In this document: positions 1-54,685 of the stretch, piece after piece
Position numbering within the stretch: the stretch's first letter is position 1
Layout of the letters: each line of letters opens with the position of its first letter
Source of the DNA: a virus
Lineage: Duplodnaviria > Caudoviricetes
Strand: one strand, 5' to 3'
IMG/VR virus record: IMGVR_UViG_3300048599_000773
Coordinates: 1-54,685 of that record
DNA: 54,685 nucleotides
Program-made: the position numbers and the translations under genes
Notes under the pieces: model-generated
What the model saw: only the letters and a program-made list of their open reading frames with translations
What the model was told of the DNA's origin: nothing
Database searches by the model: none

Positions 1-372
1 CTACTTTTTTGAGGAAACATCACCCCGTTCCAATTGCCGCTCATAACACTCAATACTTGTAACCACGGTTTCAACCGTCTTTCGGTTTTCGAGCGATAAC
101 CCCTTGATCTGCCGCAATAACTCCAAATCCTCTGGGGACAAAACTACATAGGAAAGATCGTTTTGATTCGGGCCAATAAGATAATCCACTGAAACCGCGA
201 AGATCTTGGCTAATTCCGTTAATTGTGAATAACCGGGGGCGGACCGGTCGATCTCCCAGTTGGCCAGGGTAGACCGCTTAACTCCTAACCTGGCGGCCAA
301 CTCTTCCTGGGTTAAATCTTTTTTGAGCCGTAATTCTTTGATCCGGCTGCCGACTGTATTCATTAAAACCAC
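1..372 (-). CDS. CI-like XRE-family phage repressor
   Basis: N-terminal HTH_3 (IKELRLKKDLTQEELAARLGVKRSTLANWE); divergent from a small Cro-like gene. Confidence 0.85.
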   Translation of the reverse strand: MVLMNTVGSRIKELRLKKDLTQEELAARLGVKRSTLANWEIDRSAPGYSQLTELAKIFAVSVDYLIGPNQNDLSYVVLSPEDLELLRQIKGLSLENRKTVETVVTSIECYERQLERGDVSSKK

Positions 373-496
373 TCCAATCTAGGTATATTATACCATAAAA
401 TGTGTAATATCGCAACGGTAAAAACCGGACAAACAGCCATCAATTCTATGTTCTAAAATTCAGATAATAGCTTGTAAAATGTATCATTTCTAGTAA

Positions 497-526
497 TTGA
501 CACAAACAAAAAACCCATGATATGAT
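497..526 (+). promoter_or_regulatory. Sigma-A-type promoter of the early lytic (cro) operon
   Basis: TTGACA (497-502), 18-nt spacer, extended -10 TGaTATGAT (518-526); repeated ACACA(A)CAAAA motifs nearby may be operators. Confidence 0.6.
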
Positions 527-573
527 CTTCTTATACACACAACAAAATTACACAAAAAAGGAGGTGAAAGATT

Positions 574-774
574 TTGGTTAAGGATTTGCGTACCATCCGT
601 ATCTCAAAAGGTCTTACCCAGGAGGAACTCGCCAAACTTGCCGGAATCAGCCGATCTACTTACGTACATATCGAACACGGCAAACACCCCTCCCTGCGGT
701 CGGCGATGCGGATCGCCAAAGTTTTGAAACAAAAAGTCGAGGAAATTTTTTTGGCGGAAGTTGTTAATAAATGA
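574..774 (+). CDS. Cro-like XRE HTH protein
   Basis: 66-aa HTH_3 protein; strong RBS AGGAGGTG; divergent from the repressor. Confidence 0.85.
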   Translation: MVKDLRTIRISKGLTQEELAKLAGISRSTYVHIEHGKHPSLRSAMRIAKVLKQKVEEIFLAEVVNK

Positions 775-846
775 CACATTATGTTGTATAATGTAACATT
801 TTATTGGAGATTAACGGAAAGTGCAGGTTTTAAAAGGAGTCGCGCT

Positions 847-1047
847 ATGCCAAAAGTGCTGGTAACTCATGCAAAACGCCAACGGGGAAAGATCATCCCC
901 ATCAGTTACGAACTGGTGGAAACGGAGAATCAGTGCGAAGACCTGGAACGGGTCATCGCCGAGATCTTCCTGGACAAAATGAAACGGGATGGATTCATGG
1001 AAAAACCAAATAACCAAAGCGAGGTTTCCGGCAATGTTACAAAATGA
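847..1047 (+). CDS. Hypothetical early phage protein
   Basis: ATG at 847 after AAGGAG RBS, within ORF 781..1047. Confidence 0.55.
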   Translation: MPKVLVTHAKRQRGKIIPISYELVETENQCEDLERVIAEIFLDKMKRDGFMEKPNNQSEVSGNVTK

Positions 1048-1270
1048 TCAGTATGTTTTCGGGATCATTCATAATAACGGCACTGAAAAAGCGGACCTGG
1101 AGCCCATCGGCAGCGGGACCATCGGAGAGATCGCCCTTTGGTTAAATATCCTACCGGGAACTGCGGCTTTTTTGGCACCCCTTGATAATACCGGATATTT
1201 TGTCCTGCCGGAAACGGAGTTTAAAAAACTACCCCAGGCCAATCGAAACGAGGTGAGTTTATGTTCATGA
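1034..1270 (+). CDS. Hypothetical early phage protein
   Basis: ATG at 1034 after GAGG; overlaps both neighbours as in an operon. Confidence 0.5.
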   Translation: MLQNDQYVFGIIHNNGTEKADLEPIGSGTIGEIALWLNILPGTAAFLAPLDNTGYFVLPETEFKKLPQANRNEVSLCS

Positions 1271-1521
1271 ACCTTTTTAAACGCCCAAAACGAAGCCGGT
1301 TTGAAATCCTAGCGGACAAGCTTTTGGATGAAGTCAAGCAACAGGGCGCGGTGGATGCCAGTCTGGAAATCCGTTGCCACTATAACACCAAGCCGACCGC
1401 GGAGAATATTGTCAATAATCTAATGTACCGCCAATCTCCCGAATACCAACAAAGTGAAAATCATCAATGGGTAAAAGTCACCAGCAGCCGGAAGATCGAA
1501 ATCATGGCCTTTTACAAATAA
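1261..1521 (+). CDS. Hypothetical early phage protein
   Basis: GAGGTGA RBS; 86-aa ORF in operon orientation. Confidence 0.6.
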   Translation: MFMNLFKRPKRSRFEILADKLLDEVKQQGAVDASLEIRCHYNTKPTAENIVNNLMYRQSPEYQQSENHQWVKVTSSRKIEIMAFYK

Positions 1522-1614
1522 ACCACTTCTAAAAAATCATAGAAAGCGCCGGTCGCCTCTTTAGGTTTGGGTGGCTGGCCTTGCCATTGCCTAAAATGAA
1601 AGGCGGCGGAACCC

Positions 1615-2454
1615 ATGCCGAAAAATCTAACGACCATTCCCCATGAAACAAACAGCCGGACCCAGCCGGGACTGCTGGCGATGCGCGGTAAATACAAATC
1701 CGAAGGATACGGCTGGTACTGGATCTTGTCGGAAATGCTACGCAACCAACCCGGATATAAACTGCCATTACAAGAGCATTTCGTTTGGAATGCGATTGTA
1801 TTGGAAACGCAATGCGAACGGATCAAGATTGAAAGTTTTATCCGGGATTGTATTGATGAATTCAAGCTTTTCATCTCCGACGGGGAATATTTTTGGAACA
1901 ATGATCTATTGGTTCAAGCTAAAATTAACGCGGAAAAATCGGAAAAGGCGCGTTATGCCGCTTTTATGCGCTGGCATAGCGAATGCAATGCGGAAGGAAT
2001 GCAAACGCATACCGGATGCAATGCGTCTGGAATGCAACCGCATAGCGAACGCAAAAAGGCCAGCACAAAGCCCAAAAACACCCCTCAAAAACCCCAGACG
2101 GGATCTTTATTTGATCTTAATAATATAGATCTAATAAATACAAGTAATAAAAAAGATCCCCCATCTAAGAAACACTATGCCGAATTCGTCACTTTAACCG
2201 AAGAAGAACATCAAAAATTAGTCACCCAGTTTGGAATGGACGGCGCCAAGGACCGGATCGAGGATCTGAACCTGTGGAAAGGCGCCAAGGGGAAAAAGAC
2301 CGCCTCGGACTATCTGACCATTTTAAACTGGGCGCGCCGGGAGGTGAAAGAACATGGAAAGACTCCAGCAACTACTGGATCGAATCCGCGAACTCCAAAA
2401 AATGAATTCAGTTCCATCGACTTTTCAAAATTTGAATACCACGGACCCCCGTAA
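1615..2454 (+). CDS. Phage replication initiator (DUF4373/Lin1244-like N-terminus)
   Basis: Motif EGYGWYWILSEML; internal iteron repeats; immediately upstream of a DnaC-like gene. Confidence 0.75.
   Translation: MPKNLTTIPHETNSRTQPGLLAMRGKYKSEGYGWYWILSEMLRNQPGYKLPLQEHFVWNAIVLETQCERIKIESFIRDCIDEFKLFISDGEYFWNNDLLVQAKINAEKSEKARYAAFMRWHSECNAEGMQTHTGCNASGMQPHSERKKASTKPKNTPQKPQTGSLFDLNNIDLINTSNKKDPPSKKHYAEFVTLTEEEHQKLVTQFGMDGAKDRIEDLNLWKGAKGKKTASDYLTILNWARREVKEHGKTPATTGSNPRTPKNEFSSIDFSKFEYHGPP
1974..2155. repeat. Putative phage replication origin: 33-bp-period iterons plus AT-rich tract
   Basis: GCATA(G/C)C at 1974, 2007 and 2040, interleaved GAATGCAA repeats, then AT-rich 2105-2155 inside the initiator gene. 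Confidence 0.65.
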
Positions 2455-3145
2455 CGGCTGCCCGGAATGCGGCTATCGCGGATACATCGAAACCGGCTCC
2501 AATACCTTCAGCCGCTGCCGCTGCCGGGAGCAAGGCCGGATCGAAAAACTCTTCGAATGCAGCCGGATCAGTCCAGCGTTCCGAATGAAGAACTTTGACA
2601 ACTTTGAAACTGAAAACCGCCCGGCCACGGTCCAGGCCATGGAAAGAGCCGCCCGGAACTATGCCGACAACTTCGCGGAGCTCAACAAAACCAAGGCCAA
2701 TAACTGGCTGGTACTCTTGGGCGAACCCGGCAGCGGCAAAACCCATCTTAGTTTGGCGGTGGGCAATCAATTAATCAATGAATTGACCCCCGTCCTGTAC
2801 TTCCAGCATGTGGAGGGGATCAGCGAATTAATGACCATCTTGAAAAAAGATGAGGAAAGCATCGGAGAAAAACTTTCAGAGATGAAACGGGCGGAATTTT
2901 TAATCTGGGATGATCTCTTTAAACCCTGGGGCGAAAGCAAACAGCCCAAAAGCTTTGAAATCCGGATCGCCTTTGAAGTGTTGAACTTTCGATATCTTAA
3001 CCTGATGCCGACGGCCATCAATAGCGAACACCTGCCCGATGAACTCCTGATGATTGACCGGGCGATCGGCTCCCGCATCCTGGAACGGAGCAAAGGCCAC
3101 ATGGTAACCGTCAGCGGGATCGAAAACAATTACCGGCTTTTATAA
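2354..3145 (+). CDS. DnaC/IstB-like ATPase (helicase loader)
   Basis: CPEC...CRC zinc motif, Walker A GEPGSGKT, Walker B LIWDDL, SRI motif. Confidence 0.88.
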   Translation: MERLQQLLDRIRELQKMNSVPSTFQNLNTTDPRNGCPECGYRGYIETGSNTFSRCRCREQGRIEKLFECSRISPAFRMKNFDNFETENRPATVQAMERAARNYADNFAELNKTKANNWLVLLGEPGSGKTHLSLAVGNQLINELTPVLYFQHVEGISELMTILKKDEESIGEKLSEMKRAEFLIWDDLFKPWGESKQPKSFEIRIAFEVLNFRYLNLMPTAINSEHLPDELLMIDRAIGSRILERSKGHMVTVSGIENNYRLL

Positions 3146-3168
3146 ACTTTTTGGAAAGGAGGCCAGTG

Positions 3169-3732
3169 ATGATGAAAATGGAAACCTACGCCCGGAAGAT
3201 TATCAACCCCTGGCCGGAACAAAAGCGCCGCGCCTATCTCGCCGCCATCGAATGGGACTTACGAACCTATGAAGCGATGCAAACGGAACTCCGGGAACTT
3301 CAGGCCGATATCGACGAGCTGGCCGCCCCTCCGGCCACCGACATCCGAGGAAATATCTATTCGATACCCCGCAGCCGGCCCGATGAACTGTTCCCGGAAT
3401 ACTTGAGAAGCCACCCGGCCCGGCCCCTCTCCGACCCGACCCCGGATCGGGCAGAACTGATCAGCGAATACCGCGCCCGGGTCCTCTGCGCCACCGAATA
3501 CCGGGAAACCATCCGGCGGCTGAACGCCATCAACCGGCTAATAACTAGATTGGAGCATTCACAAAAGCCGGACGACCGATTAAAATTACAACTCTTAAAG
3601 GCCAAATACTTCGATCAGGATAAATCCGATCAGCAGATCGCCATTGACTTGCATATCTCGGAACGGACTTTCCGCAATTGGAAAAACGGCCTACTGTTAG
3701 AAATCGCCAAACAACTGGGAATGGTGGTCTAA
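3169..3732 (+). CDS. RinA/ArpU-like late transcriptional activator
   Basis: C-terminal sigma-region-4-like HTH (QQIAIDLHISERTFRNWK); last gene before the packaging module; RBS AAGGAGG. Confidence 0.7.
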   Translation: MMKMETYARKIINPWPEQKRRAYLAAIEWDLRTYEAMQTELRELQADIDELAAPPATDIRGNIYSIPRSRPDELFPEYLRSHPARPLSDPTPDRAELISEYRARVLCATEYRETIRRLNAINRLITRLEHSQKPDDRLKLQLLKAKYFDQDKSDQQIAIDLHISERTFRNWKNGLLLEIAKQLGMVV

Positions 3733-3811
3733 ACTTGCCGAATCTTTGCCGCCCAACCGGGCTATTCCGTGGTAAAATAATATTGTAAGATACTATGATA
3801 AATCTTAAATC

Positions 3812-3850
3812 AACCCCGAACAACAGCGGGGTTTTTGTTTTGTCTTTTTC
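3812..3850 (+). terminator. Intrinsic terminator-like hairpin
   Basis: AACCCCG...CGGGGTT followed by T-rich tract. Confidence 0.55.
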
Positions 3851-3852
3851 GG

Positions 3853-3976
3853 AACCCCCAGCCTGATAGTTGAAAACCCAGGCCTACAGGAGTACCGTCA
3901 GCGGGGGAGCTTCCCTGACTAGACTGCCTGACGGAACGGACTGGAGGCCGCACAATCGACCCTCAGGCTGGGGGTT
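3853..3976 (+). ncRNA. Rod-like structured element in the late leader (candidate ncRNA or cis-regulator)
   Basis: Perfect 14-bp outer stem AACCCCCAGCCTGA/TCAGGCTGGGGGTT enclosing nested GGCCT/AGGCC and CCGTCAG/CTGACGG arms. Confidence 0.5.
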
Positions 3977-4009
3977 ATTGGCATCCTTGAACCCAAAGGA
4001 AGTGATCTC

Positions 4010-4549
4010 ATGGGCAAACGGAAGCATGACTGGAACAAACTCAAAATTGAGTACGTCACTGGAGACTTCATGGACCAGCGGACCTTTGCCGCCTATGCCG
4101 GGATTGACTACGGCTACCTGCGGAACATGAGTTGCGCCACCAACCCGAAGAACAATGGCAAGTCCTGGGAAGAAGAAAAGAAAGAATACTTAGAGGAAAG
4201 AGCCACTGAAATCCGAAGCCGGACTCTGGAAATGCAGGCGGAAAAAGAAGCGGATCGGAATACTCAACACCTGATGGCCTGGGATAACTTCTTAAAAGAA
4301 GTCACCCGGATACTGGCCGATTATACCGTCACCATCGGACAAGCCGGAGTCTCCATCTTTGCCCTGGAACGGCTGGCGAATATCATGGACAAGCTCCAAC
4401 GGGGGCAACGTTTAGCCTTGGGACTTGATAAAGAAACCGACGACGGGAAGAACTCTCTGGGCGATCTGGTCCGGGCCATCAAAGAATCCGCCACTTCGGT
4501 TACTTTTACTCCGCAAGAGTTACAGCCGGAAAGTGACCATCCGCCATGA
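4010..4549 (+). CDS. Terminase small subunit (putative)
   Basis: N-terminal DWNKLKIEYVTG HTH-like segment; helical; ATGA overlap with terL. Confidence 0.7.
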   Translation: MGKRKHDWNKLKIEYVTGDFMDQRTFAAYAGIDYGYLRNMSCATNPKNNGKSWEEEKKEYLEERATEIRSRTLEMQAEKEADRNTQHLMAWDNFLKEVTRILADYTVTIGQAGVSIFALERLANIMDKLQRGQRLALGLDKETDDGKNSLGDLVRAIKESATSVTFTPQELQPESDHPP

Positions 4550-5775
4550 TCTGGGGGAAATTCTCGCCGAAACAACTGGCCGCCATTAGCCAATCCAATG
4601 CGCGGCTTAATTTTTTGTGCGGGGCGGTCCGGTCGGGTAAAACCATTGCCGCTAACATTCGGCTGCTGGATATGCTGGAAAATCAGCCGCCGGGAAATGG
4701 CATAATCGTCGGCCATAGCGAACGGACGGCGGATCATAATGTCCTGCAAACCATCCGGGAGATCGTCGGCCCGAAACATTTTCATTATAACCGGGGTTTA
4801 GGCGAAGTAACTATCTGTGGCCGGAAAGTTTTCGTGGTAGGGGCCGCCGATGTCCGGGCCAAAGATCGGATACAGGGCGATACCTTTTCCTTTGCTTACG
4901 TGGACGAGGGAACTTTACTGCCGGAAGATTTTTTTAAAATGTTGCTCTCCCGGCTAAGTATTCCGGGGGCAAAACTGATTCTCACCACCAACCCGGACAG
5001 CCCTTACCACTATCTATATAAGAACTACATTAACAACCCAGAATTGAATAAGAGGGTCTTCAACTTCACCCTGGACGATAACCTAAACCTTGATCCGGTT
5101 TACGTCCGGGAGTTGAAAAAAGAATACGTGCCGGGTTCCCTCTGGTATAAGCGGTATATTGAAGGCTTGTGGGTATTAGCCGCTGGAGTGATTTACAGCC
5201 AATTCGCCGACCGGATGATCGTCGATGAGATTCCGGACCTGCTAACCCACTGGATTGGAATAGACTACGGTACATCCAACGCGACCACCTTTATTCATAC
5301 TGGCGTTGGACCCGATAACCGGCTCTATATCGCCGATGAATATTATCACTCCGGCAGGCAAACGGATGATAACCAACTGGCGACCCAGAAAAGCCCTTCC
5401 CAATATAGCCAGGATTACCGGGACTGGTATAATAACCTAAAAATTGATGCCCGGAAAGTATATATCGACCCTTCCGCCGCCGGGTTTATCACTCAACTTT
5501 GGCATGATGGAGTGAAGAACATTGTTAAAGCCCGGAATGATGTGTTGGAAGGAATAGGGTTACTGAACAGCCTGATCGGAAACGACCTGATCCGGGTTCA
5601 TCGGAGTTGTATTAACACTATTGAAGAACTTTCCACCTACTCCTGGGACCCGAAAGCGCAAATTCTAGGGAAAGACCAGCCATTGAAAATGAATGACCAC
5701 TGCATGGACAATATCCGGTATCAAGTCTATGGGAATAAAGCTTTCTGGCTAACCAAAATTAAAACCGCCGCGTAA
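4546..5775 (+). CDS. terL: Terminase large subunit, PBSX family
   Basis: GAVRSGKT Walker A, YVDEG Walker B, TTNPDSP, GIDYG nuclease motif, DPSA, NDHCMD. Confidence 0.93.
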   Translation: MIWGKFSPKQLAAISQSNARLNFLCGAVRSGKTIAANIRLLDMLENQPPGNGIIVGHSERTADHNVLQTIREIVGPKHFHYNRGLGEVTICGRKVFVVGAADVRAKDRIQGDTFSFAYVDEGTLLPEDFFKMLLSRLSIPGAKLILTTNPDSPYHYLYKNYINNPELNKRVFNFTLDDNLNLDPVYVRELKKEYVPGSLWYKRYIEGLWVLAAGVIYSQFADRMIVDEIPDLLTHWIGIDYGTSNATTFIHTGVGPDNRLYIADEYYHSGRQTDDNQLATQKSPSQYSQDYRDWYNNLKIDARKVYIDPSAAGFITQLWHDGVKNIVKARNDVLEGIGLLNSLIGNDLIRVHRSCINTIEELSTYSWDPKAQILGKDQPLKMNDHCMDNIRYQVYGNKAFWLTKIKTAA

Positions 5776-5790
5776 GGAAGTGAATTTGTA

Positions 5791-7236
5791 ATGATTCCAA
5801 GTTATAACCCCCAGCAAACCTGGCCGCCTGAAGAATGGGGAGCGGTTTATGAACGGTATCGAGAATGGTCGGCCTGGTACTCCGGCGACCCGCTGCAAAT
5901 CAGTGAAGCCCTTTCTGGGAAGGTTTATACTCCCACCGAACAAGGCCGGTTTTGGGCGAAAGAAATTAAAGACGAGCGGAAAGTGATGATTCACGTCCCG
6001 CTGGCCGGAGAATTGGCAACCACCAGTTCTAATTTTTTATTCTCTGAAACCCCGGCGATTACGATTCCGGGACTGACGGCGGAGGATGAGCAAATTAAGA
6101 AAATGCGCCAGTTACTTGATGCCAACGGGTTTTATAACACCATTTTGGAAGCGGCGGAAGTGGCCTCGGCCTTGGGTGGAATCTTTCTAAAAATCAACTG
6201 GGATAAGAAACTGTTTCCCTACCCTATTTTAAATATCGCCCAACCGGATAACGCCTTGCCGGAGTTCAAATTTGGGATGCTGGTGGCGGTGACTTTCTGG
6301 AAAATAATCCGGGATGACGGCGACAAGGTTTACCGGCTGCTGGAACGGCACGAGCGGGGCGCGATTTATACCAAGCTTTACGCCGGGACCACTACCACCT
6401 TGGGAGAGGAAGCGGACTTAAAAACGCTACCGGAAACCGCCGAAGCGGAACCGGTTCGGAATACCGGGTTTAAGGAAGATATTCTGGTTCGATACATACC
6501 CAACATGCTTCCTAACAAAATCTTTCGGGGTTCGGCAATCGGTCAATCGGACTTCGGCGGCGCGGAAGGCTTGATGGATGCCCTGGATGAAGCCTATACC
6601 TCCTGGATACGGGATATCCGGATTGGCGTAGGACGGATTATCACCCCCCGCGACTACCTGCGGGACATTGAAACCGGGAAACCCCGCTTTGACCTGGACC
6701 AGGAGGTTTACGAGCAACTGGATTTCGACCCGAACGATGTTAATGGGACCAACTCCATCAAAAACATTCAGTTTGACATCCGGCACGAAGCTCATCAAAA
6801 AACCACTCTGGATTTAATCTGCCGGATTATCTCTAACGCCGGGTATAGTCCACAATCATTCGGCCTGGGGGTCGGCTCCAGCGTGAATGATTCCGGGTAT
6901 GCGCTCCAAATCAAAGAGAAGAAATCGATAATCACTTCGGCCAAAAAAGCGCGCTACTGGAAAACAGCCCTGGAAGATTTGCTGCAAATGATGTTGAGCA
7001 TTCACACCAAAACCGAGGCAAAGCGGCCTTCCGTTGAAATTAACGATTGTGTCTCCTCCGATCTGGGACAGATCGCCACGACTTTGAATATGCTGAACGC
7101 CGCCCAGGCCATTAGTATCCGGACCAAAGTGAAAATGGTCAACCGGGACTGGACCGAGGAACAGATCGAGGAAGAAGTCAAACGAATCATGGAAGAGCAA
7201 AGAATCATCAAGCCGCCGATATTAACGACGCAGTAA
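5791..7236 (+). CDS. Portal protein (SPP1 gp6/A118-like)
   Basis: 481 aa directly after terL; GQSDF and GYSPQSFG motifs; C-terminal WTEEQIEEEVKRI. Confidence 0.88.
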   Translation: MIPSYNPQQTWPPEEWGAVYERYREWSAWYSGDPLQISEALSGKVYTPTEQGRFWAKEIKDERKVMIHVPLAGELATTSSNFLFSETPAITIPGLTAEDEQIKKMRQLLDANGFYNTILEAAEVASALGGIFLKINWDKKLFPYPILNIAQPDNALPEFKFGMLVAVTFWKIIRDDGDKVYRLLERHERGAIYTKLYAGTTTTLGEEADLKTLPETAEAEPVRNTGFKEDILVRYIPNMLPNKIFRGSAIGQSDFGGAEGLMDALDEAYTSWIRDIRIGVGRIITPRDYLRDIETGKPRFDLDQEVYEQLDFDPNDVNGTNSIKNIQFDIRHEAHQKTTLDLICRIISNAGYSPQSFGLGVGSSVNDSGYALQIKEKKSIITSAKKARYWKTALEDLLQMMLSIHTKTEAKRPSVEINDCVSSDLGQIATTLNMLNAAQAISIRTKVKMVNRDWTEEQIEEEVKRIMEEQRIIKPPILTTQ

Positions 7237-7248
7237 GGACGGACGGCC

Positions 7249-8571
7249 ATGTTATATGGAGAGTTTCTTTACTTAGAAGAACTTTACGACCGGGACCCGC
7301 TCCGGGGTAGCCGGATAATCTCCATACCCGTCAACTTTGAGATCGGAATGGGTGCGTTTATTACCGCTACCTTGTCGGCGGTCATCCCTGACGGGACCAA
7401 GGTGATTATTGAATTCAGCCCGGATAATCAAGCTACATGGACCCGCATCTGGCCGGATGAAAGTTACTACGTTATTTTTGATACTACCGCCGCCGGTAAT
7501 AAACTGCTATATATCCGGCTTCAACTAGAAACAATTGATCGGCAGATTAAGCCGGAAGTTGACCGGCTAACAATTACGGTGGAGCAAATTGCCACCGCCT
7601 ACCGGCTTGCTTATGAAGTCTTTTATGACGCCGGACTAATGCCGAAGGAATACTGGATTGACCCGGAACTGCTGGAGTTTTATATCCCTTACGCCTGGCT
7701 GCGCCGTGGCAGTCACGCTGCCGGGTTGAAACAGGTTTTAAAATTCGTGCTTGGCAATTGCCATTGCGACCGGGGAAATGTTATCCGGATGGAAGGTCCG
7801 GGTTATCCGGTAAATACCGATCCGGTAGCGACTTTGACAACCGCCGATTACCGGGAGAAAAAACCCATTAACCAAAAAATTCGACCGGCGAACGAGGTTA
7901 CGGTTTACGCTAATCCCCTGGTTCCCACCGCACAGTCTGAAGAGGTGTACCGAAATAATGCGGTTACGGCGATTAAAGCCGGTGAAATCAAGGAACTAAA
8001 CGCCTATTTCACCACCTTTTATACCCAAAACCCGGTGGTGAACTGTACGGCAATCCTGGAGGGAGCGCCCGCCGGAGCCATTATTATCAGCCAAACCTAT
8101 TACGCCTGGGGCGGGAAGATTATTGTCTCCAGTACGGTGAACGCCCAATTTACCCTGGTGATTAACGGCTATCCTTTAAAAGTCAAAGGCAGATTGACGG
8201 AGGTATTCAGTGGCCCGGAAACCAGCCTGATGAATACGGACGGGATATTATACGGCGAGTATTTGTATGGGGAAAGGACTTATGAACATCAATCACCTAC
8301 CCATACCGGCGTGGTGATTGGATATACCCTTCCATCGTATCATCTGATTCAAACCAGGGAGATGGCCCGGAAGATCGCTGGAATTCTGCTCGATAAATTT
8401 TCGGAGGCGGCGAACAAACTGGAATTGAAATACCGGGGGAATCCGGCTTTGACCATGGTTGATACCATTGCCCTGGCCGGACTCCGGCAGCTGGGCTTCA
8501 AGAATTACATTTTGAAAACTCATGAACTTATCTTTAATGGCACTTTACAGGGACGAATGGAGGTGAAATAA
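7249..8571 (+). CDS. Tail-tip/baseplate hub-like protein (resembles the C-terminal part), unusually placed after the portal
   Basis: Ends with IQTREMARKIA...YRGNPALTMVD, resembling the RGNP.L...D end of siphophage hub proteins; beta-rich. Confidence 0.5.
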   Translation: MLYGEFLYLEELYDRDPLRGSRIISIPVNFEIGMGAFITATLSAVIPDGTKVIIEFSPDNQATWTRIWPDESYYVIFDTTAAGNKLLYIRLQLETIDRQIKPEVDRLTITVEQIATAYRLAYEVFYDAGLMPKEYWIDPELLEFYIPYAWLRRGSHAAGLKQVLKFVLGNCHCDRGNVIRMEGPGYPVNTDPVATLTTADYREKKPINQKIRPANEVTVYANPLVPTAQSEEVYRNNAVTAIKAGEIKELNAYFTTFYTQNPVVNCTAILEGAPAGAIIISQTYYAWGGKIIVSSTVNAQFTLVINGYPLKVKGRLTEVFSGPETSLMNTDGILYGEYLYGERTYEHQSPTHTGVVIGYTLPSYHLIQTREMARKIAGILLDKFSEAANKLELKYRGNPALTMVDTIALAGLRQLGFKNYILKTHELIFNGTLQGRMEVK

Positions 8572-8662
8572 CAGTAATATGCGCTTTACTGGTGACGTGA
8601 TCCGGTTAAAGTTCTTGAAAAGCTTCAATCACGGAATACGCGAAATGCGGAGGTTGAAAATC

Positions 8663-9322
8663 ATGTTGAACTTATTACCGAGACGGTATGGCCTCCCGGT
8701 ATTCGATAAAGATACCGGCGGCGGAACCGGAGGATTTGACGGCGGAAATGACCAGGAACCCAACGCCGGGGAGAAAGCCAAGAACCAGCCTTTTATTACG
8801 TTTCCTTCCGAAGGCAGCTTCATGGAACGGCTGAAACGGGAGGGACGGGCGCAAGTTAACGAACTCATTAAAGAACTGGGTTTCGAGAAGCTTGATGACT
8901 TAAAGAATCTGGTCAAAAAGCAAAAAGAAACCGAGGATGCCGGTAAAACCGATTTGGAGAAGGCTAGGGAACAAAACCGGAACTTGCAGGCGGAAAATCA
9001 GCGGATTAAAAACGATGCCGAGTCTGTTTTAAAACAAGCCGCGTTAATGCTCCAGGCTACTCAGGCCAATATCAAACCGGATCGGATGAAAGCTTTTTTG
9101 AAGCTGATTGATATCTCAAACATTACGGTAACCGATGGCATTGTTGATGAAGTTTCCGCCAAAACTGCCGTGGAAAATGTCTTAAAGGAGTTCCCGGAAT
9201 TCCTGGGGAAAGCCGAGAGCGAACCTACCGGTGGAGAGGACTTCAGCGGCGGAGGCGGGGGTAAAGACCTGGGGAATCTCTCCATGGCTGATTATATCAA
9301 AGCCCGGCAGGGGCAGAAATAA
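8663..9322 (+). CDS. Capsid scaffolding protein
   Basis: GGAGG RBS before ATG 8663; Gly/Asp-rich N-terminus, coiled coil, KTDLEKA and ...SMADYIKAR end; upstream of the capsid gene. Confidence 0.8.
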   Translation: MLNLLPRRYGLPVFDKDTGGGTGGFDGGNDQEPNAGEKAKNQPFITFPSEGSFMERLKREGRAQVNELIKELGFEKLDDLKNLVKKQKETEDAGKTDLEKAREQNRNLQAENQRIKNDAESVLKQAALMLQATQANIKPDRMKAFLKLIDISNITVTDGIVDEVSAKTAVENVLKEFPEFLGKAESEPTGGEDFSGGGGGKDLGNLSMADYIKARQGQK

Positions 9323-9376
9323 CGAAAAGGACGGACCAAAAACGGCTCCGGCCTTTATTTTTAGGAGGTTGTAACC

Positions 9377-10507
9377 ATGCCTAATACTTTCATTACTCCT
9401 TCCATTGTGGCCCGTGAGGCTTTGATGGTCTTGCGGAATAACTGCGTGATGGCGAACCTGGTTCACCGGGATTACAAACGGGAATTCGTCGAAGGCCGGG
9501 GAACCATCGTCACCATCCGGAAACCGGCTACTTTTACCGCCAACGAATTTGACCGGACAGCCGGGATTACGATTCAAGATGTCTCCGAAAGCAGTACCAA
9601 TGTAACTATGGACACGATTCTGGATGTATCCTTTGAAATCACCACCGAGCAACTGACCCTCTCCATCGACGACTTTTCCAAACAACTGATTATACCGGCA
9701 ATGCAGGCCTTCGCTCAGAAAATTGACACTTTAATTTTAAATTTGTATAAGGATATCCCCTATTACTCCGGCGCGGCCAACGCCGAACTGGATGGCGTCA
9801 GCGAGATTACCGACGCCCGGAAACGGCTGAATGATCAAGCCGTACCTCTCACCACCCGGCGGTTTACCATCGGGACCATGGCGGAAAGTAAATTATTGCA
9901 ATTGGAACTCTTCATTGCCGCCGATAAGGTGGGCGATAACGGCACGGCCTTACGGGAAGCGTCGCTGGGCCGGAAGTTGGGCTTTGATTTCTTCATGGAC
10001 CAGAATACCCCGAAACATACCAAAGGCACGGCGGCAGGGACCGCCGCATTGACGGCGACCGCCGGGGCCACTACCGGCACGATTGCCACCGGTGGCGCGG
10101 GCGGCACTTTTAAGAAAGGTGATCTCTTCACCGTAGCCACCATCACCGATAAAACCTTCGTGATTACCGCCGATGCCACCCTGGACGGTTCCGGCAACGG
10201 CACGATTAACTTTTATCCGGCGGCTCTGGCGGGTGGAATCTCGGCGAAAGTTGTAACCCTGGTTGATAGCCATGTCAATAACCTGGCCTTTCATAAAAAC
10301 GCCTTTGCTTTCGTGAACCGGCCTTTGGCGTTACCCCAAGGGGTTGGCCCCGGCCAGAAAGCGATTGTGGATTTTGAAGGGTTCGGCCTCCGGGTGGTCT
10401 TCGGGTATGACATCACTAAGAAGAAAGATATTTGTTCCATTGATACGATCTGCGGGTTTAAAACCCTGACCCCGGAATTGGCCTGTAGGGCGATATCGCA
10501 GAATTGA
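9377..10507 (+). CDS. Major capsid protein (P22 coat-like family) with Ala/Gly/Thr-rich insertion domain
   Basis: MPNTFITPSIVAREAL start, GTIVTIRKP, NLAFHKNAFAFVNRPL, GFKTLTPELA end. Confidence 0.9.
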   Translation: MPNTFITPSIVAREALMVLRNNCVMANLVHRDYKREFVEGRGTIVTIRKPATFTANEFDRTAGITIQDVSESSTNVTMDTILDVSFEITTEQLTLSIDDFSKQLIIPAMQAFAQKIDTLILNLYKDIPYYSGAANAELDGVSEITDARKRLNDQAVPLTTRRFTIGTMAESKLLQLELFIAADKVGDNGTALREASLGRKLGFDFFMDQNTPKHTKGTAAGTAALTATAGATTGTIATGGAGGTFKKGDLFTVATITDKTFVITADATLDGSGNGTINFYPAALAGGISAKVVTLVDSHVNNLAFHKNAFAFVNRPLALPQGVGPGQKAIVDFEGFGLRVVFGYDITKKKDICSIDTICGFKTLTPELACRAISQN

Positions 10508-10899
10508 TGGTGGTGAGTGATTATGGATATTCCATTTGTAACATCGAACGAGGTTCAAGCCTGGGTGGGAATCTATTCACCCTACCAACCGATATTGACC
10601 GTTTAATCCTACGGGCCAGTGAATTAATCCGGCGTAAGACCTATCATCGAACGGATGACACGGAACGGGTGGAGGATGTGAAAAATGCCACTTGCGCCCA
10701 GGTCGAATACTGGCTCCAGATTGATGAGGCCAGCGATATCACCGGGCCGCTGGGACCAATGAAGATTAAGGATTTCAGCTTCAACTCAAAGTTTACGGTC
10801 CTAGCGCCCCGGGCCAAAGATCTGCTGTTGGATGCCGGAATGCTCTATAAAGGAGTTAATTCCGGCAAAAGTTCTTTTCAAGGGATGGATGTGAAATGA
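10504..10899 (+). CDS. Head-tail adaptor (gp15-like), possibly frameshifted at the 5' end
   Basis: RLILRASELI, VKNATCAQVEY, LAPRAKDLLLDAGML motifs; an alternative ATG at 10523 is in another frame. Confidence 0.7.
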   Translation: MMVVSDYGYSICNIERGSSLGGNLFTLPTDIDRLILRASELIRRKTYHRTDDTERVEDVKNATCAQVEYWLQIDEASDITGPLGPMKIKDFSFNSKFTVLAPRAKDLLLDAGMLYKGVNSGKSSFQGMDVK

Positions 10900-11297
10900 A
10901 GATACCGGCCTACGCTTTACGGATTCGGGCGAAATTCTATACTGAAAATACCCAACTTGGCGTATTTAAACTCGGTTTACCCGGCCTGGAAACACTCATC
11001 CCCTCCCCAACCCGGTTTCGGATTGAACCCAAGGAGATTGGGAGCGAGGAACGGGCGGCGGACGGTACTTTAAACGTAGATAGTATCGCTATCAAAGATC
11101 ATTATCGTCTTTATTACGAGATGCTGACCGACGCCCAGGCCCAGACCATCCGGAATGAATTGAACCGAAAAACCGATTTATCCTTCAAATACCTTGATAA
11201 AACCCGGACTGTCATCGGGCTTTCTTTCCCTTGCGAGTTAACCTCGGCCTCCCCGGTGCTATGGGAGAAAATCATTTTGGTATTACGGGAGAAATGA
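10896..11297 (+). CDS. Virion protein, distal-tail-like (putative)
   Basis: ERAADGTL..D.IA.K motif typical of small siphophage distal tail genes; ATGA coupling. Confidence 0.5.
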   Translation: MKIPAYALRIRAKFYTENTQLGVFKLGLPGLETLIPSPTRFRIEPKEIGSEERAADGTLNVDSIAIKDHYRLYYEMLTDAQAQTIRNELNRKTDLSFKYLDKTRTVIGLSFPCELTSASPVLWEKIILVLREK

Positions 11298-11298
11298 C

Positions 11299-11880
11299 AT
11301 GATCAACGTATCCGAGGAATTTAAACAAAACATTTTTAAAACCGGGCGGAAGATTCATGGCAGGGTGACAATTTTTTTTACAAATTCCCTGCGCCGGACC
11401 TTTACCGAAAAAGACCTTTTTTCCTTGCGGCTATTGGAACGGAAAGAATTTTTCGACGGTCATCTATCTGCGGGGAATATTGGCACGAATCAACTGGAAA
11501 TTATTTTAAATAACTCCAGCCGGATGTTTGATCAAGACAACCCGGACAGCGAATTGTATGGGTTTTTACAGCCGGGGAAACGTGTCGAACCTTACCTTGG
11601 GTTGGAACTGGAAAATGGGGGGATCGAGTGGGTCACATTAGGGGTTTTTTGGTCGGGAGAATGGGAATCCGCTGAACATAGCATCCAGTGTAAAACCTTA
11701 TGTGTCGATAGATTGGAACTCCTCGACCGGACCACCTATGAGACCGGAAAAGTAATCCCCACCCCCGCAGTCATACTACGTACCGATGACAATTTTGAGG
11801 AGTGGTTGCAAGGTTCGCTCTGGAACGTGAAAGCCACCCCGGATGGAAAATTAACCCTGGACTTGGGAGGTGAAATTTAG
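11299..11880 (+). CDS. Tail-tip/hub-like protein (resembles the N-terminal part)
   Basis: MINVSEEFKQ start; YLGLELENGGIEWVTLGVF; DRLELLD motif. Confidence 0.55.
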   Translation: MINVSEEFKQNIFKTGRKIHGRVTIFFTNSLRRTFTEKDLFSLRLLERKEFFDGHLSAGNIGTNQLEIILNNSSRMFDQDNPDSELYGFLQPGKRVEPYLGLELENGGIEWVTLGVFWSGEWESAEHSIQCKTLCVDRLELLDRTTYETGKVIPTPAVILRTDDNFEEWLQGSLWNVKATPDGKLTLDLGGEI

Positions 11881-13457
11881 TGGATGCGAAAATCTCGAAA
11901 AACCTTGACGGCGTAACGGTTAGCGACGAACTTAACAATCAATCCGGCTCCGGGATTCGGACTTTGAAACACGATACTTTCTTCGGCGGAACGGAATTCA
12001 CCGTCCGGACAGCTCCCGGCGGAGGCGGGACCCTGTTGACTCAAAACACCCATTACGTTTTGGAGAACCAAAACGCCCGGCTCACCTCCGAGGCCGGGAA
12101 GCCGGTCTATATCTCCTGGCGGGTTACGGATAGCACCTATCAAAATATCAATCTTTATGTGAGTTACAAGACCATCGGAGACTTCACGGAAGCGGCGGAT
12201 ATCAATGAGTTGATAAATTTGATAAATACTCATACCCATGATTACTCCGGGGTTTATGCCGCCTTGAACCATAATCATGATACCCGGTATTTCACCGAGA
12301 CGGAACTTGGCGCGACCGAGGATGGAAACGCCGGAGCGGATCGAATTGGAGCCACGCCGGTGAGCGGGATTGATGGCGATACGGTTCAAGAACAAATGGA
12401 ATCCATGGTGGAACTGGTGAACGGTAAATCAGGTCTATTAAATAATATGCTGGGTGTCTGGCCGTTTCTGCAATCAAAGCTGAAGAACATCACCATTGAC
12501 GGCGGGGTCGCCAGTACCACTCCGAACCTGGGGATTTGCTATTATAACAATTATGTTTATACCATTGGAAGCTACCGGGACATTCTGAAATTCAATGCCC
12601 GGACTTTTACGCTGGAAGATACGATTACGCCCGATACCCCCATCAGCGGCAGTTTTTTGGATATTGTCTGTGACGGCTTGAATTTTTACGTGCTGCATGT
12701 AAGCGGTTCGCTGATCTACGTTTACAAATACGATTTGAACTTTAACCATATCGCTCATACCGGCAATATGCCGACGGATTCCGGGGGGATGATTGAAATG
12801 CTGGATGAGGCCACTATTGGCCTGACCCTGGATTATATTTTTGTGGCGGGCCGTAATCCCAGTCAGCAGAGTTTTTGCCGGATTCCGAAAGCGACGATGA
12901 CCGCCCCTACATACAGCACGGCTTTTGGGGCTGACGAATACGGAGTCGGGGGGATGGCCTTTGACGGAAAATATATCTATTTCGGTCATATCAACAGTCC
13001 GGCCAAGTTTACCAAGTGGAACATGAACGGGACCAAGCAGGGTTCCACGCTAACCCTGGCCTCCGGGGATAACCGTTGCGAGGATTTGCTTTTTGTAGCC
13101 TTGCCCGGACAAGCGCCGGTATTGATGGCGGCGCTGTATAGCTCTCCCTCGAAGATTTGCGCGATAAATCCGGCTACGCTGACCCAGACGGGAACCACTT
13201 ACACCTTCGCCGCCGGGGAAAACAATTGCCGGGCTTTGACTTTTGACGGTTTATATGTCTGGGTGGCCTGTGACACCAGCCCGGTGAAGTTGTTGAAGTT
13301 CAATGCCACTCCGGCGAAGATCCTTAACACTCTTACCCTGGCTGCCGGAGTAGGTGGAATTTGCGGGATGGCTTTTGATGGGACCTATGTCTGGGGAAGG
13401 ACGCTTACTAACCCGTTGAAGGTTTTCGTCAAAGATACGCTTTCGGCTTTTACTTGA
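11880..13457 (+). CDS. Tail fibre/receptor-binding protein with C-terminal beta-propeller-like repeats
   Basis: HTHDY and HNHDTRY motifs; repeated (A/T)FDG.Y(I/V)(Y/W) blades and TLTLA.G repeats. Confidence 0.7.
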   Translation: MDAKISKNLDGVTVSDELNNQSGSGIRTLKHDTFFGGTEFTVRTAPGGGGTLLTQNTHYVLENQNARLTSEAGKPVYISWRVTDSTYQNINLYVSYKTIGDFTEAADINELINLINTHTHDYSGVYAALNHNHDTRYFTETELGATEDGNAGADRIGATPVSGIDGDTVQEQMESMVELVNGKSGLLNNMLGVWPFLQSKLKNITIDGGVASTTPNLGICYYNNYVYTIGSYRDILKFNARTFTLEDTITPDTPISGSFLDIVCDGLNFYVLHVSGSLIYVYKYDLNFNHIAHTGNMPTDSGGMIEMLDEATIGLTLDYIFVAGRNPSQQSFCRIPKATMTAPTYSTAFGADEYGVGGMAFDGKYIYFGHINSPAKFTKWNMNGTKQGSTLTLASGDNRCEDLLFVALPGQAPVLMAALYSSPSKICAINPATLTQTGTTYTFAAGENNCRALTFDGLYVWVACDTSPVKLLKFNATPAKILNTLTLAAGVGGICGMAFDGTYVWGRTLTNPLKVFVKDTLSAFT

Positions 13458-13459
13458 TT

Positions 13460-14500
13460 TGGAGCCCCTTGAGGGGTGGCGGGTGACATGACAATCAGAA
13501 ATGACATCGGGCGGGGGGTGGTGATCGGAGGCGACTCAGGCGCGGCGGTGGGAGCAGACCTGATATATTCGGCCCGCAGAAGTCTGTGTGGCGCCGCGCC
13601 GGACATACTTGACCGCAGACAGATAGGCATCGGAGGCGACTGGCTTGAATTGGCAAAGAAATGTTTTAGGCCCGCGAAGGCGACTTAGCGGCCAGTGCCC
13701 CTTGGAGCCAGCAACTTCTTCGAATCCTCTTTCGGGCGTCGTATAAACCTATTATGTAAAAACCGCAGACTTCTTCGAATGGGCAATACGGGTTTACATA
13801 ATGCGCGTTTATACGATGACCAGGCTGGTGGAGAGGGGCGCGGCCGTGGACAGAACGACCCAGACGATAGAGAGCGGAGGATCAGCCCGGAGGTTTTCGC
13901 CAGTCGAGGAAGCCGGGCTTACCTTTTTGCTTACTTTCGGCTTGCTCGACTGGTCGGCGGTTATTTAGGCCGGCGCGTTCTTCCGGCAGGTTGTCCAAGC
14001 AGCCCGATATTTTGGCCCAGTTTACGGAGATAAATGCTTGGTCTGCCTGATCGGGGTCGGAGGATTGGCCCGGAAGGATTGATGGTGGAGCCAGGATTTA
14101 GCCTGGTCTGGCGAAAGGTGATTTGCAGCAGGCTTTAGCCGACGGAGAATGAACTGGGTGGGACTCTAAAGGGGACGGAGTTGACCCGGTTTCGACTGGA
14201 CCCGGAATGGTTTTTGGTTTTGGGATTTTGAATGGGCGGGCTTGACGGGCGAGAGGATTTTTGGCTTTTTCGTTTACGGCTGAAAGAATTTGAGCCGGAA
14301 ATCGGCCCGGAATTAAGCTTTCATTTGGCCTTTCGGCTGGAGTCCGCGCTGCCCTATTTTCAGCCTGGATAAAGTGCGGTCTCCGGATCGGCCCGGATTT
14401 ATTCCTTCAGATTGAAATCGGTGAATTAGCGGACATTTTGGCTGCTTCCTTGTGGGATTTTAGACCGGGGTTTGATGGTGAGCTATCCATAGGCGACAGA
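13460..14500 (+). ncRNA. Candidate large (~1 kb) structured non-coding RNA
   Basis: No convincing ORF; many nested complementary arms with G-U wobbles in the + sense, UUCG/GAAA-type loops and short internal direct repeats (see findings). Confidence 0.55.
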
Positions 14501-14520
14501 AATTGATTTTAAAGGGGGTG

Positions 14521-14691
14521 ATGGCAGTGAGTGAGTTGGAAGTGGTGGTGGGAGTGTTAAAAGAAAGGGTGGATAACATGGAAAAAACGCAGGATGGACT
14601 CATTAAGAAGCTGGATGTGTTTCAGAATACGTTGATGGTCACTTTGGGCGGGGTTATTGTGAACCTGATTGTGTTGTTGTTGAAAAAATGA
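14521..14691 (+). CDS. Small XhlA/holin-like membrane protein
   Basis: Coiled coil followed by a single C-terminal TM helix; first gene of the lysis module. Confidence 0.65.
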   Translation: MAVSELEVVVGVLKERVDNMEKTQDGLIKKLDVFQNTLMVTLGGVIVNLIVLLLKK

Positions 14692-14704
14692 ACGGGAGGT
14701 TAAC

Positions 14705-15286
14705 ATGAGTACTTATACATTGATACGGCGGGACGGGACGAAATGCGAAGTCCCGTTTTTGTTTGAGAAGGGCAAATATTATATCTCGGAACATCTGCCG
14801 CAGTTTGAGAACCGGGCGCATACACTTGGATTCGCGCAACATGATACCGGGGAGGTGGTGATTTTTCAGCCATTAGTCACGTTATTTGAAACAGTACGGG
14901 CCGGGATTTCCCTGATTCGGGGCGTGGATACCCCGATCATGGTCAATTCCGGCTACCGTTCGCCGGAGTATCAACGGGCGCTTTATGAAGCGGATTTGCG
15001 AGCCAATGGCGGAAAACCCAGCGGCAAGGTCGCCAAGCCGGGGCATTCGCCCCATGAGACGGGGGCGGCGATGGATTTGGGGTTACCCAAGGGATTTGGG
15101 GCGAAGGAATTCGCCGCCTTTATCCGGAGAGTGAGCCTGGAGCTACAGTTTCCAGAGGCGCGGACGGGGTATGTCATCTATGATTACAAATTCGTCCATG
15201 TGGACTTGGTTCCGATGCTTTACCGGCCCTATACCGGGACTCCGAACCCGAATCCCGGAGCTTGGAAACCGGGGGTGATCTGGTGA
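14705..15286 (+). CDS. Endolysin, peptidase M15 family
   Basis: NSGYRS...Q, SPHETGAAMD and HVD zinc-peptidase motifs. Confidence 0.85.
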   Translation: MSTYTLIRRDGTKCEVPFLFEKGKYYISEHLPQFENRAHTLGFAQHDTGEVVIFQPLVTLFETVRAGISLIRGVDTPIMVNSGYRSPEYQRALYEADLRANGGKPSGKVAKPGHSPHETGAAMDLGLPKGFGAKEFAAFIRRVSLELQFPEARTGYVIYDYKFVHVDLVPMLYRPYTGTPNPNPGAWKPGVIW

Positions 15287-15732
15287 TGGGATGGGACCCT
15301 GCAAGCATTGCCGGTGAAATCGCGAAGAACACAGTGGGAAAATTAGTAGACGGGTTGGCCGGCCGGTTTCTGCAATCGGAGGCCGACCGGCAGAAATTCG
15401 AACTGGAGAAGGCCAAGCTATTTAATGACTTCGAACTGGAAACGATGAAGGTTTTGCAGCAACAGGAGGCGGCCTTCCGGGACTCGGTGAACACTTACGA
15501 GAATCCCGCAGGATTATCAAAATGGATACTGAATTTCCGGGCCAGTGTCAGGCCGGTGGTTACATATGAAGCGGCGATTTTACTGAATTATATTATCATT
15601 TTCGGCGGAAAGATTGATTGGGAAAACATTAATAAGATTCCGGCGCAGGTTTGGGCGATTTTTCTGGTGATTTTCGGCTTTTGGTTTGGTGGTAGAGCCT
15701 GGGCGGATGTGAGGAATGGGAAGAACGGGTAA
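15286..15732 (+). CDS. Holin (3TM, GTA-holin-like family)
   Basis: VRPVVTY and FGFWFGGR motifs; TGATG overlap with the endolysin gene. Confidence 0.75.
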   Translation: MGWDPASIAGEIAKNTVGKLVDGLAGRFLQSEADRQKFELEKAKLFNDFELETMKVLQQQEAAFRDSVNTYENPAGLSKWILNFRASVRPVVTYEAAILLNYIIIFGGKIDWENINKIPAQVWAIFLVIFGFWFGGRAWADVRNGKNG

Positions 15733-15998
15733 AATTTAATGGACTACTCTCTCTTAAAAGTTATTATTCCCTTGGCAGAGGACCAAAAGCAGGAACAGCT
15801 TATTGCATGAGGATTTTTAGTCCTCTGTCTATTATAAGACTATTAAAACAAGATAAGAATTGACTTGGAAGCTCTGCCTTAAATCTACGAATTTAATCTT
15901 ATAAGTTTTTTACTTTTGGCAGGAAGCAATTACCCAGTAATAGAATGTATATTAGTTAATTTGGCTTATCGATATCTTTTCCAAAAAGAGGGATTCAC

Positions 15999-18900
15999 TT
16001 GATCCACAAACGAGTAATTGACTTTGTTGCGAGTTTCAAGGAAAATACTAGGAATGCCCAAAATGAAGAGGAGTTGCGTATTGGTTTCCACTATGCAGCG
16101 TCCCATATTTTAGGATATAAGGATTTAAAATATGAACGCAACCGCCAAGATCTACGAAGGAATCGAGTCATTATCGAATTTAAGGATAAAGGACTCTTTA
16201 ATGGTTCCGAAAAAAGCGCTAAATTTCTTGAAGCAAGCAATAAACTTATCGATGGCTATATACCTTCCCAAGCTAATAGGGATCAGCGGCCAGTATCAGA
16301 TTACATTGGAATTTGCTTTGATGGAATCCATTTTTCATTCGTATTTATCGAACAAAACGGGGTAGTACATAAAACTAACTTGCAGCTTTTCAGTGAAAAT
16401 AGCGCCGGAGCACTTGTTTTAGCTTTAGATAAAGATGGACGCAAAGAATTGACTGCCGAAAATGTTTGTGATAGCTTTGGGCCGGCATCTTATATCGCTA
16501 AAATAATGATTAATGGACTTTGGAACCATTTTGAAAGCAGCCTCAAAACAAAGGCAAGCCGGGTTGAAATGTTGTTTGCTGAATGGAAAGATATATTTGA
16601 ACAGAGTACCAATCTTGGCGGGATAGGACAAGAACGTTTAGGGACATATTTAATATCTATTGGTGTTCCCCATAATGCTGATCTTACAAAAGTATTATTT
16701 ATTTTGAATACTTATCATGCTTTGTTCTTTAAATTGCTTGCTGCAGAAATTGTGCTTGTAAATTCTGTAATTCCTAATTTGCGTCCGGATTATTGTTTTG
16801 GCGCCGCCTCATTAGATAATCAAGCCTTGGCATATTCTCTGGAGCATGATATTGAAGAATCAGATATATTTCGGCAAAGCAAAATCCAGAATTTTGTTGA
16901 AGGAACTTTCTTCTCCTGGTATTTATGCAATATTCCTGAATCGCTGATTGATGCTATACGGGAAATTTTGCAGCATATAAATTTATATCGTTTAAATAGC
17001 CTGAATATCGATAAAACACGGGATGTAGTCAAATATATTTACCAGGAGCTTATACCTAGCCCTTTGCGGCATGGACTCGGAGAATACTTTACACCGGAAT
17101 GGCTAGTTGAATTTGCGTTAAATAATGCCGGATATAATGGGACTGGAATATTGGATAAGAAATATTTGGATCCTTGTTGTGGATCTGGAAATTTTTTGAT
17201 TCATGCTATTAATCGTTTTAAAATGGTGGCCCGAACTAAAGGATGGAGTAATGAAAAAATACTGAATGGCATTTTGGAAAGCATTTATGGCTTTGACTTA
17301 AATCCATTGGCAGTTTTGACTGCAAGAGTTAATTATTTAATTGCAATCTCAGACTTAATAGCAAACCACTCCGAAGTGGAAATTCCGGTTTATCAAGCAG
17401 ATGCTGTGTATTCTCCAAGTATAAGCATTACGAATAAGCATGAATTGGCCGTGAGAAGTTATCAAATTGGGACGAACTTTCCTGAAATGCCCAATATAGA
17501 TCTTGAACTTCCCGAAGATTTAATTCAAAAAAATCGCTTACTAGCACAAGTATTAGAAATTATGGAGCAATCGATTAGGCTTGGAGACACTGAAGAAGTG
17601 TATTTGGCTATTCTAAAAAAAGAACATTCAATTGCGAAAGAGCCTTCGTTTATTTTATGGGAACCGTTTATTCGAGAGATGTTTAGAAAAATACAAGAAC
17701 TTGAGCAAAATGATTGGAATCGAATTTGGTGCCGAATCTTTAGGAATTTTTTTGCGTCTGTTGCGATAGGCCAATGTGATATTATTGCGGGGAATCCTCC
17801 ATGGGTTCGGTGGTCGGAATTGCCAAAAAAATATGCTGAGAGGATCAAACCGACATGTGAGTCTTATGATATTTTCTCCGAAGATGTTTATTTTGGAGGA
17901 AATGAGTTGGACATTTCTGGCATGATTACTTATACAGTTGCTGATAAATGGCTTAAAAATGGAGGGTACTTATGTTTTGTTATCACTCAAAGCCATTTTC
18001 AATCACAATCTTCTGGGGGATTTCGCCGGTTTGAAATAAATGGATTGCCATTAAAGGTTTTAAGAGTAGATGATTTTACAGGTGCAAAACCTTTTCGCCA
18101 GCTTGTCAATAAACCTACAGTACTATCTATACAAAAAGGTTTTGCAACTAATTATCCTGTCAAATATTATATGTGGAAGTTAAGTAGCAAAAAATCAATA
18201 GATGAAGATCTGGATTGGGATAAGGCTAACCTGCAATTAAAAAGCGAGGAACAGGAAGCTAACCCAATGGGGCCTGGACTTAGATGGAGTATTATGCCTC
18301 CCGGAGAATTTTCTTTTGTTGAAAAACTTGTAGGAAAAGATACTGAAACAGTTGGCAGAAAAGGAATTGTAACAGATTTGAATGGGGCTTATTTTCTTGA
18401 AATATTAGGCCCGGGGAAAGAATCAAATCATTTAATATGCAGGAATTGCCCTGAAACCGGGCGGCAAAAATTATTGCCACGGCGTATTGTTGAGGTAAAT
18501 AGTGAATTTATTTATCCTCTGATAAAAGGCGCTGAAAATATAAGGCCTTTTTATGCTACGACTAGCCCAGTATATGTTCTTATTCCAAATAAGAAGATCA
18601 AAAGTAAAGAGATACCTACAGTAAGTGAATTAGCAAAAATCAATCCAAGCCTTTTAAGATACTTTCAAGAGATTAATTCAATTAAGAGTAATGGTGTTGG
18701 CCTGCTTGATCTGCGATCTACTTGGAAATCTAGGCAAAGGCCACAATTTGAAGATTTGGTAAAGAAAGGTGAAATGGACAGCCGGGATATACCTTTTTAT
18801 GCAATATATGATGTGGGAGACTATACATTCTCGCCATTCAAGGTAGTATGGGCGGAGATTTCAAAAACGCTACAGGCAGCAGTTGTCTCAAATGCAGAAG

Positions 18901-19235
18901 TTCCCGGTTGTGGCTTTAAGCCAATTGTTCCAGATCATAAGGTATATTTTGCCCCTTTCGATAGTGCCGAAGAAGCCCATTTTATTTGTGCTTTGCTTAA
19001 TTCAAAACCAATTAAGTCCTTTATTGATAGCTTTACGGTAAAACTTCAAGTAGGAACATTATTTCGGCACATTAATCTTCCCAAATATGATCCTGGATTG
19101 GATACTCATAATAAATTAGTTGAATTATCCAAAGTAGCCCATTCAATCTTGATTCAAACGACAGGAAAAAGCCCAATTGAAAAAGAGCAAAGAAATATTG
19201 ATTTGCTTGTACAGAAACTTATTGAGGCCTTATAA
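15999..19235 (+). CDS. Type IIG/Eco57I-like restriction-modification fusion (N6-adenine MTase)
   Basis: GEYFTP, LDPCCGSGNF (motif I), GNPPW (motif IV); N-terminal D...IIEFK nuclease-like motif; C-terminal TRD-like region. Confidence 0.8.
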   Translation: MIHKRVIDFVASFKENTRNAQNEEELRIGFHYAASHILGYKDLKYERNRQDLRRNRVIIEFKDKGLFNGSEKSAKFLEASNKLIDGYIPSQANRDQRPVSDYIGICFDGIHFSFVFIEQNGVVHKTNLQLFSENSAGALVLALDKDGRKELTAENVCDSFGPASYIAKIMINGLWNHFESSLKTKASRVEMLFAEWKDIFEQSTNLGGIGQERLGTYLISIGVPHNADLTKVLFILNTYHALFFKLLAAEIVLVNSVIPNLRPDYCFGAASLDNQALAYSLEHDIEESDIFRQSKIQNFVEGTFFSWYLCNIPESLIDAIREILQHINLYRLNSLNIDKTRDVVKYIYQELIPSPLRHGLGEYFTPEWLVEFALNNAGYNGTGILDKKYLDPCCGSGNFLIHAINRFKMVARTKGWSNEKILNGILESIYGFDLNPLAVLTARVNYLIAISDLIANHSEVEIPVYQADAVYSPSISITNKHELAVRSYQIGTNFPEMPNIDLELPEDLIQKNRLLAQVLEIMEQSIRLGDTEEVYLAILKKEHSIAKEPSFILWEPFIREMFRKIQELEQNDWNRIWCRIFRNFFASVAIGQCDIIAGNPPWVRWSELPKKYAERIKPTCESYDIFSEDVYFGGNELDISGMITYTVADKWLKNGGYLCFVITQSHFQSQSSGGFRRFEINGLPLKVLRVDDFTGAKPFRQLVNKPTVLSIQKGFATNYPVKYYMWKLSSKKSIDEDLDWDKANLQLKSEEQEANPMGPGLRWSIMPPGEFSFVEKLVGKDTETVGRKGIVTDLNGAYFLEILGPGKESNHLICRNCPETGRQKLLPRRIVEVNSEFIYPLIKGAENIRPFYATTSPVYVLIPNKKIKSKEIPTVSELAKINPSLLRYFQEINSIKSNGVGLLDLRSTWKSRQRPQFEDLVKKGEMDSRDIPFYAIYDVGDYTFSPFKVVWAEISKTLQAAVVSNAEVPGCGFKPIVPDHKVYFAPFDSAEEAHFICALLNSKPIKSFIDSFTVKLQVGTLFRHINLPKYDPGLDTHNKLVELSKVAHSILIQTTGKSPIEKEQRNIDLLVQKLIEAL

Positions 19236-19274
19236 CATCAAAATATTAGCAAGCAGAGAAGAGGTCGCTTAAAC

Positions 19275-20372
19275 ATGAAAGCAATTTCGTTATTCTCCGG
19301 TTGTGGAGGAATGGATTTTGGAGCAGAAAAAGCTGGAGTAGAAATAATATTTGCTAGTGAACTTATTCCCGAATACTGCAATACATTGCGTAAATATTTT
19401 CCCAATACTGAAATTGTTGAAGGTGATATCGAGAATATTAAAGATTTTCCTGAGGCCGATTTAGTAATTGGAGGGTATCCTTGCCAATCATTTTCAATGG
19501 GAGGCAATCGCGATCCCAAAAAAGATAAGCGAACTTACTTATATCAACATTATGCCCGATGTTTAGAACTAGTACAACCTATGTATTTTATTGCGGAGAA
19601 TGTTGACGGATTGCAAAAATTACAGGGGGGCGCTTTTTTAAAAGAGCAGATTTCCACATTTGAAAACGCCGGTAAATTTGGCTACTACATTACATATAAG
19701 GTTTTGGATGCCAAAGAATATGGTGTTCCCCAATCTAGAAAGAGAATGTTAATAGTAGGAGTCCGGAAAGATATTGGGAGGGCTTTTATTTTTCCTGATC
19801 CTACCCATGGCAGGCCTACCAAAAAATATCCAAATTTAATTCCCTTCGCATCCCATGGAGAAGCAATCAAAGACTTGCCTTTATGGCCTACTGGAGAGTT
19901 TTATGAACGGCCTCATGATCCGGAAGGGCATTTTTCTTGGTATTATATGTCTAGGAATAGAAAAGCTAATTGGGATAACCCCTCTTATACAATAGTGGCA
20001 AATTGGAGGCATATTACATTGCATCCTGCCAGCCCAATAATGAAACTTACTTGGTCTGATTTGTCCAATGGATGGAAACAGCGGTGGGATTTTAGCAATG
20101 AATATGAACATATTATTAAACATCCTGAGTTGCCAATTTTAGAACAACCACGCCGATTATCATGGCGGGAATGCGCTAGAATTCAAACTTTCCGGGATGG
20201 CTTTGAGCCGGAGGGAAAAGCCGATTCCAAATTTACCCAAATAGGCAATGCAGTACCGCCTTTATTAGCTGAGGTTATAATTAGGCATCTTATTTCCGGA
20301 AAAGGGTTAGCTTCAATAGAAAAATTAAAATATAGCAAACAAGATAGAGTATCTTTTAATAATATTAAATAA
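19275..20372 (+). CDS. dcm: DNA cytosine-5 methyltransferase
   Basis: LFSGCGG, GGYPCQSFS, ENV, PQSRKR, QIGNAVPP. Confidence 0.95.
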   Translation: MKAISLFSGCGGMDFGAEKAGVEIIFASELIPEYCNTLRKYFPNTEIVEGDIENIKDFPEADLVIGGYPCQSFSMGGNRDPKKDKRTYLYQHYARCLELVQPMYFIAENVDGLQKLQGGAFLKEQISTFENAGKFGYYITYKVLDAKEYGVPQSRKRMLIVGVRKDIGRAFIFPDPTHGRPTKKYPNLIPFASHGEAIKDLPLWPTGEFYERPHDPEGHFSWYYMSRNRKANWDNPSYTIVANWRHITLHPASPIMKLTWSDLSNGWKQRWDFSNEYEHIIKHPELPILEQPRRLSWRECARIQTFRDGFEPEGKADSKFTQIGNAVPPLLAEVIIRHLISGKGLASIEKLKYSKQDRVSFNNIK

Positions 20373-20798
20373 ATGGCTGACTTTTTTTCAAAAGAACAAC
20401 GAAGCCTTTATATGGCAAAAATTAAAAGCACAGGAACTAAGCCAGAACAGAGATTGTATGAGTTATTATTTGAGCTTATCCCTGATCATGAAATAGTGGC
20501 AAATCCAAAAAACTTGCCTGGCAAGCCGGATGCTTGGATTCCTGATTTAAAAATGGCTATTTTTGCAGATGGTTGTTTTTTCCATTGTTGCCCTATACAT
20601 GGGCATATTCCTAAAAGCAATACCGATTATTGGGAATCGAAGCTTAAACGTAATAAAGCCAGAGATCGGAAAATTAATAAAGAACTTAAAGAATTGGGAT
20701 TTAAAACGGTGAGAATATGGGAACATCAATTGCAAGATGATTTGGTAGCGGCAAAAAGAAAAATCAAAAGAGCACTTAAAACTTGTTCAAACCATTAA
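20373..20798 (+). CDS. vsr: Very short patch repair endonuclease
   Basis: RSLYMAKIKSTGTKPE, LPGKPD, DGCFFH, IWEH; next to a C5 MTase. Confidence 0.92.
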   Translation: MADFFSKEQRSLYMAKIKSTGTKPEQRLYELLFELIPDHEIVANPKNLPGKPDAWIPDLKMAIFADGCFFHCCPIHGHIPKSNTDYWESKLKRNKARDRKINKELKELGFKTVRIWEHQLQDDLVAAKRKIKRALKTCSNH

Positions 20799-20901
20799 CA
20801 TTTCAAATGAATTCACTTGGCTGACAATATAGGGGAATGTAAACCTTTCACTTTATTTATTTCTAACCTCAGTTAATAGCCTGTGAAATATATATTTATG
20901 T

Positions 20902-21519
20902 TCAATCTTCTTTTTCGATAGATTCAATAGTTAAATCGTTATTATCAGAAAAACGATAGTTTACTAAGAATATCTTTAGGCATGTTCCAAGTAAAGCAAT
21001 AGAATACCAAATAATAAACCAAAATAAATATCCATAAATAAAAGTAATGACTATTAAATTAGCTGTTGTTACAAGAATGGAATCTATAAATGATAAAAGA
21101 AACAAAAATGAAAAAGCTATTAATGTAAGGCCGATAACATATCCTAAAAAATAAAAGCTAAATAAAATTCCAATTAAGTATTGTGCCAACCCTTTCTTAT
21201 TGATCTTAAAAATAACCCGTTCATTAATTGTCCCAGTTATTATAGCCAAACCACCAACAACAAAACCCAAAACACTTATTAATCCTGCAATCACCGCCAA
21301 AGAAATGTCTTTTATAATTTCATTAAATGTAACAATATTGACATGGTTATACAACACAAAAAAGACAATTATAGTTATAACAGCTAATATAATAGAAAAT
21401 ATGCCTTCGAAACTACAATAAAATTCCTTATATTTCTTTGTAGATAATAATAATTGAAAAAAATTACTATTTGCATAAAAATATTGGATATCAACATTAT
21501 TACTGTTTTTCTTCTTCAC
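20902..21519 (-). CDS. Four-TM membrane protein
   Basis: Four hydrophobic segments; overlaps its upstream partner gene. Confidence 0.75.
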   Translation of the reverse strand: MKKKNSNNVDIQYFYANSNFFQLLLSTKKYKEFYCSFEGIFSIILAVITIIVFFVLYNHVNIVTFNEIIKDISLAVIAGLISVLGFVVGGLAIITGTINERVIFKINKKGLAQYLIGILFSFYFLGYVIGLTLIAFSFLFLLSFIDSILVTTANLIVITFIYGYLFWFIIWYSIALLGTCLKIFLVNYRFSDNNDLTIESIEKED

Positions 21520-22384
21520 TCAATTTCATCCTCATTTTCAAGCTAATTATTTCTGGAATATAGTTATTTGCATATTCTTTTATACTAGCAATACTATTTT
21601 TTTCGTTTTCTGGAATGGGGCGTGTAAGTGGGGCATCCTCATCACTATTAACTGTATAATGATTCCCTACACCATCATTTCCTTCAGCTACTATTTCTCC
21701 ATAACCCTTTCCAATTCCATAAAACATTCTTTCGAAAAATTTACCTTTCCAATTTACACCTTCTTTGTTTTTTGTTGATGTCGTCAATGTTTGTCTATAT
21801 TTCGTGGCATTTGTTTCTTTAAATTCTTCATAATTAAGGCCAAGTAATCGTTTAAATTCTTCATCATTAGCATTGGGTGGTACTATAGTTACATCTACTC
21901 TTAGAATTTGCTTGAATCTAGATAGCTTAGTTCTCAATTCATCAATGTTTTTTTCAAGATAAATTTCAAATTCAATATCATCAAAGTAACCATCTATCAA
22001 ATCTTTAAAGTGCTGGTTAAATTGTTTATAACCAAAATCTCTCTTTGTTGGAAATACAAGAATTTCAGTTCTTAAATCAAAATAAAAAGTAATATGGGAA
22101 GCACAGTTTTCTGAAGGAATAACATCTATTGTATCCTTTTCGGGAACGTAATTTTCGTTTTCACCTTCAAAAATTTTTACCAATCTCCCAACAACAAATC
22201 TTTGCTCAATATTTTTTTCTAGATCACAAAATTTATATCTAGTTTTATCTTCAGTTATTAATTCCTTCTCTTGACTCATCTTTTGTAATAATTCATCCAA
22301 AATCTTATCTTTTAACTTGATATCTTCATAGACATTGTAAATATTGGAGTTAATATTTACTTTTGAAAAATAGAGAATTGCCAT
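21500..22384 (-). CDS. DUF4747-like protein (tentative)
   Basis: 294 aa; FYFDL..E.L.F and ..PPNAN motifs recalled from this family. Confidence 0.5.
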   Translation of the reverse strand: MAILYFSKVNINSNIYNVYEDIKLKDKILDELLQKMSQEKELITEDKTRYKFCDLEKNIEQRFVVGRLVKIFEGENENYVPEKDTIDVIPSENCASHITFYFDLRTEILVFPTKRDFGYKQFNQHFKDLIDGYFDDIEFEIYLEKNIDELRTKLSRFKQILRVDVTIVPPNANDEEFKRLLGLNYEEFKETNATKYRQTLTTSTKNKEGVNWKGKFFERMFYGIGKGYGEIVAEGNDGVGNHYTVNSDEDAPLTRPIPENEKNSIASIKEYANNYIPEIISLKMRMKLSEEEKQ

Positions 22385-22422
22385 TTTAACGCCTCCAATA
22401 AAATTTTGCCGTGTCTCACTCT

Positions 22423-22605
22423 TTAATTTTCTTTTTCTTGAGAAGCTTTAATAAAAGCTTCTAAATCCGATTTATGAACTCTCCAAAGATCACCTAGTTT
22501 AATTGCTTTTAATTTCCCCTGTCTTATCCAAGCCGATACAGTACGAGGCTTTATATTAAATTTTTCCGCGATTTCTTGAGGACTATAATATTCTTTCTCC
22601 GGCAT
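22423..22605 (-). CDS. Excisionase-like HTH_17 DNA-binding protein
   Basis: YSPQEIAE...TVSAWIRQGKLKAIKLGDLWRV. Confidence 0.85.
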   Translation of the reverse strand: MPEKEYYSPQEIAEKFNIKPRTVSAWIRQGKLKAIKLGDLWRVHKSDLEAFIKASQEKEN

Positions 22606-22781
22606 TAAATTAACCTCCTGACCTAATTATTTTAACATATCCTAAAACTCCTTTCCACCACCTCACAACCCACATAGCCCACATAACCAAAAATGCTTGA
22701 TTAATTTATTGTTTTATGATAACCTATAAATACGATATTAACTATATAACCTTAAATGAATTTGAAAGGTTGGTTATCTCT

Positions 22782-23237
22782 ATGCCTATTACCGACATCA
22801 ACATTTATACCCTCAAGCAAGTCAGATCAAAACGCCGCCGTTATGACCTCGAAGGCTGCCGGATAACCTGTGCGTTGGCTTGCTATACTACCCTCGAATT
22901 CATCCTCGATCTCAAATCCGAACCGGTGGAGAAGTTCGGCATTATCGCGCTGAATGCCAAGAGGGAAATCAACGGAGTCCATATTATCTGTAGCGGTTCT
23001 ATTAATCACACTATTATTGATCCAAGAGAAGTCTTTATGGCGGCGATGATGAATAACGCCAGTGCGATTATCGCGTTCCACAACCATCCCAGCGGCGATC
23101 CGTCCCCGTCAAGTGATGATATTCAACTTACCCAAAGATTGAAAGAGGCCGGGGATATACTCGGTATACCACTAATCGACCATATGATCACCGGGAACGG
23201 GAAGTATACAAGCTTGAAGGAAGAAAAGTTGTTTTGA
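22782..23237 (+). CDS. RadC-like JAB-domain protein
   Basis: PREVF, HNHPSGDPSPSSDD, DHMI; ATG 22782 after GAAAGG. Confidence 0.9.
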   Translation: MPITDINIYTLKQVRSKRRRYDLEGCRITCALACYTTLEFILDLKSEPVEKFGIIALNAKREINGVHIICSGSINHTIIDPREVFMAAMMNNASAIIAFHNHPSGDPSPSSDDIQLTQRLKEAGDILGIPLIDHMITGNGKYTSLKEEKLF

Positions 23238-23264
23238 TTATACCACATTACGGAGGTTTGTCCT

Positions 23265-23582
23265 ATGGCCGATTTTGAATTTGAAATCACGGAATCCGAT
23301 TCGATGGTTGATCTGGAGGAGTATATTAATTATCTCATTATTGAACGTTGTAATGAGATCTATTATAAAATTATCAGCCATAATGCGGAATATCAAAATC
23401 TGCAAGCGGAGATTAAGAATTGTTTTAAAGAACTCCTGCGGGTACTGCCAGAGCCGGCGCAGAAGGAGATCATTAATGAAAGATTGTCGATTGTGATCGG
23501 GTCGTTGGAGATGTTGCTGTCGAGGTTGACGTATAAGCAGGTGTTGAAGGATGGGATGAGGGTGAAGGAGTGGATGGACTAA
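23265..23582 (+). CDS. Hypothetical helical protein
   Basis: GGAGG RBS; 105-aa ORF. Confidence 0.6.
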   Translation: MADFEFEITESDSMVDLEEYINYLIIERCNEIYYKIISHNAEYQNLQAEIKNCFKELLRVLPEPAQKEIINERLSIVIGSLEMLLSRLTYKQVLKDGMRVKEWMD

Positions 23583-24162
23583 AAGTTAAAAAAGATGAAT
23601 AATGAAAAATTAATATAAGGAATAATTTTGGAAATGCCGAATTTTATAGTAGATTTTTATGTCTATCAGTAATACAGTTCTTCTCTTAAAATTGGTGATT
23701 GAAAATAAAGACAACCAAGATATTTTCAATCTCTTTTTTCTTTTTTTGTTCCTATTCCCTACTCTGGCCTGCATTGGAGTCTCGTGCCCGGCCCTTCATG
23801 GACACGGCCTTTCGAAGAAGTATTTATAAAACTTGAAACCTTGTACAAGAAAGGACGGCCTAAAATGGATTATGAATCCCTTCATCCCAAGTATAAAGAA
23901 TACTATGAACTACTCAAAGAATCACAAGATCTCAATTTTCAACTTGGGGTATTTAACAATGAAATCTTACGCTTTAAAATCTCATTACTATTGATACAAA
24001 CCGGCTTATTCTTGAAATAATCGGGATTACAATACCAGCTATGGTACTTGTATTAACATTTAAAAGAATGTTGACGACCAAAAAAAGGGGAGAATTAACT
24101 CTCCGCGCAACTACTAAAAGAATTTATTAGAATGTATGATGAATTTGGGGAGGAAAGCGAAA

Positions 24163-26358
24163 ATGAAAATTGCATTTATTGATATTCAAAATTTCCGTAA
24201 ATTAAAGCAATGTCGTATTAACTTAAGTGGTACAACTACACTTTTTGTTGGTGCAAACAACAGTGGTAAAACATCTGCAATGGACGCTTTAGCCAAGTTT
24301 TTGGCAAAAAGAAACTTTGTGTTTAATGATATTACTTTGTCAAATAAATCTATAATAGTTGCTATTGGACAAGAATGGGAGAAAGAGGAATATGTGATCC
24401 CTGATTCATTAGAAAATTGGGAATGCATTTTTCCGAGTTTAGACGTTTGGCTGGATGTCACAGATAATGAAATACAATATGTAGCGCACATAATACCTAC
24501 TCTTGATTGGAAGGGAGGTATCTTAGGCGTAAGATTTATATACCAGCCAAAAGATATTTCTAAAATGTATGCGGAATACAGAGAATCATACATAGCAGCC
24601 AGAAAGACTGAATCTTCTAATCCAAGCAATACATTGGCACTATGGCCAAAGAATTTGTGCGATTTTCTTGAAAAACGATTGAGTACCTTGTGTACACTAA
24701 AGGCATATATTCTTGATCCTGAAAAGGCAAATAACGAGCAACCCCAGAAAACAGCCTATGATATGGAGTGCTTTGAGCAAAATCCTTTGGAAGGTCTTAT
24801 CCACATTGATATAATTAGCGCACAACGGGGATTTTATGACCCGGAATCCAGAGAAAATAATAATGATAATACCAGTAGTGGAAACTTATCATCACAGCTT
24901 AGAAGCTACTATGATAAACATCTTGATCCGGAGAAATCACCAACACCAGAAGATATAAGTACTTTACAGGCACTGGAAACGGCAAAAATTGCCTTCAATC
25001 AAAATTTGGGAGTAAAGTTTAAAGAAGCAATTGAAGAACTGGAGAAACTTGGGTATCCCGGAATAAATGATCCACAAATTACAATAGCAACAAAAGTGAA
25101 TGCTACTGAAACATTAAAGCATGAATCTGCAGTTCAATATTCATTAATTAAAAATGCTGGTGATGACTATAAGTTGCCGGAAAAGTATAATGGATTAGGT
25201 TATCAAAACTTAGTTTCGATGGTATTTTTACTCATGCGATTTAGAGATGATTGGATGCAAGTCGGAAAGGCAAAGCAAGAAAAAGAACTTGCAGGCCAAA
25301 AAATTGCGCCATTACATTTAGTTTTACTTGAAGAACCTGAAGCCCATTTGCACATGCAAGTTCAACAGGTATTTATAAATAAAGCTTATAGTGTTTTGAG
25401 AAAGCACAAATTTCTTTCCGAACATCCTAATTTCTGTACTCAATTGGTAGTCAGCTCACATTCAAGCCATATTGCTCGAGAAGTGAGTTTCGCCAATTTG
25501 AGATATTTTAAAAGATTGTGTGCAACAACAGATTGTAATATACCAACTACAAAAGTTATCAATTTGTCAGATGTATTTGGCAAAGAGGATGAAACTGATA
25601 AATTTGTTACCCGGTATTTACAGACAACACACTGTGATCTGTTTTTTGCTGATGCAGTAATAATGGTTGAGGGATCGGCAGAAAAGATGCTCATTCCTCA
25701 TTTTATTCGCAATAAATATCCGGAACTTAATCAAAGGTATATTACAATGCTTGAAATTAATGGTAGCCACGCTCACCGTCTTAAACCCTTAATTGATAAA
25801 CTGTGCTTAACAACGCTAATTATTACAGATTTAGATCCTGTTTCTCACGAGGGTCACCATCCATCCGTATACCCTCAAAGGAATAAACAAATAATCACAG
25901 GTAACGATACTTTAAAATCATGGATTCCTAAAAAAACAAGTTTTGATGAATTATTGGATTTATCATATGAAGAAAAAAGTGTTTCGTGCAATATACCCTA
26001 TTGCTACTCTGTGAGAGTAGCATATCAAACTCCATTAACTATTGACTATAAAGCGGATAAAGCAATAGAAGCATTATCAAGCACCTTAGAAGATGCAATA
26101 GTATATTCAAATATTGATCTTTTAGGCAACTTAACAGGTACAGGACTCATTAATACGTTTAACAATTTAATTGAAAATAAAAATAATTTTGCAGAATTAC
26201 ATGCCGATGTGTATGCTGAGTTACACAAAAAAAATGTAAAAAAAGCAGAGTTTGCACTAGACTTGATTTATTCGGTAGATCCAGAAAAAATTGCAGTCCC
26301 TCTTTATATTTCTCAAGGTTTAAATTGGCTTCAAGAACAGCTCCGATCTCACGAATAA
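24163..26358 (+). CDS. gajA: OLD-family ABC ATPase/TOPRIM nuclease (GajA-like)
   Basis: GANNSGKT, GLGYQN signature, EEPEAHLH, SSHS, LFFAD..IMVEGSAE, ITDLD. Confidence 0.8.
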   Translation: MKIAFIDIQNFRKLKQCRINLSGTTTLFVGANNSGKTSAMDALAKFLAKRNFVFNDITLSNKSIIVAIGQEWEKEEYVIPDSLENWECIFPSLDVWLDVTDNEIQYVAHIIPTLDWKGGILGVRFIYQPKDISKMYAEYRESYIAARKTESSNPSNTLALWPKNLCDFLEKRLSTLCTLKAYILDPEKANNEQPQKTAYDMECFEQNPLEGLIHIDIISAQRGFYDPESRENNNDNTSSGNLSSQLRSYYDKHLDPEKSPTPEDISTLQALETAKIAFNQNLGVKFKEAIEELEKLGYPGINDPQITIATKVNATETLKHESAVQYSLIKNAGDDYKLPEKYNGLGYQNLVSMVFLLMRFRDDWMQVGKAKQEKELAGQKIAPLHLVLLEEPEAHLHMQVQQVFINKAYSVLRKHKFLSEHPNFCTQLVVSSHSSHIAREVSFANLRYFKRLCATTDCNIPTTKVINLSDVFGKEDETDKFVTRYLQTTHCDLFFADAVIMVEGSAEKMLIPHFIRNKYPELNQRYITMLEINGSHAHRLKPLIDKLCLTTLIITDLDPVSHEGHHPSVYPQRNKQIITGNDTLKSWIPKKTSFDELLDLSYEEKSVSCNIPYCYSVRVAYQTPLTIDYKADKAIEALSSTLEDAIVYSNIDLLGNLTGTGLINTFNNLIENKNNFAELHADVYAELHKKNVKKAEFALDLIYSVDPEKIAVPLYISQGLNWLQEQLRSHE

Positions 26359-26382
26359 TATTATGAGGAGGATAGTACTTTA

Positions 26383-28233
26383 ATGAATGAAATAATAATA
26401 ACTAACGATAATCATGTAGATGATCATGTGGATGAAGAAATAATAAAATGCTTTGATAAAGATAAACCCAGAAGCTTCTTTACTTTTGCTGGAGCTGGAT
26501 CTGGAAAAACGCGGAGTTTGGTAAATGCTCTTTCTTATCTTGATTCCCATATTGGATCTGAGTTTGTTGCATATTCACGGCAAATTGCTGTAATTACCTA
26601 TACCAATGCTGCATGTGATGAAATTTTAAGACGGGTTGACTATAAACCCCTATTCGCTGTATCTACGATTCATAGTTTTATATGGGAACTTATAAAAAAC
26701 CAACAACGCGATATTAAAAAATGGGTTATAAATAATATTACTTTGGAAATTCTAGATTTGGAAGATAAACAAGCAAGAGGACGCGCTGGAGCGGCTTCAA
26801 TTGAGCGTGCTGAAAAAATCGACTCAAAAAAGAAACGACTTTCAAAAATTGAAACCATCAAAAGATTCTCGTACAATCCTAATGGTGAAAACTTAGGATA
26901 TGATTCTCTCAATCATGCTGAAGTAATAAAAATGGGCTCCGAGTTTATTATGAACAGCCAAACCATGCAAAAAATATTGATTAGCAGATACCCTATACTT
27001 CTAATTGATGAAAGCCAAGACACAAAGAAAGAATTAGTTGATTCTCTACTTTCTCTATACGAAAATCATAAAACTGAAATTGTTATTGGTATGTTCGGGG
27101 ATACAATGCAAAAGATTTATACCGACGGAAAAGATAATTTATCATTATGTATACCAGATGACTGGGAAAAACCAGTTAAAGTAATGAATCATAGAAGTTC
27201 GAAGCGCATAGTAGATTTGGCAAATACCATTAGAAAAGATATAGACGGAAAAGTTCAAAGAAATCGCTCTGATGCGGAACCGGGCATAGTTCGTTTATTT
27301 ATTGCCAATACAAATGATGATAAGGCTACGGTCGAAAAGCGCGTTGCTGATGATATGGCAGAAATAACAAATGATAAGCAATGGCTTATTCTAAATGAAT
27401 ATAAAACCCTTATTCTTGAGCATCATATGGCAGCCAGCAGATTGGGATTTTTTGATTTATATTCACCTTTATATGCAATAGACTCACTCAAAACCGGAAT
27501 TCTTGATGGATCACTTCCGGAAATTCGTATGTTTACAAAAATGGTTTTACCTCTTGTAAATGCATATCAAAGTGGAAATAAATTTGAAGTTTCAAAAATC
27601 GTAAGGCAATACTCACCACTTTTGAATAAAAAAGTATTCATTAACAGTGACAGTCAAATAAAAAATCTTAAAATGGCTGAAGAAGCCGTGAAAGACTTAT
27701 ATTCATTATGGGATAACAAGCATGTTCCAACATGTTTAGAAATTTTAAAAAAAGTTGAAAAACGTAAGTTATTTGAAATCCCAAGCCGTTTACAAGGTAT
27801 TACGGAATTGAATAGTGAAGACTCACAAGATGAGATTACTGGTTCTTTGTTATCTGCGCTCTCAGTCTCCTTTGATCAAGTCAAATATTATGATGCGTAT
27901 ATTAACGGCGAAACATCTTTTGCAACTCATCAAGGTATAAAAGGACTTGAATTTCCACGAGTTCTCGTTATTATGGATGACGAAGAGGCTAAAGGTTTTC
28001 TATTCAGTTATGAAAAATTATTTGGGGCAAAAGCAAAAACAGACACTGATATAAATAATGAGCGTGATGGAAAAGATACAAGCATTTCGCGAACTAAAAG
28101 ACTATTTTATGTTGCTTGTACGCGTGCACAGAAGAGCTTAGCAATTATTGCATATACTGGTAATATATCAGCTGTAAAGAATACTGCTATAAAGAATGCT
28201 TGGTTTTGTGAAAATGAAATAGTTACTTTTTAA
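26383..28233 (+). CDS. gajB: UvrD-like helicase (GajB-like)
   Basis: AGAGSGKT, ITYTNAA, IDESQD, GDTMQKIY, NHRS, THQGIKGLEF, LFYVACTRA. Confidence 0.8.
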   Translation: MNEIIITNDNHVDDHVDEEIIKCFDKDKPRSFFTFAGAGSGKTRSLVNALSYLDSHIGSEFVAYSRQIAVITYTNAACDEILRRVDYKPLFAVSTIHSFIWELIKNQQRDIKKWVINNITLEILDLEDKQARGRAGAASIERAEKIDSKKKRLSKIETIKRFSYNPNGENLGYDSLNHAEVIKMGSEFIMNSQTMQKILISRYPILLIDESQDTKKELVDSLLSLYENHKTEIVIGMFGDTMQKIYTDGKDNLSLCIPDDWEKPVKVMNHRSSKRIVDLANTIRKDIDGKVQRNRSDAEPGIVRLFIANTNDDKATVEKRVADDMAEITNDKQWLILNEYKTLILEHHMAASRLGFFDLYSPLYAIDSLKTGILDGSLPEIRMFTKMVLPLVNAYQSGNKFEVSKIVRQYSPLLNKKVFINSDSQIKNLKMAEEAVKDLYSLWDNKHVPTCLEILKKVEKRKLFEIPSRLQGITELNSEDSQDEITGSLLSALSVSFDQVKYYDAYINGETSFATHQGIKGLEFPRVLVIMDDEEAKGFLFSYEKLFGAKAKTDTDINNERDGKDTSISRTKRLFYVACTRAQKSLAIIAYTGNISAVKNTAIKNAWFCENEIVTF

Positions 28234-28680
28234 ATAGATGAACTAGTAGTTACTTCTTTGCGGATATGCTCTGATCCTGGGCCTGTATTTTAATGAAAGA
28301 CTAAATCCGGTCGGATCGATTCTTTTGTTTGAAGGACCGAAAAGCTATAATTAAGGAACTCGACACAATTCTAACCCCGATTTTCCCCTTTACAAATAAA
28401 ACCAGCCACAAAAATGGAATTTTATGGATAAAGTCAATTCTAGTATGTGTGGTGAGTTATTTGGAATGGACGGAAGCAAATTATATCCGGGAACCGGTAT
28501 TTTAGCAATTTAATTTTGAGGTATCACCGGAGGAATGCAGAGTGTAAACACTAATAGTCCTCTAGGTTCTAAAGTGAAGTTACTTGGATGATTAATAAAT
28601 TGGAAATTTTTTACATAATCAAGCTTAAATTTAATGGCCTTTAAATGTTTTCCGGCTCCATGGATAAAGCCGGGCGAATT

Positions 28681-28825
28681 CATTAAAAAGAACCCCCGAA
28701 TCTCAATGTCGGGGGTTTAAGTAGTTTATTTATAAAGTGATTTCCTTTTCACGGACGAGGATAAGGTTAGGTGCGGCTTGGGACTACCATAAAAAGATTT
28801 AACCAGCTAAAGGCTGGTTTTTTGT
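28681..28825. repeat. att-like repeat copy 1 (hairpin + recombinase tail + ACCA + hairpin)
   Basis: CCCCCGA..TCGGGGG hairpin; TTTTCACGGACGAGGATAAGGTTAGGTGCGGCTTGGGACTACCA; AACCAGC-TAAA-GGCTGGTT(T)n. Confidence 0.9.
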
Positions 28826-29074
28826 TGTCTAATTCTCAACATTTCTCCAATGGTATTGAATCGAATGGAGGAAGTAGATTAAATTTAAACGAAGTTTTTA
28901 TAAGACTAAAACCCTGAATCCATTCGTTCCTTAGTTTTTAAATGTTGGAAATGGATTATCTGTATCCAAATAATTCCAAAAGCGAATTCGTCACCAAGAG
29001 TTTTTTTTATCAATAAAATTGTGTTATAATGGGTTTAAGTAGAAATCGTGTTCCTTAACTGGAGGGATTAAGAA

Positions 29075-29305
29075 ATGAGTATGTTATCTGATGTGACCAA
29101 GCAGGCGTTGGATCTCCCCATTGAAGAGCGCATTATTCTTGTACAACGTGTATGGGACAGCGTGGGGCACTTTGTAAACCCCGAAGTTGAGAAAGCCTGG
29201 ATGGACGAGGCTGACCGGAGATGGCAGGAGATTGAGGAGGGAAAAGTACAGTGCCTACCAGCGGACCAAGTGATGAAACAAGCCCGCGAGAGTTTGGGCC
29301 GCTAA
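29075..29305 (+). CDS. Addiction-module antitoxin (putative)
   Basis: ALDLPIEERIILV..VWDS...AWMDEADRR; upstream of a ParE-like toxin. Confidence 0.8.
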   Translation: MSMLSDVTKQALDLPIEERIILVQRVWDSVGHFVNPEVEKAWMDEADRRWQEIEEGKVQCLPADQVMKQARESLGR

Positions 29306-29604
29306 TACTTGATTACCACCCAGAAGCATCTATAGAATTAGTTGAGGCAGCCCGTTTCTATGAGGAAAGAAGAGTAGGTCTAGGACATAGATTTCTTGAC
29401 GCTGTAAATGCGTCGCTTGACATGCTACAGCGAAGTCCTTTACTTGGATGTTCTGATGAGTGTGGCCGAAGGAAGTGGCTGATTCGCGGATTTCCATATA
29501 TGATTATTTATCGACTACAAGGCGTTTTTCTCCATATTTTAGCGATTGCGCACACAAGTAGAAAGCCAAGTTATTGGGAGAATCGAGAACTAGGCGGACA
29601 ATAG
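29251..29604 (+). CDS. ParE/RelE-family toxin (start uncertain)
   Basis: HPEASIELVEAARFYE...FPYMIIY...ILAIAHTSRKPSYW. Confidence 0.8.
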   Translation: MPTSGPSDETSPREFGPLILDYHPEASIELVEAARFYEERRVGLGHRFLDAVNASLDMLQRSPLLGCSDECGRRKWLIRGFPYMIIYRLQGVFLHILAIAHTSRKPSYWENRELGGQ

Positions 29605-29659
29605 CCGAAGATATTTACATTCATTATAATATTAAGTAAACCGATCTTAATAAGATTTA

Positions 29660-30062
29660 TTAAATAAAGACCCCCGATTTTGATAGTCGGGGGTCTTTAG
29701 CGGTTTTATTTGTAAAGCTACTTCCTTTTCACGGACGGTCGGGTCCTCAACCAGCTACATCCCTTTCATCCTCCTCCAAAATTAAACGAATCGTCAAACT
29801 CCCCGGCTGTTCATCGACCACAAATTTCCGGCCGGTCTGAAAACCATTTTTAACCAGCCAGTTACCAGAGAGACGAATCGCGGGGACTTGCTTATCATTG
29901 GCATAGATCGAACTTACAGTAAGACGCCTGGTTTTCATTTGTTTTTTCCTCCCCCGTCATTTTTATAAAGTGACTTCCTTTTCACGGACGTGGATAAAAT
30001 TAGGTGCGGCTTGGGACTACCATGAAAATTATCAAAAACCCAGCTAAAGTTGGGTTTTTTGT
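29660..30062. repeat. att-like repeat copy 2 (with symE)
   Basis: Same hairpin, core ending GGGACTACCA at 30022, downstream AACCCAGC/GTTGGGTT hairpin. Confidence 0.9.
29747..29938 (-). CDS. symE: SymE-family type I toxin
   Basis: RRLTVS...VPAIRLSGNWL...GFQTG..F.V....G.LTI. Confidence 0.8.
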   Translation of the reverse strand: MKTRRLTVSSIYANDKQVPAIRLSGNWLVKNGFQTGRKFVVDEQPGSLTIRLILEEDERDVAG

Positions 30063-30253
30063 GTTGTTTGGCAACATTCCGCTAACGATATTAGTATAAG
30101 GAAAAAGTTTAATCAAGCTAATAGATAGTGAAAGGTGCTTAGCTTGTTCAAATGTACCTCCTTGTGCGGATGAACTCTTGATTTTTAGGAATAGCGATAG
30201 TAAAATAAGTATATGATAAGTATATTATTTTACTACCATAGGAGACTTTTAAG

Positions 30254-30535
30254 ATGAATATAAAACCGTCTGCGGCTATTCGCAAAAATTATAACGAAAT
30301 ATCCGCACTCTGCAAGACCACTAAAGAGCCTGTTTTTTTGACCAAAAACGGTGAGGGCGACTTGGTTGTTATGGATATTGCCACTTATTCTCAGCGTGAA
30401 AGCATGTTAAGACTACGGGAACAGCTTGTCGCTGTGGAAGAGGATAGGTTGGCGGGCAAAAAGGGTTTTTCAATCGGCGAATTGGATGAAATGATGAAGA
30501 AAGTAATAACGGAGATTGCTGATGGGCAGCAATGA
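30254..30535 (+). CDS. Phd/YefM-family antitoxin
   Basis: IRKNYNEIS...EPVFLTKNGEGDLVVM. Confidence 0.88.
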   Translation: MNIKPSAAIRKNYNEISALCKTTKEPVFLTKNGEGDLVVMDIATYSQRESMLRLREQLVAVEEDRLAGKKGFSIGELDEMMKKVITEIADGQQ

Positions 30536-30839
30536 TAAACGTTATCATGTTATTATCTCGGAACGAGCGGGTGAAATGCTCTTACAACACACCCGCTTTT
30601 TAGCGCAAGTCAGTACCCGGGCGGCCGATAAGCTCAGGATGAATATTGTCGAAGCCGCAAAATCTCTACAAGAGTTCCCGGAACGTGGTTCTTGGCTGGT
30701 CGATCCCTTATTGCCTGCAAATAAATACAGAAAGCTCTTAGTGGATAAGCGATATCTGATCATCTATCAAATCAAAGATGATACAGTATACATCGACTAT
30801 TTGGTGGATTGCCGTCAGAATTATGCCTGGTTGATATGA
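30522..30839 (+). CDS. RelE/ParE-family toxin
   Basis: SLQEFPERG, YRKLLVDKRYLIIYQI, VDCRQNY. Confidence 0.85.
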   Translation: MGSNDKRYHVIISERAGEMLLQHTRFLAQVSTRAADKLRMNIVEAAKSLQEFPERGSWLVDPLLPANKYRKLLVDKRYLIIYQIKDDTVYIDYLVDCRQNYAWLI

Positions 30840-30866
30840 TGGATATAACCATAATGGTTCTAGATT

Positions 30867-31258
30867 CATTAAAAAGAACCCCCGACCGGGGGTTTAAGTT
30901 GTTTATTTATAAAGTGATTTCCTTTTCATGGACGGTTCGGGTCCTCAACCAACTACATCCTTTTCATCCTCCTCTAAAATTAAACGAATCGTCAAACTCC
31001 CCGGCTGTTCATCGACCTGAAACTTCCGGCCGGTTTGAAAACCATTTTTAACCAGCCAGTTACCAGAGAGACGAATCGCGGGGAACTGCTTATCATTTGC
31101 ATATACCGAACTTACAGTAAGACGCCTGGTTTTTATTTATTTTTTCCTCCCCCGTCATTTTTATAGAGTGACTTTCTTTTCACGGACGAGGATAAGGTTA
31201 GGTGCGGCTTAGGACTACCATTAAAAAAGATTAAACCAGCTAAAGGCTGGTTTTTGTA
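30867..31258. repeat. att-like repeat copy 3 (with symE pseudogene)
   Basis: Core ending AGGACTACCA at 31220, followed by the AACCAGC-TAAA-GGCTGGTT hairpin. Confidence 0.9.
30945..31136 (-). pseudogene. symE: symE copy with start codon changed to ATA
   Basis: Same length (192 nt) and near-identical to 29747..29938, but ATG is ATA. Confidence 0.75.
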
Positions 31259-31367
31259 TTATTCGGCATTGGCTCATGTATAAAAACGTAGAGGAAGAAG
31301 AATAACCAATAACGAAGTTATTATGGCAAAAGAAATGGTATATAGTATCAAGGGTGGTGAAGGATAA

Positions 31368-31548
31368 ATGGGCGTTGTCGATAAGTATTCTTATTGGGAA
31401 GACGTCGTCGAATATGATCTCGGAACCGCGGAGGCAATGTCACGCGCACACGCGTGCAAATTCCGGCAGATATTTACATGTTGTTTTTATGTGTCAACAA
31501 GCGGTCAAGAAAATAACCAAAGGGTTATTTGTCTTTTTTAACGATTGA
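31368..31548 (+). pseudogene. HEPN-domain protein fragment
   Basis: YW....EYDLGTAEAM / SGRYLHVVFMCQQAV split by a 16-bp palindromic insertion; truncated. Confidence 0.7.
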
Positions 31549-31656
31549 ATTGTAAAATACAATATATAAATTAAATTATTGCAAACCGGAGGAAGAATTG
31601 CGGTTGAAAATAAACCGAGATTTAATGGGTTGTAAAAACGATCCGGAATCTGAAAA

Positions 31657-32865
31657 ATGAAACTAAATAAATTACCAAAACTTCACGAAAGGAAACAATC
31701 AAAGATGTTGAAAATTTTAATCGTAGGATTGATCCTATCATTTATCCTTGGAAGCAGTTTATCATCCGCCGAATTATCCTCTCTTAATCAAACATTGACG
31801 AATGAGAATACCGTCGATGCGCACTCCGCTGAACTGCTACAAAAAGTGATCGATCATACGGTTGCCGAAGAACGTCTGGTGGGTCTTCAAGTATCGGCTA
31901 AAACCGGGAATGGAGAAACATGGAATGGAGTTAGCGGCACGGTGGATAAAAAGCGAACCAAGGTTTTGGAGATCAATAATCCAATCCGGGTCGGCAGTAT
32001 AACGAAAACTTTTACGGCAGTAATCATTATGCATCTGATTGAAAAGGGTTACCTGGCATTAGATCAAAGCATCGATAATTGGTTTCCGGGTATATCCGGT
32101 TCGAACCAAATCACGATCAGAAATCTACTAAATCATTCAAGCGGTATCCCGGAAATATTGGGAATGAAAATGATGTTCGTTTCGACCATCAATCCGTGGA
32201 AGGTATGGAAGCCCGCAGAAATCATTCAAATCATTACAAGTAAAGATTTAGAGTTCAGTTCGGGTTCGAAGCATAAATACTCAAATTCCAACTATATTTT
32301 GCTGGGTTTCATTGCCGAGAAAGTTACGGGAAGGCCATTGCAAGATTTATATCGGGAAGAAATCTTAGATCCTTTGGGGTTAAAGAATACTTATTTCCTC
32401 CCATATGACTGTCCTCCGGTTGACTTAGTAAATGGTTATGATAGGAGTTTCATCCCATTCCCGGGAGGCTATGTCGTTAAAAAGGATAATACCGCCTGGA
32501 GCACTTGTGCATATGCATCCGGGGCCATGGCTTCAACCGCCCAAGATTTAATGAATTTTTATGACGCGATTATGAATAAAACCGTTGTCAGTGAAAGATC
32601 CTTCACAGCTATGACTGCTTTTGAAAATTCGAATGACAAAAATAATACCGAAGAATATTTGGACCGTTTTGGATTCGGGCTTTTCCAGTTTAATGCCGCT
32701 TATGATAACACATCCGGAAATTTAGGGATGTTCATCGGTTCGGAAGCATTAGCGCTCTATCATCCCGAAAAAAGATATGTCATCACAATCGTCGGAAATA
32801 TTTCCCGGTTTCATAAAGACCGGTTGGTTCAGGAGATAATCGGGATTATCAATCAAAAAACGTAA
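31657..32865 (+). CDS. Secreted serine hydrolase (beta-lactamase/D-Ala-D-Ala carboxypeptidase family)
   Basis: Signal-like N-terminus, GSITK (SxxK), LLNHSSG, YSN. Confidence 0.9.
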   Translation: MKLNKLPKLHERKQSKMLKILIVGLILSFILGSSLSSAELSSLNQTLTNENTVDAHSAELLQKVIDHTVAEERLVGLQVSAKTGNGETWNGVSGTVDKKRTKVLEINNPIRVGSITKTFTAVIIMHLIEKGYLALDQSIDNWFPGISGSNQITIRNLLNHSSGIPEILGMKMMFVSTINPWKVWKPAEIIQIITSKDLEFSSGSKHKYSNSNYILLGFIAEKVTGRPLQDLYREEILDPLGLKNTYFLPYDCPPVDLVNGYDRSFIPFPGGYVVKKDNTAWSTCAYASGAMASTAQDLMNFYDAIMNKTVVSERSFTAMTAFENSNDKNNTEEYLDRFGFGLFQFNAAYDNTSGNLGMFIGSEALALYHPEKRYVITIVGNISRFHKDRLVQEIIGIINQKT

Positions 32866-33094
32866 TTTGTTTTCCCAAAGGCCAGAAAGTAATGAAGTTA
32901 AAGTTGATCAAAGGAAAACCGGCGCTGGTCCATGTTAATGGTCAAGTATATGATGGGATCCAAATAACGGTGACCGTTCTGGTTTACCGTTCAGCCTTCT
33001 GGCGCTCTGATAATTGGTTCCGTTTAAGCGATGGATTGTTGCTTAAAACGGAGAAGCGGTGGAATTAGACTCAAGCAATAAACAATTCGTATAA

Positions 33095-33198
33095 AAAATA
33101 AAACCCCCGAATCAATGGTCGGGAGTTTTAAGGGGTCTATTTATAAAGCGACTTTCTTTTCACGGACGTGGAAAATTAGGTGCGGCTTGGGACTACCA
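33095..33198. repeat. att-like repeat copy 4
   Basis: Hairpin + TTTTCACGGACGTGGAAAATTAGGTGCGGCTTGGGACTACCA. Confidence 0.88.
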
Positions 33199-33420
33199 TA
33201 GTAAGAACTGTCTTTTGCCGATTTATTTGCAACTGCAGTCCCAATATTATAACTTTTAAATTATAATCAAGAACATCAGGTAATACTTCATATTCTTTCA
33301 TTAATACTCCCTCCCTTGATTATTTAACAATAATTCCCCCTAAATAACCAAATTATCCTTTGATGGACAGGATTTTTTGAAGCTTAGCCGAAATAAATTG
33401 TGGTTGAATGGTAATTTTGG

Positions 33421-33478
33421 TATAGCGACTTTCTTTTCACGGACATGGATTAAGGTTAGGCTCGGCTTGGGACTGCCA
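33421..33478. repeat. att-like repeat copy 5 (diverged)
   Basis: TTTTCACGGACATGGATTAAGGTTAGGCTCGGCTTGGGACTGCCA. Confidence 0.85.
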
Positions 33479-33520
33479 AAACCTCTATCCAAAGTTATTG
33501 TTAGGGGTTTGGTAAGTGAC

Positions 33521-33622
33521 TTTTTATAAATTGTTTTCCGGGTGACGGACGAGGATAAGATTAGGTACGCTTCAGGACCACCAAATTTAAAAGATTAAAT
33601 CCCTGATAAAGGGTTTTTTTGT
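33521..33622. repeat. att-like repeat copy 6 (most diverged)
   Basis: ACGGACGAGGATAAGATTAGGTACGCTTCAGGACCACCA, then AAAAGATTAAA and a hairpin with T-run. Confidence 0.75.
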
Positions 33623-33987
33623 TGCTTGGTTGAGAAATTTGCTTTTAATTATAATAACTCGGAAAGGTTATTTTTTGTGCAATCCGCTTACATATCTTCG
33701 TTCGAAGCTCCGTATGGATACAATCTCCAATTTATGATCCGGATATGGCAATACTGAGCAATGAACTCCTTATTTCATGAACCCCTTCTTGTGGCTCCAA
33801 ATAGCAATATAAAATATTTGTTGTAATTTACTTGACGATGACCACTTATAGTGGTAAATTTATATTGTAGGCAAACCACCAACTGAGATTTTAAACTGTC
33901 TAAATAGATCACTCGTTCATATACAAATGGCGATCGTTATTAGTATGCTTATCCACATATAGTAGAATTGGATAGGAGGGGCGTTCA

Positions 33988-34488
33988 ATGGGTTTGTCAT
34001 TAGGACAATATATAAAATCAGTAAGAAAGTCTATGAAGATGTCGGCGGCAAAACTTAGCAAGGATGCAGGCATATCAAAATCATACCTTGATTATATTGA
34101 GAGCGGCGCGCGTGAGCCTCAGCCCGAAATTCTCGCAAAACTCGCGGTAATACTTGAGGTGCAGCTTGACGCTTTGTTAGAGATTCAAAAGAAAGAAAAA
34201 CTGGAATCCGCACTGAACAAACTTCGAGCAGAGAACGCATCTCTTAATGACGATGAGCTTCGGGCGGTTGCGAGAACGGCGGACAACGGTTTGAGCGTGG
34301 ATAGACAGGCCCTTGCCATGATGCAAGAAGCGTTTCGCGATGCAAACGATGCCGCGCGAGTAGCTGATTACATTGAAAACCCCAATCTTCGCGCCATAGT
34401 CAAAGCGGGGGCGAGGCTTAGCGACGAAGAACTTGAAAAATTGAGAAAGGTAATGGAATCTCTGTATCCCAATGAATTCCGTTCCTAA
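33988..34488 (+). CDS. XRE-family HTH regulator
   Basis: LSKDAGISKSYLDYIESG HTH_3. Confidence 0.88.
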   Translation: MGLSLGQYIKSVRKSMKMSAAKLSKDAGISKSYLDYIESGAREPQPEILAKLAVILEVQLDALLEIQKKEKLESALNKLRAENASLNDDELRAVARTADNGLSVDRQALAMMQEAFRDANDAARVADYIENPNLRAIVKAGARLSDEELEKLRKVMESLYPNEFRS

Positions 34489-35407
34489 ACCGGAATCGGC
34501 CCTCCGAGTTTTTCACATGGCTCATAAATTCTTGAATGAATTTGGGGTCCGCTGGCTCCCCGTTGATCCGTATGAGATCATCAGCAGGCAGAAAAACTGG
34601 AGGTTGAGATATGTGGACAGGCTCGCTTACGAAATAGGTATGGACGAGCGGCATGTCTTGGAGCACGTTATGAGAAGCAACGACGGTATTGCCATGTATG
34701 ACCCTGTTGCCAAGCAATACGATATCATTCTGAACAACGCGGATGAAATCCCTAAAACAAGAATGCTATGGACTGCGGTACATGAAATCGGCCATATCTA
34801 CTTGGGGCATCTTGATGACGGGCGCACCAAAATAACCGCCGACTTGCTTTCCCGCAGCGAATATCAGCAGTTGGAATTTGAAGCGGATGTTTTCGCCGGG
34901 GAGGTGCTGGCTTCCAAGTGGTTGATGCGGCAGCTTGACATTGTGGATGAGAACGACATTGCGTTGATATGCGGCATTTCAGATGATGCGGCCCTCAGCA
35001 GGTACAGGAAAGCGACTGAGGACTACGACTATATACCTGTAAATGTGGTCTTGACGCTCCATAACTTTGGGGAATATTTAAAGAATGTGGCGATTTGCAA
35101 GCCACTTGAAGAATTTGATGATTACGCGCGTTTCACTCATAGTAACCGCGAAACCGACAAACTACTCAAACCCAAGCCGCCGTTTTTGCGAAGACCGGGA
35201 AATTGTCCGTATTGCGGGAACGAGCGGGGGATATCGGAGAGTTCCAACTTTTGTATTGCCTGCGGGAGCACTCTTAAACCGGCGGTTAAGCGAGGAACCG
35301 GTCATTGCGGCCATGTCAGCCACGAGACCGCCGCCTTTTGCGAGGAATGCGGCAACAAGGTATATCGCATTAGGCAGGGCTTTTGCCTGGAAGAGTGTGA
35401 GGTATGA
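34472..35407 (+). CDS. ImmA/IrrE-family metallopeptidase with C-terminal zinc ribbons
   Basis: HEIGH (HExxH), EFEADVFA; CPYCG, CIACG, CGH, CEECG. Confidence 0.88.
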   Translation: MNSVPKPESALRVFHMAHKFLNEFGVRWLPVDPYEIISRQKNWRLRYVDRLAYEIGMDERHVLEHVMRSNDGIAMYDPVAKQYDIILNNADEIPKTRMLWTAVHEIGHIYLGHLDDGRTKITADLLSRSEYQQLEFEADVFAGEVLASKWLMRQLDIVDENDIALICGISDDAALSRYRKATEDYDYIPVNVVLTLHNFGEYLKNVAICKPLEEFDDYARFTHSNRETDKLLKPKPPFLRRPGNCPYCGNERGISESSNFCIACGSTLKPAVKRGTGHCGHVSHETAAFCEECGNKVYRIRQGFCLEECEV

Positions 35408-35441
35408 TAAATTATTATAAAAAGGTCTGGAGGAAAAGAAG

Positions 35442-36974
35442 GTGGTCATTACGGGCGAGCTGAAAAATTCAATCGATAAGATTTGGGACGACATGTTCTC
35501 GTATGGCATTGCCAATCCGTTGGTAGTCATAGAGCAGCTTACATATTTGTTTTTCATCCGTTCGCTGGATATGATTGAGGAACGCAACGAAAACAAAGAT
35601 AATTTGATAGGAGGCGCCCCGGGCGAGCGCATTTTCTCGCCGGATGAATATGGGCAGGGTCTACGCTGGAGCAAATTCAAAGATCTGCCCGCTGAACAGC
35701 TTTTCGAGCGGATTCGGGACAGGGTTTTCCCCTTTATCAAAGGAACGGATACCGTCATTAATCTGGCCGACGGCACAAAACACACCATCAAGGGGATGAA
35801 GATCGGTCCCAAAAGCGCCTATGCCCAGCATATGGACAACGCCTATTTCGGTTTCCCAAACCCGTTGATAACCGAAAAGGTGGTCACGGCGATTGACGCG
35901 CTGACACAGGCTCTTAAGGATAACGATCTCAAGGGTGACCTGTATGAGTACATGATTTCTAAATTGCAGACTGCAGGCCGTATAGGGCAATTCAGGACAC
36001 CGCGCCACATCATCCGAATGATGGTGCGCCTCATCGACCCACATATCACGGACACTATCGCCGACCCAGCCTGCGGTACGGGCGGGTTCCTGGTGCTTGC
36101 CGGGGAGTATGTCCGCCAAAATAACGAGAAGGCTCTGCGGCTCGATAAAAATGCCCGTACACATTATCAAAGTAAAATGTTCACCGGCTATGACACCGAC
36201 CAGACCATGTTGCGCATCACCGCGATGAATATAATACTACATAACATGGACGAAGCAGATATCCGGTTTAACGACTCACTCTCCAAAGATAATGGCGATA
36301 GTGAAAAATACAGCGTGGTGCTGGCCAACCCGCCGTTCAAAGGTTCGCTTGACCACGAGGCGGTCGCGCCGTCGCTGACTTCGGTGACAAATACTAAAAA
36401 GACGGAGTTGCTCTTCCTCGCTCTTTTCCTGCGGATGCTTCAAGTTGGTGGGCGTTGTGCCTGCATCGTACCGGACGGCGTTCTTTTCGGCACATCCACG
36501 GCGCACAAGGCAATCCGCAAGGAAATCATTGAGAACCACAAATTGCAGGCGATCATCTCGATGCCTTCCGGTGTGTTCAAGCCCTATGCCGGCGTGTCCA
36601 CCGCTGTCCTGGTATTTACCAAGACCGGCAAGGGCGGCACGGATCAGGTGTGGTTCTATGATATGCAGTCGGACGGTTACAGCCTTGATGACAAGCGCAC
36701 CGATTTAGGCACCGGCGGCGATATCGAGGATATTGTGACAAGGTTTAAGAATCCGGATGCGGAAGCCGCGCGGGAACGCACCGAGCAGAGTTTCCTCGTA
36801 CCGAAGCAGGAAATTGTCGATAATGACTATGACCTTTCGATAAATAAGTACAAGAAAACGGTCGCGCAGGCCACCGAATATCCGGCCACCAGAGAGATTA
36901 TGGCGGAGCTATTTGAAATCGAGGAACGCATCGCGGCGGGGCTGAAGGAGCTGGAGGCGATGCTGAATGAGTAG
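35442..36974 (+). CDS. hsdM: Type I RM methyltransferase subunit
   Basis: GQFRTPRH, DPACGTGGF, LANPPF, VPDGVLF. Confidence 0.95.
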   Translation: MVITGELKNSIDKIWDDMFSYGIANPLVVIEQLTYLFFIRSLDMIEERNENKDNLIGGAPGERIFSPDEYGQGLRWSKFKDLPAEQLFERIRDRVFPFIKGTDTVINLADGTKHTIKGMKIGPKSAYAQHMDNAYFGFPNPLITEKVVTAIDALTQALKDNDLKGDLYEYMISKLQTAGRIGQFRTPRHIIRMMVRLIDPHITDTIADPACGTGGFLVLAGEYVRQNNEKALRLDKNARTHYQSKMFTGYDTDQTMLRITAMNIILHNMDEADIRFNDSLSKDNGDSEKYSVVLANPPFKGSLDHEAVAPSLTSVTNTKKTELLFLALFLRMLQVGGRCACIVPDGVLFGTSTAHKAIRKEIIENHKLQAIISMPSGVFKPYAGVSTAVLVFTKTGKGGTDQVWFYDMQSDGYSLDDKRTDLGTGGDIEDIVTRFKNPDAEAARERTEQSFLVPKQEIVDNDYDLSINKYKKTVAQATEYPATREIMAELFEIEERIAAGLKELEAMLNE

Positions 36975-38058
36975 TTGGAATACAGTTCGACTGGCTGATG
37001 TCTTACGCATTGACAAGACAACGGTTTCTCCAAGTGACGCCCAGAACAAACCTTATGTCGGCCTTGAGCATATTACCAAAAATACTGGTGAGATAGAAAA
37101 CGGATGCAAACAAAGCAATGCTGATGTTAAGAGTACAAAATTTGCTTTTGACCAGCGGCATATTCTTTATGGCAAGTTGCGACCGAATCTTAACAAAGTG
37201 GCACTTCCTGATTTTTCAGGAGTTTGTAGCACAGATATATATCCGCTGTTGGTTGACAATGACGTTGCGGATAGAAGACTCATTTGCGCCATTTTAAGAA
37301 GTAGCGACTTCGTTGCTTATGCTTCAAGTCAAGTTCGTGGAGCAAATCTGCCACGGGTGAATGAAAGTGTAATTAACAATTACGAAATTTCGCTTCCAAC
37401 GCTTAATGAGCAGCGTAGAATCGCCTCACTACTGGATAAGGTGAGCGATTTAATTACCTTACGCAAACAACAGCTTGAGCAACTTGACCTAATGGTCAAA
37501 TCTCAATTTATCGAGATGTTTGGAAAGCCATTAAGCGCACAAAGTAAATGGCCAATTGAATATTTAGGCAAATTATGCGATATGAAAGCAGGAAAATTTG
37601 TTTCTGCATCTGAAATTAAAGAAAAGGATGAAGAAAACCAATACCCCTGTTACGGAGGCAACGGTTTGAGAGGATATGTTTGTAGCTATTCACATGAAGG
37701 AAACTATCCTTTAATTGGAAGACAAGGCGCTTTATGCGGAAATGTACAGTATGTAGAAGGTAAATTCTACGCTACTGAACATGCAGTTGTAACTAAGCCT
37801 ATAATAGAAATGAATACATATTGGCTATTTTATACACTAAAAGAATTAGACTTAAATAGACTTTCTTCTGGAGCGGCACAACCTGGACTTACAGTAGGAA
37901 AATTAAATCTTGTGCAAATACCATATCCACCAATCAAGCTTCAAAACCAGTTTTCCAACTTTGCCAAACAGGTCGATAAATCAAAATTAGAAATCCAGCA
38001 GGGGTTGAAAAAGCTGGAACTCCAGTACAATGCGCTCATGCAGCGATATTTCGGATAG
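36967..38058 (+). CDS. hsdS: Type I RM specificity subunit
   Basis: Two TRDs with LPTLNEQRRI and PPIKLQNQF conserved repeats. Confidence 0.93.
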   Translation: MSSWNTVRLADVLRIDKTTVSPSDAQNKPYVGLEHITKNTGEIENGCKQSNADVKSTKFAFDQRHILYGKLRPNLNKVALPDFSGVCSTDIYPLLVDNDVADRRLICAILRSSDFVAYASSQVRGANLPRVNESVINNYEISLPTLNEQRRIASLLDKVSDLITLRKQQLEQLDLMVKSQFIEMFGKPLSAQSKWPIEYLGKLCDMKAGKFVSASEIKEKDEENQYPCYGGNGLRGYVCSYSHEGNYPLIGRQGALCGNVQYVEGKFYATEHAVVTKPIIEMNTYWLFYTLKELDLNRLSSGAAQPGLTVGKLNLVQIPYPPIKLQNQFSNFAKQVDKSKLEIQQGLKKLELQYNALMQRYFG

Positions 38059-38231
38059 GCGGTTCATTCTCCTGCTCAGAGCAATTTACCGCTTGGGCGG
38101 CATGAGATAGACGAGATTATGAGGAAAGGAGAACCCCTTGATGACGCGAAACATCGAAAAACCACATACTACCCACGCGCATCTGCTTTTTCGCCTTCTT
38201 TCTTCTTTAGGGAGTGAGGTGCGGTGAAGGT

Positions 38232-38900
38232 ATGTTTGACAAGTATGACGAGTATACCGAGGGAATGCTTCTCGCTCAATATAGGGTGTCGGAGATGATT
38301 AACCATAAACTGACGCGCGGCGAAGTCCGGGAAGACTTCTTGAAACTGCAGATTGAACTCCAATATGACGGCATCCGCTGTTGCAAGGGGGTTATAGCCG
38401 ACTGCGAAGGGCAGAATCAAAGCGAGCAGATTGATTTAATCATCGCCAAGCCCAATGCCCAGGTGCGTAGGATGGGCAGCCATTCTCTGATTTCAGTTGA
38501 CGATGCTGTTTTCATTATTGAAGTCAAAAGCAACGCGACAGGCGCGGATTTTACAGCCCTCAACTCGAAAGCTAATAGGTACAAGAGTATGAACGGTGGG
38601 CAGTCGTTGCTGGTAGGAATGTTCTGCTATAATTACGATTTGAAGATGAAGACGGTTCTGCGGCGTTTCGGTTACGCCTACGACGAAGAAGTACAAGGGT
38701 TCCAAAAACAATCCGGCATAGCATTGCAATATAACAGTATTGATTTTGCTGTTTCTCTGGATGAAAATGAAGAAGAGGACACGGGGCAGCAAAGAGGTTT
38801 TTTCGTCATGAAAGACGAAACTGGCGGGTATGCGCTGTACCTGGAGAGGAGCCCTGTTTCAAAATATTTTTTCAGGCTGCTTAGGCGTAGCATAAGATAA
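38232..38900 (+). CDS. NucC/DUF6602-like PD-(D/E)xK endonuclease
   Basis: H....GEVRE, G.I.D....QSEQIDLII, FIIEVKS. Confidence 0.7.
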   Translation: MFDKYDEYTEGMLLAQYRVSEMINHKLTRGEVREDFLKLQIELQYDGIRCCKGVIADCEGQNQSEQIDLIIAKPNAQVRRMGSHSLISVDDAVFIIEVKSNATGADFTALNSKANRYKSMNGGQSLLVGMFCYNYDLKMKTVLRRFGYAYDEEVQGFQKQSGIALQYNSIDFAVSLDENEEEDTGQQRGFFVMKDETGGYALYLERSPVSKYFFRLLRRSIR

Positions 38901-38905
38901 GGAGG

Positions 38906-41900
38906 ATGAGCCATATGGCCAATTTCGATTTCTTGAAAGGTAAACAAAACTTCAAGGCGTTTACTGAAGCTTGTTTGGATGCTGAAAAATCCATCGCGGC
39001 AAGCCCTGCTCTTTGCGCGCTTGGATGCAGAAAGAGCGCGGAGCTTGCGGTCAAATGGCTCTACTCCGTTGACAAGTCCATGACGCTCCCCTTTAATGAT
39101 AATCTGTCCGCGTTAATATATAATCCTTCGTTTATGGATACCGTGGACCAAAAAATTATAAGCAAGCTGAAATTCATCATCAAACTAGGGAATTTCGCCG
39201 CTCATACCAATAAGAATGTCAGCTATCGGGAAGCGGTTTTGTCGCTGGGAAATCTATTCGACTTCATCCAGTTCATTGACTATTGTTATGGCACGGACTA
39301 TCAAGAACGCGCTTTTAACGAGAAATTGCTCCCCGCTGAAAACGATTTGGCCATTTCCAAGGCGGAGTTCGATCGGCTGAAGGACAACTTGGATGGTAAA
39401 ACCGCCGAACGTGAACAGTTGCTTGACGAGGTTAAGCGGTTGCAGGCGGAGATGGAAGCCCTCAAAGCCAAAAATCAGGCCACGAGGGTATTCTCATCCA
39501 AACCAATCAGCGAAGCTGAAACACGGCGTAGCCTCATTGACGTGGATCTCAAAGCTATGGGATGGATTTTTGGTCAGAATTGTATTATGGAAGTCGCTGT
39601 TGTTGGTATGCCGATCTCCGACAGAAATCCGGACGGTAACGGCGCGGTAGACTATGTCTTGTATGGCGACAACGGCAAGCCACTTGCTGTCGTCGAAGCC
39701 AAGCGCACTACAAGGGACGCCAAAGAAGGCAAACAGCAGGCCAGGGAGTATACGGACTGCCTTGAGAGAATGACAGGGCAGCGCCCTCTAATTTTCTATA
39801 CCAACGGATACGAAACATGGTTCTGGGATGATCTGAACTACCCGGAACGCCCGGTGTATTCCGTATTCTCAAAAGAGGACTTACAACGCATCATCAACCG
39901 CCGGGAGAGTAAGCGGCCTTTTGATGACCGCCTGGAGATAAAAGATGAGATTACCGACAGGCCGTATCAGAAAATTGCTATCCAGCGTGTTTGTAAGGAT
40001 TTTTCGGACAGCCGGCGTAAGGCGCTTCTGGTCATGGCGACCGGCACCGGCAAGACCCGTACCGTCGCTTCGCTGGTTGATGTACTTGCGAATCATAATT
40101 GGGTGACTAATATCCTGTTCCTCGCAGACCGCAAGGAACTGGTTAAGCAAGCGAAACAGGCGTTTAACAGGCACTTGCCAAACCTTTCGACCTGCAATTT
40201 GCTAAAGCGGGAGCCCGGAGAGAAACCTACTGATCGGGCAATTTTCTCGACCTACCCGACGATCATGAACGCCATCGACGAAGCAAAGACCGAGGACGGC
40301 AGGAAGCTGTTTACGCCTGCCCACTTTGATTTGATCATCGTAGACGAGGCGCACAGAAGTATTTTTAAGAAGTACAGAGCTATCTTCGCTTATTTCGATG
40401 CGTTGGTCGTGGGGTTAACTGCAACCCCGAAGGCAGAGGTCGATAAAAACACTTACATGTTTTTCGACCTGGAAGACCATATGCCTACGTATGCTTATGA
40501 ATATGAAAGAGCCGTATCCGAAAGATATTTGTGCGATTACCATTGCATTGAAAAACTTTACAAAATCCCAACGGAAGGTATCACCAAGCGAGAACTGTCC
40601 GAAGAGGAACAGCTGGCCCTTGATGATATTTTCGAGCCGGAGGAAGAAGTCCCGGACTACATTTCCCCCGAAGAGGTGGACAGGATATTCTTTAATATCG
40701 ACACTTGCCGCAAAGTTATCACGGATATAATGACCAGGGGGTTAAAAGTAGAAGGCGGAGATAAGCTGGGCAAGACAATTATATTTGCCAAAAACCATAG
40801 ACACGCGGTTTTCGTGGAGGAGCAATTCAATAAACTCTATCCGCAATATCACGGTGAATTTGCCCGCGTGATCGACAACAGGGAGGAACGTGCGGAGACC
40901 CTCATTGACAATTTCAAGCAGAAGGATAAATACCCGCAGATTGCCATATCTGTGGATATGCTTGATACCGGCATTGATGTTCCTGAAATATTAAATCTCG
41001 TGTATTTTAAAAGGGTTCTTTCAAAGGTTAAGTTTTGGCAGATGTTCGGGCGCGGTACGAGGCTTTGCGACGATCTGTTCGGCCCCGGCGAAAACAAGCA
41101 GGAATTCTATGTTTTTGATTATCTCGGTAACTTTGAGTATTTCCGGCAAGACCCCAAAGGTAAAGAATCAAGCGAGCACGGCTCGCTTGCGGAATACGCT
41201 TTCAAATTAAAATCACAAATCATCTTCGGGCTGCAGGACGGTAAATTCGTCGCCTCGGGATTTTCGGAATTCCGCTCCGGGCTTATCGATGAACTGTCGT
41301 CGCAGGTTTCGTTGTTGAACCGTGAACAGTTCCAAGTCAAGCAAAACTTACAGTATGTTGAGAAATATTCGGATAAAAGCGCTTTTTTATGCCTGACCAC
41401 GGTTGAAACAGAAGCGTTAATCTCCCATCTGGCAAACCTGATACTTGCCGCGGATGACGAGGAATCCGCGCGTCGTTTTGATATATTGATGTATCGCTAT
41501 ATGCTGGCCGGTGTCAATAACGACGGCTCCACTCAGCGTTCTGTTTTAAACAAGGTAAAAGGCATCGCCGCTATTCTCGAAACTAAACGCACGCTCCCTG
41601 ATGTATTGCGTAACATGGAGTTACTTCGCAGGATACAACAGGATGATTTCTGGGCTGGCGCTACACTTAAGGAGATAGATGACGTTCGCCGGAGGGTGCG
41701 TGAGTTGATGTATTGTTTGAAAAACGAGATGAAGACGAAAATTATCAACGTTACGGATAGCGTCTTGCTGGAAAGGGAGGGCGAACGGTTCACCGCCGAC
41801 AATACGCTTGAAAGTTATTACCGCCGTGCAAACCGATATGTTGAGGAGAACGGGGACAAACAATCCATCCAGAAACTTAAAAACAACCAGCCGCTCTCTG

Positions 41901-42283
41901 AGGAGGACTGGGATGAACTGGAGCGAATTTTCTGGCACGAAGTTGGTACGCGAGAGGAATATAACAAAGAATCTAATGGTGTAACGCTGGGACGTTTCGT
42001 ACGTGGACTGACGGGATTATCCAAAGAAGCCGCAACCGCCGCATTTTCGGAGTTTTTAAACACCGCCCTATATTCGGAAGAGCAAATCCGTATGGTTCAA
42101 TACATCATCGAGGCGCTGGAAACTCAGGGGACCCTTCAGCCGGAAGAGATGAAGGACGATGAATTTTTTGGCGGACTTGATATCTTTGAAGTGTGGGGTC
42201 ACGACAACAGCCTTAAGGCGTGGAGTAGAGTCAAAGAGATTATTCACTTGGTGAATCGGAATGCCGAGCATTTGGCGGCATAA
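38906..42283 (+). CDS. hsdR: Type I RM restriction subunit (EcoAI/EcoEI-like)
   Basis: VDYVL...VEAK nuclease, MATGTGKT, DEAHR, GLTATP, MLDTGID, QMFGRGTR. Confidence 0.95.
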   Translation: MSHMANFDFLKGKQNFKAFTEACLDAEKSIAASPALCALGCRKSAELAVKWLYSVDKSMTLPFNDNLSALIYNPSFMDTVDQKIISKLKFIIKLGNFAAHTNKNVSYREAVLSLGNLFDFIQFIDYCYGTDYQERAFNEKLLPAENDLAISKAEFDRLKDNLDGKTAEREQLLDEVKRLQAEMEALKAKNQATRVFSSKPISEAETRRSLIDVDLKAMGWIFGQNCIMEVAVVGMPISDRNPDGNGAVDYVLYGDNGKPLAVVEAKRTTRDAKEGKQQAREYTDCLERMTGQRPLIFYTNGYETWFWDDLNYPERPVYSVFSKEDLQRIINRRESKRPFDDRLEIKDEITDRPYQKIAIQRVCKDFSDSRRKALLVMATGTGKTRTVASLVDVLANHNWVTNILFLADRKELVKQAKQAFNRHLPNLSTCNLLKREPGEKPTDRAIFSTYPTIMNAIDEAKTEDGRKLFTPAHFDLIIVDEAHRSIFKKYRAIFAYFDALVVGLTATPKAEVDKNTYMFFDLEDHMPTYAYEYERAVSERYLCDYHCIEKLYKIPTEGITKRELSEEEQLALDDIFEPEEEVPDYISPEEVDRIFFNIDTCRKVITDIMTRGLKVEGGDKLGKTIIFAKNHRHAVFVEEQFNKLYPQYHGEFARVIDNREERAETLIDNFKQKDKYPQIAISVDMLDTGIDVPEILNLVYFKRVLSKVKFWQMFGRGTRLCDDLFGPGENKQEFYVFDYLGNFEYFRQDPKGKESSEHGSLAEYAFKLKSQIIFGLQDGKFVASGFSEFRSGLIDELSSQVSLLNREQFQVKQNLQYVEKYSDKSAFLCLTTVETEALISHLANLILAADDEESARRFDILMYRYMLAGVNNDGSTQRSVLNKVKGIAAILETKRTLPDVLRNMELLRRIQQDDFWAGATLKEIDDVRRRVRELMYCLKNEMKTKIINVTDSVLLEREGERFTADNTLESYYRRANRYVEENGDKQSIQKLKNNQPLSEEDWDELERIFWHEVGTREEYNKESNGVTLGRFVRGLTGLSKEAATAAFSEFLNTALYSEEQIRMVQYIIEALETQGTLQPEEMKDDEFFGGLDIFEVWGHDNSLKAWSRVKEIIHLVNRNAEHLAA

Positions 42284-42295
42284 GGGGGTATCCAA

Positions 42296-43306
42296 ATGGC
42301 GAAAGATTTAACAACTTCCAAAATCGACAGGCAAAACATCTTAAATAACGAAATTGCGCTTGCTGAAATCCAGGAAAAGGGCGACTTCAAGGCTGTCATG
42401 TGGGAAGGTAAATTTATGTTTACTCGCGAAATGGTGGCCGAGTTTTTTGAAGTCGACATCCGCACCATAAGTCGATACATTGAGCAAAATAACGAGGAAC
42501 TGGCAGCGAACGGCTATGAAGTTCTTCGCGGGAAACGTTTAAGGGATTTTTTGACCACTATGAGTGGTAAGGACATTAATGTCCCTACCAAAATTAATTT
42601 GCTTGGCGTTTTTGATTTTAAGGCATTTCTTAATCTGGCGATGCTGCTCGCCGAAAGCGAAAAGGCGAAGATTTTGCGTAAAATGATGCTTGACATCGTA
42701 ATTGACCTGATTAATCAGAAAACCGGCGGTTCCACAAAATACATTAATCAACGGGACAAGGACTTTATTTCCGCTTCTTTACAAGAAGACAACTACCGGC
42801 GGCAATTTACAGACGCGTTGAAAATCTATGTAGAGGATGATCGTTATAAATATGCACATTTCACTGATATGATCTATGTTAGTATCTTCAAAGAAAAGGC
42901 TAAAAAATATAAGAAGATTTTGGATTTAAAGGCTTCCGATAAAGTACGCGACACTTTCTACAGTGAGATTTTAGATATAATCGCCGCTTACGAATGTGGG
43001 TTGGCCGACGCTTTAAAATCAGAATATGAAAAGCAAAAACGACCTCTTACAAAGATAGAAGTCGAAGAATTGTTCGCCAATTTCGAGCAGCTTGCTTTAT
43101 GGAAGCCCCTCATCAGCCGAGGCAGAATTAAAATGGCAAGCCGTGACCTTGCGCTTAGAGACGCGTTCCATTATCAACTGTCTGAATACATCCAACCATT
43201 AAGTCAGGAAGAGTATACAAAATTTCTCGGTGAGGCTGGAGATGAATTGGAACGGCTGATGGAAGAAAATCGCTCCGTGTTGAAACGTCTAAAGGAGCGT
43301 GAGTGA
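42296..43306 (+). CDS. Putative DNA-binding protein paired with Fic/Doc
   Basis: N-terminal HTH-like VAEFFEVDIRTISRY; overlaps the Fic gene. Confidence 0.65.
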   Translation: MAKDLTTSKIDRQNILNNEIALAEIQEKGDFKAVMWEGKFMFTREMVAEFFEVDIRTISRYIEQNNEELAANGYEVLRGKRLRDFLTTMSGKDINVPTKINLLGVFDFKAFLNLAMLLAESEKAKILRKMMLDIVIDLINQKTGGSTKYINQRDKDFISASLQEDNYRRQFTDALKIYVEDDRYKYAHFTDMIYVSIFKEKAKKYKKILDLKASDKVRDTFYSEILDIIAAYECGLADALKSEYEKQKRPLTKIEVEELFANFEQLALWKPLISRGRIKMASRDLALRDAFHYQLSEYIQPLSQEEYTKFLGEAGDELERLMEENRSVLKRLKERE

Positions 43307-43751
43307 AATGGAAATCGGGCTGATATATCCGACCATCGAACAGGCGATCAGCGTTCATCGAAAGACCGTACAATACAGTGGCGGCGGCGAACAGGGACAC
43401 TATGATTTAGGGCGTTTGGAGAGTGTTCTCGAAAATATAAAAAACGACGATTATTATCCAACATTCGTGGACAAACTTACCCATCTATTCTTTTGCACTT
43501 GTGAATTTCATTGTTTCATGGATGGTAACAAACGACTTGCCATCACTTTGTCCGCGCAATTTCTGTTACTAAACGGTTATATGGCCGTTGCAAAGCGCTT
43601 TTTCATTGAGATGGAGAATATCAGCTACCACGTTGCGGCTGGAAAAATTAAGAAGGAGCTACTTCATCAAATTATGACCGCCATATTTGACGGGACGTAT
43701 GAGTTCGACGAAGCATTAAAACTGGAAATTTATAATACCATTGTGGCCTGA
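43299..43751 (+). CDS. Fic/Doc-family toxin
   Basis: HCFMDGNKR Fic/Doc motif. Confidence 0.88.
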   Translation: MSEMEIGLIYPTIEQAISVHRKTVQYSGGGEQGHYDLGRLESVLENIKNDDYYPTFVDKLTHLFFCTCEFHCFMDGNKRLAITLSAQFLLLNGYMAVAKRFFIEMENISYHVAAGKIKKELLHQIMTAIFDGTYEFDEALKLEIYNTIVA

Positions 43752-43884
43752 GAATGAAAGGAAAGTTTTTGGGGGGGAGGAAGTTTGGAATCCGTTGCAC
43801 AGCCTGCGAATATAGTGTCAAACTGCGGGTAGGGATTGGCATAATGGTCAGTCCGAGCTATTGGAGGTTAATGGGACGAGTGTT

Positions 43885-43945
43885 TTAGTGGATTTATTTG
43901 TAAAGTGATTTCCTTTTCACGGGTGTGGATAAAGTGCGGCTGGGA
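43885..43945. repeat. att-like repeat copy 7 (degenerate)
   Basis: TTTATTTGTAAAGTGATTTCCTTTTCACGGGTGTGGATAAAGTGCGGCTGGGA. Confidence 0.8.
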
Positions 43946-44078
43946 AATGGGGTGAATTGGGCAAAGTAATGCAAATTGATTATTATTTTTACAATATCTT
44001 TTTATCACCTTCTATACAGAAGGTTTTTTGTTTTTTCCAACGAAATGGTTTTATATTATTGCTTTAAAGAGACTTGAC

Positions 44079-44906
44079 ATGAAAAAGATTGATTTTTACG
44101 GTTCCATACAGGGCGAAGCCGGAGTAATAATGGCCTTTTCCAAGATACATGATGTTTTGGGATTTTCCCGATTAGTAACCTCAACCAGTCGGGGATTTGA
44201 TATTGATTCTATAAATTATAACGGCCACGATGTTACGGTGGAATTTGAGTTTCTATCCAGTAACTTTATTGCTCATAAACATCCGGATAAAATGATCACC
44301 GGGCGAAAATATGTCGTGATATGCTGGGAAGATGACTGCGGACTCATGTCAACCCTAAAAGATAAATTCAGAAAGGAATTATTTGATCTCATCGAAATAA
44401 GAAGATATGTCAATATTAAAGAAGACTTTGAAACTAAAACTGAACCGGAGGAACCCATATACGCCATTCTATCATATAAACAAGAAATGGCCGGGGGAAA
44501 AGATTTTGGTGAATGGACCTTTTCGCATTGCTATCGTGTAAGAACGTCCGAAAACAACCCAAAATTTGCGGAAGATTACTTACCCTCTGGCTCCAAGATT
44601 CTTTTTTACCAAAACGGTTTTATCATCGGGGGAATTACGGTTGTCCGATATGAAATCATTGATGAACCGAATACTAAAAGAGAATGGGAGCTTTATAAAA
44701 AGCTAACTGATTATCCAGCAAGTTTATTTACGATCAGTATTGAAGCTTATAAACGGGAATTTTATCGAGGGCATATCTTTTATACGGATTTCTTTGATAT
44801 ACGAGATGTAAAAATCCGGTTAGATCAATATATTTCAAAGCAGATGCCTCACCAGGGGAAAATTAATTTGTCCAAGGATGAGTACTATAGAATCATTGGG
44901 AAATAA
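44079..44906 (+). CDS. Restriction-endonuclease-like protein with possible C-terminal PUA/EVE-like domain
   Basis: D...VEFEFLSSNFIAHKH...VICWEDD variant PD-(D/E)xK motif; C-terminal KILFYQ..IIG. Confidence 0.55.
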   Translation: MKKIDFYGSIQGEAGVIMAFSKIHDVLGFSRLVTSTSRGFDIDSINYNGHDVTVEFEFLSSNFIAHKHPDKMITGRKYVVICWEDDCGLMSTLKDKFRKELFDLIEIRRYVNIKEDFETKTEPEEPIYAILSYKQEMAGGKDFGEWTFSHCYRVRTSENNPKFAEDYLPSGSKILFYQNGFIIGGITVVRYEIIDEPNTKREWELYKKLTDYPASLFTISIEAYKREFYRGHIFYTDFFDIRDVKIRLDQYISKQMPHQGKINLSKDEYYRIIGK

Positions 44907-44909
44907 GGA

Positions 44910-46589
44910 GTGGTTATATTGAGTTATAAGCCGATTTCGTTAAGGAATCTATTATCCTTAAAAAATACTTCTTTATTTTTACCCCATATTCAACGGCCTT
45001 TTGTTTGGGAATATGAACAAATTATCCGGTTACTAGATAGCCTAATGAGAAACTACCCTATACAAACTTTATTGTTCTGGAAAACCAAAGACTATATAAA
45101 AACTCGTAAATTTATGGATAATATCGAAAGTGATCCAGATTTGAGTGATTACTATGATGAAAATGTTAGTCAAGAAGGTAAAGAAAAGACATTTGTTTTG
45201 GATGGTCAACAAAGATTACAATCACTTTTTGCAGTCTTTGATGGTTCTTATGATGACAAAGAATTCTATATTAATATTTTAACTGGAGAAAAAGAATTAG
45301 ATGATAATTTATATTATGAATTTCGATTATCGAAAAGAAACAATGAACTTGACCTTCCTTATTTTAAACTAAAAAAACTTATCCATGATAACCGTAATGC
45401 GGAAGATATTGCTGACGAAGTAAATACTAAACTGGATGAAATATTACTTGATGAAGGAAATAGACGGGAACGAGAGAAACTTGTTAGGCGAAATATAAGC
45501 CAAATAACATCGTTAATTCGGGAAGATAAACATTTTTGGTTCGATGAACTTGATGGTATTGCTAATAAATATACATATAATTTAATACTGAATATATTTA
45601 TCCGTGTAAACTCTGGTGGAACAAAATTGGATGCCGCCGATCTCATGTTTGCCGCAATGAAAGAAGCATGGTCCGAAGTAGAAGAAAATATTGAAAGTGT
45701 AATTGAACTCCTAAACAACTCAGGTAGACTTAATTTCGATAAAACTATGGTATTAAAAGGAATTATGCTGGTTTTAGATAAAGGGGCTATACTCACACCG
45801 GATTTTTTTCTTGGTAATCAAGGAGATTTAACATTAAATCTAATTGAACAAAGTTGGCCTAAAATAAGTGATGCCTTTACACAACTTAGAGACTTTATTC
45901 AAAGTGAATTAATGTTATACTCTGATAAGGTAGTTCGTTCATATAATGCGCTAATTCCAATTTTTGAATATTTTTATTATAACCCCAGTCCTGATCCAAT
46001 TAATAGGGCAAAGCTAAAGAGCTATTATTATAGAGCGCAATTATTTAATTGGTTTTCGGCAAGAACTGATCAGATATTAAATTCCATTCATGGGATTTTT
46101 AAAAGAAATTTGACTTCAGATTTTCCGCTTGATGAGATTAAAAAATACTTTAAAATTGAAGTTTACAAAGAAGATACTTTGAAAGCTGATCACCTTAGAG
46201 ATGCAAGATTAAGATATATTTTTTTGAATATGATTTATGTTGAATATACAGGGACTAGCCCATTTAATGTTGCTTTTAAAATGAATGAACCACATATAGA
46301 CCATATATATCCAAAAAGCAAGTTAAAAAAGATTCATCCTGCTAGTGAAATAAATAATATTGGAAATTATCGATTTGTGGGAGCCGCAGATAATATTCGG
46401 AAAAGAGCAGAGTTACCGGACTCATATTTTAAACGGTTAAAAGCAGAAGGTGTTGATATTAAGAGACATTTACTATTAGATGATTATACAGTTGATCCTG
46501 ACAAGTTAACTATAAATAATTATAATGACTTTCGTAACAGGAGATTGGATGAGATACTAAAAATTGGAGCAAAAATTGTAAACAAATGA
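44910..46589 (+). CDS. GmrSD-like DUF262 + HNH (DUF1524-like) protein
   Basis: LPHIQRPFVW, LDGQQR, FIRVNSGG..L, C-terminal IDHIYP...IGN. Confidence 0.85.
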   Translation: MVILSYKPISLRNLLSLKNTSLFLPHIQRPFVWEYEQIIRLLDSLMRNYPIQTLLFWKTKDYIKTRKFMDNIESDPDLSDYYDENVSQEGKEKTFVLDGQQRLQSLFAVFDGSYDDKEFYINILTGEKELDDNLYYEFRLSKRNNELDLPYFKLKKLIHDNRNAEDIADEVNTKLDEILLDEGNRREREKLVRRNISQITSLIREDKHFWFDELDGIANKYTYNLILNIFIRVNSGGTKLDAADLMFAAMKEAWSEVEENIESVIELLNNSGRLNFDKTMVLKGIMLVLDKGAILTPDFFLGNQGDLTLNLIEQSWPKISDAFTQLRDFIQSELMLYSDKVVRSYNALIPIFEYFYYNPSPDPINRAKLKSYYYRAQLFNWFSARTDQILNSIHGIFKRNLTSDFPLDEIKKYFKIEVYKEDTLKADHLRDARLRYIFLNMIYVEYTGTSPFNVAFKMNEPHIDHIYPKSKLKKIHPASEINNIGNYRFVGAADNIRKRAELPDSYFKRLKAEGVDIKRHLLLDDYTVDPDKLTINNYNDFRNRRLDEILKIGAKIVNK

Positions 46590-46668
46590 AATCGGTATTT
46601 CTAACATGATCAAAAAGAACTTTAGTGAGTCATCCATGAAATATGAGGGATAACTTAAGGAAAAGCCA

Positions 46669-47310
46669 ATGAAAACAATAGCCGACTATGCTTCAATAAA
46701 ATTAGGCCCAAATCTTCTAACCTTTAGATATAATACCAGATTCATCTCTGATAATGGTCCTGGTGATATTATTGGGCTAGTTTACATGATGAACCCAGGC
46801 GATGCAAAACCTAAATGTGTAGATTTATATAACAAACTTACTACTGAGGAAATTTGTTTGGAAAACGAAGACACTGAATGTGATACAACTATGAAAATAG
46901 TTCAAAATTTTATTGGTTTGGCATTTGACACTAATGGAAAAACCCTACCTCCAAAATACACTATATTAGTTGAAAACTTATTTAATCTTAGAAAAATTAA
47001 TAGTAAAATCGCACAAAGAACGGCTATCAATTATTTAAAGTTTGATAACAAAAATGATATAGAAAAGAAAATCGCAGAAATTATGTTCTATCATAGACAT
47101 TTAGATTCAAATTATAATTTTGTCTGGTTCGCTTGGGGAAAAGTTAGAAAATCAATACTCAAACCTGATATTACAATATATCCTAATAGGATTATTGTTA
47201 ATACGATCAAGTATAAAGGAAAACCCAAGCAAATAAATTATCCAAAGCATCCAATTGGCATGAATGTTGATTTTTTTGTAGATGCTTCAAAAGGAAAAAT
47301 TTTACTTTAA
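46669..47310 (+). CDS. DUF1643-like protein (tentative)
   Basis: MMNPG...NLF...FAWG...KHP motif series. Confidence 0.55.
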   Translation: MKTIADYASIKLGPNLLTFRYNTRFISDNGPGDIIGLVYMMNPGDAKPKCVDLYNKLTTEEICLENEDTECDTTMKIVQNFIGLAFDTNGKTLPPKYTILVENLFNLRKINSKIAQRTAINYLKFDNKNDIEKKIAEIMFYHRHLDSNYNFVWFAWGKVRKSILKPDITIYPNRIIVNTIKYKGKPKQINYPKHPIGMNVDFFVDASKGKILL

Positions 47311-47358
47311 CCTTGTATATCAAAGAAGAGACAATAAAAACGGAGAAGTGACTTAATA

Positions 47359-48102
47359 ATGTGTTGGAAAGACCATAATGATTTAAATTATGAAGACTTT
47401 AACCAAGAAGTTAATCAATTTATTTCGTTTGCTAAAAAATATTATTGCAAATTATTTATCAAGATTGATAGAGAATACTCTCCTATTGGTTCCGGCGGGT
47501 TTTTTAAATATAAAGGGAAAAACTATTTAATGACTAACTGGCATGTTATTAAGGGGTGGAATAAACAGGATATTTTTATATCTGTATCAACGGATGGAAA
47601 TGCCATTAATTGTCTGAACAATAAGCCTATTGGAGATCAAGATTTTGACATTGCGATTTTTGAAATTTTCCCAGAATATATTACTAAGTTTAACGGAAAA
47701 GAATTTTTAGATATAGAATTCTTTCAAAGAAATCCGATAGACTATTTAAAACTATACAATACTGCCATCGTATTTGGTAATCCAACATGTTTTGCAGAAT
47801 CAAACAATGAATATACTGAATATGATTTAACTATGTTTACATATTTTACCTTTACTATTGGAGTACAAGCTAATCTAATCAACCTATCCCTAGTGTATAT
47901 TGATCAATTTGGGAATGAATCCGAGCTTATCCCGGAAGTGCCAGGATTAAGTGGTTCTTTTGTATATTGTTTAGATAGAAGTAGTTCTCAAGCACCCTAC
48001 AAATGTATAGGAGTTTTATCAAGAGGAAGTCGAACAGCAAAAAATCTTTGGGTAATAAATATCGATGATATATTTAACTATCTTGAAAATAATGGCGTTT
48101 AA
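47359..48102 (+). CDS. Trypsin-like serine protease
   Basis: GSGGF, TNWHV (His), DIAI (Asp), GLSGS (Ser); no signal peptide. Confidence 0.75.
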   Translation: MCWKDHNDLNYEDFNQEVNQFISFAKKYYCKLFIKIDREYSPIGSGGFFKYKGKNYLMTNWHVIKGWNKQDIFISVSTDGNAINCLNNKPIGDQDFDIAIFEIFPEYITKFNGKEFLDIEFFQRNPIDYLKLYNTAIVFGNPTCFAESNNEYTEYDLTMFTYFTFTIGVQANLINLSLVYIDQFGNESELIPEVPGLSGSFVYCLDRSSSQAPYKCIGVLSRGSRTAKNLWVINIDDIFNYLENNGV

Positions 48103-48197
48103 GTAAAATTAATCCTATTCAACTTAAAAAACCCGCTAAACCTGACAACACTAAGAGTTATGTTTTATACTTTAAGAAAGATGCTCTTGATAAGATC

Positions 48198-48573
48198 CAT
48201 TAAAAAAATGCCCTCGTTCTTGACGATCGGGGGTTTTTAGTGGGTTTATTTGTAAATAATTTCCTTTTTACGGACAATTCGGGTCCTCAACCAGCTACAT
48301 CCCTTTCATCCTCCTCTAAAATTAAACGAATTGTCAAACTCCCCGGCTGTTCATCGACCTGAAACTTCCGGCCGGTTTGAAAACCATTTTTAACCAGCCA
48401 GTTACCTAAAGAGACGAATCGGGGGACTTGCTTTTCATTGGCATAGATCGAACTTACAGTGAGACGCCTGGTTTTCATTTATTTTTTCCTCCCTCGTCAT
48501 TTTTATAGAGTGACTTTCTTTTCACGGACGAGGATAAGGTTAGGTGCGGCTTGGGACTACCAGCTTATCCACG
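48198..48573. repeat. att-like repeat copy 8 (attP-like, with symE, joined to recombinase remnant)
   Basis: Core ...GGATAAG(48532-38)...ACCA(48562)-G-CTTATCC(48564-70) forms an inverted repeat; the right flank is recombinase-like coding sequence. Confidence 0.9.
48287..48478 (-). CDS. symE: SymE-family type I toxin (local compensating frameshifts)
   Basis: Near-identical to 29747..29938, but VPRFVSLGNW replaces VPAIRLSGNW. Confidence 0.7.
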   Translation of the reverse strand: MKTRRLTVSSIYANEKQVPRFVSLGNWLVKNGFQTGRKFQVDEQPGSLTIRLILEEDERDVAG

Positions 48574-48835
48574 CACCTGCAGAACTTGAGTTTTATCTCG
48601 ATCTCTTCATGTCCGATAATAATTTTTCAATGAACCTGTCGATGACTTCCTCACATTCGGCAGGTTTTGTTCTATCATAGAGGGCATTCCGGTTTAGTTC
48701 CAAATAGTTTATAATTTGTTCGCGGGAAAAAGGAATGGTGCGCCGGATTTGGTAATAATCAAGGTTGCTCTCAAGTTCCTGCCGTCTATTTTTAAGTGTT
48801 TGCAATCTCTGGATTGTTTCTGGATCGTCTAACCC
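48475..48835 (-). pseudogene. 3' remnant of a putative large serine recombinase
   Basis: Coiled coil LQTLKNRRQELE, then VIDRFIEK / IIIGHEEIEIKLK / GSPKPHLTLSSSVKRKSLYK across two frameshifts. Confidence 0.6.
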
Positions 48836-48928
48836 TTTTTGGCGCTTTGGTGGACGGTGATTAAATGACCAGGGAAGCCGCTTTGGAATACCATTTAAAA
48901 AACTATCCGGCCTTGCAAGCGATCCATC

Positions 48929-49132
48929 ATGTTGGCGACGAACTACGCCCAAGCCAAGGCGATGGCCGGTTTGACCGTGGAAGCCTTGGACGGGTTCTCC
49001 GGGGTGATGGGCGGACCGGGCGGTATCTTGGTTGAGGGTGCAATTTATCAGGATATGAGCGACTTTTACGAGCCGGATACCAAGCTATATAACGTGATGA
49101 TTGATTTTATTATTTTGCATCATGAAAGTTAA
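48929..49132 (+). pseudogene. Tail terminator (DUF3168-like) C-terminal fragment
   Basis: Y.QAKAMA....EALDGFSG...D.YEPDTKLY...IDF. Confidence 0.6.
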
Positions 49133-49209
49133 AACTTAAACAGGTTCACCAATGAAGCGCCTATCGGGGGGCTTTTTTCATTTCAAATTTTAGCCGGAGG
49201 AAATTTACG

Positions 49210-49320
49210 ATGTATCAAACCCAAGTTCAAAAAGTCAATGCTTTGCGATTTGGTTCCGGGATGGTGGAGATTTCCCAAGACGGCCAAGCCTGGACGAACC
49301 TTGGCGTGGGGAACAAAATG
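49210..49320 (+). pseudogene. Major tail protein-like 5' fragment
   Basis: GGAGG RBS, MYQTQVQKVNALRFGSGMVEISQDGQAWTNLG, then truncated; follows the terminator-like gene. Confidence 0.5.
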
Positions 49321-49401
49321 AACTGTAAAAACAATGCAGGCGAAAGTTGCCTGCATTGTTAAGAAATCTATTATAGCTATTCAAATGTATTAAAGGTGGA
49401 T

Positions 49402-50532
49402 TTAATTTTTCATTTTTAACTTGAATTTCTTCACCTGACTGATACGGGTCGGATCATATCCCGTCCTGACTTGAATATCCCCAGTTGATAAATTGTAAAC
49501 AACTGACCACATGGTAGTTGTCTGCGAGATATCTTTTAAAAGTTTCATGGCGTTATTGTCGCTGATAATACCATTGGTTTTTTTCAGAGTCTCAAATGCG
49601 GTTGAATACCGGTCAACGCCAATATGATCTATCGCTCCTGGCGATAAAAGGGACGAAATATCCTTGGTATTATAAAGCTGAAAATTGGTGGCGACTTGCC
49701 ATGGTTGTTCAGTTTGAATCACTTCCATCTTGCCGTCGACAAACTCGATCACGGCGGAATGGCCGGAGGCATCGGCGATTAAACAATGAGAAGGAAGAGG
49801 AAAAGAGATATTATATTTTTTGATCAGCATAATCGCTTCCGCTACATTTTTGGCATGATCCAGCACCAATCGGAATGCATCCCATCCACTTATCGTCATT
49901 TTATTAGGATCATGACTGCTTTCGGCATGGGGAACAGCCATCGTGCCAACAGCCAAACCACATTCATTCATACCATCCAATGGCATCCACGGCATTGTCA
50001 ATAGTTTGGTCCTGTCGAACACTGAAGCAGGGATGTAATTCGGGGGATTGTAGCCGCAATAGCATGGATCGAGTAATGATACTGACCGATAGCCATTTGG
50101 GGGATTAGTAAACAATAATACTGCGGAACGATGGGACCAATCAAAATTGCGTCCGAGTATTGGATTTCCTTTTTCGTTCCGGGCTGAAAATACGCTGCAA
50201 GCCCAATGAGGACTCTTCTGATTCTGAAAATTCCTCCATGCGGCTGTCTTAAGCAGATGAAAATTGGGGTACCTACCCGTTTTCAAAAATTCATCAAATC
50301 CATAATCCCCGTAATAGGTCATTGTGTATAGGGGTTCATCGCCGACTTTGGTAAAGGATAAGATCGTCCGAAGCGGGTTGCCATATAAAAATGAGATACT
50401 AACGATAATAATCAGCAATAATACGGCTACGACCAATAAAATCCCTTTTCGTCTTGATTTTTTTGTTTGAATTTTAATCGTTTTTTCGGGTAATGACTTT
50501 ACTTCTTCCATTTCTGTCGCCCCCTTTCTCAT
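49402..50532 (-). CDS. Membrane-anchored Ntn hydrolase (linear amide C-N hydrolase/choloylglycine hydrolase-like)
   Basis: N-terminal TM, ACSVF nucleophile Cys, GRNFDW, DGMNECGL, ATNF. Confidence 0.85.
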   Translation of the reverse strand: MRKGATEMEEVKSLPEKTIKIQTKKSRRKGILLVVAVLLLIIIVSISFLYGNPLRTILSFTKVGDEPLYTMTYYGDYGFDEFLKTGRYPNFHLLKTAAWRNFQNQKSPHWACSVFSARNEKGNPILGRNFDWSHRSAVLLFTNPPNGYRSVSLLDPCYCGYNPPNYIPASVFDRTKLLTMPWMPLDGMNECGLAVGTMAVPHAESSHDPNKMTISGWDAFRLVLDHAKNVAEAIMLIKKYNISFPLPSHCLIADASGHSAVIEFVDGKMEVIQTEQPWQVATNFQLYNTKDISSLLSPGAIDHIGVDRYSTAFETLKKTNGIISDNNAMKLLKDISQTTTMWSVVYNLSTGDIQVRTGYDPTRISQVKKFKLKMKN

Positions 50533-50769
50533 TTGAATTGATCATAACAGCTTTATATGACTTGGCATACTTACCATAGTACTAAAAAAGGATGTTACTT
50601 ATAGTACTTCTGTACTTAATTTTTCCATTACGGAGGGAAAAACGATGCCGGAAATATTAAATCTCAACGTATTAGATCCCGAGCCGAAAAAATATTGATT
50701 ACCATACCCGCCTGAGGCCGAAAACTTTTGGTTTTTCTCTTGAAGTGGTTTCGTAAGTTAACCGGTGGT

Positions 50770-51209
50770 CTGCTTGAGAAAATATTGGAACGCGACAATC
50801 TGAACACAGCGTTTAAGAAAGTCAAATCCAATAAAGGGACCCATGGGGTGGATGGGATGGAGGCGGATGAACTTCTGCCATACCTAAAGCAACACGGCGA
50901 AACCATCAAACAGGCTATACTGGAGAGGAATTACATCCCCGCCCCGTCAGGAGGGTAGAAATACCGAAACCGGATGGTAGGAGCAGGCAGCTTGGGATAC
51001 CCACGGTGTTGGACCGAATGATTCAACAAGCAATCGCGCAGATATTGATACCGATATTTGAGCCGGGATTTTCGGAGAGCAGTTATGGATTTAGACCGGG
51101 AAGAAGCGCAAAAGATGCAATAATTAAGGCTAAAACCTACATTGAGATGGGTTACAGGTGGGTGATGGACATCGACCTGACGCGCTATTTCGACACGGTC
51201 AACCATTGA
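50770..51209 (+). pseudogene. ltrA: Group II intron reverse transcriptase fragment (RT0-RT3)
   Basis: NKGTHGVDG, frameshift near 50945, RRVEIPKPDG..RQLGIPTVLDR, SYGFRPGRSA, DIDL..YFDTVNH; no YADD. Confidence 0.9.
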
Positions 51210-51399
51210 TGTTGATTTGGCTATTTTTTCAGATTATTTTGAAGGGAGATCCCGAATTGACGGGATAAAGTTTTTACTTTCCAGAGCAAGGAAATATATC
51301 AAAATGGATTTTCAGCCAATACCCTTCACTTATCGGGATTATATTGAACGTGACGGATTTGCCGCCGAAGTTTTAAAAGAAGGAGTAGAGATTGTCTGA
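51208..51399 (+). pseudogene. Minimal nucleotidyltransferase (MNT) 3' fragment
   Basis: DVDLAIFSDYF...F..EVLKEGVEI; N-terminal GS motif missing. Confidence 0.65.
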
Positions 51400-51559
51400 A
51401 AATTATCATATAAAATATAAGCCAAGATGGGCTTATATTTTAATGATTTCATTGTACATATAGTTTATTAAGTATTTAATACTGCGGGTATGCTGAGTTT
51501 ACCTGGCTCTCCAGGTTTTACGTATACTGTGGGTATATTGGATACACCAGATCGACCGA

Positions 51560-51994
51560 TCATTCTGGGTATTGAGAACATTCTTGATACTGTGAGTCTG
51601 CTTCATATTCCGGGTAATTGGCTATATTTCTTTTTCGGCGCATTCTCACATATAATCTGACATAACGATCCGTGGTCACTTTTTCATGGCGCCTTTTAAA
51701 AGGATTCCAAACTTGATAATAAGTACTCCAATAAGCATCCCCGGCCGATACTTGGAAATCTCCCTTCCCAAATATTTTTCCCTTGTTAGCTAAAGCCTGC
51801 TTAAGCAAGTCCGGTCCAACCTTCTGTGCTAGATCCATTAATTGTTGGCCAAGGTAACTTTGGGCACAACCAAGATAAGTACAGGCGGCCAGTTTGGCCA
51901 ATTCACCCCAGCCATATGATTTAGACCAAAGGACAATATCCCATCCGGTCTCTATATCCCTTTTCATTTGTTCAAATGTACTCGGCAAATGCAA
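51560..51994 (-). CDS. Hypothetical protein (start uncertain)
   Basis: 144-aa ORF; no recognised motif. Confidence 0.5.
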   Translation of the reverse strand: MHLPSTFEQMKRDIETGWDIVLWSKSYGWGELAKLAACTYLGCAQSYLGQQLMDLAQKVGPDLLKQALANKGKIFGKGDFQVSAGDAYWSTYYQVWNPFKRRHEKVTTDRYVRLYVRMRRKRNIANYPEYEADSQYQECSQYPE

Positions 51995-52176
51995 TCCCCC
52001 TCTGGTAAAACTAACCTTTTAGAATATATACTATTCTCCTTTCCAATTCTTTGTGATAAATTAACTTATCGGAGACGTTAAAGAAGGCTTATGATGATGC
52101 GTTGATAGTCGGGGAAGTTATGGGGACTGAAAAAGGCATTGATACAAGGAACAAACCAAACGAAACAAAAGAGATT

Positions 52177-52425
52177 CATTGAAAAAGACCCCCGATCTTA
52201 GGTGCGGCTTGGGACTGCCATTAAAAAAGATTAAACCAGCTAAAGGCTGGTTTTTTGTGTTGTTTGACAACATTCCACAACGATTACAGTTTTAGGGATA
52301 AAGTTTATCATGCGATTAGAAAATGAAAGGTTCTAAGGTTTAGTCAATCGTACCTCTGATGCAGAAGTACTCTTGATTTTTGGGAATAGTAATATAAGCA
52401 TATGATAAGTATATTATTTTACTAA
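52177..52425. repeat. att-like repeat copy 9 (internally deleted) plus flank homologous to 30060-30235
   Basis: GACCCCCGATC joined to TTAGGTGCGGCTTGGGACTGCCA (ends 52220), then the hairpin and a shared downstream tract. Confidence 0.85.
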
Positions 52426-52764
52426 AGGCTCCCTTCTCACAAGCGGCATAAAAATATCATCAACGATTTCAATGATCGCTTTATCAGATACCGGTTCATG
52501 TGAAAGCAACTTAGTATAACATATTCAACGAATCCGGCGAAAGGCCGGATTCGTTTTTCTCTATCGATCGGGTCAAAGCAAATAAAAAACGGCCTCTTTT
52601 TTAATGAGTCCGGTTTTAAAATAATAATCATTGACAATATGACACAACCGCGTTACAATAATAATCTAAATTAAAAATATCCATTATTATAATAGCATAT
52701 ATCTATCTATTTTGTCAATAGGGTTTTTAAATTTTTTAAATTTACTACGGCGAGGAGGGTGTCC

Positions 52765-53232
52765 ATGCATTTACCCGGTATTTTTAACGCCATGAACGCG
52801 GCTCTGAAGGAGATGCAGTTGGAGGAGATTCTTCGGTTGAACGAAGCATCCGCCCAATACGGGTTAACCTTAACCGCGTCGGATGTCAAGGAAATTATCG
52901 CAGCCCGAAATCAGGCATTACGAAGCTATGGGCGGGTTGAACTGGACATGGAGGTGGCCCGGAAATTAATCTTGAGTTTTTGTAGTTCGCCCTTGATCGC
53001 GCAGGAGGATTATCCGGTTATTTTGGCCGATTTGCAAGAGATTTTTTATTACCTGAAGAACGAAACGGATGATGCCGTAGGGGATGATGAATTGATCCGG
53101 ATCATCAAGGATTTTTTTGAGAACTCTTGCGGCGGGGAGTTGGAACTGCTTCGGGGCCAGGAACTCGATGGGTTTGTCCGGGATTTCAAACGGCGCCGGG
53201 CCATGGGGAAGGAGAACGGGGATGATTTCTAG
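52765..53232 (+). CDS. DUF6323-like protein
   Basis: GAGGAGG RBS; YGLTLT...RNQAL..YGRVE...FYYLKNE pattern. Confidence 0.65.
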   Translation: MHLPGIFNAMNAALKEMQLEEILRLNEASAQYGLTLTASDVKEIIAARNQALRSYGRVELDMEVARKLILSFCSSPLIAQEDYPVILADLQEIFYYLKNETDDAVGDDELIRIIKDFFENSCGGELELLRGQELDGFVRDFKRRRAMGKENGDDF

Positions 53233-54685
53233 GAAGGAGGAGCGGCAGATAGAGTCCAAGGCGGTTTCCATGAAGGTTTCGGAATCCAAAGACATTACGA
53301 GTCCAACATTGCTCCGTAAGGAAAACCTGAATTCATCCCATTATACGATGTCCTTACTACAAGAGGGTTTTCGGGTGGGGTTGATTGATGAAAGCTTCCT
53401 CCGGAGGATTCAGGGAGATTTCATGCTGATAGTCAAGGAATTAATCCTGCGATATACCCAGGGTGAAAGTACTTCGGTGAAACTTGAAACAGCGGAGACG
53501 ATTCTTAACTCGGTTTATTATGCGCTCGACGCTTTGTTAAGCAGTTATAATAATCCGGAATCCGGGATTGCACTCTTAAAAACCGGCCATGTCCGGGAAA
53601 TCTATGAAAAGGGAATTGGGTTGGTGGCGGCCTGTGTGGCGGAAACCAAAATATTATTTGAGGAAATCCGTAAAAACAAACTAGAGGTGGGGTTGGAGGC
53701 TTACGAGCTTTCAATCGGGGAGGATCTACCGGAGTTTTTCCGGAACTACGGGGTTGTGTTTAAGGCCCATGAGACCATGTGTGGCATGGATTATCCTCTG
53801 GTGTTCGACATTACGGGGGTCGAAGGGATTTTTTATATCAGGCAATATCTTGAAAATTTGCAGATCGAAACACAGTTTTGCCGCCTTTTCCGCCAGGCGG
53901 ATCTGGAGAAGGTCCTGGCCAATTACGGCCGGATTTACCGGATGAATTACCGGAAATCGCTGTTTAATGTTTTTGAATTAGCCTTCAACAACGCAGTTTT
54001 CGCGGTAATCGGCGGATCGTGGGCCGGAGAATTGCGGATTTCAGAGTCACAGTCCAAACGGATCCAAAAGTTATTTCGGAGTATAACCCCTATGGAAATT
54101 GATTCCCGTGTCCAAGAGGCCGTGGCTACGCTAATGAGGAAATTAAGAATCACTACGCCGGAGTTAATCGGATATTTGGAGCGATATCAAACCATTTTTC
54201 AGGGGCGGATTGCCAATGCGGTGGAAAATAATTCACTGTATACCCTAATTCTCAGCGATCCGGTGGAGAAGCGATCCAGTGGAGGGATGATCTTTGAAGC
54301 CGGGCCGAAAATGCCGGATGAAGATTTTCGAAAGGTAGTTCGGCAAATCCGGGAATGCGCAAACTTTCGGGATAAGGCCAATCTCATCCGGGCCGAAATT
54401 CACGCGGTGGAGGATTTGGTGGATATCTTTGAAACGGATTGCCTGATGGGAAACGAATTTGGAGCGGTTTTCAGTGCCTTTAACGCGATGGAATTGGCGG
54501 TTTTGGGCAGAATCGTGTTTTTCGAACAATTGCGAAACAAACCGCTGGATTTAACGGAAATCCTGATGGAGCGCCAGGAAACCGAATGGGAATGGCAGGC
54601 TCAATACTTGAAGTTTCTCCGGGGATTAAGCGCGGAACGGCTTAAGGCGATTGCAAGCCTGGTTAATTTAGTTGAAATGTCACCC
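53222..54685 (+). CDS. DUF6179-like protein, runs off the window end
   Basis: Frame from ATG 53222 appears open to the window edge; YTQGESTSVKLETAETILNSV and MDYPL motifs; overlaps the upstream gene. Confidence 0.65.
   Translation, partial: MISRKEERQIESKAVSMKVSESKDITSPTLLRKENLNSSHYTMSLLQEGFRVGLIDESFLRRIQGDFMLIVKELILRYTQGESTSVKLETAETILNSVYYALDALLSSYNNPESGIALLKTGHVREIYEKGIGLVAACVAETKILFEEIRKNKLEVGLEAYELSIGEDLPEFFRNYGVVFKAHETMCGMDYPLVFDITGVEGIFYIRQYLENLQIETQFCRLFRQADLEKVLANYGRIYRMNYRKSLFNVFELAFNNAVFAVIGGSWAGELRISESQSKRIQKLFRSITPMEIDSRVQEAVATLMRKLRITTPELIGYLERYQTIFQGRIANAVENNSLYTLILSDPVEKRSSGGMIFEAGPKMPDEDFRKVVRQIRECANFRDKANLIRAEIHAVEDLVDIFETDCLMGNEFGAVFSAFNAMELAVLGRIVFFEQLRNKPLDLTEILMERQETEWEWQAQYLKFLRGLSAERLKAIASLVNLVEMSP

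What the first reader, a model, noticed from the sequence alone, without database searches (positions are those of the whole stretch)
13460..14500. ~1 kb highly structured, apparently non-coding element in the late operon of a tail-deficient prophage: candidate large ncRNA
Seen: the rest of the prophage is gene-dense, but this kilobase has no ORF with a recognisable product. It carries successive nested helices: GGCGCGGCG 13539-47 / CGCCGCGCC 13592-600 enclosing GCAGAC/GTCTGT; CTGGCT 13640 / AGCCAG 13706; CGTCGTATAAAC 13737-48 / GTTTATACGATG 13807-18 enclosing ATTATGTAAA 13751-60 / TTTACATAAT 13793-802; GGCTGGT 13823 / ATCAGCC 13881; CCAGTCGAG 13900-08 / CTCGACTGG 13945-53 enclosing AAGCCG/CGGCTT; CCAAGCA 13995 / TGCTTGG 14035; and CCGGT-TTCG-ACTGG 14186-99. 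Several arm mismatches are G-U wobbles in the + sense and the 3' half is G/T-rich, as expected of a + strand RNA. Known: large ornate phage-associated RNAs such as GOLLD and ROOL exist in Bacillota prophages. Inference: this is a member of such a class or a new class, co-expressed with virion and lysis genes.
Basis: partly seen in the sequence, partly recalled or inferred. Interest (0 to 1): 0.9.

Follow-up and report, generated by a model that had tools for sequence, protein, structure and literature searches.

The report
New large modular structured RNA family
The gene-free kilobase between the fibre gene and the lysis genes of this prophage most likely encodes a large folded RNA of a previously undescribed family, whose last two-hairpin module is repeated in tandem a variable number of times; its function is still unknown.

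Summary
Window 13458-14502 holds no conserved ORF. It is one member of a family of G+C-rich elements with conserved helices.

- **Structure.** Folding energy of the single sequence is not decisive (z -2.4, -3.0 and +0.1; one coding control -2.1). Comparison is. Helices P0 and P1 of the 5' domain, and H1 and H2 of a ~190-nt module, keep pairing through changes on both sides across three prophage lineages (0 of 500 shuffles reach the observed values).
- **Strand.** G.T outnumbers A.C 161 to 15 in helix cells, which points to a + strand single-stranded molecule.
- **Anatomy.** The core is 13458-14054 (~600 nt). The rest is one optional module, one degenerate extra module and a conserved 3' segment.
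- **Variation.** The module period is 187-198 nt, not a multiple of 3. Relatives carry one to at least five copies.
- **Neighbours.** In every prophage lineage examined, a small coiled-coil gene with a hydrophobic C-terminal stretch follows the element.
- **Other settings.** Core-sized copies also lie outside late operons in related Bacillota genomes.
- **Known families.** Rfam 15 gives no match, so this is not GOLLD, ROOL, OLE or an intron.
- **Gaps.** No RNA data were available. Expression and function are inferred.

The parts
11880..13457 (+). Upstream fibre-like / minor-tail gene (525 aa). It is context only. It is not the conserved neighbour of the element.
   Evidence: ORF. PHROG minor tail protein, E 4e-6. 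In the C7-type and L156-type lineages the element follows other genes instead: the p193 or the p133 homologue.
13464..13477 (+). P0 hairpin (GCCCC / GGGGT), starting 6 nt after the fibre stop codon.
   Evidence: Sequence. 15 of 15 cells with letters are paired, and 2 of 5 pairs change on both sides across lineages. Example: GUCCC/GGGAC in L156.
13479..13520 (+). Conserved mostly unpaired stretch (GGGUGACA ... CAUCGGGCGGGG).
   Evidence: Nearly invariant in the W-type alignment. Recognisable in C7-type, L156 and the non-prophage copies.
13539..13600 (+). P1: outer helix 13539-47/13592-600, inner helix 13554-59/13582-87, and a loop with the conserved CCUGAUAUAUUC.
   Evidence: 8 of 9 outer pairs and 2 of 6 inner pairs change on both sides. 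The inner helix shows the series GCAGAC/GUCUGC, then GCGGAC/GUCUGC (a G.U step), then GCGGAC/GUCCGC (read).
13688..13847 (+). P3 (13688-13712 with 13824-13847) enclosing P4 (13737-13760 with 13793-13818). P4 has a hypervariable loop.
   Evidence: RNAalifold consensus of 8 W-type sequences. Four P4 pairs change on both sides. The G008 copies share the region. C7-type has the two P4 helices in swapped order.
13866..14054 (+). Module 1, the only full copy here. H1 is 13900-13915/13938-13953. H2 is 13984-14000/14036-14053. The conserved linkers are GGUUUUCG and UGGUCGGCGG. The core RNA ends here.
   Evidence: R1 score 197 bits. Covariation. The L174 and L176 copies end right after this module.
14055..14243 (+). 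Optional segment: the start of a truncated module, the hairpin 14186-14199, and the motif UGGGUGGGACUCUAAAGGGG (14155-14174).
   Evidence: In alignment A8 the part holding the motif and hairpin is shared by the window, L004, L009 and L152; L153 has a divergent insert there; 5 of 10 sequences lack it. The 19-nt motif is identical in C7-type. The hairpin keeps pairing through changes on both sides in L004 and L009 (read).
14244..14391 (+). Terminal degenerate module (H1' and H2').
   Evidence: R1 score 44.3 bits, E 2e-13. Aligned in all 10 W-type sequences of A8; L007 is divergent over its H1' part.
14392..14502 (+). Conserved 3' segment with the motif UUAGACCGGGGUUUGAUGGUGAGCUAUCC (14460-14488). 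It is a candidate lysis-gene promoter or regulatory site.
   Evidence: Nearly invariant in 10 W-type sequences. Present before the small gene in C7-type and in L178. A second copy lies before the amidase-holin-terminase genes of L151. It does not meet the sigma-70 scan.
14521..14691 (+). Small gene that always follows the element in prophages: 56 aa from the ATG (62 aa from the TTG at 14503), with a coiled-coil N-terminus and a hydrophobic C-terminus.
   Evidence: ORF. No Pfam or PHROG family. The C7-type and L156-type counterparts are homologous to each other (33% identity, E 2e-13) but not detectably to this one.
14705..15732 (+). Lysis genes: M15/VanY-type endolysin (14705-15286) and a 3-TM holin (15262-15732). 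Context only.
   Evidence: Pfam VanY 3.5e-9 and GTA_holin_3TM 3.5e-4. PHROG endolysin and holin.

Best explanation
The interval is a gene for a large, G+C-rich, modular structured RNA of a family not found in Rfam 15 (nor in my four literature searches, read at listing level). It is read from the + strand.

**Shown**
- Core of about 600 nt (window 13458-14054): hairpin P0, a conserved single-stranded stretch, the nested helix P1 with an invariant loop, the P3/P4 domain, and one ~190-nt two-hairpin module (H1, H2).
- In prophages that module is reiterated in tandem. The window has one full copy, one degenerate copy and an optional segment.
- The array ends in a conserved 3' motif just before a small coiled-coil gene whose product has a hydrophobic C-terminus.

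**Inferred, not shown**
- The RNA is made by read-through of the late operon. No sigma-70-like promoter and no clear terminator lie in or before it.
- It then acts as a stable RNA or ribonucleoprotein, not as a simple cis switch.
- The reiterated modules offer repeated binding surfaces, for a protein or for each other.
- The likeliest partner is the small protein encoded next to it, in the way OLE RNA works with OapA.

My odds: about 0.85 that this is a selected + strand RNA structure, and about 0.3 for the specific partner and mechanism.
For: **Non-coding**
- The ORFs differ in place and frame among 11 relatives. The homologues of the 112-aa ORF are split over two or three frames in L003, C3, L007 and L008.
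- The repeat period is 187, 188, 196 or 197 nt.

**Covariation in the modules**
- 44 module rows: 91.1% of cells paired against 74.8 +/- 0.6 in shuffles.
- 32 of 38 pairs change on both sides, against 21.1 +/- 1.7 in shuffles.
- 0 of 500 shuffles reach either value. Slid controls pair at most 49.0%. An 11-row set gives the same result.

**Covariation in the 5' domain**
- 19 rows: 98.1% paired against 83.2 +/- 1.3.
- 12 of 20 pairs are compensated, against 6.3 +/- 1.3. 0 of 500 shuffles reach this.
- The same compensations can be read directly from the sequences.

**Strand**
- G.T to A.C is 161 to 15 in the 37 sense rows. Base composition predicts 2.2 to 1.
- Consensus fold energy is -121.6 on the + strand against -101.0 kcal/mol on the - strand.

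**G+C island**
- In L156 the element is 0.48-0.55 G+C within flanks of 0.31-0.39.

**Linkage**
- The element is followed by the small gene in W-type, C7-type (L151, L158-L161, L178) and L156-type (L156, L166), whatever gene lies upstream.

**Copies outside late operons**
- 6 loci in 5 genomes hold the 5' domain: L172-L177.
- R1 finds exactly one strong module in 2 of the 6 (L174 93.5 bits, L176 84.5 bits), one weak module in L177 (15.6 bits) and none in 3.
- A promoter-like site abuts the 5' edge in L174 and lies just upstream in L176.

**Comparator**
- The ole and oapA genes lie in tandem, ole sits in an operon yet has its own promoter, and the RNA goes to the membrane with OapA (passages read, PMC9723947).
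Against: - **No expression data.** No RNA run was available, so no transcript, transcript end or abundance is known.
- **Weak thermodynamics.** The signal in the single sequence is weak and is matched by one coding control.
- **No covariation among close relatives.** Within the close W-type relatives alone the modules show none: 91.5% paired against 91.2% in shuffles, 88 of 500.
- **Alignment bias.** The cross-lineage alignments were fitted to the model structure, which favours pairing. Seven antisense rows were left.
- **Few independent lineages.** There are about three prophage lineages plus five genomes.
- **Weak link to the small protein.** The window's version is not detectably similar to those of the other lineages. 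Outside prophages, a small coiled-coil gene lies next to only 2 of 6 copies. There it lies upstream, and I see no hydrophobic end in it.
- **A possible promoter between element and gene.** The 3' motif may be a promoter. L156 has a promoter-like site with a TG-extended -10 between element and gene. Either would loosen any co-transcription.
Confidence: 0.5

Rival explanations
1. The element is a purely cis-acting long leader or intercistronic spacer of the late transcript. It sets the timing, stability, processing or translation of the downstream small membrane-protein gene and the lysis genes, and has no function as a separate RNA.
For: - It has the same strand and direct adjacency to the small gene in all prophage lineages.
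- It starts 6 nt after the upstream stop codon.
- The window interval has 0 sigma-70-like promoters, and only 4 weak terminator-like sites against 2.0 +/- 1.7 in shuffles.
- In L156 the only strong terminator follows the small gene.
- The junction with the gene carries a conserved 3' motif.
Against: - Module number varies from one to at least five among close relatives, and length varies from 0.9 to 2.35 kb. This fits poorly with a switch of fixed geometry.
- Copies of the 5' domain lie outside late operons with no small gene downstream.
- A promoter-like site lies between element and gene in L156.
Confidence: 0.22
2. The element is an anti-defence decoy or sponge RNA. The reiterated modules mimic a host RNA or titrate a host RNA-binding defence or regulatory protein, and copy number is under arms-race selection, as with the pseudo-ToxI repeats of phage PhiTE.
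For: - Tandem copy number differs among phages whose flanking genes are 83-94% identical.
- The element is carried by prophages.
- For comparison, PhiTE escape from ToxIN involves a phage pseudo-ToxI RNA (PMC3475682; only the listing and the start of the abstract were seen, and the repeat expansion is recalled).
Against: - Module matches in host genome G001 all lie in its four prophage contigs: 8 of 8 matches on C3, C5, C30 and C7. The scan scored only 150 of 1242 first-look candidates.
- The units are about 190 nt, not about 36 nt.
- No nuclease-toxin gene lies beside the element.
- Non-prophage copies carry a single module.
Confidence: 0.1
3. The element acts at the DNA level. It could be a non-autonomous mobile element, a single-strand origin, or a recombination or packaging site whose hairpins form in DNA.
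For: - It is multi-copy: the 5'-domain model hits 5 places in G001 and 3 in G008, and G021 carries 2 copies.
- It occupies different positions in related phages.
- Non-prophage copies lie next to RHS genes, a ParA gene and an ORF I read as a transposase fragment (not tested).
- Partial copies in the opposite orientation lie beside L172 and L173.
- G.T pairs are also tolerated in single-stranded DNA.
Against: - I noticed no terminal repeats, target duplications or empty sites, though I made no dedicated search.
- No adjacent recombinase or Rep gene appears among the ORFs scanned around the window element.
- Invariant loop sequences, conserved mismatches and a G+C-rich island in an A+T-rich phage are typical of folded RNAs.
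- The orientation always matches that of the surrounding late genes.
Confidence: 0.1
4. The element is a decayed protein gene, or neutral repetitive DNA with chance hairpins.
For: - ORFs of 70 and 112 aa exist.
- The folding z-scores are weak.
Against: - The ORFs are not conserved and shift frame.
- They have no Pfam family.
- The period is not a multiple of 3.
- There is strong compensatory change and strand asymmetry.
- The element is conserved across lineages whose flanking proteins are only 47-77% identical.
Confidence: 0.03

Closest known systems
OLE RNA with its partner OapA (Bacillota)
   Same: - The core is about 600 nt, highly structured and conserved.
- The gene is embedded in an operon.
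- A gene for a small membrane protein lies in tandem (passages of PMC9723947).
- The host range lies within Bacillota.
   Different: - The Rfam OLE model gives no match.
- The neighbouring protein is a 56-106-aa coiled-coil protein with one hydrophobic end and no Pfam family. It is not a 21-kDa OapA.
- This element is prophage-borne.
- Its 3' module is tandemly reiterated.
- Binding to the neighbouring protein is untested.
ROOL and GOLLD RNAs of prophages
   Same: They are large ornate RNAs of unknown function encoded in prophages and phages of Bacillota. GOLLD rises during phage lysis (passages of 10.1101/2024.12.08.627333).
   Different: - Neither Rfam model matches.
- No tRNA gene lies in the window, whereas ROOL and GOLLD often lie near tRNA islands.
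- ROOL and GOLLD multimerise from separate identical molecules. This element repeats a module within one molecule.
ToxI antitoxin arrays and phage pseudo-ToxI repeats (type III toxin-antitoxin)
   Same: They are tandem RNA repeats. The variable copy number in a phage is recalled (PMC3475682; only the listing and the start of the abstract were seen).
   Different: - The repeat unit here is 187-198 nt with two long hairpins, not the roughly 36 nt that I recall for ToxI.
- No ToxN-like endoribonuclease gene lies beside it.
- A 400-nt non-repeated 5' domain is part of the element.
RCd22 / abiF-motif RNA of a C. difficile prophage
   Same: It is a prophage-encoded structured RNA with two repeated motifs next to a gene whose product it binds (abstract read).
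   Different: - No Rfam family of any kind, abiF motif included if Rfam holds it, matches here.
- The neighbouring gene is not an Abi_2 protein.
- This element is far larger.

Membership tests
GOLLD RNA | Match to the Rfam covariance model at or near gathering score | tested here: not met
   0 matches at gathering score in the window. GOLLD is not among the 4 rows at E up to 10 in 13300-14700.
GOLLD RNA | Frequent neighbourhood of tRNA genes in phages (passage) | tested here: not met
   ARAGORN finds 0 tRNA genes in the window.
ROOL RNA | Match to the Rfam covariance model | tested here: not met
   Also 0 matches over the element in relatives L156, L158, L160 and L172-L177. The only match there is a tRNA elsewhere in L156.
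OLE RNA | Match to the Rfam covariance model | tested here: not met
OLE RNA | Tandem oapA gene (21-kDa transmembrane protein) | tested here: not met
   The adjacent protein is 56-106 aa and has no Pfam or PHROG family. It resembles oapA only in position and in being membrane-directed. The hydrophobic end was read from the sequence, not predicted by a tool.
Group I / group II introns and small self-cleaving ribozymes | Match to any Rfam intron or ribozyme model | tested here: not met
Type III toxin-antitoxin RNA array | Short tandem repeats (about 36 nt, recalled) directly upstream of an endoribonuclease toxin gene | tested here: not met
   The period is 187-198 nt. The downstream gene encodes a 56-62-aa hydrophobic-tailed protein, followed by an M15 endolysin.
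The family defined in this report (models R1 and R2) | 5' domain with P0, the CAUCGGGCGGG stretch and P1 with loop CCUGAUAUAUUC | tested here: met
   Window 13457-13607 scores 166 bits with R2. The window sequence was in the seed, so it matches by construction. Independent members are L156 (55 bits), L159 (43 bits), L172 (106 bits) and L173-L177 (31-57 bits).
The family defined in this report (models R1 and R2) | At least one two-hairpin module (H1, GGUCGGC linker, H2 with the conserved U.U mismatch) | tested here: met
   Window 13866-14054 (197 bits, a seed member) and 14244-14391 (44 bits, not in the seed).

The most novel reading that the evidence does not exclude
This is a new class of ornate RNA that builds within one molecule what ROOL and GOLLD build from many. 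Tandem two-hairpin modules pack against each other or onto copies of the small tail-anchored coiled-coil protein. Together they form a membrane-tethered RNA-protein assembly that the prophage uses late in infection, to time or gate lysis or to exclude competitors. Module number would be tuned by unequal recombination.
Probability: 0.15. Interest if true: 0.85.

Novelty: new variant of a known kind. Interest (0 to 1): 0.7.

Why it matters
- **Few such RNAs are known.** Large bacterial and phage RNAs with extensive conserved structure are few. Those read about here (OLE, ROOL, GOLLD) gave RNA-only homo-oligomers and cages and a membrane ribonucleoprotein.
- **This one is well suited to study.** Its core of about 600 nt is well supported by covariation.
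- **It offers a natural dosage series.** Near-identical prophages carry one to at least five tandem copies of one module.
- **It suggests a partner to test.** A candidate partner gene lies immediately beside it.
- **It raises an open question.** The element sits at the boundary between virion and lysis genes, where an RNA function has not, to my knowledge, been described.
- **It appears in two settings.** It also occurs outside prophages in the same bacterial class, so its function can be compared between phage and cell.

Tried and rejected
- **Loose search pattern.** It returned 119 or more stretches. An HMM scan of the 128 loci then held found the module only in contigs already known, plus L076.
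- **Scan of GenBank phages.** Distant blastn found no match.
- **RNA runs.** No RNA holder was listed.
- **The search of earlier findings.** Earlier notes were not consulted.
- **Whole-interval energies.** They come without shuffles and mostly reflect G/U content.
- **Covariation within W-type modules alone.** It is not above the shuffles. The RNAalifold run on the MAFFT alignment of the modules missed H1.
- **Helix Ha (GGAGGAUU with GGUUUUC).** It pairs in 90% of cells. In some C7-type modules the two strands are adjacent, so I do not rely on it.
- **Mini-ORFs behind the Shine-Dalgarno-like GGAGG and GGAG motifs.** Rejected: the start codons are absent from many modules (read).
- **A loop-loop pairing between the H1 and H2 loops (GGGCU with AGCCC).** The changes I read do not support it.
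- **Diversity-generating retroelement or invertible segment.** No reverse transcriptase or invertase appeared among the ORFs I scanned. Not every ORF of the window was scanned.
- **The 3' motif as a promoter.** This is plausible (TTGAC-like, 17-18 nt, TATCC) but does not meet the scan's rule, so it stays open.
- **Chance pattern matches.** Six of the 8 pattern matches in genome contigs, and L157, have no module match (L157 also read).
- **The G062 match.** At 25.6 bits it lies inside a 366-aa ORF, and I treat it as false.
- **Complex prediction.** Not used, because it takes proteins only.
Full report
**1. The observation**

The window is a 54,685-bp provirus record, and the interval occurs once in it.

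Positions 13458-14502 lie between two ORFs:
- the stop of a 525-aa fibre-like ORF (11880-13457);
- a small ORF (TTG at 14503, ATG at 14521, ending at 14691).

Downstream follow an M15/VanY endolysin and a three-TM holin. Upstream lie a terminase, an SPP1-type portal, a scaffold protein, a P22-type coat protein, a head-tail adaptor and two small tail-related proteins.

Only short ORFs of 70, 112 and 55 aa or fewer lie inside the interval, and none has a Pfam family.

Folding energy alone does not set the interval apart:

| Segment | z-score | Shuffles folding as well |
|---|---|---|
| Leader, + strand | -2.43 | 1 of 100 |
| Module, + strand | -3.03 | 0 of 200 |
| Last 448 nt, + strand | +0.11 | 52 of 100 |
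| Fibre coding control | -2.09 | 5 of 100 |
| Lysin coding control | -0.30 | 38 of 100 |

The minus strand folds worse: +0.22, -1.87 and +0.80.

**2. Relatives and anatomy**

A search with the fibre protein gave eight viral contigs, 87-94% identical in protein. In all of them the same interval is present, but its length runs from 888 to 1795 nt.

The length differences come from a tandem repeat. Its period is 187, 188, 196 or 197 nt, which is never a multiple of 3.
- An HMM of the unit finds one strong copy in the window.
- It finds one to three strong copies in each relative, plus partial copies and a weak terminal copy.
- With the covariance model, L009 has at least five.

Each unit has two long hairpins, H1 and H2, joined by conserved linkers.

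The window therefore reads as five parts:
- a 408-nt non-repeated 5' part;
- one full module (13866-14054);
- an optional segment (14055-14243), whose part holding the conserved motif is shared by 4 of the 10 aligned sequences;
- one degenerate module (14244-14391, 44 bits);
- a nearly invariant 3' segment.

**3. More distant lineages**

An exact motif from H2 found only the same clade of viral contigs, plus two loci of one Bacillota MAG.

That genome (G001) holds copies on four contigs. One of them (C7, locus L151) is divergent. Its coat protein is 76% identical to the window's, and its p193 protein 50%. There the element is about 2.1 kb. It follows the p193 homologue and precedes a 106-aa small gene, and the fibre gene comes after that.

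- Four viral contigs and genome G002 (L178) share this C7-type layout. Their elements are 2.0-2.35 kb.
- A P1-loop pattern found a third lineage, L156, which is also G027 locus L166. There the element follows a p133 homologue in an A+T-rich phage. It is again followed by a homologous 97-aa small gene and then a strong terminator.
- In L156 the element is a G+C island of 0.48-0.55 within flanks of 0.31-0.39.

The constant neighbour is therefore the small gene, not the fibre gene.

That small protein family is rare and unnamed:
- a search of 5.8 billion clusters returned 7 matches, some of them the lineages' own proteins, and none has a Pfam domain;
- the window's 56-aa version shares its architecture but has no detectable sequence similarity to the others.

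**4. Evidence for a selected structure**

Within the W-type modules alone there is no covariation beyond the shuffles. Across lineages it is strong.

| Set | Cells paired | Shuffled | Pairs changed on both sides | Shuffled | Shuffles reaching observed |
|---|---|---|---|---|---|
| Modules, 44 rows | 91.1% | 74.8 +/- 0.6 | 32 of 38 | 21.1 +/- 1.7 | 0 of 500 |
| 5' domain P0 + P1, 19 rows | 98.1% | 83.2 +/- 1.3 | 12 of 20 | 6.3 +/- 1.3 | 0 of 500 |

- For the modules, slid partners pair at most 49.0%.
- An 11-row module set gave the same result.
- These alignments were fitted to the models, which favours pairing. Seven weak antisense rows were left.

The same compensations can be read directly from the sequences:
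- H2: GUCCAAGC/GCUUGGUC in the window becomes GUCCGGGC/GCCCGGUC in C7-type, with the U.U mismatch kept.
- P1 outer helix: GGCGCGGCG/CGCCGCGCC becomes GGUGGCUG/CAGCCGCC, GGCGACCG/CGGUCGCC or GGCGAUGG/CCAUCGCC.
- P1 inner helix: the series A-U, G.U, G-C.
- P4 among the W-type: four pairs changed on both sides around a hypervariable loop.

**5. Strand and level**

In module helices of the 37 sense rows there are 161 G.T cells against 15 A.C cells. Base composition would give 2.2 to 1.

The consensus fold of the 5' part is -121.6 kcal/mol with 104 pairs on the + strand. It is -101.0 kcal/mol with 89 pairs on the minus strand, where several pairs appear as A.C.

This argues for a + strand single-stranded molecule and against double-stranded palindromes. 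Single-stranded DNA cannot be excluded on these data.

**6. Not coding**

The longest ORFs differ in place and frame from one relative to the next. Homologues of the 112-aa ORF fall into two or three frames in four relatives. The 70-aa ORF is 48-53% identical in protein in six of the eleven relatives, and the leader DNA is 75-80% identical in the five of them that one search compared.

**7. Known families**

Rfam 15 gives nothing at gathering score in the window. At E up to 10 in 13300-14700 it gives only chance-level rows.

It also gives nothing over the element in the C7-type, L156-type or non-prophage relatives. There is no tRNA gene in the window.

Literature searches did not turn up a described RNA of this layout:
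- terms GOLLD, ROOL, prophage;
- structured RNA, tandem repeats, prophage, lysis, intergenic;
- large noncoding RNA, bacteriophage, covariation, metagenom, new class;
- pseudo-ToxI, repeats, phage.

I read the listings, two abstracts, and passages of two papers. Supplementary files were not seen.

**8. Distribution and non-prophage copies**

| Genomes searched with the 5'-domain model | Genomes with a match |
|---|---|
| 101 (G001 and its relatives) | 9 (one, G062, probably false: it lies inside an ORF) |
| 58 of its class | 8 |
| 151 sampled across the phylum | 2, both already known members of that class |

The genomes that are not prophage late-operon cases are G003, G008 (two loci), G013, G020 and G021.

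Their flanking genes were scanned with Pfam:
- RHS-repeat genes at 3 of 6 loci;
- ParA at one locus; the ORF beside it I read as ParB, without a test;
- a secretin at one;
- MraZ at one, where an adjacent ORF reads as a transposase fragment (not tested).

In the L174 and L176 copies the element consists of the 5' domain, a middle part and exactly one module, about 580-700 nt, and it ends just after H2. R1 finds only a weak module in L177 and none in L172, L173 or L175.

- L174 has a promoter-like site whose -10 box, TACAAT, lies at the 5' edge; L173 has TACAAT at the same place (read).
- L176 has a promoter-like site just upstream. It shares with L172 and L177 a conserved ~150-nt upstream module that holds terminator-like hairpins.
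- Two of the six have a small coiled-coil gene just upstream on the same strand. I see no hydrophobic end in its product.

The window's 13458-14054 thus corresponds to the family core.

**9. How it most likely works**

Shown:
- a conserved, modular, + strand structure;
- a variable number of modules;
- constant linkage to the small gene in prophages;
- 0 canonical promoters and no clear terminator inside the window's interval.

Inferred:
- The RNA is made with the late transcript. In the L174 and L176 copies a promoter-like site suggests its own promoter.
- It persists as a folded RNA.
- It acts through repeated binding surfaces.

The nearest working analogy is OLE RNA. That is a ~600-nt RNA in an operon with its own promoter, in tandem with oapA, whose membrane protein binds it and takes it to the membrane. 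I give about 0.3 to this specific partner idea.

The rivals are a purely cis-acting leader for the lysis-associated gene, a decoy or sponge RNA under copy-number selection, and a DNA-level or mobile element.

The conserved 3' motif (14460-14488) recurs in L151 in front of the amidase-holin-terminase genes. This suggests a shared control site for lysis-related genes, but it does not fit the sigma-70 scan.

**10. Verdict**

- Function and expression remain untested.

Noticed in passing
window 15999-46589: Right of the lysis genes the G+C content drops to about 0.36. The ORFs read as a defence island: an Eco57I-type methylase/restriction protein (1078 aa), a C5 methylase, an OLD-family AAA_15+TOPRIM protein next to a UvrD-type helicase (a Gabija-like pair, my reading), a type I restriction system (HsdM, HsdS, HsdR) and a GmrSD-type endonuclease. 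A beta-lactamase-family protein lies at 31657-32865. No tail genes are among them.
   Followed up: partly
window 3151-3732: This ORF lies upstream of the small terminase gene. It has weak HTH_23 and DUF1492 matches. By recall, DUF1492 is related to ArpU-type late-gene activators. It may be the late regulator.
   Followed up: no
L151 17403-18460 (minus strand): In the C7-type prophage an amidase-like gene and a holin-like gene sit at the start of the late operon, before the terminase genes. They are preceded by the same ~30-nt motif that ends the RNA element.
   Followed up: partly
L172 3250-3400, and the equivalent stretches of L176 and L177: Three non-prophage copies from three genomes share a conserved ~150-nt stretch upstream of P0. 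It holds an A-tract/hairpin/T-tract (a terminator-like structure in both directions), a TAAAAT box and a second short hairpin followed by a T-run. It may be a regulated leader.
   Followed up: partly
L172 3461-3636 (+) and L173 1477-1556 (+): Weak partial matches to the 5' domain lie on the opposite strand, back to back with the main copy.
   Followed up: no
window 13737-13818 versus L151 8200-8290: The two nested helices of P4 occur in swapped order and on swapped arms in C7-type. The sequence UUUAUACGAUGRCC lies in the 3' arm in the window and in the 5' arm in C7-type.
   Followed up: partly
window 13524-13536 and 13629-13641: A 13-nt direct repeat, ATCGGAGGCGACT, is present at both places in some relatives and absent in others. 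This produces 13-nt indels in the 5' part.
   Followed up: no
window 10504-13457: Only four ORFs (131, 133, 193 and 525 aa) separate the coat gene from the element. There is no tape measure, tube or sheath gene.
   Followed up: partly
L156 7781-7852: A tRNA gene (Rfam, 58 bits) lies about 6 kb downstream of the L156-type element, beyond a restriction-modification gene pair.
   Followed up: no

What the first reader, a model, noticed from the sequence alone, without database searches (positions are those of the whole stretch)
28681..52260. Integron-like array of defence/accessory cassettes delimited by nine att-like repeats
Seen: the core TTTTCACGGAC.(A/T)GGATAAGGTTAGGTGCGGCTTGGGACTACCA recurs in the same orientation, ending at 28789, 30022, 31220, 33198, 33478, 33583, ~43945, 48562 and 52220. 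It is usually preceded by a CCCCCGA..TCGGGGG hairpin, and in copies 1, 2, 3, 6 and 9 it is followed by a second terminator-like hairpin. The gene-bearing intervals each hold a self-contained module: TA; TA; HEPN relic + hydrolase; regulated Type I RM + Fic; GmrSD cluster; phage relic + amidase. Copies 4-6 are separated only by short non-coding gaps. Inference: these are stacked attR sites. A phage excising at a distal attR would carry off the intervening cassette and add a new attR on re-integration, building a recombinase-driven cassette array unlike classical IntI/attC integrons.
Basis: partly seen in the sequence, partly recalled or inferred. Interest (0 to 1): 0.85.

Follow-up and report, generated by a model that had tools for sequence, protein, structure and literature searches.

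The report
Stacked tRNA-Glu attachment sites with cassettes
The nine repeats are leftover attachment sites, derived from the end of a glutamate tRNA gene, that mark where a phage-like element and its decayed relatives piled up defence and toxin-antitoxin cassettes; this way of building islands is known, but here it is unusually dense.

Summary
The repeat is real, local and one-stranded. Seven copies match the 23-nt core within 3 mismatches, two more are degenerate, and shuffles give none. It is not an integron attC, a REP/MITE or an Rfam RNA.

Its last 12 nt are the acceptor end of tRNA-Glu. The 34 nt before that still align in register with the tRNA, from the anticodon stem onward.

In four related elements from other assemblies, a large serine recombinase gene abuts tRNA-Glu at exactly this sequence. 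The unit plus the recombinase-side flank rebuild a 52-bp site with perfect 12-bp terminal inverted repeats around a central TT, as expected for a serine-integrase attP. The units are therefore its left half.

- Five units (1, 2, 3, 6, 9) are attR-type joints.
- Unit 8 is an attP-type joint followed by a recombinase gene relic.
- Unit 7 looks like a deletion scar.

Best reading: a tandem accretion array at a tRNA-Glu integration hotspot, with one intact phage-like element, two decayed ones and captured host-flank cassettes. This resembles CIME accretion and the tandem SCC defence cassettes of staphylococci. Present-day cassette mobility is inferred, not shown. The window holds neither the tRNA nor the recombinase gene.

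Novelty: the principle is already described as accretion and cis-mobilisation of CIMEs (passages of PMC5704250) and as tandem SCC-like defence cassettes moved by Ccr serine recombinases (PMC11470126, abstract and section 7). 'Unlike anything known' is therefore too strong.

The parts
1..15732 (+). Backbone of the phage-like element ('E-left'): cI-like repressor (1-372, minus), replication genes, terminase, portal, scaffold, major head protein, adaptor, tail-like proteins, weak endolysin/holin-like hits. The recombinase gene and tRNA expected to its left lie outside the window.
   Evidence: PHROGs and Pfam. It is 84-97% identical at protein level and ~88% at DNA level to G001:C3 140580-124698, and similar to G004.
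15999..20798 (+). Variable hotspot 1: Type IIG restriction-methyltransferase, a DNA methyltransferase and a Vsr-like endonuclease. Relatives carry other genes here.
   Evidence: PADLOC REase_MTase_IIG E=0; PHROGs. G001 and G004 differ at this position.
22716..23582 (+). RadC-like gene and a 105-aa gene, conserved in all relatives. Hotspot 2 begins right after the 105-aa stop codon.
   Evidence: Pfam RadC; conserved in G001, G004, L059 and L060.
24136..28233 (+). Gabija defence pair (GajA, GajB).
   Evidence: PADLOC GajA E 1e-285 and GajB E 1e-243.
28678..28826 (+). Unit 1, short form, attR-type: tail of gene X, hairpin 28692-28715, left box, core ending 28789, spacer, terminator 2.
29075..29604 (+). 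Cassette TA1: Unstab_antitox antitoxin and ParE toxin.
   Evidence: Pfam. The module is 94-96% identical in G003:C90.
29632..30063 (+). Unit 2, long form, attR-type: hairpin 29670-29693, left box, SymE ORF 29747-29938 (minus strand, ATG start), second left box, core ending 30022, terminator 2. Its flank up to 30235 is homologous to the flank of unit 9.
30254..30839 (+). Cassette TA2: Phd antitoxin and ParE toxin.
   Evidence: Pfam.
30862..31258 (+). Unit 3, long form, attR-type. The SymE-like ORF 30945-31136 (minus strand) has ATA in place of ATG. The core ends at 31220 and carries the TTAGGAC variant. Terminator 2 follows.
31354..32865 (+). Cassette: HEPN fragment (31354-31548) and a 402-aa beta-lactamase-fold protein (31657-32865).
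   Evidence: Pfam PF05168 E 2e-4 (below the curated cut-off) and PF00144 E 5.5e-47.
33103..33620 (+). Units 4, 5 and 6 (cores ending 33198, 33478, 33583), separated by 200 and 25 non-coding bases. Units 4 and 5 have small indels in the half-site. Unit 6 is a divergent variant ending GGACCACCA, followed by its own terminator.
33988..43751 (+). Cassette: HTH + M78 peptidase-like regulator pair, Type I RM (HsdM, HsdS, HsdR), DUF6602/PD-DExK, PDC-M59A candidate protein, Fic/Doc.
   Evidence: Pfam; PADLOC.
43878..43966 (+). Unit 7, degenerate. It has the left box and a shortened core, and diverges after GGGA. Its tail may be the last ~30 nt of a 105-aa gene, so it is read as a deletion scar between E-left and a second element.
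   Evidence: The likeness of the tail is only suggestive.
43967..48102 (+). 'E-mid' cargo. The promoter region (43953/43967-44122) follows the 105-aa gene directly in G004 and L059. Then come a 292-aa ORF, a GmrSD-family protein (HEC-05), and 213- and 247-aa ORFs.
48172..48576 (+). Unit 8, long form, attP-type joint. The SymE ORF 48287-48478 (minus strand) has its conserved motif altered by two compensating indels. The core ends at 48562. Two bases later comes the right inverted repeat (48565-48576, 10 of 12).
48593..48952 (-). Relic of the C-terminal part of a large serine recombinase gene; the left end of a third, decayed element ('E-right').
   Evidence: tblastn of the G001 recombinase: residues 402-476 match 48841-48617, 35% identity, E 3e-11.
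49402..51994 (-). E-right cargo: CBAH/AAT-family amidase (49402-50532) and a 144-aa ORF (51560-51994).
   Evidence: Pfam.
52063..52143 (+). Relic of the 3' end of gene X, the gene that precedes the terminal unit in G001 and G004.
   Evidence: tblastn: 74% identity over 27 aa, E 5e-9; DNA matches.
52174..52424 (+). Unit 9, truncated attR. The left arm of the hairpin is joined directly to the last 23 nt of the core (ending 52220), so the outer half-site is missing. Terminator 2 and a ~200-nt flank homologous to the flank of unit 2 follow, but without the TA genes.

Best explanation
The repeat unit is the element-side (P) arm of the attachment site of a phage-like element. That element integrates into the 3' end of tRNA-Glu genes using a large serine recombinase.

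Anatomy of a unit:
- The tail and terminator of the element's last gene (X).
- A left box.
- A 25-nt half-site that starts with a 12-bp inverted-repeat arm.
- The crossover TT.
- The last 10 nt of the tRNA.

The whole left box plus core is itself an old, decayed copy of the tRNA-Glu 3' two-thirds.

The window holds three such elements in tandem:
- An intact one (1 to ~43945).
- One reduced to its cargo and right end (43967-48562).
- One reduced to a recombinase relic, cargo, an X relic and a truncated site (48563-52220).

Inside the first element, units 1-6 are attR-type joints. Each is followed by the kind of sequence that natively follows tRNA-Glu (terminator, promoter) and then a small cargo.

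Inferred mechanism. The element integrated upstream of resident 'tRNA flank - cargo - old attR' modules. It later excised with a distal attR instead of its own, so it carried those modules with it. Using a proximal attR instead leaves modules behind for the next comer. Tandem copies and microhomology deletions did the rest.

Shown: the identity of the repeat, the junction types, the tRNA-Glu target in relatives, the dyad site and the relics. Inferred: which recombinase acts in this genome, the order of events, and any present-day mobility.
For: 1. tRNA origin. The last 12 nt of the core equal the acceptor end of tRNA-Glu. Ungapped and anchored at the 3' end, 15-18 of the 34 preceding positions also match in units 1, 2, 3 and 8 (binomial P 2e-4 to 6e-3). 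Units 4 and 5 have indels and do not reach this (local alignment).

2. Integration target in relatives.
- In G001, the same element (~88% DNA identity to window 1-15730) starts with a 532-aa Resolvase+Recombinase+Zn_ribbon protein. Its 3' end abuts a 49-nt tRNA-Glu 3' fragment.
- In 3 of 3 further viral contigs with a 90-94% identical recombinase, the gene abuts an intact tRNA-Glu (2 UUC, 1 CUC). The joint is always ...ACCA + 3 nt + TTATCCACGTCC.

3. Dyad site. In G001 the right-end unit begins its half-site with GGACGTGGATAA and the left end carries its perfect reverse complement. Joined at the shared block, they span 52 bp with TT exactly central.
- The left arm (<=2 mismatches) is present in units 1-8 and absent from unit 9.
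- The right arm occurs on the + strand only after unit 8, plus one chance-level hit at 5987.

4. Single-base footprint. G001's attR reads TTAGGAC, as does the tRNA-Glu(CUC) of G002. Its attL reads TTGGGAC, as most units do. This places the exchange at or left of the TT.

5. Relics. A recombinase C-terminal relic follows unit 8 (E 3e-11) and an X relic precedes unit 9 (E 5e-9).

6. Host-flank left ends. The 238 nt after unit 2 are 78.6% identical to those after the terminal unit 9. In G002 an intact tRNA-Glu is followed by the same type of terminator, and 3.1 kb later by a long unit.

7. Locality. One core in 4.3-Mb G001, one in G002, five on four contigs of G003.

8. Variation at the units.
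- G003:C90 shares unit-TA1-unit at 94-96% identity and diverges a few bases after ACCA.
- G004 and L059 lack 23582-43966.
- Contigs from 3 of the 4 metagenome runs laid run on into unlike sequence right after 28789, 30022, 48562 and ~33580.

9. No recombinase in the cassettes. None of the 32 window ORFs scanned against Pfam, nor the 19 others scanned only against PHROGs, matched a recombinase family.
Against: - The window contains neither the tRNA-Glu gene nor the recombinase gene; it starts about 90 nt short of where the gene lies in G001. The enzyme is therefore assigned by synteny with relatives.
- Canonical serine integrases do not recombine attP with attL or attR. Tandem elements with an attP-type inner joint need a dimer or a homologous-recombination route. 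The very first 'tRNA flank - cargo - attR' module has no demonstrated origin.
- No recombination directionality factor was identified.
- No circle or empty-site junction was observed. The joints come from short metagenome contigs of relatives at >=88% likeness, where repeats can mis-join.
- The in-register likeness upstream of the last 12 nt is modest. A free local alignment without the anchor is not significant (196 of 2000 shuffles reach it). The units are not independent samples.
- The reading of unit 7 as a deletion scar rests on a weak likeness.
- In the 2 relatives whose right end is assembled (G001, G004) there is only one complete unit, at the right end (G001 also carries one extra left box before its SymE gene). 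Stacking is therefore not a general property of the family.
- Terminator 2 could be the cassettes' own left arm rather than host flank.
Confidence: 0.8

Rival explanations
1. The array is an active cassette platform today. The element's serine integrase, with a directionality factor, chooses among several intact attR sites (units 1, 2, 3). The phage-like element thereby loads and unloads TA and defence cassettes at each excision, in an integron-like or SCC-like way. This extends the best explanation rather than excluding it.
For: Units 1, 2 and 3 keep the full half-site, the central TT and a flank of attB type. The TA1 module is shared with G003 in another context, with both borders in the core. 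Metagenome contigs diverge right after ACCA. Ccr serine recombinases do this experimentally with tandem defence cassettes (PMC11470126, section 7).
Against: No excised circle or empty site was seen. Units 4, 5, 6, 7 and 9 are damaged. No recombinase gene is in the window and no directionality factor was found. The relatives G001 and G004 carry a single unit.
Confidence: 0.3
2. After an initial integration, the array was built and is reshuffled only by homologous recombination between the 100-450-bp repeats. Routes would be unequal crossing-over, or circles formed and re-inserted by RecA. Site-specific recombination would play no further role.
For: The long units are 90-92% identical over ~334 nt, which is enough for RecA. 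The short forms look like deletions between the two left boxes that flank SymE. Joints in metagenome contigs fall at several positions in the units: the hairpin, the end of the left box, and the core (table 5).
Against: Homologous recombination alone does not create attR-type joints followed by tRNA-flank sequence, nor an attP-type joint next to a recombinase relic. Divergence from relatives starts at the same base after ACCA in several independent contexts.
Confidence: 0.3
3. The units are fossil direct repeats left by tyrosine-integrase elements that cross over in the anticodon loop of tRNA-Glu. The serine recombinase would be incidental.
For: In G001 a 41-kb element with a tyrosine integrase sits at the same tRNA-Glu and is bounded by a 49-nt repeat spanning the anticodon stem to the 3' end. 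That is the same span over which the units resemble the tRNA.
Against: The units share the same non-tRNA substitutions in the T-arm across five assemblies, so they propagate in the decayed form. An anticodon-loop crossover with such a copy would destroy the tRNA. The perfect 12-bp inverted repeat with the recombinase-side flank, and the TT centre, point to the serine enzyme. This rival may still explain where the P arm came from originally.
Confidence: 0.1
4. The repeat is a regulatory or small-RNA module of the SymE type I toxin system (promoter, 5' UTR, or an antisense RNA ending at terminator 2) that was duplicated together with the toxin gene.
For: The second left box lies immediately upstream of the SymE ribosome-binding site in 3 units, and a terminator follows the core.
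Against: Only 3 of the 9 units have a SymE ORF. In G001, SymE has a different upstream region with its own promoter-like hexamers (read by eye) and a divergent HTH gene. There is no Rfam family at gathering score. Apart from the terminators, the folds are not better than shuffles (z -0.9 to -1.7 on the + strand). This rival explains neither the tRNA end, nor the dyad, nor the relics.
Confidence: 0.07
5. It is a REP- or MITE-like dispersed repeat, or a classical integron attC array.
For: Same-strand repeats between co-oriented cassettes. A GTTAGGT word fits the attC R' consensus (recalled).
Against: One core per 4.3-Mb relative. No inverse core site and no attC-like hairpin by eye, and no strong fold. 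No IntI-type integrase among the scanned ORFs. One cassette is 10 kb with eight genes.
Confidence: 0.02

Closest known systems
Tandem accretion and cis-mobilisation of CIMEs with ICEs/IMEs (Pavlovic 2004 and Bellanger 2011, seen here only as cited in passages of the review PMC5704250)
   Same: Elements decay to integrase-less cassettes that keep their att sites. A newcomer integrates beside them at the 3' end of a target gene, including tRNA genes. Composite excision with outer sites moves the cassettes in cis.
   Different: Those cases are conjugative elements, mostly with tyrosine integrases, and usually involve two or three elements. Here the carrier is phage-like with a serine recombinase. 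There are nine sites, some cassettes are only 1.2 kb, and most inner joints are attR-type with host-flank left ends.
Tandem SCC/SCCmec-like cassettes in staphylococci moved by CcrAB/CcrC large serine recombinases (PMC11470126; abstract and section 7 read)
   Same: Large serine recombinase. Cassettes without their own recombinase stand in tandem, bounded by repeated att sequences and enriched in defence systems (RM and others). They were shown experimentally to excise singly or together.
   Different: SCC integrates at rlmH, not a tRNA, and is not a phage. Ccr family membership of the recombinase here was not tested. No excision data exist for this array.
Genomic islands and prophages at tRNA gene 3' ends, with displaced 3' fragments as direct repeats (general knowledge, recalled)
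   Same: The repeat ends with the tRNA acceptor end and CCA. An intact tRNA lies on one side and partial copies on the other. G001 has two different elements in tandem at the same tRNA-Glu.
   Different: The partial copies here are not fresh tRNA fragments. They are a shared, decayed tRNA-like arm that travels with the element and serves as half of its attP.
Integrons (IntI, attI, attC cassettes)
   Same: Co-oriented small cassettes, many of them toxin-antitoxin pairs, each ending in a repeat.
   Different: No IntI, no attC structure, multi-gene cassettes with their own promoters and terminators, and a tRNA-derived site.
Defence hotspots in prophages and satellites (P2/P4-type hotspots; recalled, no paper read here)
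   Same: Two variable slots at fixed positions of a conserved phage-like backbone carry different defence systems in each relative.
   Different: Here one slot has grown into an att-punctuated array.

Membership tests
Integron cassette array | IntI-type tyrosine integrase with attI next to the array | tested here: not met
   No Phage_integrase hit in the 32 window ORFs scanned against Pfam. The only recombinase trace is a serine-recombinase relic.
Integron cassette array | attC sites: imperfect palindromes with inverse core and core sites that fold as a hairpin | tested here: not met
   No inverse core site upstream of the GTTAGGT word (read). Folds of the unit are not better than shuffles apart from the terminators. 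No dedicated attC model was run.
Integrative element at a tRNA gene 3' end | The repeat is identical to the 3' end of a tRNA gene | tested here: met
   The last 12 nt equal tRNA-Glu (11-12 of 12 in units 1-4 and 8; 9-11 in units 5 and 6) and the likeness continues upstream in register.
Integrative element at a tRNA gene 3' end | Intact tRNA gene at one end with a recombinase gene beside it | tested here: inconclusive
   Met in relatives: 3 of 3 viral contigs have an intact tRNA-Glu beside the recombinase gene. G001 has the 49-nt fragment there and the intact gene 41 kb further on. Neither is inside the window (no tRNA).
Large serine integrase attP | A site of ~50 bp with dyad symmetry around a central non-palindromic dinucleotide, next to a Resolvase+Recombinase+Zn-ribbon gene | tested here: met
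   In G001 the arrangement is 25-TT-25 with perfect 12-bp outer inverted repeats. In window unit 8 the right arm matches 10 of 12 with one base less spacing.
Large serine integrase attP | The enzyme recombines attP with attB | not testable with these tools
   Needs biochemistry or genetics.
CIME (cis-mobilisable element) | Bounded by att sites and lacking integration and transfer genes | tested here: met
   TA1, TA2, the beta-lactamase-fold cassette and the RM cassette are bounded by units and hold no recombinase family hit.
CIME (cis-mobilisable element) | Excised and moved in cis by a neighbouring element's recombinase | not testable with these tools
   Only indirect evidence: the same module occurs in another context in G003.
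SCC-type element | Ccr-family recombinase and integration at rlmH | tested here: not met
   The target is tRNA-Glu. Ccr membership was not examined.
REP/MITE dispersed repeat | Many copies spread over the genome, on both strands | tested here: not met
   1, 1 and 5 cores at <=3 mismatches in three relatives of 3.7-4.7 Mb; in the window 7 forward and 0 reverse. The window's own host genome is not available.
SymE type I toxin-antitoxin | SymE_toxin domain protein | tested here: met
   PF08845, E 2.2e-10, 40.9 bits against a cut-off of 29.
SymE type I toxin-antitoxin | Antisense RNA overlapping the 5' end of the toxin mRNA | not tested
   No RNA run holds the stretch. No Rfam match.

The most novel reading that the evidence does not exclude
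A temperate phage-like element of uncultured Bacillota uses its serine integrase and a choice among several attR sites as a cassette loader. At each excision it can take along or leave behind small modules that begin with the native tRNA-Glu flank and end with an old attR. Toxin-antitoxin and defence cassettes as small as 1.2 kb would thereby circulate between host chromosomes and phage genomes. This would be a phage-borne, serine-recombinase counterpart of an integron, with a SymE toxin lodged in the site's arm to hold the end of the array in place.
Probability: 0.3. Interest if true: 0.75.

Novelty: new variant of a known kind. Interest (0 to 1): 0.5.

Why it matters
The array offers a readable record of how defence islands are assembled next to tRNA genes. 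The junction types (attR-type, attP-type, deletion scar) let the history be reconstructed cassette by cassette.

If the inner sites are still used, it would show that a phage-like element can ferry variable sets of defence and addiction modules by site choice alone. That would extend what has been shown experimentally for SCC cassettes in staphylococci to phages and to tRNA targets.

It also gives a defined 52-bp site and a tRNA-Glu target for a new serine integrase, which can be tested directly.

Finally, it is a caution for provirus border calling: about half of this 'provirus' record is accreted cargo and remains of older elements.

Tried and rejected
- RNA families. Rfam found nothing at gathering score in the whole window. 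In 28600-33700 it found only 8 sub-threshold hits, 16-28 bits against cut-offs of 47-80.
- tRNA scan. ARAGORN finds no tRNA in the window.
- sRNA/SymE idea. I first read the unit as a SymE promoter or antisense-RNA module and dropped it as the main reading (see rivals). RNA folds are unremarkable.
- Integron attC. No inverse core site was seen.
- Long direct repeats around the G001 element. Exact shared words of 13 nt or more between its two ends gave only chance-level 13-15-mers. This fits a serine integrase.
- Collection scans.
  - The core in genome contigs gave 4 stretches in 3 Bacillota MAGs.
  - It gave 0 in metagenome contigs.
  - It gave 1 in viral contigs.
  - A pattern for 'tRNA-Glu end + terminator 2' gave 0 in metagenome contigs.
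  - The left box plus core start gave only the same viral contig.
  - SymE as a protein query gave only that contig again.
- Annotated records. No match of unit 2 among annotated phage or plasmid records.
- Relatives of G002. 4 of 41 genomes matched, and only at tRNA level, so no empty site was recovered.
- Sequencing runs. No RNA holder was listed. 20 runs from 11 studies hold small shares (0.07-0.17) of 28678-33700.
- Reads laid on the array. Parts of the 20-kb stretch without cover, and the many 'joints' at units in short contigs of relatives, were not used as evidence of excision.
- Right flank. Searching relatives for DUF6179 found only 26-38% identical proteins, and no tRNA within the ~4.3-kb loci fetched around them. 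The window's host insertion locus could therefore not be matched.
Paper supplements were not consulted.

Full report

Yes.
- The 31-nt core occurs 4 times at <=3 mismatches, against none in 100 shuffles.
- Its 23-nt 3' part occurs 7 times, all on the + strand, with no match to the backwards control.
It shows that the unit is longer than the core.
- Printing all nine ends side by side gives the anatomy. In order: a hairpin, a left box ending CACGGACG, the core ending ACCA, and in units 1, 2, 3, 6 and 9 a short A-rich spacer, a second terminator and a further conserved ~40-200 nt.
- The window is an IMG/VR provirus record, and no host genome is held.

**2.

- Units 2, 3 and 8 are long forms of ~334 nt, 90-92% identical to each other.
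- In these the left box occurs twice, flanking a 63-aa ORF on the minus strand that matches SymE_toxin (PF08845, E 2e-10).
- Only the copy in unit 2 looks intact. The copy in unit 3 has ATA for ATG. The copy in unit 8 has its conserved motif altered by two compensating indels.
- The short forms look like the long form with everything between the two boxes removed.

**3. Gene content.**

- 1-15.7 kb is a phage-like backbone: repressor, replication genes, terminase, portal, scaffold, major head protein, adaptor, tail-like proteins, and weak lysis hits.
- A Type IIG RM block follows, then RadC and a 105-aa gene, then Gabija (GajA/GajB).
- Then come the cassettes bounded by units: two ParE-type TA pairs, a HEPN fragment with a beta-lactamase-fold protein, a regulated Type I RM with PDC-M59A and Fic, a GmrSD-family (HEC-05) cluster, and a CBAH amidase.
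- No scanned ORF of the window matches a recombinase family. 32 ORFs were scanned against Pfam and 19 others against PHROGs only.

**4. Relatives.**

- The core was found in only 4 stretches of 3 Bacillota MAGs, in one other viral contig, and in no metagenome contig of the collection.
- Whole-genome searches show it is local: one core in G001 (4.3 Mb), one in G002, and five on four short contigs of G003.
- G001 carries the same phage-like element (~88% DNA identity, same gene order). So does the viral contig G004.
- In both, two slots hold different genes than in the window: one after the last backbone gene and one after the 105-aa gene. In both, the element ends with gene X, the hairpin, the left box, SymE and the core.
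- G004 and L059 lack window 23582-43966 altogether. In them the 105-aa stop is followed directly by the sequence that in the window follows unit 7.

**5. The key result: the core is the end of tRNA-Glu.**

- Reading the other end of the G001 element shows a 49-nt 3' fragment of tRNA-Glu(CUC) ending ...GTTGGGACTACCA. The 3' end of a 532-aa ORF with Resolvase, Recombinase and Zn_ribbon_recom domains follows at once on the opposite strand.
- The intact tRNA-Gln/tRNA-Glu pair lies 41 kb further on. It lies beyond a second element that has a tyrosine integrase and is bounded by the 49-nt repeat.
- Three more viral contigs encode a 90-94% identical recombinase. In 3 of 3 it abuts an intact tRNA-Glu (two UUC, one CUC) with the same joint: ACCA, three bases, then TTATCCACGTCC.
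- The last 12 nt of the window's units are this acceptor end. Anchored there and without gaps, 15-18 of the preceding 34 positions also match the tRNA in units 1, 2, 3 and 8 (P 2e-4 to 6e-3). Units 4 and 5 carry indels and do not.
- An unanchored local alignment of the upstream part alone is not significant. This part of the claim is therefore moderate.

**6. The site.**

- In G001 the right-end unit starts its inner part with GGACGTGGATAA, and the recombinase-side flank carries the exact reverse complement.
- Joined through the shared tRNA end they make 52 bp, 25-TT-25. This is the size and symmetry known for attP sites of large serine integrases (general knowledge).
- A one-base footprint agrees. 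G001's attR has TTAGGAC, as in the tRNA-Glu(CUC) of G002, while its attL has TTGGGAC, as in most units. Exchange therefore took place at or left of that base, not at the ACCA border.
- In the window the left arm is present in units 1-8 and missing from unit 9. The right arm occurs only after unit 8.

**7. Junction types in the window.**

- Units 1, 2, 3, 6 and 9 are attR-type: element arm, tRNA end, then spacer and terminator 2.
  - The same kind of terminator follows the intact tRNA-Glu of G002. There a long unit stands 3.1 kb downstream, behind a SWIM-type protein and an AbrB/PIN pair.
  - The 238 nt after unit 2 are 78.6% identical to those after the terminal unit 9, which then lacks the TA genes.
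  - The inner cassettes therefore begin with the sequence that natively follows the tRNA.
- Unit 8 is attP-type: two bases after ACCA comes the right arm (10 of 12), then a relic of the recombinase C-terminus (E 3e-11).
- Just before unit 9 lies a relic of gene X (E 5e-9).
- Unit 7 loses likeness after GGGA. Its tail faintly resembles the end of a 105-aa gene, and the next bases are the hotspot-2 promoter region of G004 and L059.
- I read the whole as three elements in tandem:
  - The first is intact and has captured modules in its second slot.
  - The second is cut down by a microhomology deletion.
  - The third is cut down to relics.

**8. How the array could grow (inference).**

For a canonical serine integrase, any site of the form 'P arm - TT - tRNA flank' is a legitimate attR.
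- An element that integrates at a tRNA-Glu already followed by 'flank - cargo - old attR' can excise with the distal site. It then carries the module along, leaving an attR-type joint inside its genome.
- Excision with the proximal site leaves modules behind the restored tRNA, which is the state seen in G002.
- It does not explain the first such module. Tandem elements with an attP-type joint need integration of a dimer or homologous recombination.
- Homologous recombination between the long repeats surely acts as well (short forms; joints at several positions).

**9. Variation at the units.**

- G003:C90 shares unit - TA1 - long unit at 94-96% identity, then differs a few bases after ACCA. 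Its array ends in polysaccharide genes.
- Logan contigs of 4 soil and other metagenome runs from 4 studies were laid on 28600-48599. They cover the TA and SymE parts.
- In 3 of these runs, contigs run on into unlike sequence directly after 28789, 30022, 48562 and ~33580 (table 7).
- These are short contigs of relatives, and repeats can mis-join. I take them as consistent with the units being the borders, not as proof of excision.

**10. Comparison with what is known.**

- The review PMC5704250 (passages read) describes the three-step route of integration, decay to a CIME that keeps its att sites, and accretion of a newcomer, with transfer of the composite.
- PMC11470126 (abstract and section 7 read) shows that Ccr large serine recombinases excise tandem SCC-like cassettes rich in defence systems, singly or together.
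- The present array works like these. It differs in carrier (phage-like), target (tRNA-Glu), number and small size of cassettes, the attR-type inner joints with host-flank left ends, the tRNA-fossil arm, and the SymE gene lodged in it.
- It fails the integron tests and the dispersed-repeat test.
- I found no annotated phage or plasmid record with the unit. My literature searches were aimed at the mechanism, not at this lineage.

**11. Verdict.**

The recombinase assignment rests on relatives, because the window stops ~90 nt short of the gene. Present-day mobility is open. This is a new variant of a known kind, of moderate interest.

Noticed in passing
window 29747-29938, 30945-31136, 48287-48478 (minus strand): Three SymE_toxin ORFs sit inside the long repeat units. 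One looks intact, one has ATA instead of ATG, and one has its conserved motif altered by two compensating indels. In G001 the SymE gene has a different upstream region and a divergent HTH_26 gene.
   Followed up: partly
G001:C3 142154-183115 (loci L035, L036, L048): A second, unrelated 41-kb element stands between the intact tRNA-Glu(CUC) and the serine-recombinase element. It has a tyrosine integrase, an ArdA-like ORF (named by eye, not scanned) and phage structural genes, and is bounded by a 49-nt tRNA repeat. The same tRNA therefore serves two integrase types.
   Followed up: partly
window 15733-22700 and 23583-28233; G001 and G004 equivalents: Two fixed slots of the phage-like backbone carry different defence sets in each relative. 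The window has Type IIG RM in the first and Gabija in the second. G001 has an HD-domain protein plus a distant GajA/GajB-like pair, and a methyltransferase + DUF4928 + SEFIR/TIR protein. G004 has five unrelated minus-strand genes.
   Followed up: partly
window 51333-51442 and G001:C3 104234-104349: A 115-nt stretch is 84% identical and lies beside a CBAH-family amidase gene in both, although the amidases are only ~30% identical. It reads like the end of a gene plus a terminator.
   Followed up: partly
window 33504-33620; G003:C7 (L034) ~5170-5215, 10700-10830, 14520-14610: Unit 6 is a divergent variant ending GGACCACCA. Similar decayed units lie among ordinary transporter and TetR genes in G003. 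Old att fossils may therefore extend far into host-like sequence.
   Followed up: no
G001:C3 113143-113580; G004 22321-23379; window 52063-52143: Gene X, next to the site, is interrupted by a stop codon in G001, is in two pieces in G004, and is a short relic in the window. Its C-terminus reminded me of Rpn/YhgA-type nuclease tails (recalled). Pfam gave no hit.
   Followed up: partly
window 1 and 52425-54685: The provirus record starts ~90 nt short of where relatives have the recombinase gene. It ends in DUF6323 and DUF6179 genes that look like host genes. The record's borders therefore do not match the element's ends.
   Followed up: partly
window 33213-33250: After unit 4 there is a truncated start of another left box, followed by a 10-of-12 inverted copy of the acceptor-end word. 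It may be chance or the trace of an inverted site.
   Followed up: no

Follow-up and report, generated by a model that had tools for sequence, protein, structure and literature searches.

For the insertion of large DNA, serine integrases are the tools of choice; protein-coding genes are regarded as their natural targets, and those described so far target, to our knowledge, either such genes or intergenic DNA. Mx8 targets a tRNA gene. Site-specific accretion of integrative elements and of cis-mobilizable elements (CIMEs) at tRNA loci and serine-recombinase arrays of the SCC type place cargo modules between repeated att-like sites, and they appear to resemble the locus described here in that many modules lack a recombinase of their own and toxin-antitoxin and defense genes make up much of the cargo. 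Mx8 and SSV are named in a passage of PMC4383910 as integrases that extend across attP, and a passage of a 2026 survey states that tyrosine integrases preferentially target RNA loci (PMC13626063). Our literature search returned no description of a tRNA-targeting serine integrase, although large att-site catalogues and supplements may contain such cases.

The locus studied here lies in an IMG/VR provirus record of 54,685 bp, the whole of which was analyzed and is referred to as the window. Because the window is the entire record, sequence to the left of position 1 is not readable, and the left side is interpreted from relatives. At the cut left end of the record lies a gene for a CI-type repressor (1..372, minus strand), followed by replication, terminase, portal, and capsid genes. 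From 24 kb on, the content consists of defense and addiction genes: Gabija GajA/GajB (24136-28233), two ParE-type toxin-antitoxin pairs, a beta-lactamase-fold gene, a type I restriction-modification system with HTH and ImmA-like genes and a Fic/DOC gene (33988-43751), and a GmrSD-like gene. These modules are set apart by copies of one junction, and DUF6323 and DUF6179 genes come after the last of them, junction 9. A tblastn comparison of the DUF6323 and DUF6179 right-flank proteins with the tRNA-Glu loci of relatives gave no match. The six frames of the window contain no match to Phage_integrase, Recombinase, or Resolvase, and no integron IntI was found in it; a tyrosine integrase with unrelated att sites, which would have spoken against the original prediction of a serine recombinase, is thus not present in the window. 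ARAGORN found no tRNA in the window, since the record stops before the intact target tRNA, and no Rfam family matched. In a search of sequencing runs, the matches listed shared at most 0.11 of the sampled words and included no RNA run. The provirus record appears to be misbounded, with the integrase lost on the left and ~26 kb of island and host DNA added on the right.

The repeat core is a diverged, decayed copy of the tRNA-Glu 3' end

The junctions follow one order: a terminator hairpin (terminator 1), a repeat of ~29 nt (TTTATAAAGTGATTTCCTTTTCACGGACG; the P-arm repeat), the core AGGATAAGGTTAGGTGCGGCTTGGGACTACCA, and a second hairpin with a T-run (terminator 2). Taking as a core copy any match to a 23-mer with at most 6 substitutions, we found eight, ending at positions 28789, 30022, 31220, 33198, 33478, 33583, 48562 (copy 8), and 52220, all on the plus strand. 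As the original prediction had it, the minus-strand reading of the core is GSPKPHLTLSSSVKRKSLYK, followed in copy 1 (core end 28789) by TAA; in copies 2, 3, and 8 this frame extends for 28 codons. The switch of sequence right after (A/G)CCA, noted earlier, was found in all intact copies, most of which enter the hairpin and T-run at that point.

Junction 1 (28690..28830, plus strand) consists of terminator 1, the P arm, a pseudo-tRNA-Glu, ACCA, and terminator 2. Junctions 2 and 3 (29632..31260, plus strand) each include a SymE gene between two P-arm repeats and flank ParE-type toxin-antitoxin cassettes, and junctions 4, 5, and 6 (33101..33620, plus strand) are three degenerate tandem copies. 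A partial junction at 43878..43935 (plus strand) retains only the P-arm repeat and a GGATAA motif, and in junction 9 (52198..52255, plus strand) the core is reduced to its right part (TTAGGTGCGGCTTGGGACTGCCA), with a terminator of the native type after it. The P arm and the host-type terminator occur together in at least five junctions, and a stretch of ~190 nt that follows terminator 2 is duplicated (30037-30235 and 52233-52424). The window contains three SymE-like genes, all on the minus strand and each between two copies of the 29-nt repeat. The one at copy 8 encodes a SymE-like small toxin of 63 amino acids (48287..48478), assigned from Pfam SymE_toxin and the repeat family, and the others lie at 29747-29938 and about 30945-31136; the SymE_toxin match scored 25.4 bits, below the cutoff of 29, with an E value of 1.5e-5 over 52 of the 54 model positions. 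In junctions 2, 3, and 8, an LSR-type frame (GSPK...; LSR, large serine recombinase) shares an ATGA with SymE, its TGA stop overlapping the start codon of the toxin gene.

We compared the core with the 3' ends of tRNAs. In an ungapped alignment with the last 47 nt of tRNA-Glu, the copy 1 core is identical at 31 of 47 positions, and the copy 8 core (48516..48562, plus strand), which would form the P half of an att site together with a shared core, is identical to tRNA-Glu(UUC) at 30 of 47. Identities to Lys, Val, Asp, Phe, Gln, and Ala tRNAs were 16 to 22 of 47, and none of 100,000 shuffles reached 31/47. Side by side, the tRNA reads TTTCACGGCGGTGACAGGGGTTCGAATCCCCTTGGGACTACCA and then CCATTATCCACG, and copy 8 of the window reads TTTCACGGACGAGGATAAGGTTAGGTGCGGCTTGGGACTACCA and then GCTTATCCACG. 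Thirteen bases, CTTGGGACTACCA (48550..48562, plus strand), are identical in the pseudo-tRNA and the true tRNA-Glu(UUC) 3' end, and the shared stretch is 12 nt with tRNA-Glu(CUC). Outside the shared 13-mer, 18 of 34 nt match tRNA-Glu, a level equalled by 42 of 100,000 shuffles. The core is thus a diverged and decayed copy of the tRNA-Glu 3' end. The original prediction had described the repeat as the 3' end of a recombinase gene; LSR frames do cross it, but it is primarily a pseudo-tRNA-Glu fragment and not recombinase sequence. The suggestion that ACCA marks the 3' end of an RNA gene held, the gene being tRNA-Glu by the 47-nt comparison and in relatives.

The sequence after ACCA points to the same gene. 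The combination of GGGACTACCA, a linker, and a second hairpin lies directly 3' of intact tRNA-Glu genes in five related genomes (G009, G010, G021, G023, and G026), and the terminator that follows ACCA is also found 3' of tRNA-Glu in G022, so that the terminator noted earlier after ACCA is the native terminator of tRNA-Glu. Because this stretch directly follows intact tRNA-Glu genes in relatives, the standard junction is attR-like, with a phage arm, a pseudo-tRNA, the shared end, and a host terminator. A chance repeat was rejected as a reading; a group II intron end, an integron attC, and a DGR repeat were rejected on by-eye consideration only.

LSR genes of related genomes end antisense in tRNA genes or tRNA fragments

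Eight LSR loci were counted at E <= 1e-60 among 41 genomes related to G001 (Bacillota), the genome that holds locus L002. In all eight, the LSR gene ends antisense inside a tRNA gene or a tRNA 3' fragment. The target is Glu-UUC at three loci (L035, L031, and L032), Glu-CUC at two (L036, full gene; L030, fragment), and Ala at three (L033 and L034, full gene; L037, fragment). LSRs at least 90% identical on IMG/VR contigs abut tRNA-Glu in three of three cases, and on the IMG/VR contig L041, whose LSR is 45% identical, no tRNA was seen. The intact target tRNA stands at the element end in L035, L031, L038, L039, and L040. LSR homologues end in ...VVPTRFELVSPP and ...VVPRGFEPLSPP, which resemble an antisense-translated tRNA T-arm. 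G001 has two full LSRs, one of which is followed by tRNA-Lys and tRNA-Glu(UUC), with its frame running antisense through the tRNA. The same genome has a perfect 50-nt tRNA-Glu(CUC) 3' fragment 41 kb from the intact gene, which bounds an island and is adjacent to a gene of the Phage_integrase family, so that some tRNA-Glu fragments here stem from tyrosine integrases.

The left end of the window is syntenic with LSR prophages. Positions 1 to about 2400 are 88.7 to 94.7% identical to the DNA just upstream of the LSR start at six of six loci, and positions 1-15730 match G001 C3:140580-124702 at 88%. The 532-amino-acid LSR of that G001 prophage starts 89 nt beyond the match to position 1; in window orientation its gene lies on the minus strand, and its 3' end falls in a 50-nt tRNA-Glu(CUC) fragment. 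The minus-strand LSR that had been predicted to lie left of the window and to abut an RNA gene is therefore seen, ending in tRNA-Glu or a fragment of it, in 6 of 6 related prophage loci, ~90 nt beyond position 1. On its other side the G001 prophage is bounded by a P-arm junction (C3:112222-112365), and the flank past this junction resembles DNA downstream of tRNA-Glu in G022. At the second G001 LSR prophage, contig C5 ends ~8 kb after the last homology.

In related prophages the LSR frame over the tRNA reads ...N(N/G/S)GSP..., and the original prediction had read this same frame from the repeat; an LSR gene of this kind joined to junction 1, as in the circular phage, would accordingly end in ...GSPKPHLTLSSSVKRKSLYK and a stop. 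The tails of integrated LSRs differ from host to host and are 28 to 47 residues long, and ~20 residues are predicted for the circular form. The proposal that integration swaps the integrase C terminus is thus borne out for the tail itself (28 to 47 residues), but the tails are short and poorly conserved, which makes a functional effect of the swap doubtful.

Copy 8 and its recombinase remnant

The left part of junction 8 (48196..48276, plus strand) comprises a YhgA/Rpn-like stop-region relic, terminator hairpin 1, and a first P-arm repeat (TTTGTAAATAATTTCCTTTTTACGGACA). After TTTGTAAATAATTTCCTTTTTACGGACA, a second, T-loop-like pseudo-tRNA piece, recognized by eye, overlaps the SymE stop codon. 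A second P-arm repeat (TTTATAGAGTGACTTTCTTTTCACGGACG) occupies 48502..48530 (plus strand), and its right end forms the anticodon-loop-like start of the pseudo-tRNA. Comparison of all copies bore out that copy 8 alone runs on into recombinase-like sequence (GCTTATCCACGC...). This remnant (48540..48850, minus strand) covers the last ~100 codons of an LSR in two frames: 48596-48850 (85 residues) and, after one frameshift near an A-run, 48543-48626, ending in ...IEIKLKFCRCVDKLVVPSRT with a stop at 48540-48542 inside the repeat.

The protein sequence encoded by 48596-48850 (minus strand) was used in an exhaustive HMMER search, which gave four matches: a fragment of 132 amino acids with 61% identity to the remnant; a 515-amino-acid protein, P0003, with 47% identity over its residues 413-484 (E = 1.2e-14); the window's own ORF; and a repetitive 730-amino-acid protein that was judged spurious. 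The second frame of the remnant, KIIIGHEEIEIKLKFCRCVDKLVVPSRT, continues the alignment against KIIIYKDRIDLKLKFSLDVDKVVVPTRFELVSPP of P0003, and both frames align with the last ~100 residues of P0003 and of two further LSRs. P0003 and both G001 LSRs have Resolvase, Recombinase, and Zn_ribbon_recom domains, and PF00239, PF07508, and PF13408 are present in the homologues P0003, L009, and L006. The PF00239 resolvase domain is absent from the window's six frames, the remnant being only the 3' ~100 codons; PF07508 likewise had no match in the window, and the 119-amino-acid ORF matched neither PF07508 nor PF13408 in Pfam. No longer relatives of the remnant were found by word-indexed protein search, a tblastn search of GenBank phages with the remnant gave two weak matches only (E = 0.07 and 0.09), which were not used, and a search of viral contigs with P0003 found nothing. 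By these alignments the remnant is homologous to the C-terminal region of LSRs, as the 47% identity to P0003 and the two-frame alignment show, and it represents a gene fragment and not a functional member of the family.

The frame assigned to the remnant in the original prediction proved incorrect: the remnant ends in ...VVPSRT and a stop, and the GSPK... frame belongs to the phage's own type of LSR. The remnant LSR is of a sister lineage that crosses the site in a different frame and stops 6 codons into the repeat. The copy 8 junction, ACCA followed by GCTTATCC, is identical to the LSR junctions in L032 and L036, whose LSRs end in ...DKLVVP..., like the remnant. From junction 8 to junction 9 extends a decayed LSR-borne element (48563..52197) with the LSR remnant, short gene fragments, a choloylglycine-hydrolase-family gene (49402-50532, minus strand), unknown ORFs, and a YhgA/Rpn C-terminal relic (about 52062-52180), which was recognized by eye and by a BLAST match to G001 C3:113234-113314. 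A relic of this kind typically forms the right end in this phage group. We read copy 8 as the scar of a second, sister-lineage LSR element that entered a resident junction. The description of copy 8 as attP-like therefore stands for its P-O-P' architecture, but this is a fossil junction inside an array and not a working attP.

A dyad, GGATAAG-N25-CTTATCC, spans 48532..48570, with arms at 48532-48538 and 48564-48570. Its completeness at copy 8 alone, noted earlier, was upheld, with 9 of 12 positions paired over extended arms against 3 to 7 of 12 at the other seven copies; at 9/12, even the copy 8 dyad is imperfect. It is overlapped by another perfect 7-bp inverted repeat, with arms AGGTGCG (48542-48548) and CGCACCT (48572-48578). 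Perfect 7-bp inverted repeats with spacers of 22 to 28 nt number 39 in the 54.7-kb window (0.71 per kb), and two of them within 50 nt are therefore unusual. The right arm of the dyad is made of the LSR codons V-D-K. The motif xx(x)TTATCC follows CCA in 10 related LSR loci shown, where TTATCC lies 2 to 3 nt past CCA and encodes the LSR codons V/T-D-K/N. The dyad center, 48551, coincides with the left end of CTTGGGACTACCA. The crossover had been placed at or near ACCA; the comparison bounds it to the 13-mer CTTGGGACTACCA, which ends in ACCA, but places it no more finely, since exchange anywhere in CTTGGGACTACCA makes the sequence appear to switch at ACCA. Crossover would most plausibly fall on the CT or TT at 48550-48552, at the dyad center.

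Proposed integration at tRNA-Glu and comparison with known systems

The repeat is likely the att site of a phage-borne LSR clade that integrates into the 3' end of tRNA-Glu. From the arrangement of these loci we infer catalysis by the LSR, the position of crossover, the copy that serves as the prophage's attR, and the way the array grew. The circular phage would carry an attP composed of the P arm, a decayed 34-nt copy of tRNA-Glu from the anticodon to the T-arm, CTTGGGACTACCA, and the antisense LSR 3' end, in which the LSR codons V/T-D-K/N (GGATAA) would mirror the GGATAA of the pseudo-tRNA. Strand exchange inside CTTGGGACTACCA would restore the tRNA at attL, where the LSR frame would run into the tRNA and the tail would change, and would leave an attR with the P arm, the pseudo-tRNA, ACCA, and the terminator of the host tRNA-Glu. 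In the window prophage, the LSR would have been cut off by the left record boundary, and the attR is probably junction 1 at 28.7 kb. Junction 1 is the most likely choice because the related G001 prophage ends at a homologous junction. Past this putative attR would lie a 24-kb array of toxin-antitoxin and defense cassettes with further junction copies between them. Copy 8 would have P-O as its left side and the last ~100 LSR codons, now frameshifted, as its right side, and the rest of its element (48.6-52.2 kb) would have decayed, ending at junction 9. Pattern scans of viral and metagenome contigs gave no instance of P-O-P' with an intact LSR or of the core, and no pair of attP and empty attB for one phage was found in viral and metagenome collections.

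Serial LSR integration predicts one junction with a host terminator; with at least five in the window, another process is required to explain the array. Cassettes captured in trans, homologous recombination from one junction to another, and older islands of tyrosine integrases may each have contributed. Junction copies are also present in genomes in which no close LSR was found (e.g., G009 and G027), and in G018 and G008 full tRNA-Glu copies are separated by single genes. These surplus junctions, which serial integration does not predict, speak for a reading in which the ~170-nt junction acts like an integron attC. Small cassettes, each made up of terminator 2, cargo, terminator 1, P arm, and pseudo-tRNA, would leave as circles and could enter any junction, through the phage LSR in trans or by homologous recombination between junctions, and the array would grow in this way. 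In line with it, the window and G003 share a ParE-type cassette that follows a junction, and their arrays diverge beyond it; other cargoes occupy this place in L003 (VapC/AbrB-like genes, identified by eye) and in L001 (an intact YhgA-like gene that matches Transposase_31); and the ~190-nt stretch is duplicated. We nevertheless hold this reading to be fairly unlikely: neither circles nor empty sites nor cassettes in transit were observed, homologous recombination or deletion between repeats of 60 to 170 nt could give the same patterns, and we know of no LSR that recombines two like sites without a directionality factor. Quite unlikely is its extension, in which the junction would be an active attC-like capture site, integron-like in Bacillota, with the phage LSR building and shuffling the cassettes, and in which the att site would also wire SymE to the state of the phage. 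The circular phage would then translate SymE behind the integrase, and after integration the bidirectional tRNA terminator would insulate SymE.

It is very unlikely that the junctions are displaced tRNA fragments of tyrosine-integrase islands, with the LSR remnant secondary and the LSRs not using the site. The perfect 50-nt fragment beside a Phage_integrase-family gene in G001 fits such islands, but the window contains no tyrosine integrase, its related prophage part shows no other integrase, all eight clade LSRs end in a tRNA or fragment with the conserved TTATCC 2 to 3 nt past CCA, and the G001 LSR prophage is bounded by the LSR/tRNA fragment and the P-arm junction. Three copies of the repeat lie directly upstream of SymE-like genes, the core sits between two terminator-like hairpins, and the SymE-plus-core unit recurs in L001 and L003, all of which would suit a repeat that is mainly a SymE-like type I toxin RNA module (a 5' leader or antisense RNA) with only incidental likeness to tRNA-Glu and LSRs. 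As a replacement for the att-site reading, alongside which it can hold, such a module is very improbable, since no Rfam family matches, five cores lack a SymE gene, the resemblance is to tRNA-Glu in particular and includes the native terminator, and LSR frames cross the same sequence in relatives.

If the preferred reading of an LSR att site at tRNA-Glu is correct, many bacteria would hold ready-made landing sites for a clade that docks on the highly conserved 3' ends of tRNA-Glu and tRNA-Ala and restores them, and the existence of this clade would run counter to the statement that tRNA genes are used by tyrosine integrases only. A tRNA-derived att site could also seed a long array of defense and toxin-antitoxin cassettes.

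Compared with the large serine integrases of the phiC31, Bxb1, and A118 type, the relatives described here have the same Resolvase, Recombinase, and Zn-ribbon domains and coiled-coil C-terminal part, the integrase gene likewise lies at the prophage end beside a repressor, and the site is likewise a short one that combines an imperfect dyad with a small shared core. Unlike in those systems, the proposed target here is a tRNA 3' end that would be restored by a tRNA-like piece of attP, and the LSR reading frame crosses the att site. Frames that cross attP, with integration changing (Mx8) or splitting (SSV) the gene, are shared with integrases of the Mx8 IntP and SSV type, but those are tyrosine recombinases, and here only a short, poorly conserved tail changes. 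As in tDNA islands of the Islander type, the element is flanked by an intact tRNA and, on the opposite side, by a displaced 3' fragment of like orientation, the tRNA is restored by the element, and tandem arrays form at one tRNA; the recombinase proposed here, however, is a serine and not a tyrosine enzyme, and the element copy keeps only 13 nt of identity, whereas tyrosine-integrase islands often keep 17 to 50 nt (50 nt, perfect, in G001). Unlike in CIME and SCC arrays, the junctions here carry a pseudo-tRNA and a host terminator, in an array that has no active recombinase.

Record boundaries and defence cargo

The provirus record appears to be mis-bounded at both ends (positions 1 and 28830-54685). 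Its left cut lies directly past the repressor gene and thereby removes the integrase, while its right end takes in a cassette array of ~24 kb together with DUF6323 and DUF6179 genes that look like host genes. Just inside the probable right end of the prophage is a complete Gabija pair (24136-28233; GajA, E = 1e-285; GajB, E = 1e-243), and the related prophage in genome G001 has other DNA at this position. Further into the phage, DNA methyltransferase PHROGs match the central region of a 1,078-aa protein (15999-19235). Within the array, two repeat junctions enclose an HTH and ImmA/IrrE-like pair and the genes that come after it, namely those of a type I restriction-modification system (HsdM, HsdS, DUF6602, and HsdR) and one gene each of PDC-M59A-like and Fic/DOC type (33988-43751). 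A GmrSD-like gene, identified as PADLOC HEC-05, lies with three neighbors at 44028-48102; the neighbors (292, 213, and 247 aa) have no Pfam or PADLOC match.

SymE-bearing junctions and adjacent sequence

Junctions 2, 3, and 8 are the repeat copies in which a minus-strand SymE-like toxin gene lies between two P-arm repeats. In all three, the GSPK... frame is 28 codons long and its TGA stop shares bases with the SymE start codon, as ATGA (29930-29960, 31130-31160, and 48470-48500, respectively), with GGAGG just upstream. In a circular phage, translation of the large serine recombinase (LSR) and that of SymE could be coupled. By eye, a second tRNA-Glu-like piece (CACGGACGGTTCGGGTCC..., T-loop-like) overlaps the 3' end of every SymE gene (48276-48300, 29737-29760, and 30934-30960). 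Two tRNA-derived fragments therefore bracket each SymE gene. Adjoining the LSR remnant beside junction 8 are short plus-strand frames of 67 and 50 aa (48865-49362), which have no Pfam match and look like gene fragments.

The ~190 nt past the second terminator, which include a 39-nt palindrome-rich stretch, are present twice (30037-30235 and 52233-52424; 76-95% identity). The first copy is followed from 30254 by a Phd/YefM-ParE pair; these genes are absent at 52424.

tRNA loci in related genomes

At loci L043 (G018:C15) and L044 (G008:C58), single unrelated genes separate as many as three full, identical copies of tRNA-Glu(UUC), all of which have a terminator of their own. G008 also has a broken LSR, with a full tRNA-Glu(UUC) copy 43 kb beyond. 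At L017 (G022:C24), which has no LSR at its tRNA-Glu locus, the order is tRNA-Glu, ACTTATCCACAATA, and native terminator; the ACTTATCCACAATA segment is either a natural attB right half or the scar of an LSR 3' end. At L018 (G024:C108), the DNA past tRNA-Glu (CCTTATTTACC...) resembles, on inspection by eye, a decayed ...VVP-type LSR 3' end. Sister LSRs (43-44% identity) terminate within tRNA-Ala genes or a tRNA-Ala fragment (L033, L034, and L037), with the same motif, GCATTATCC, past CCA.
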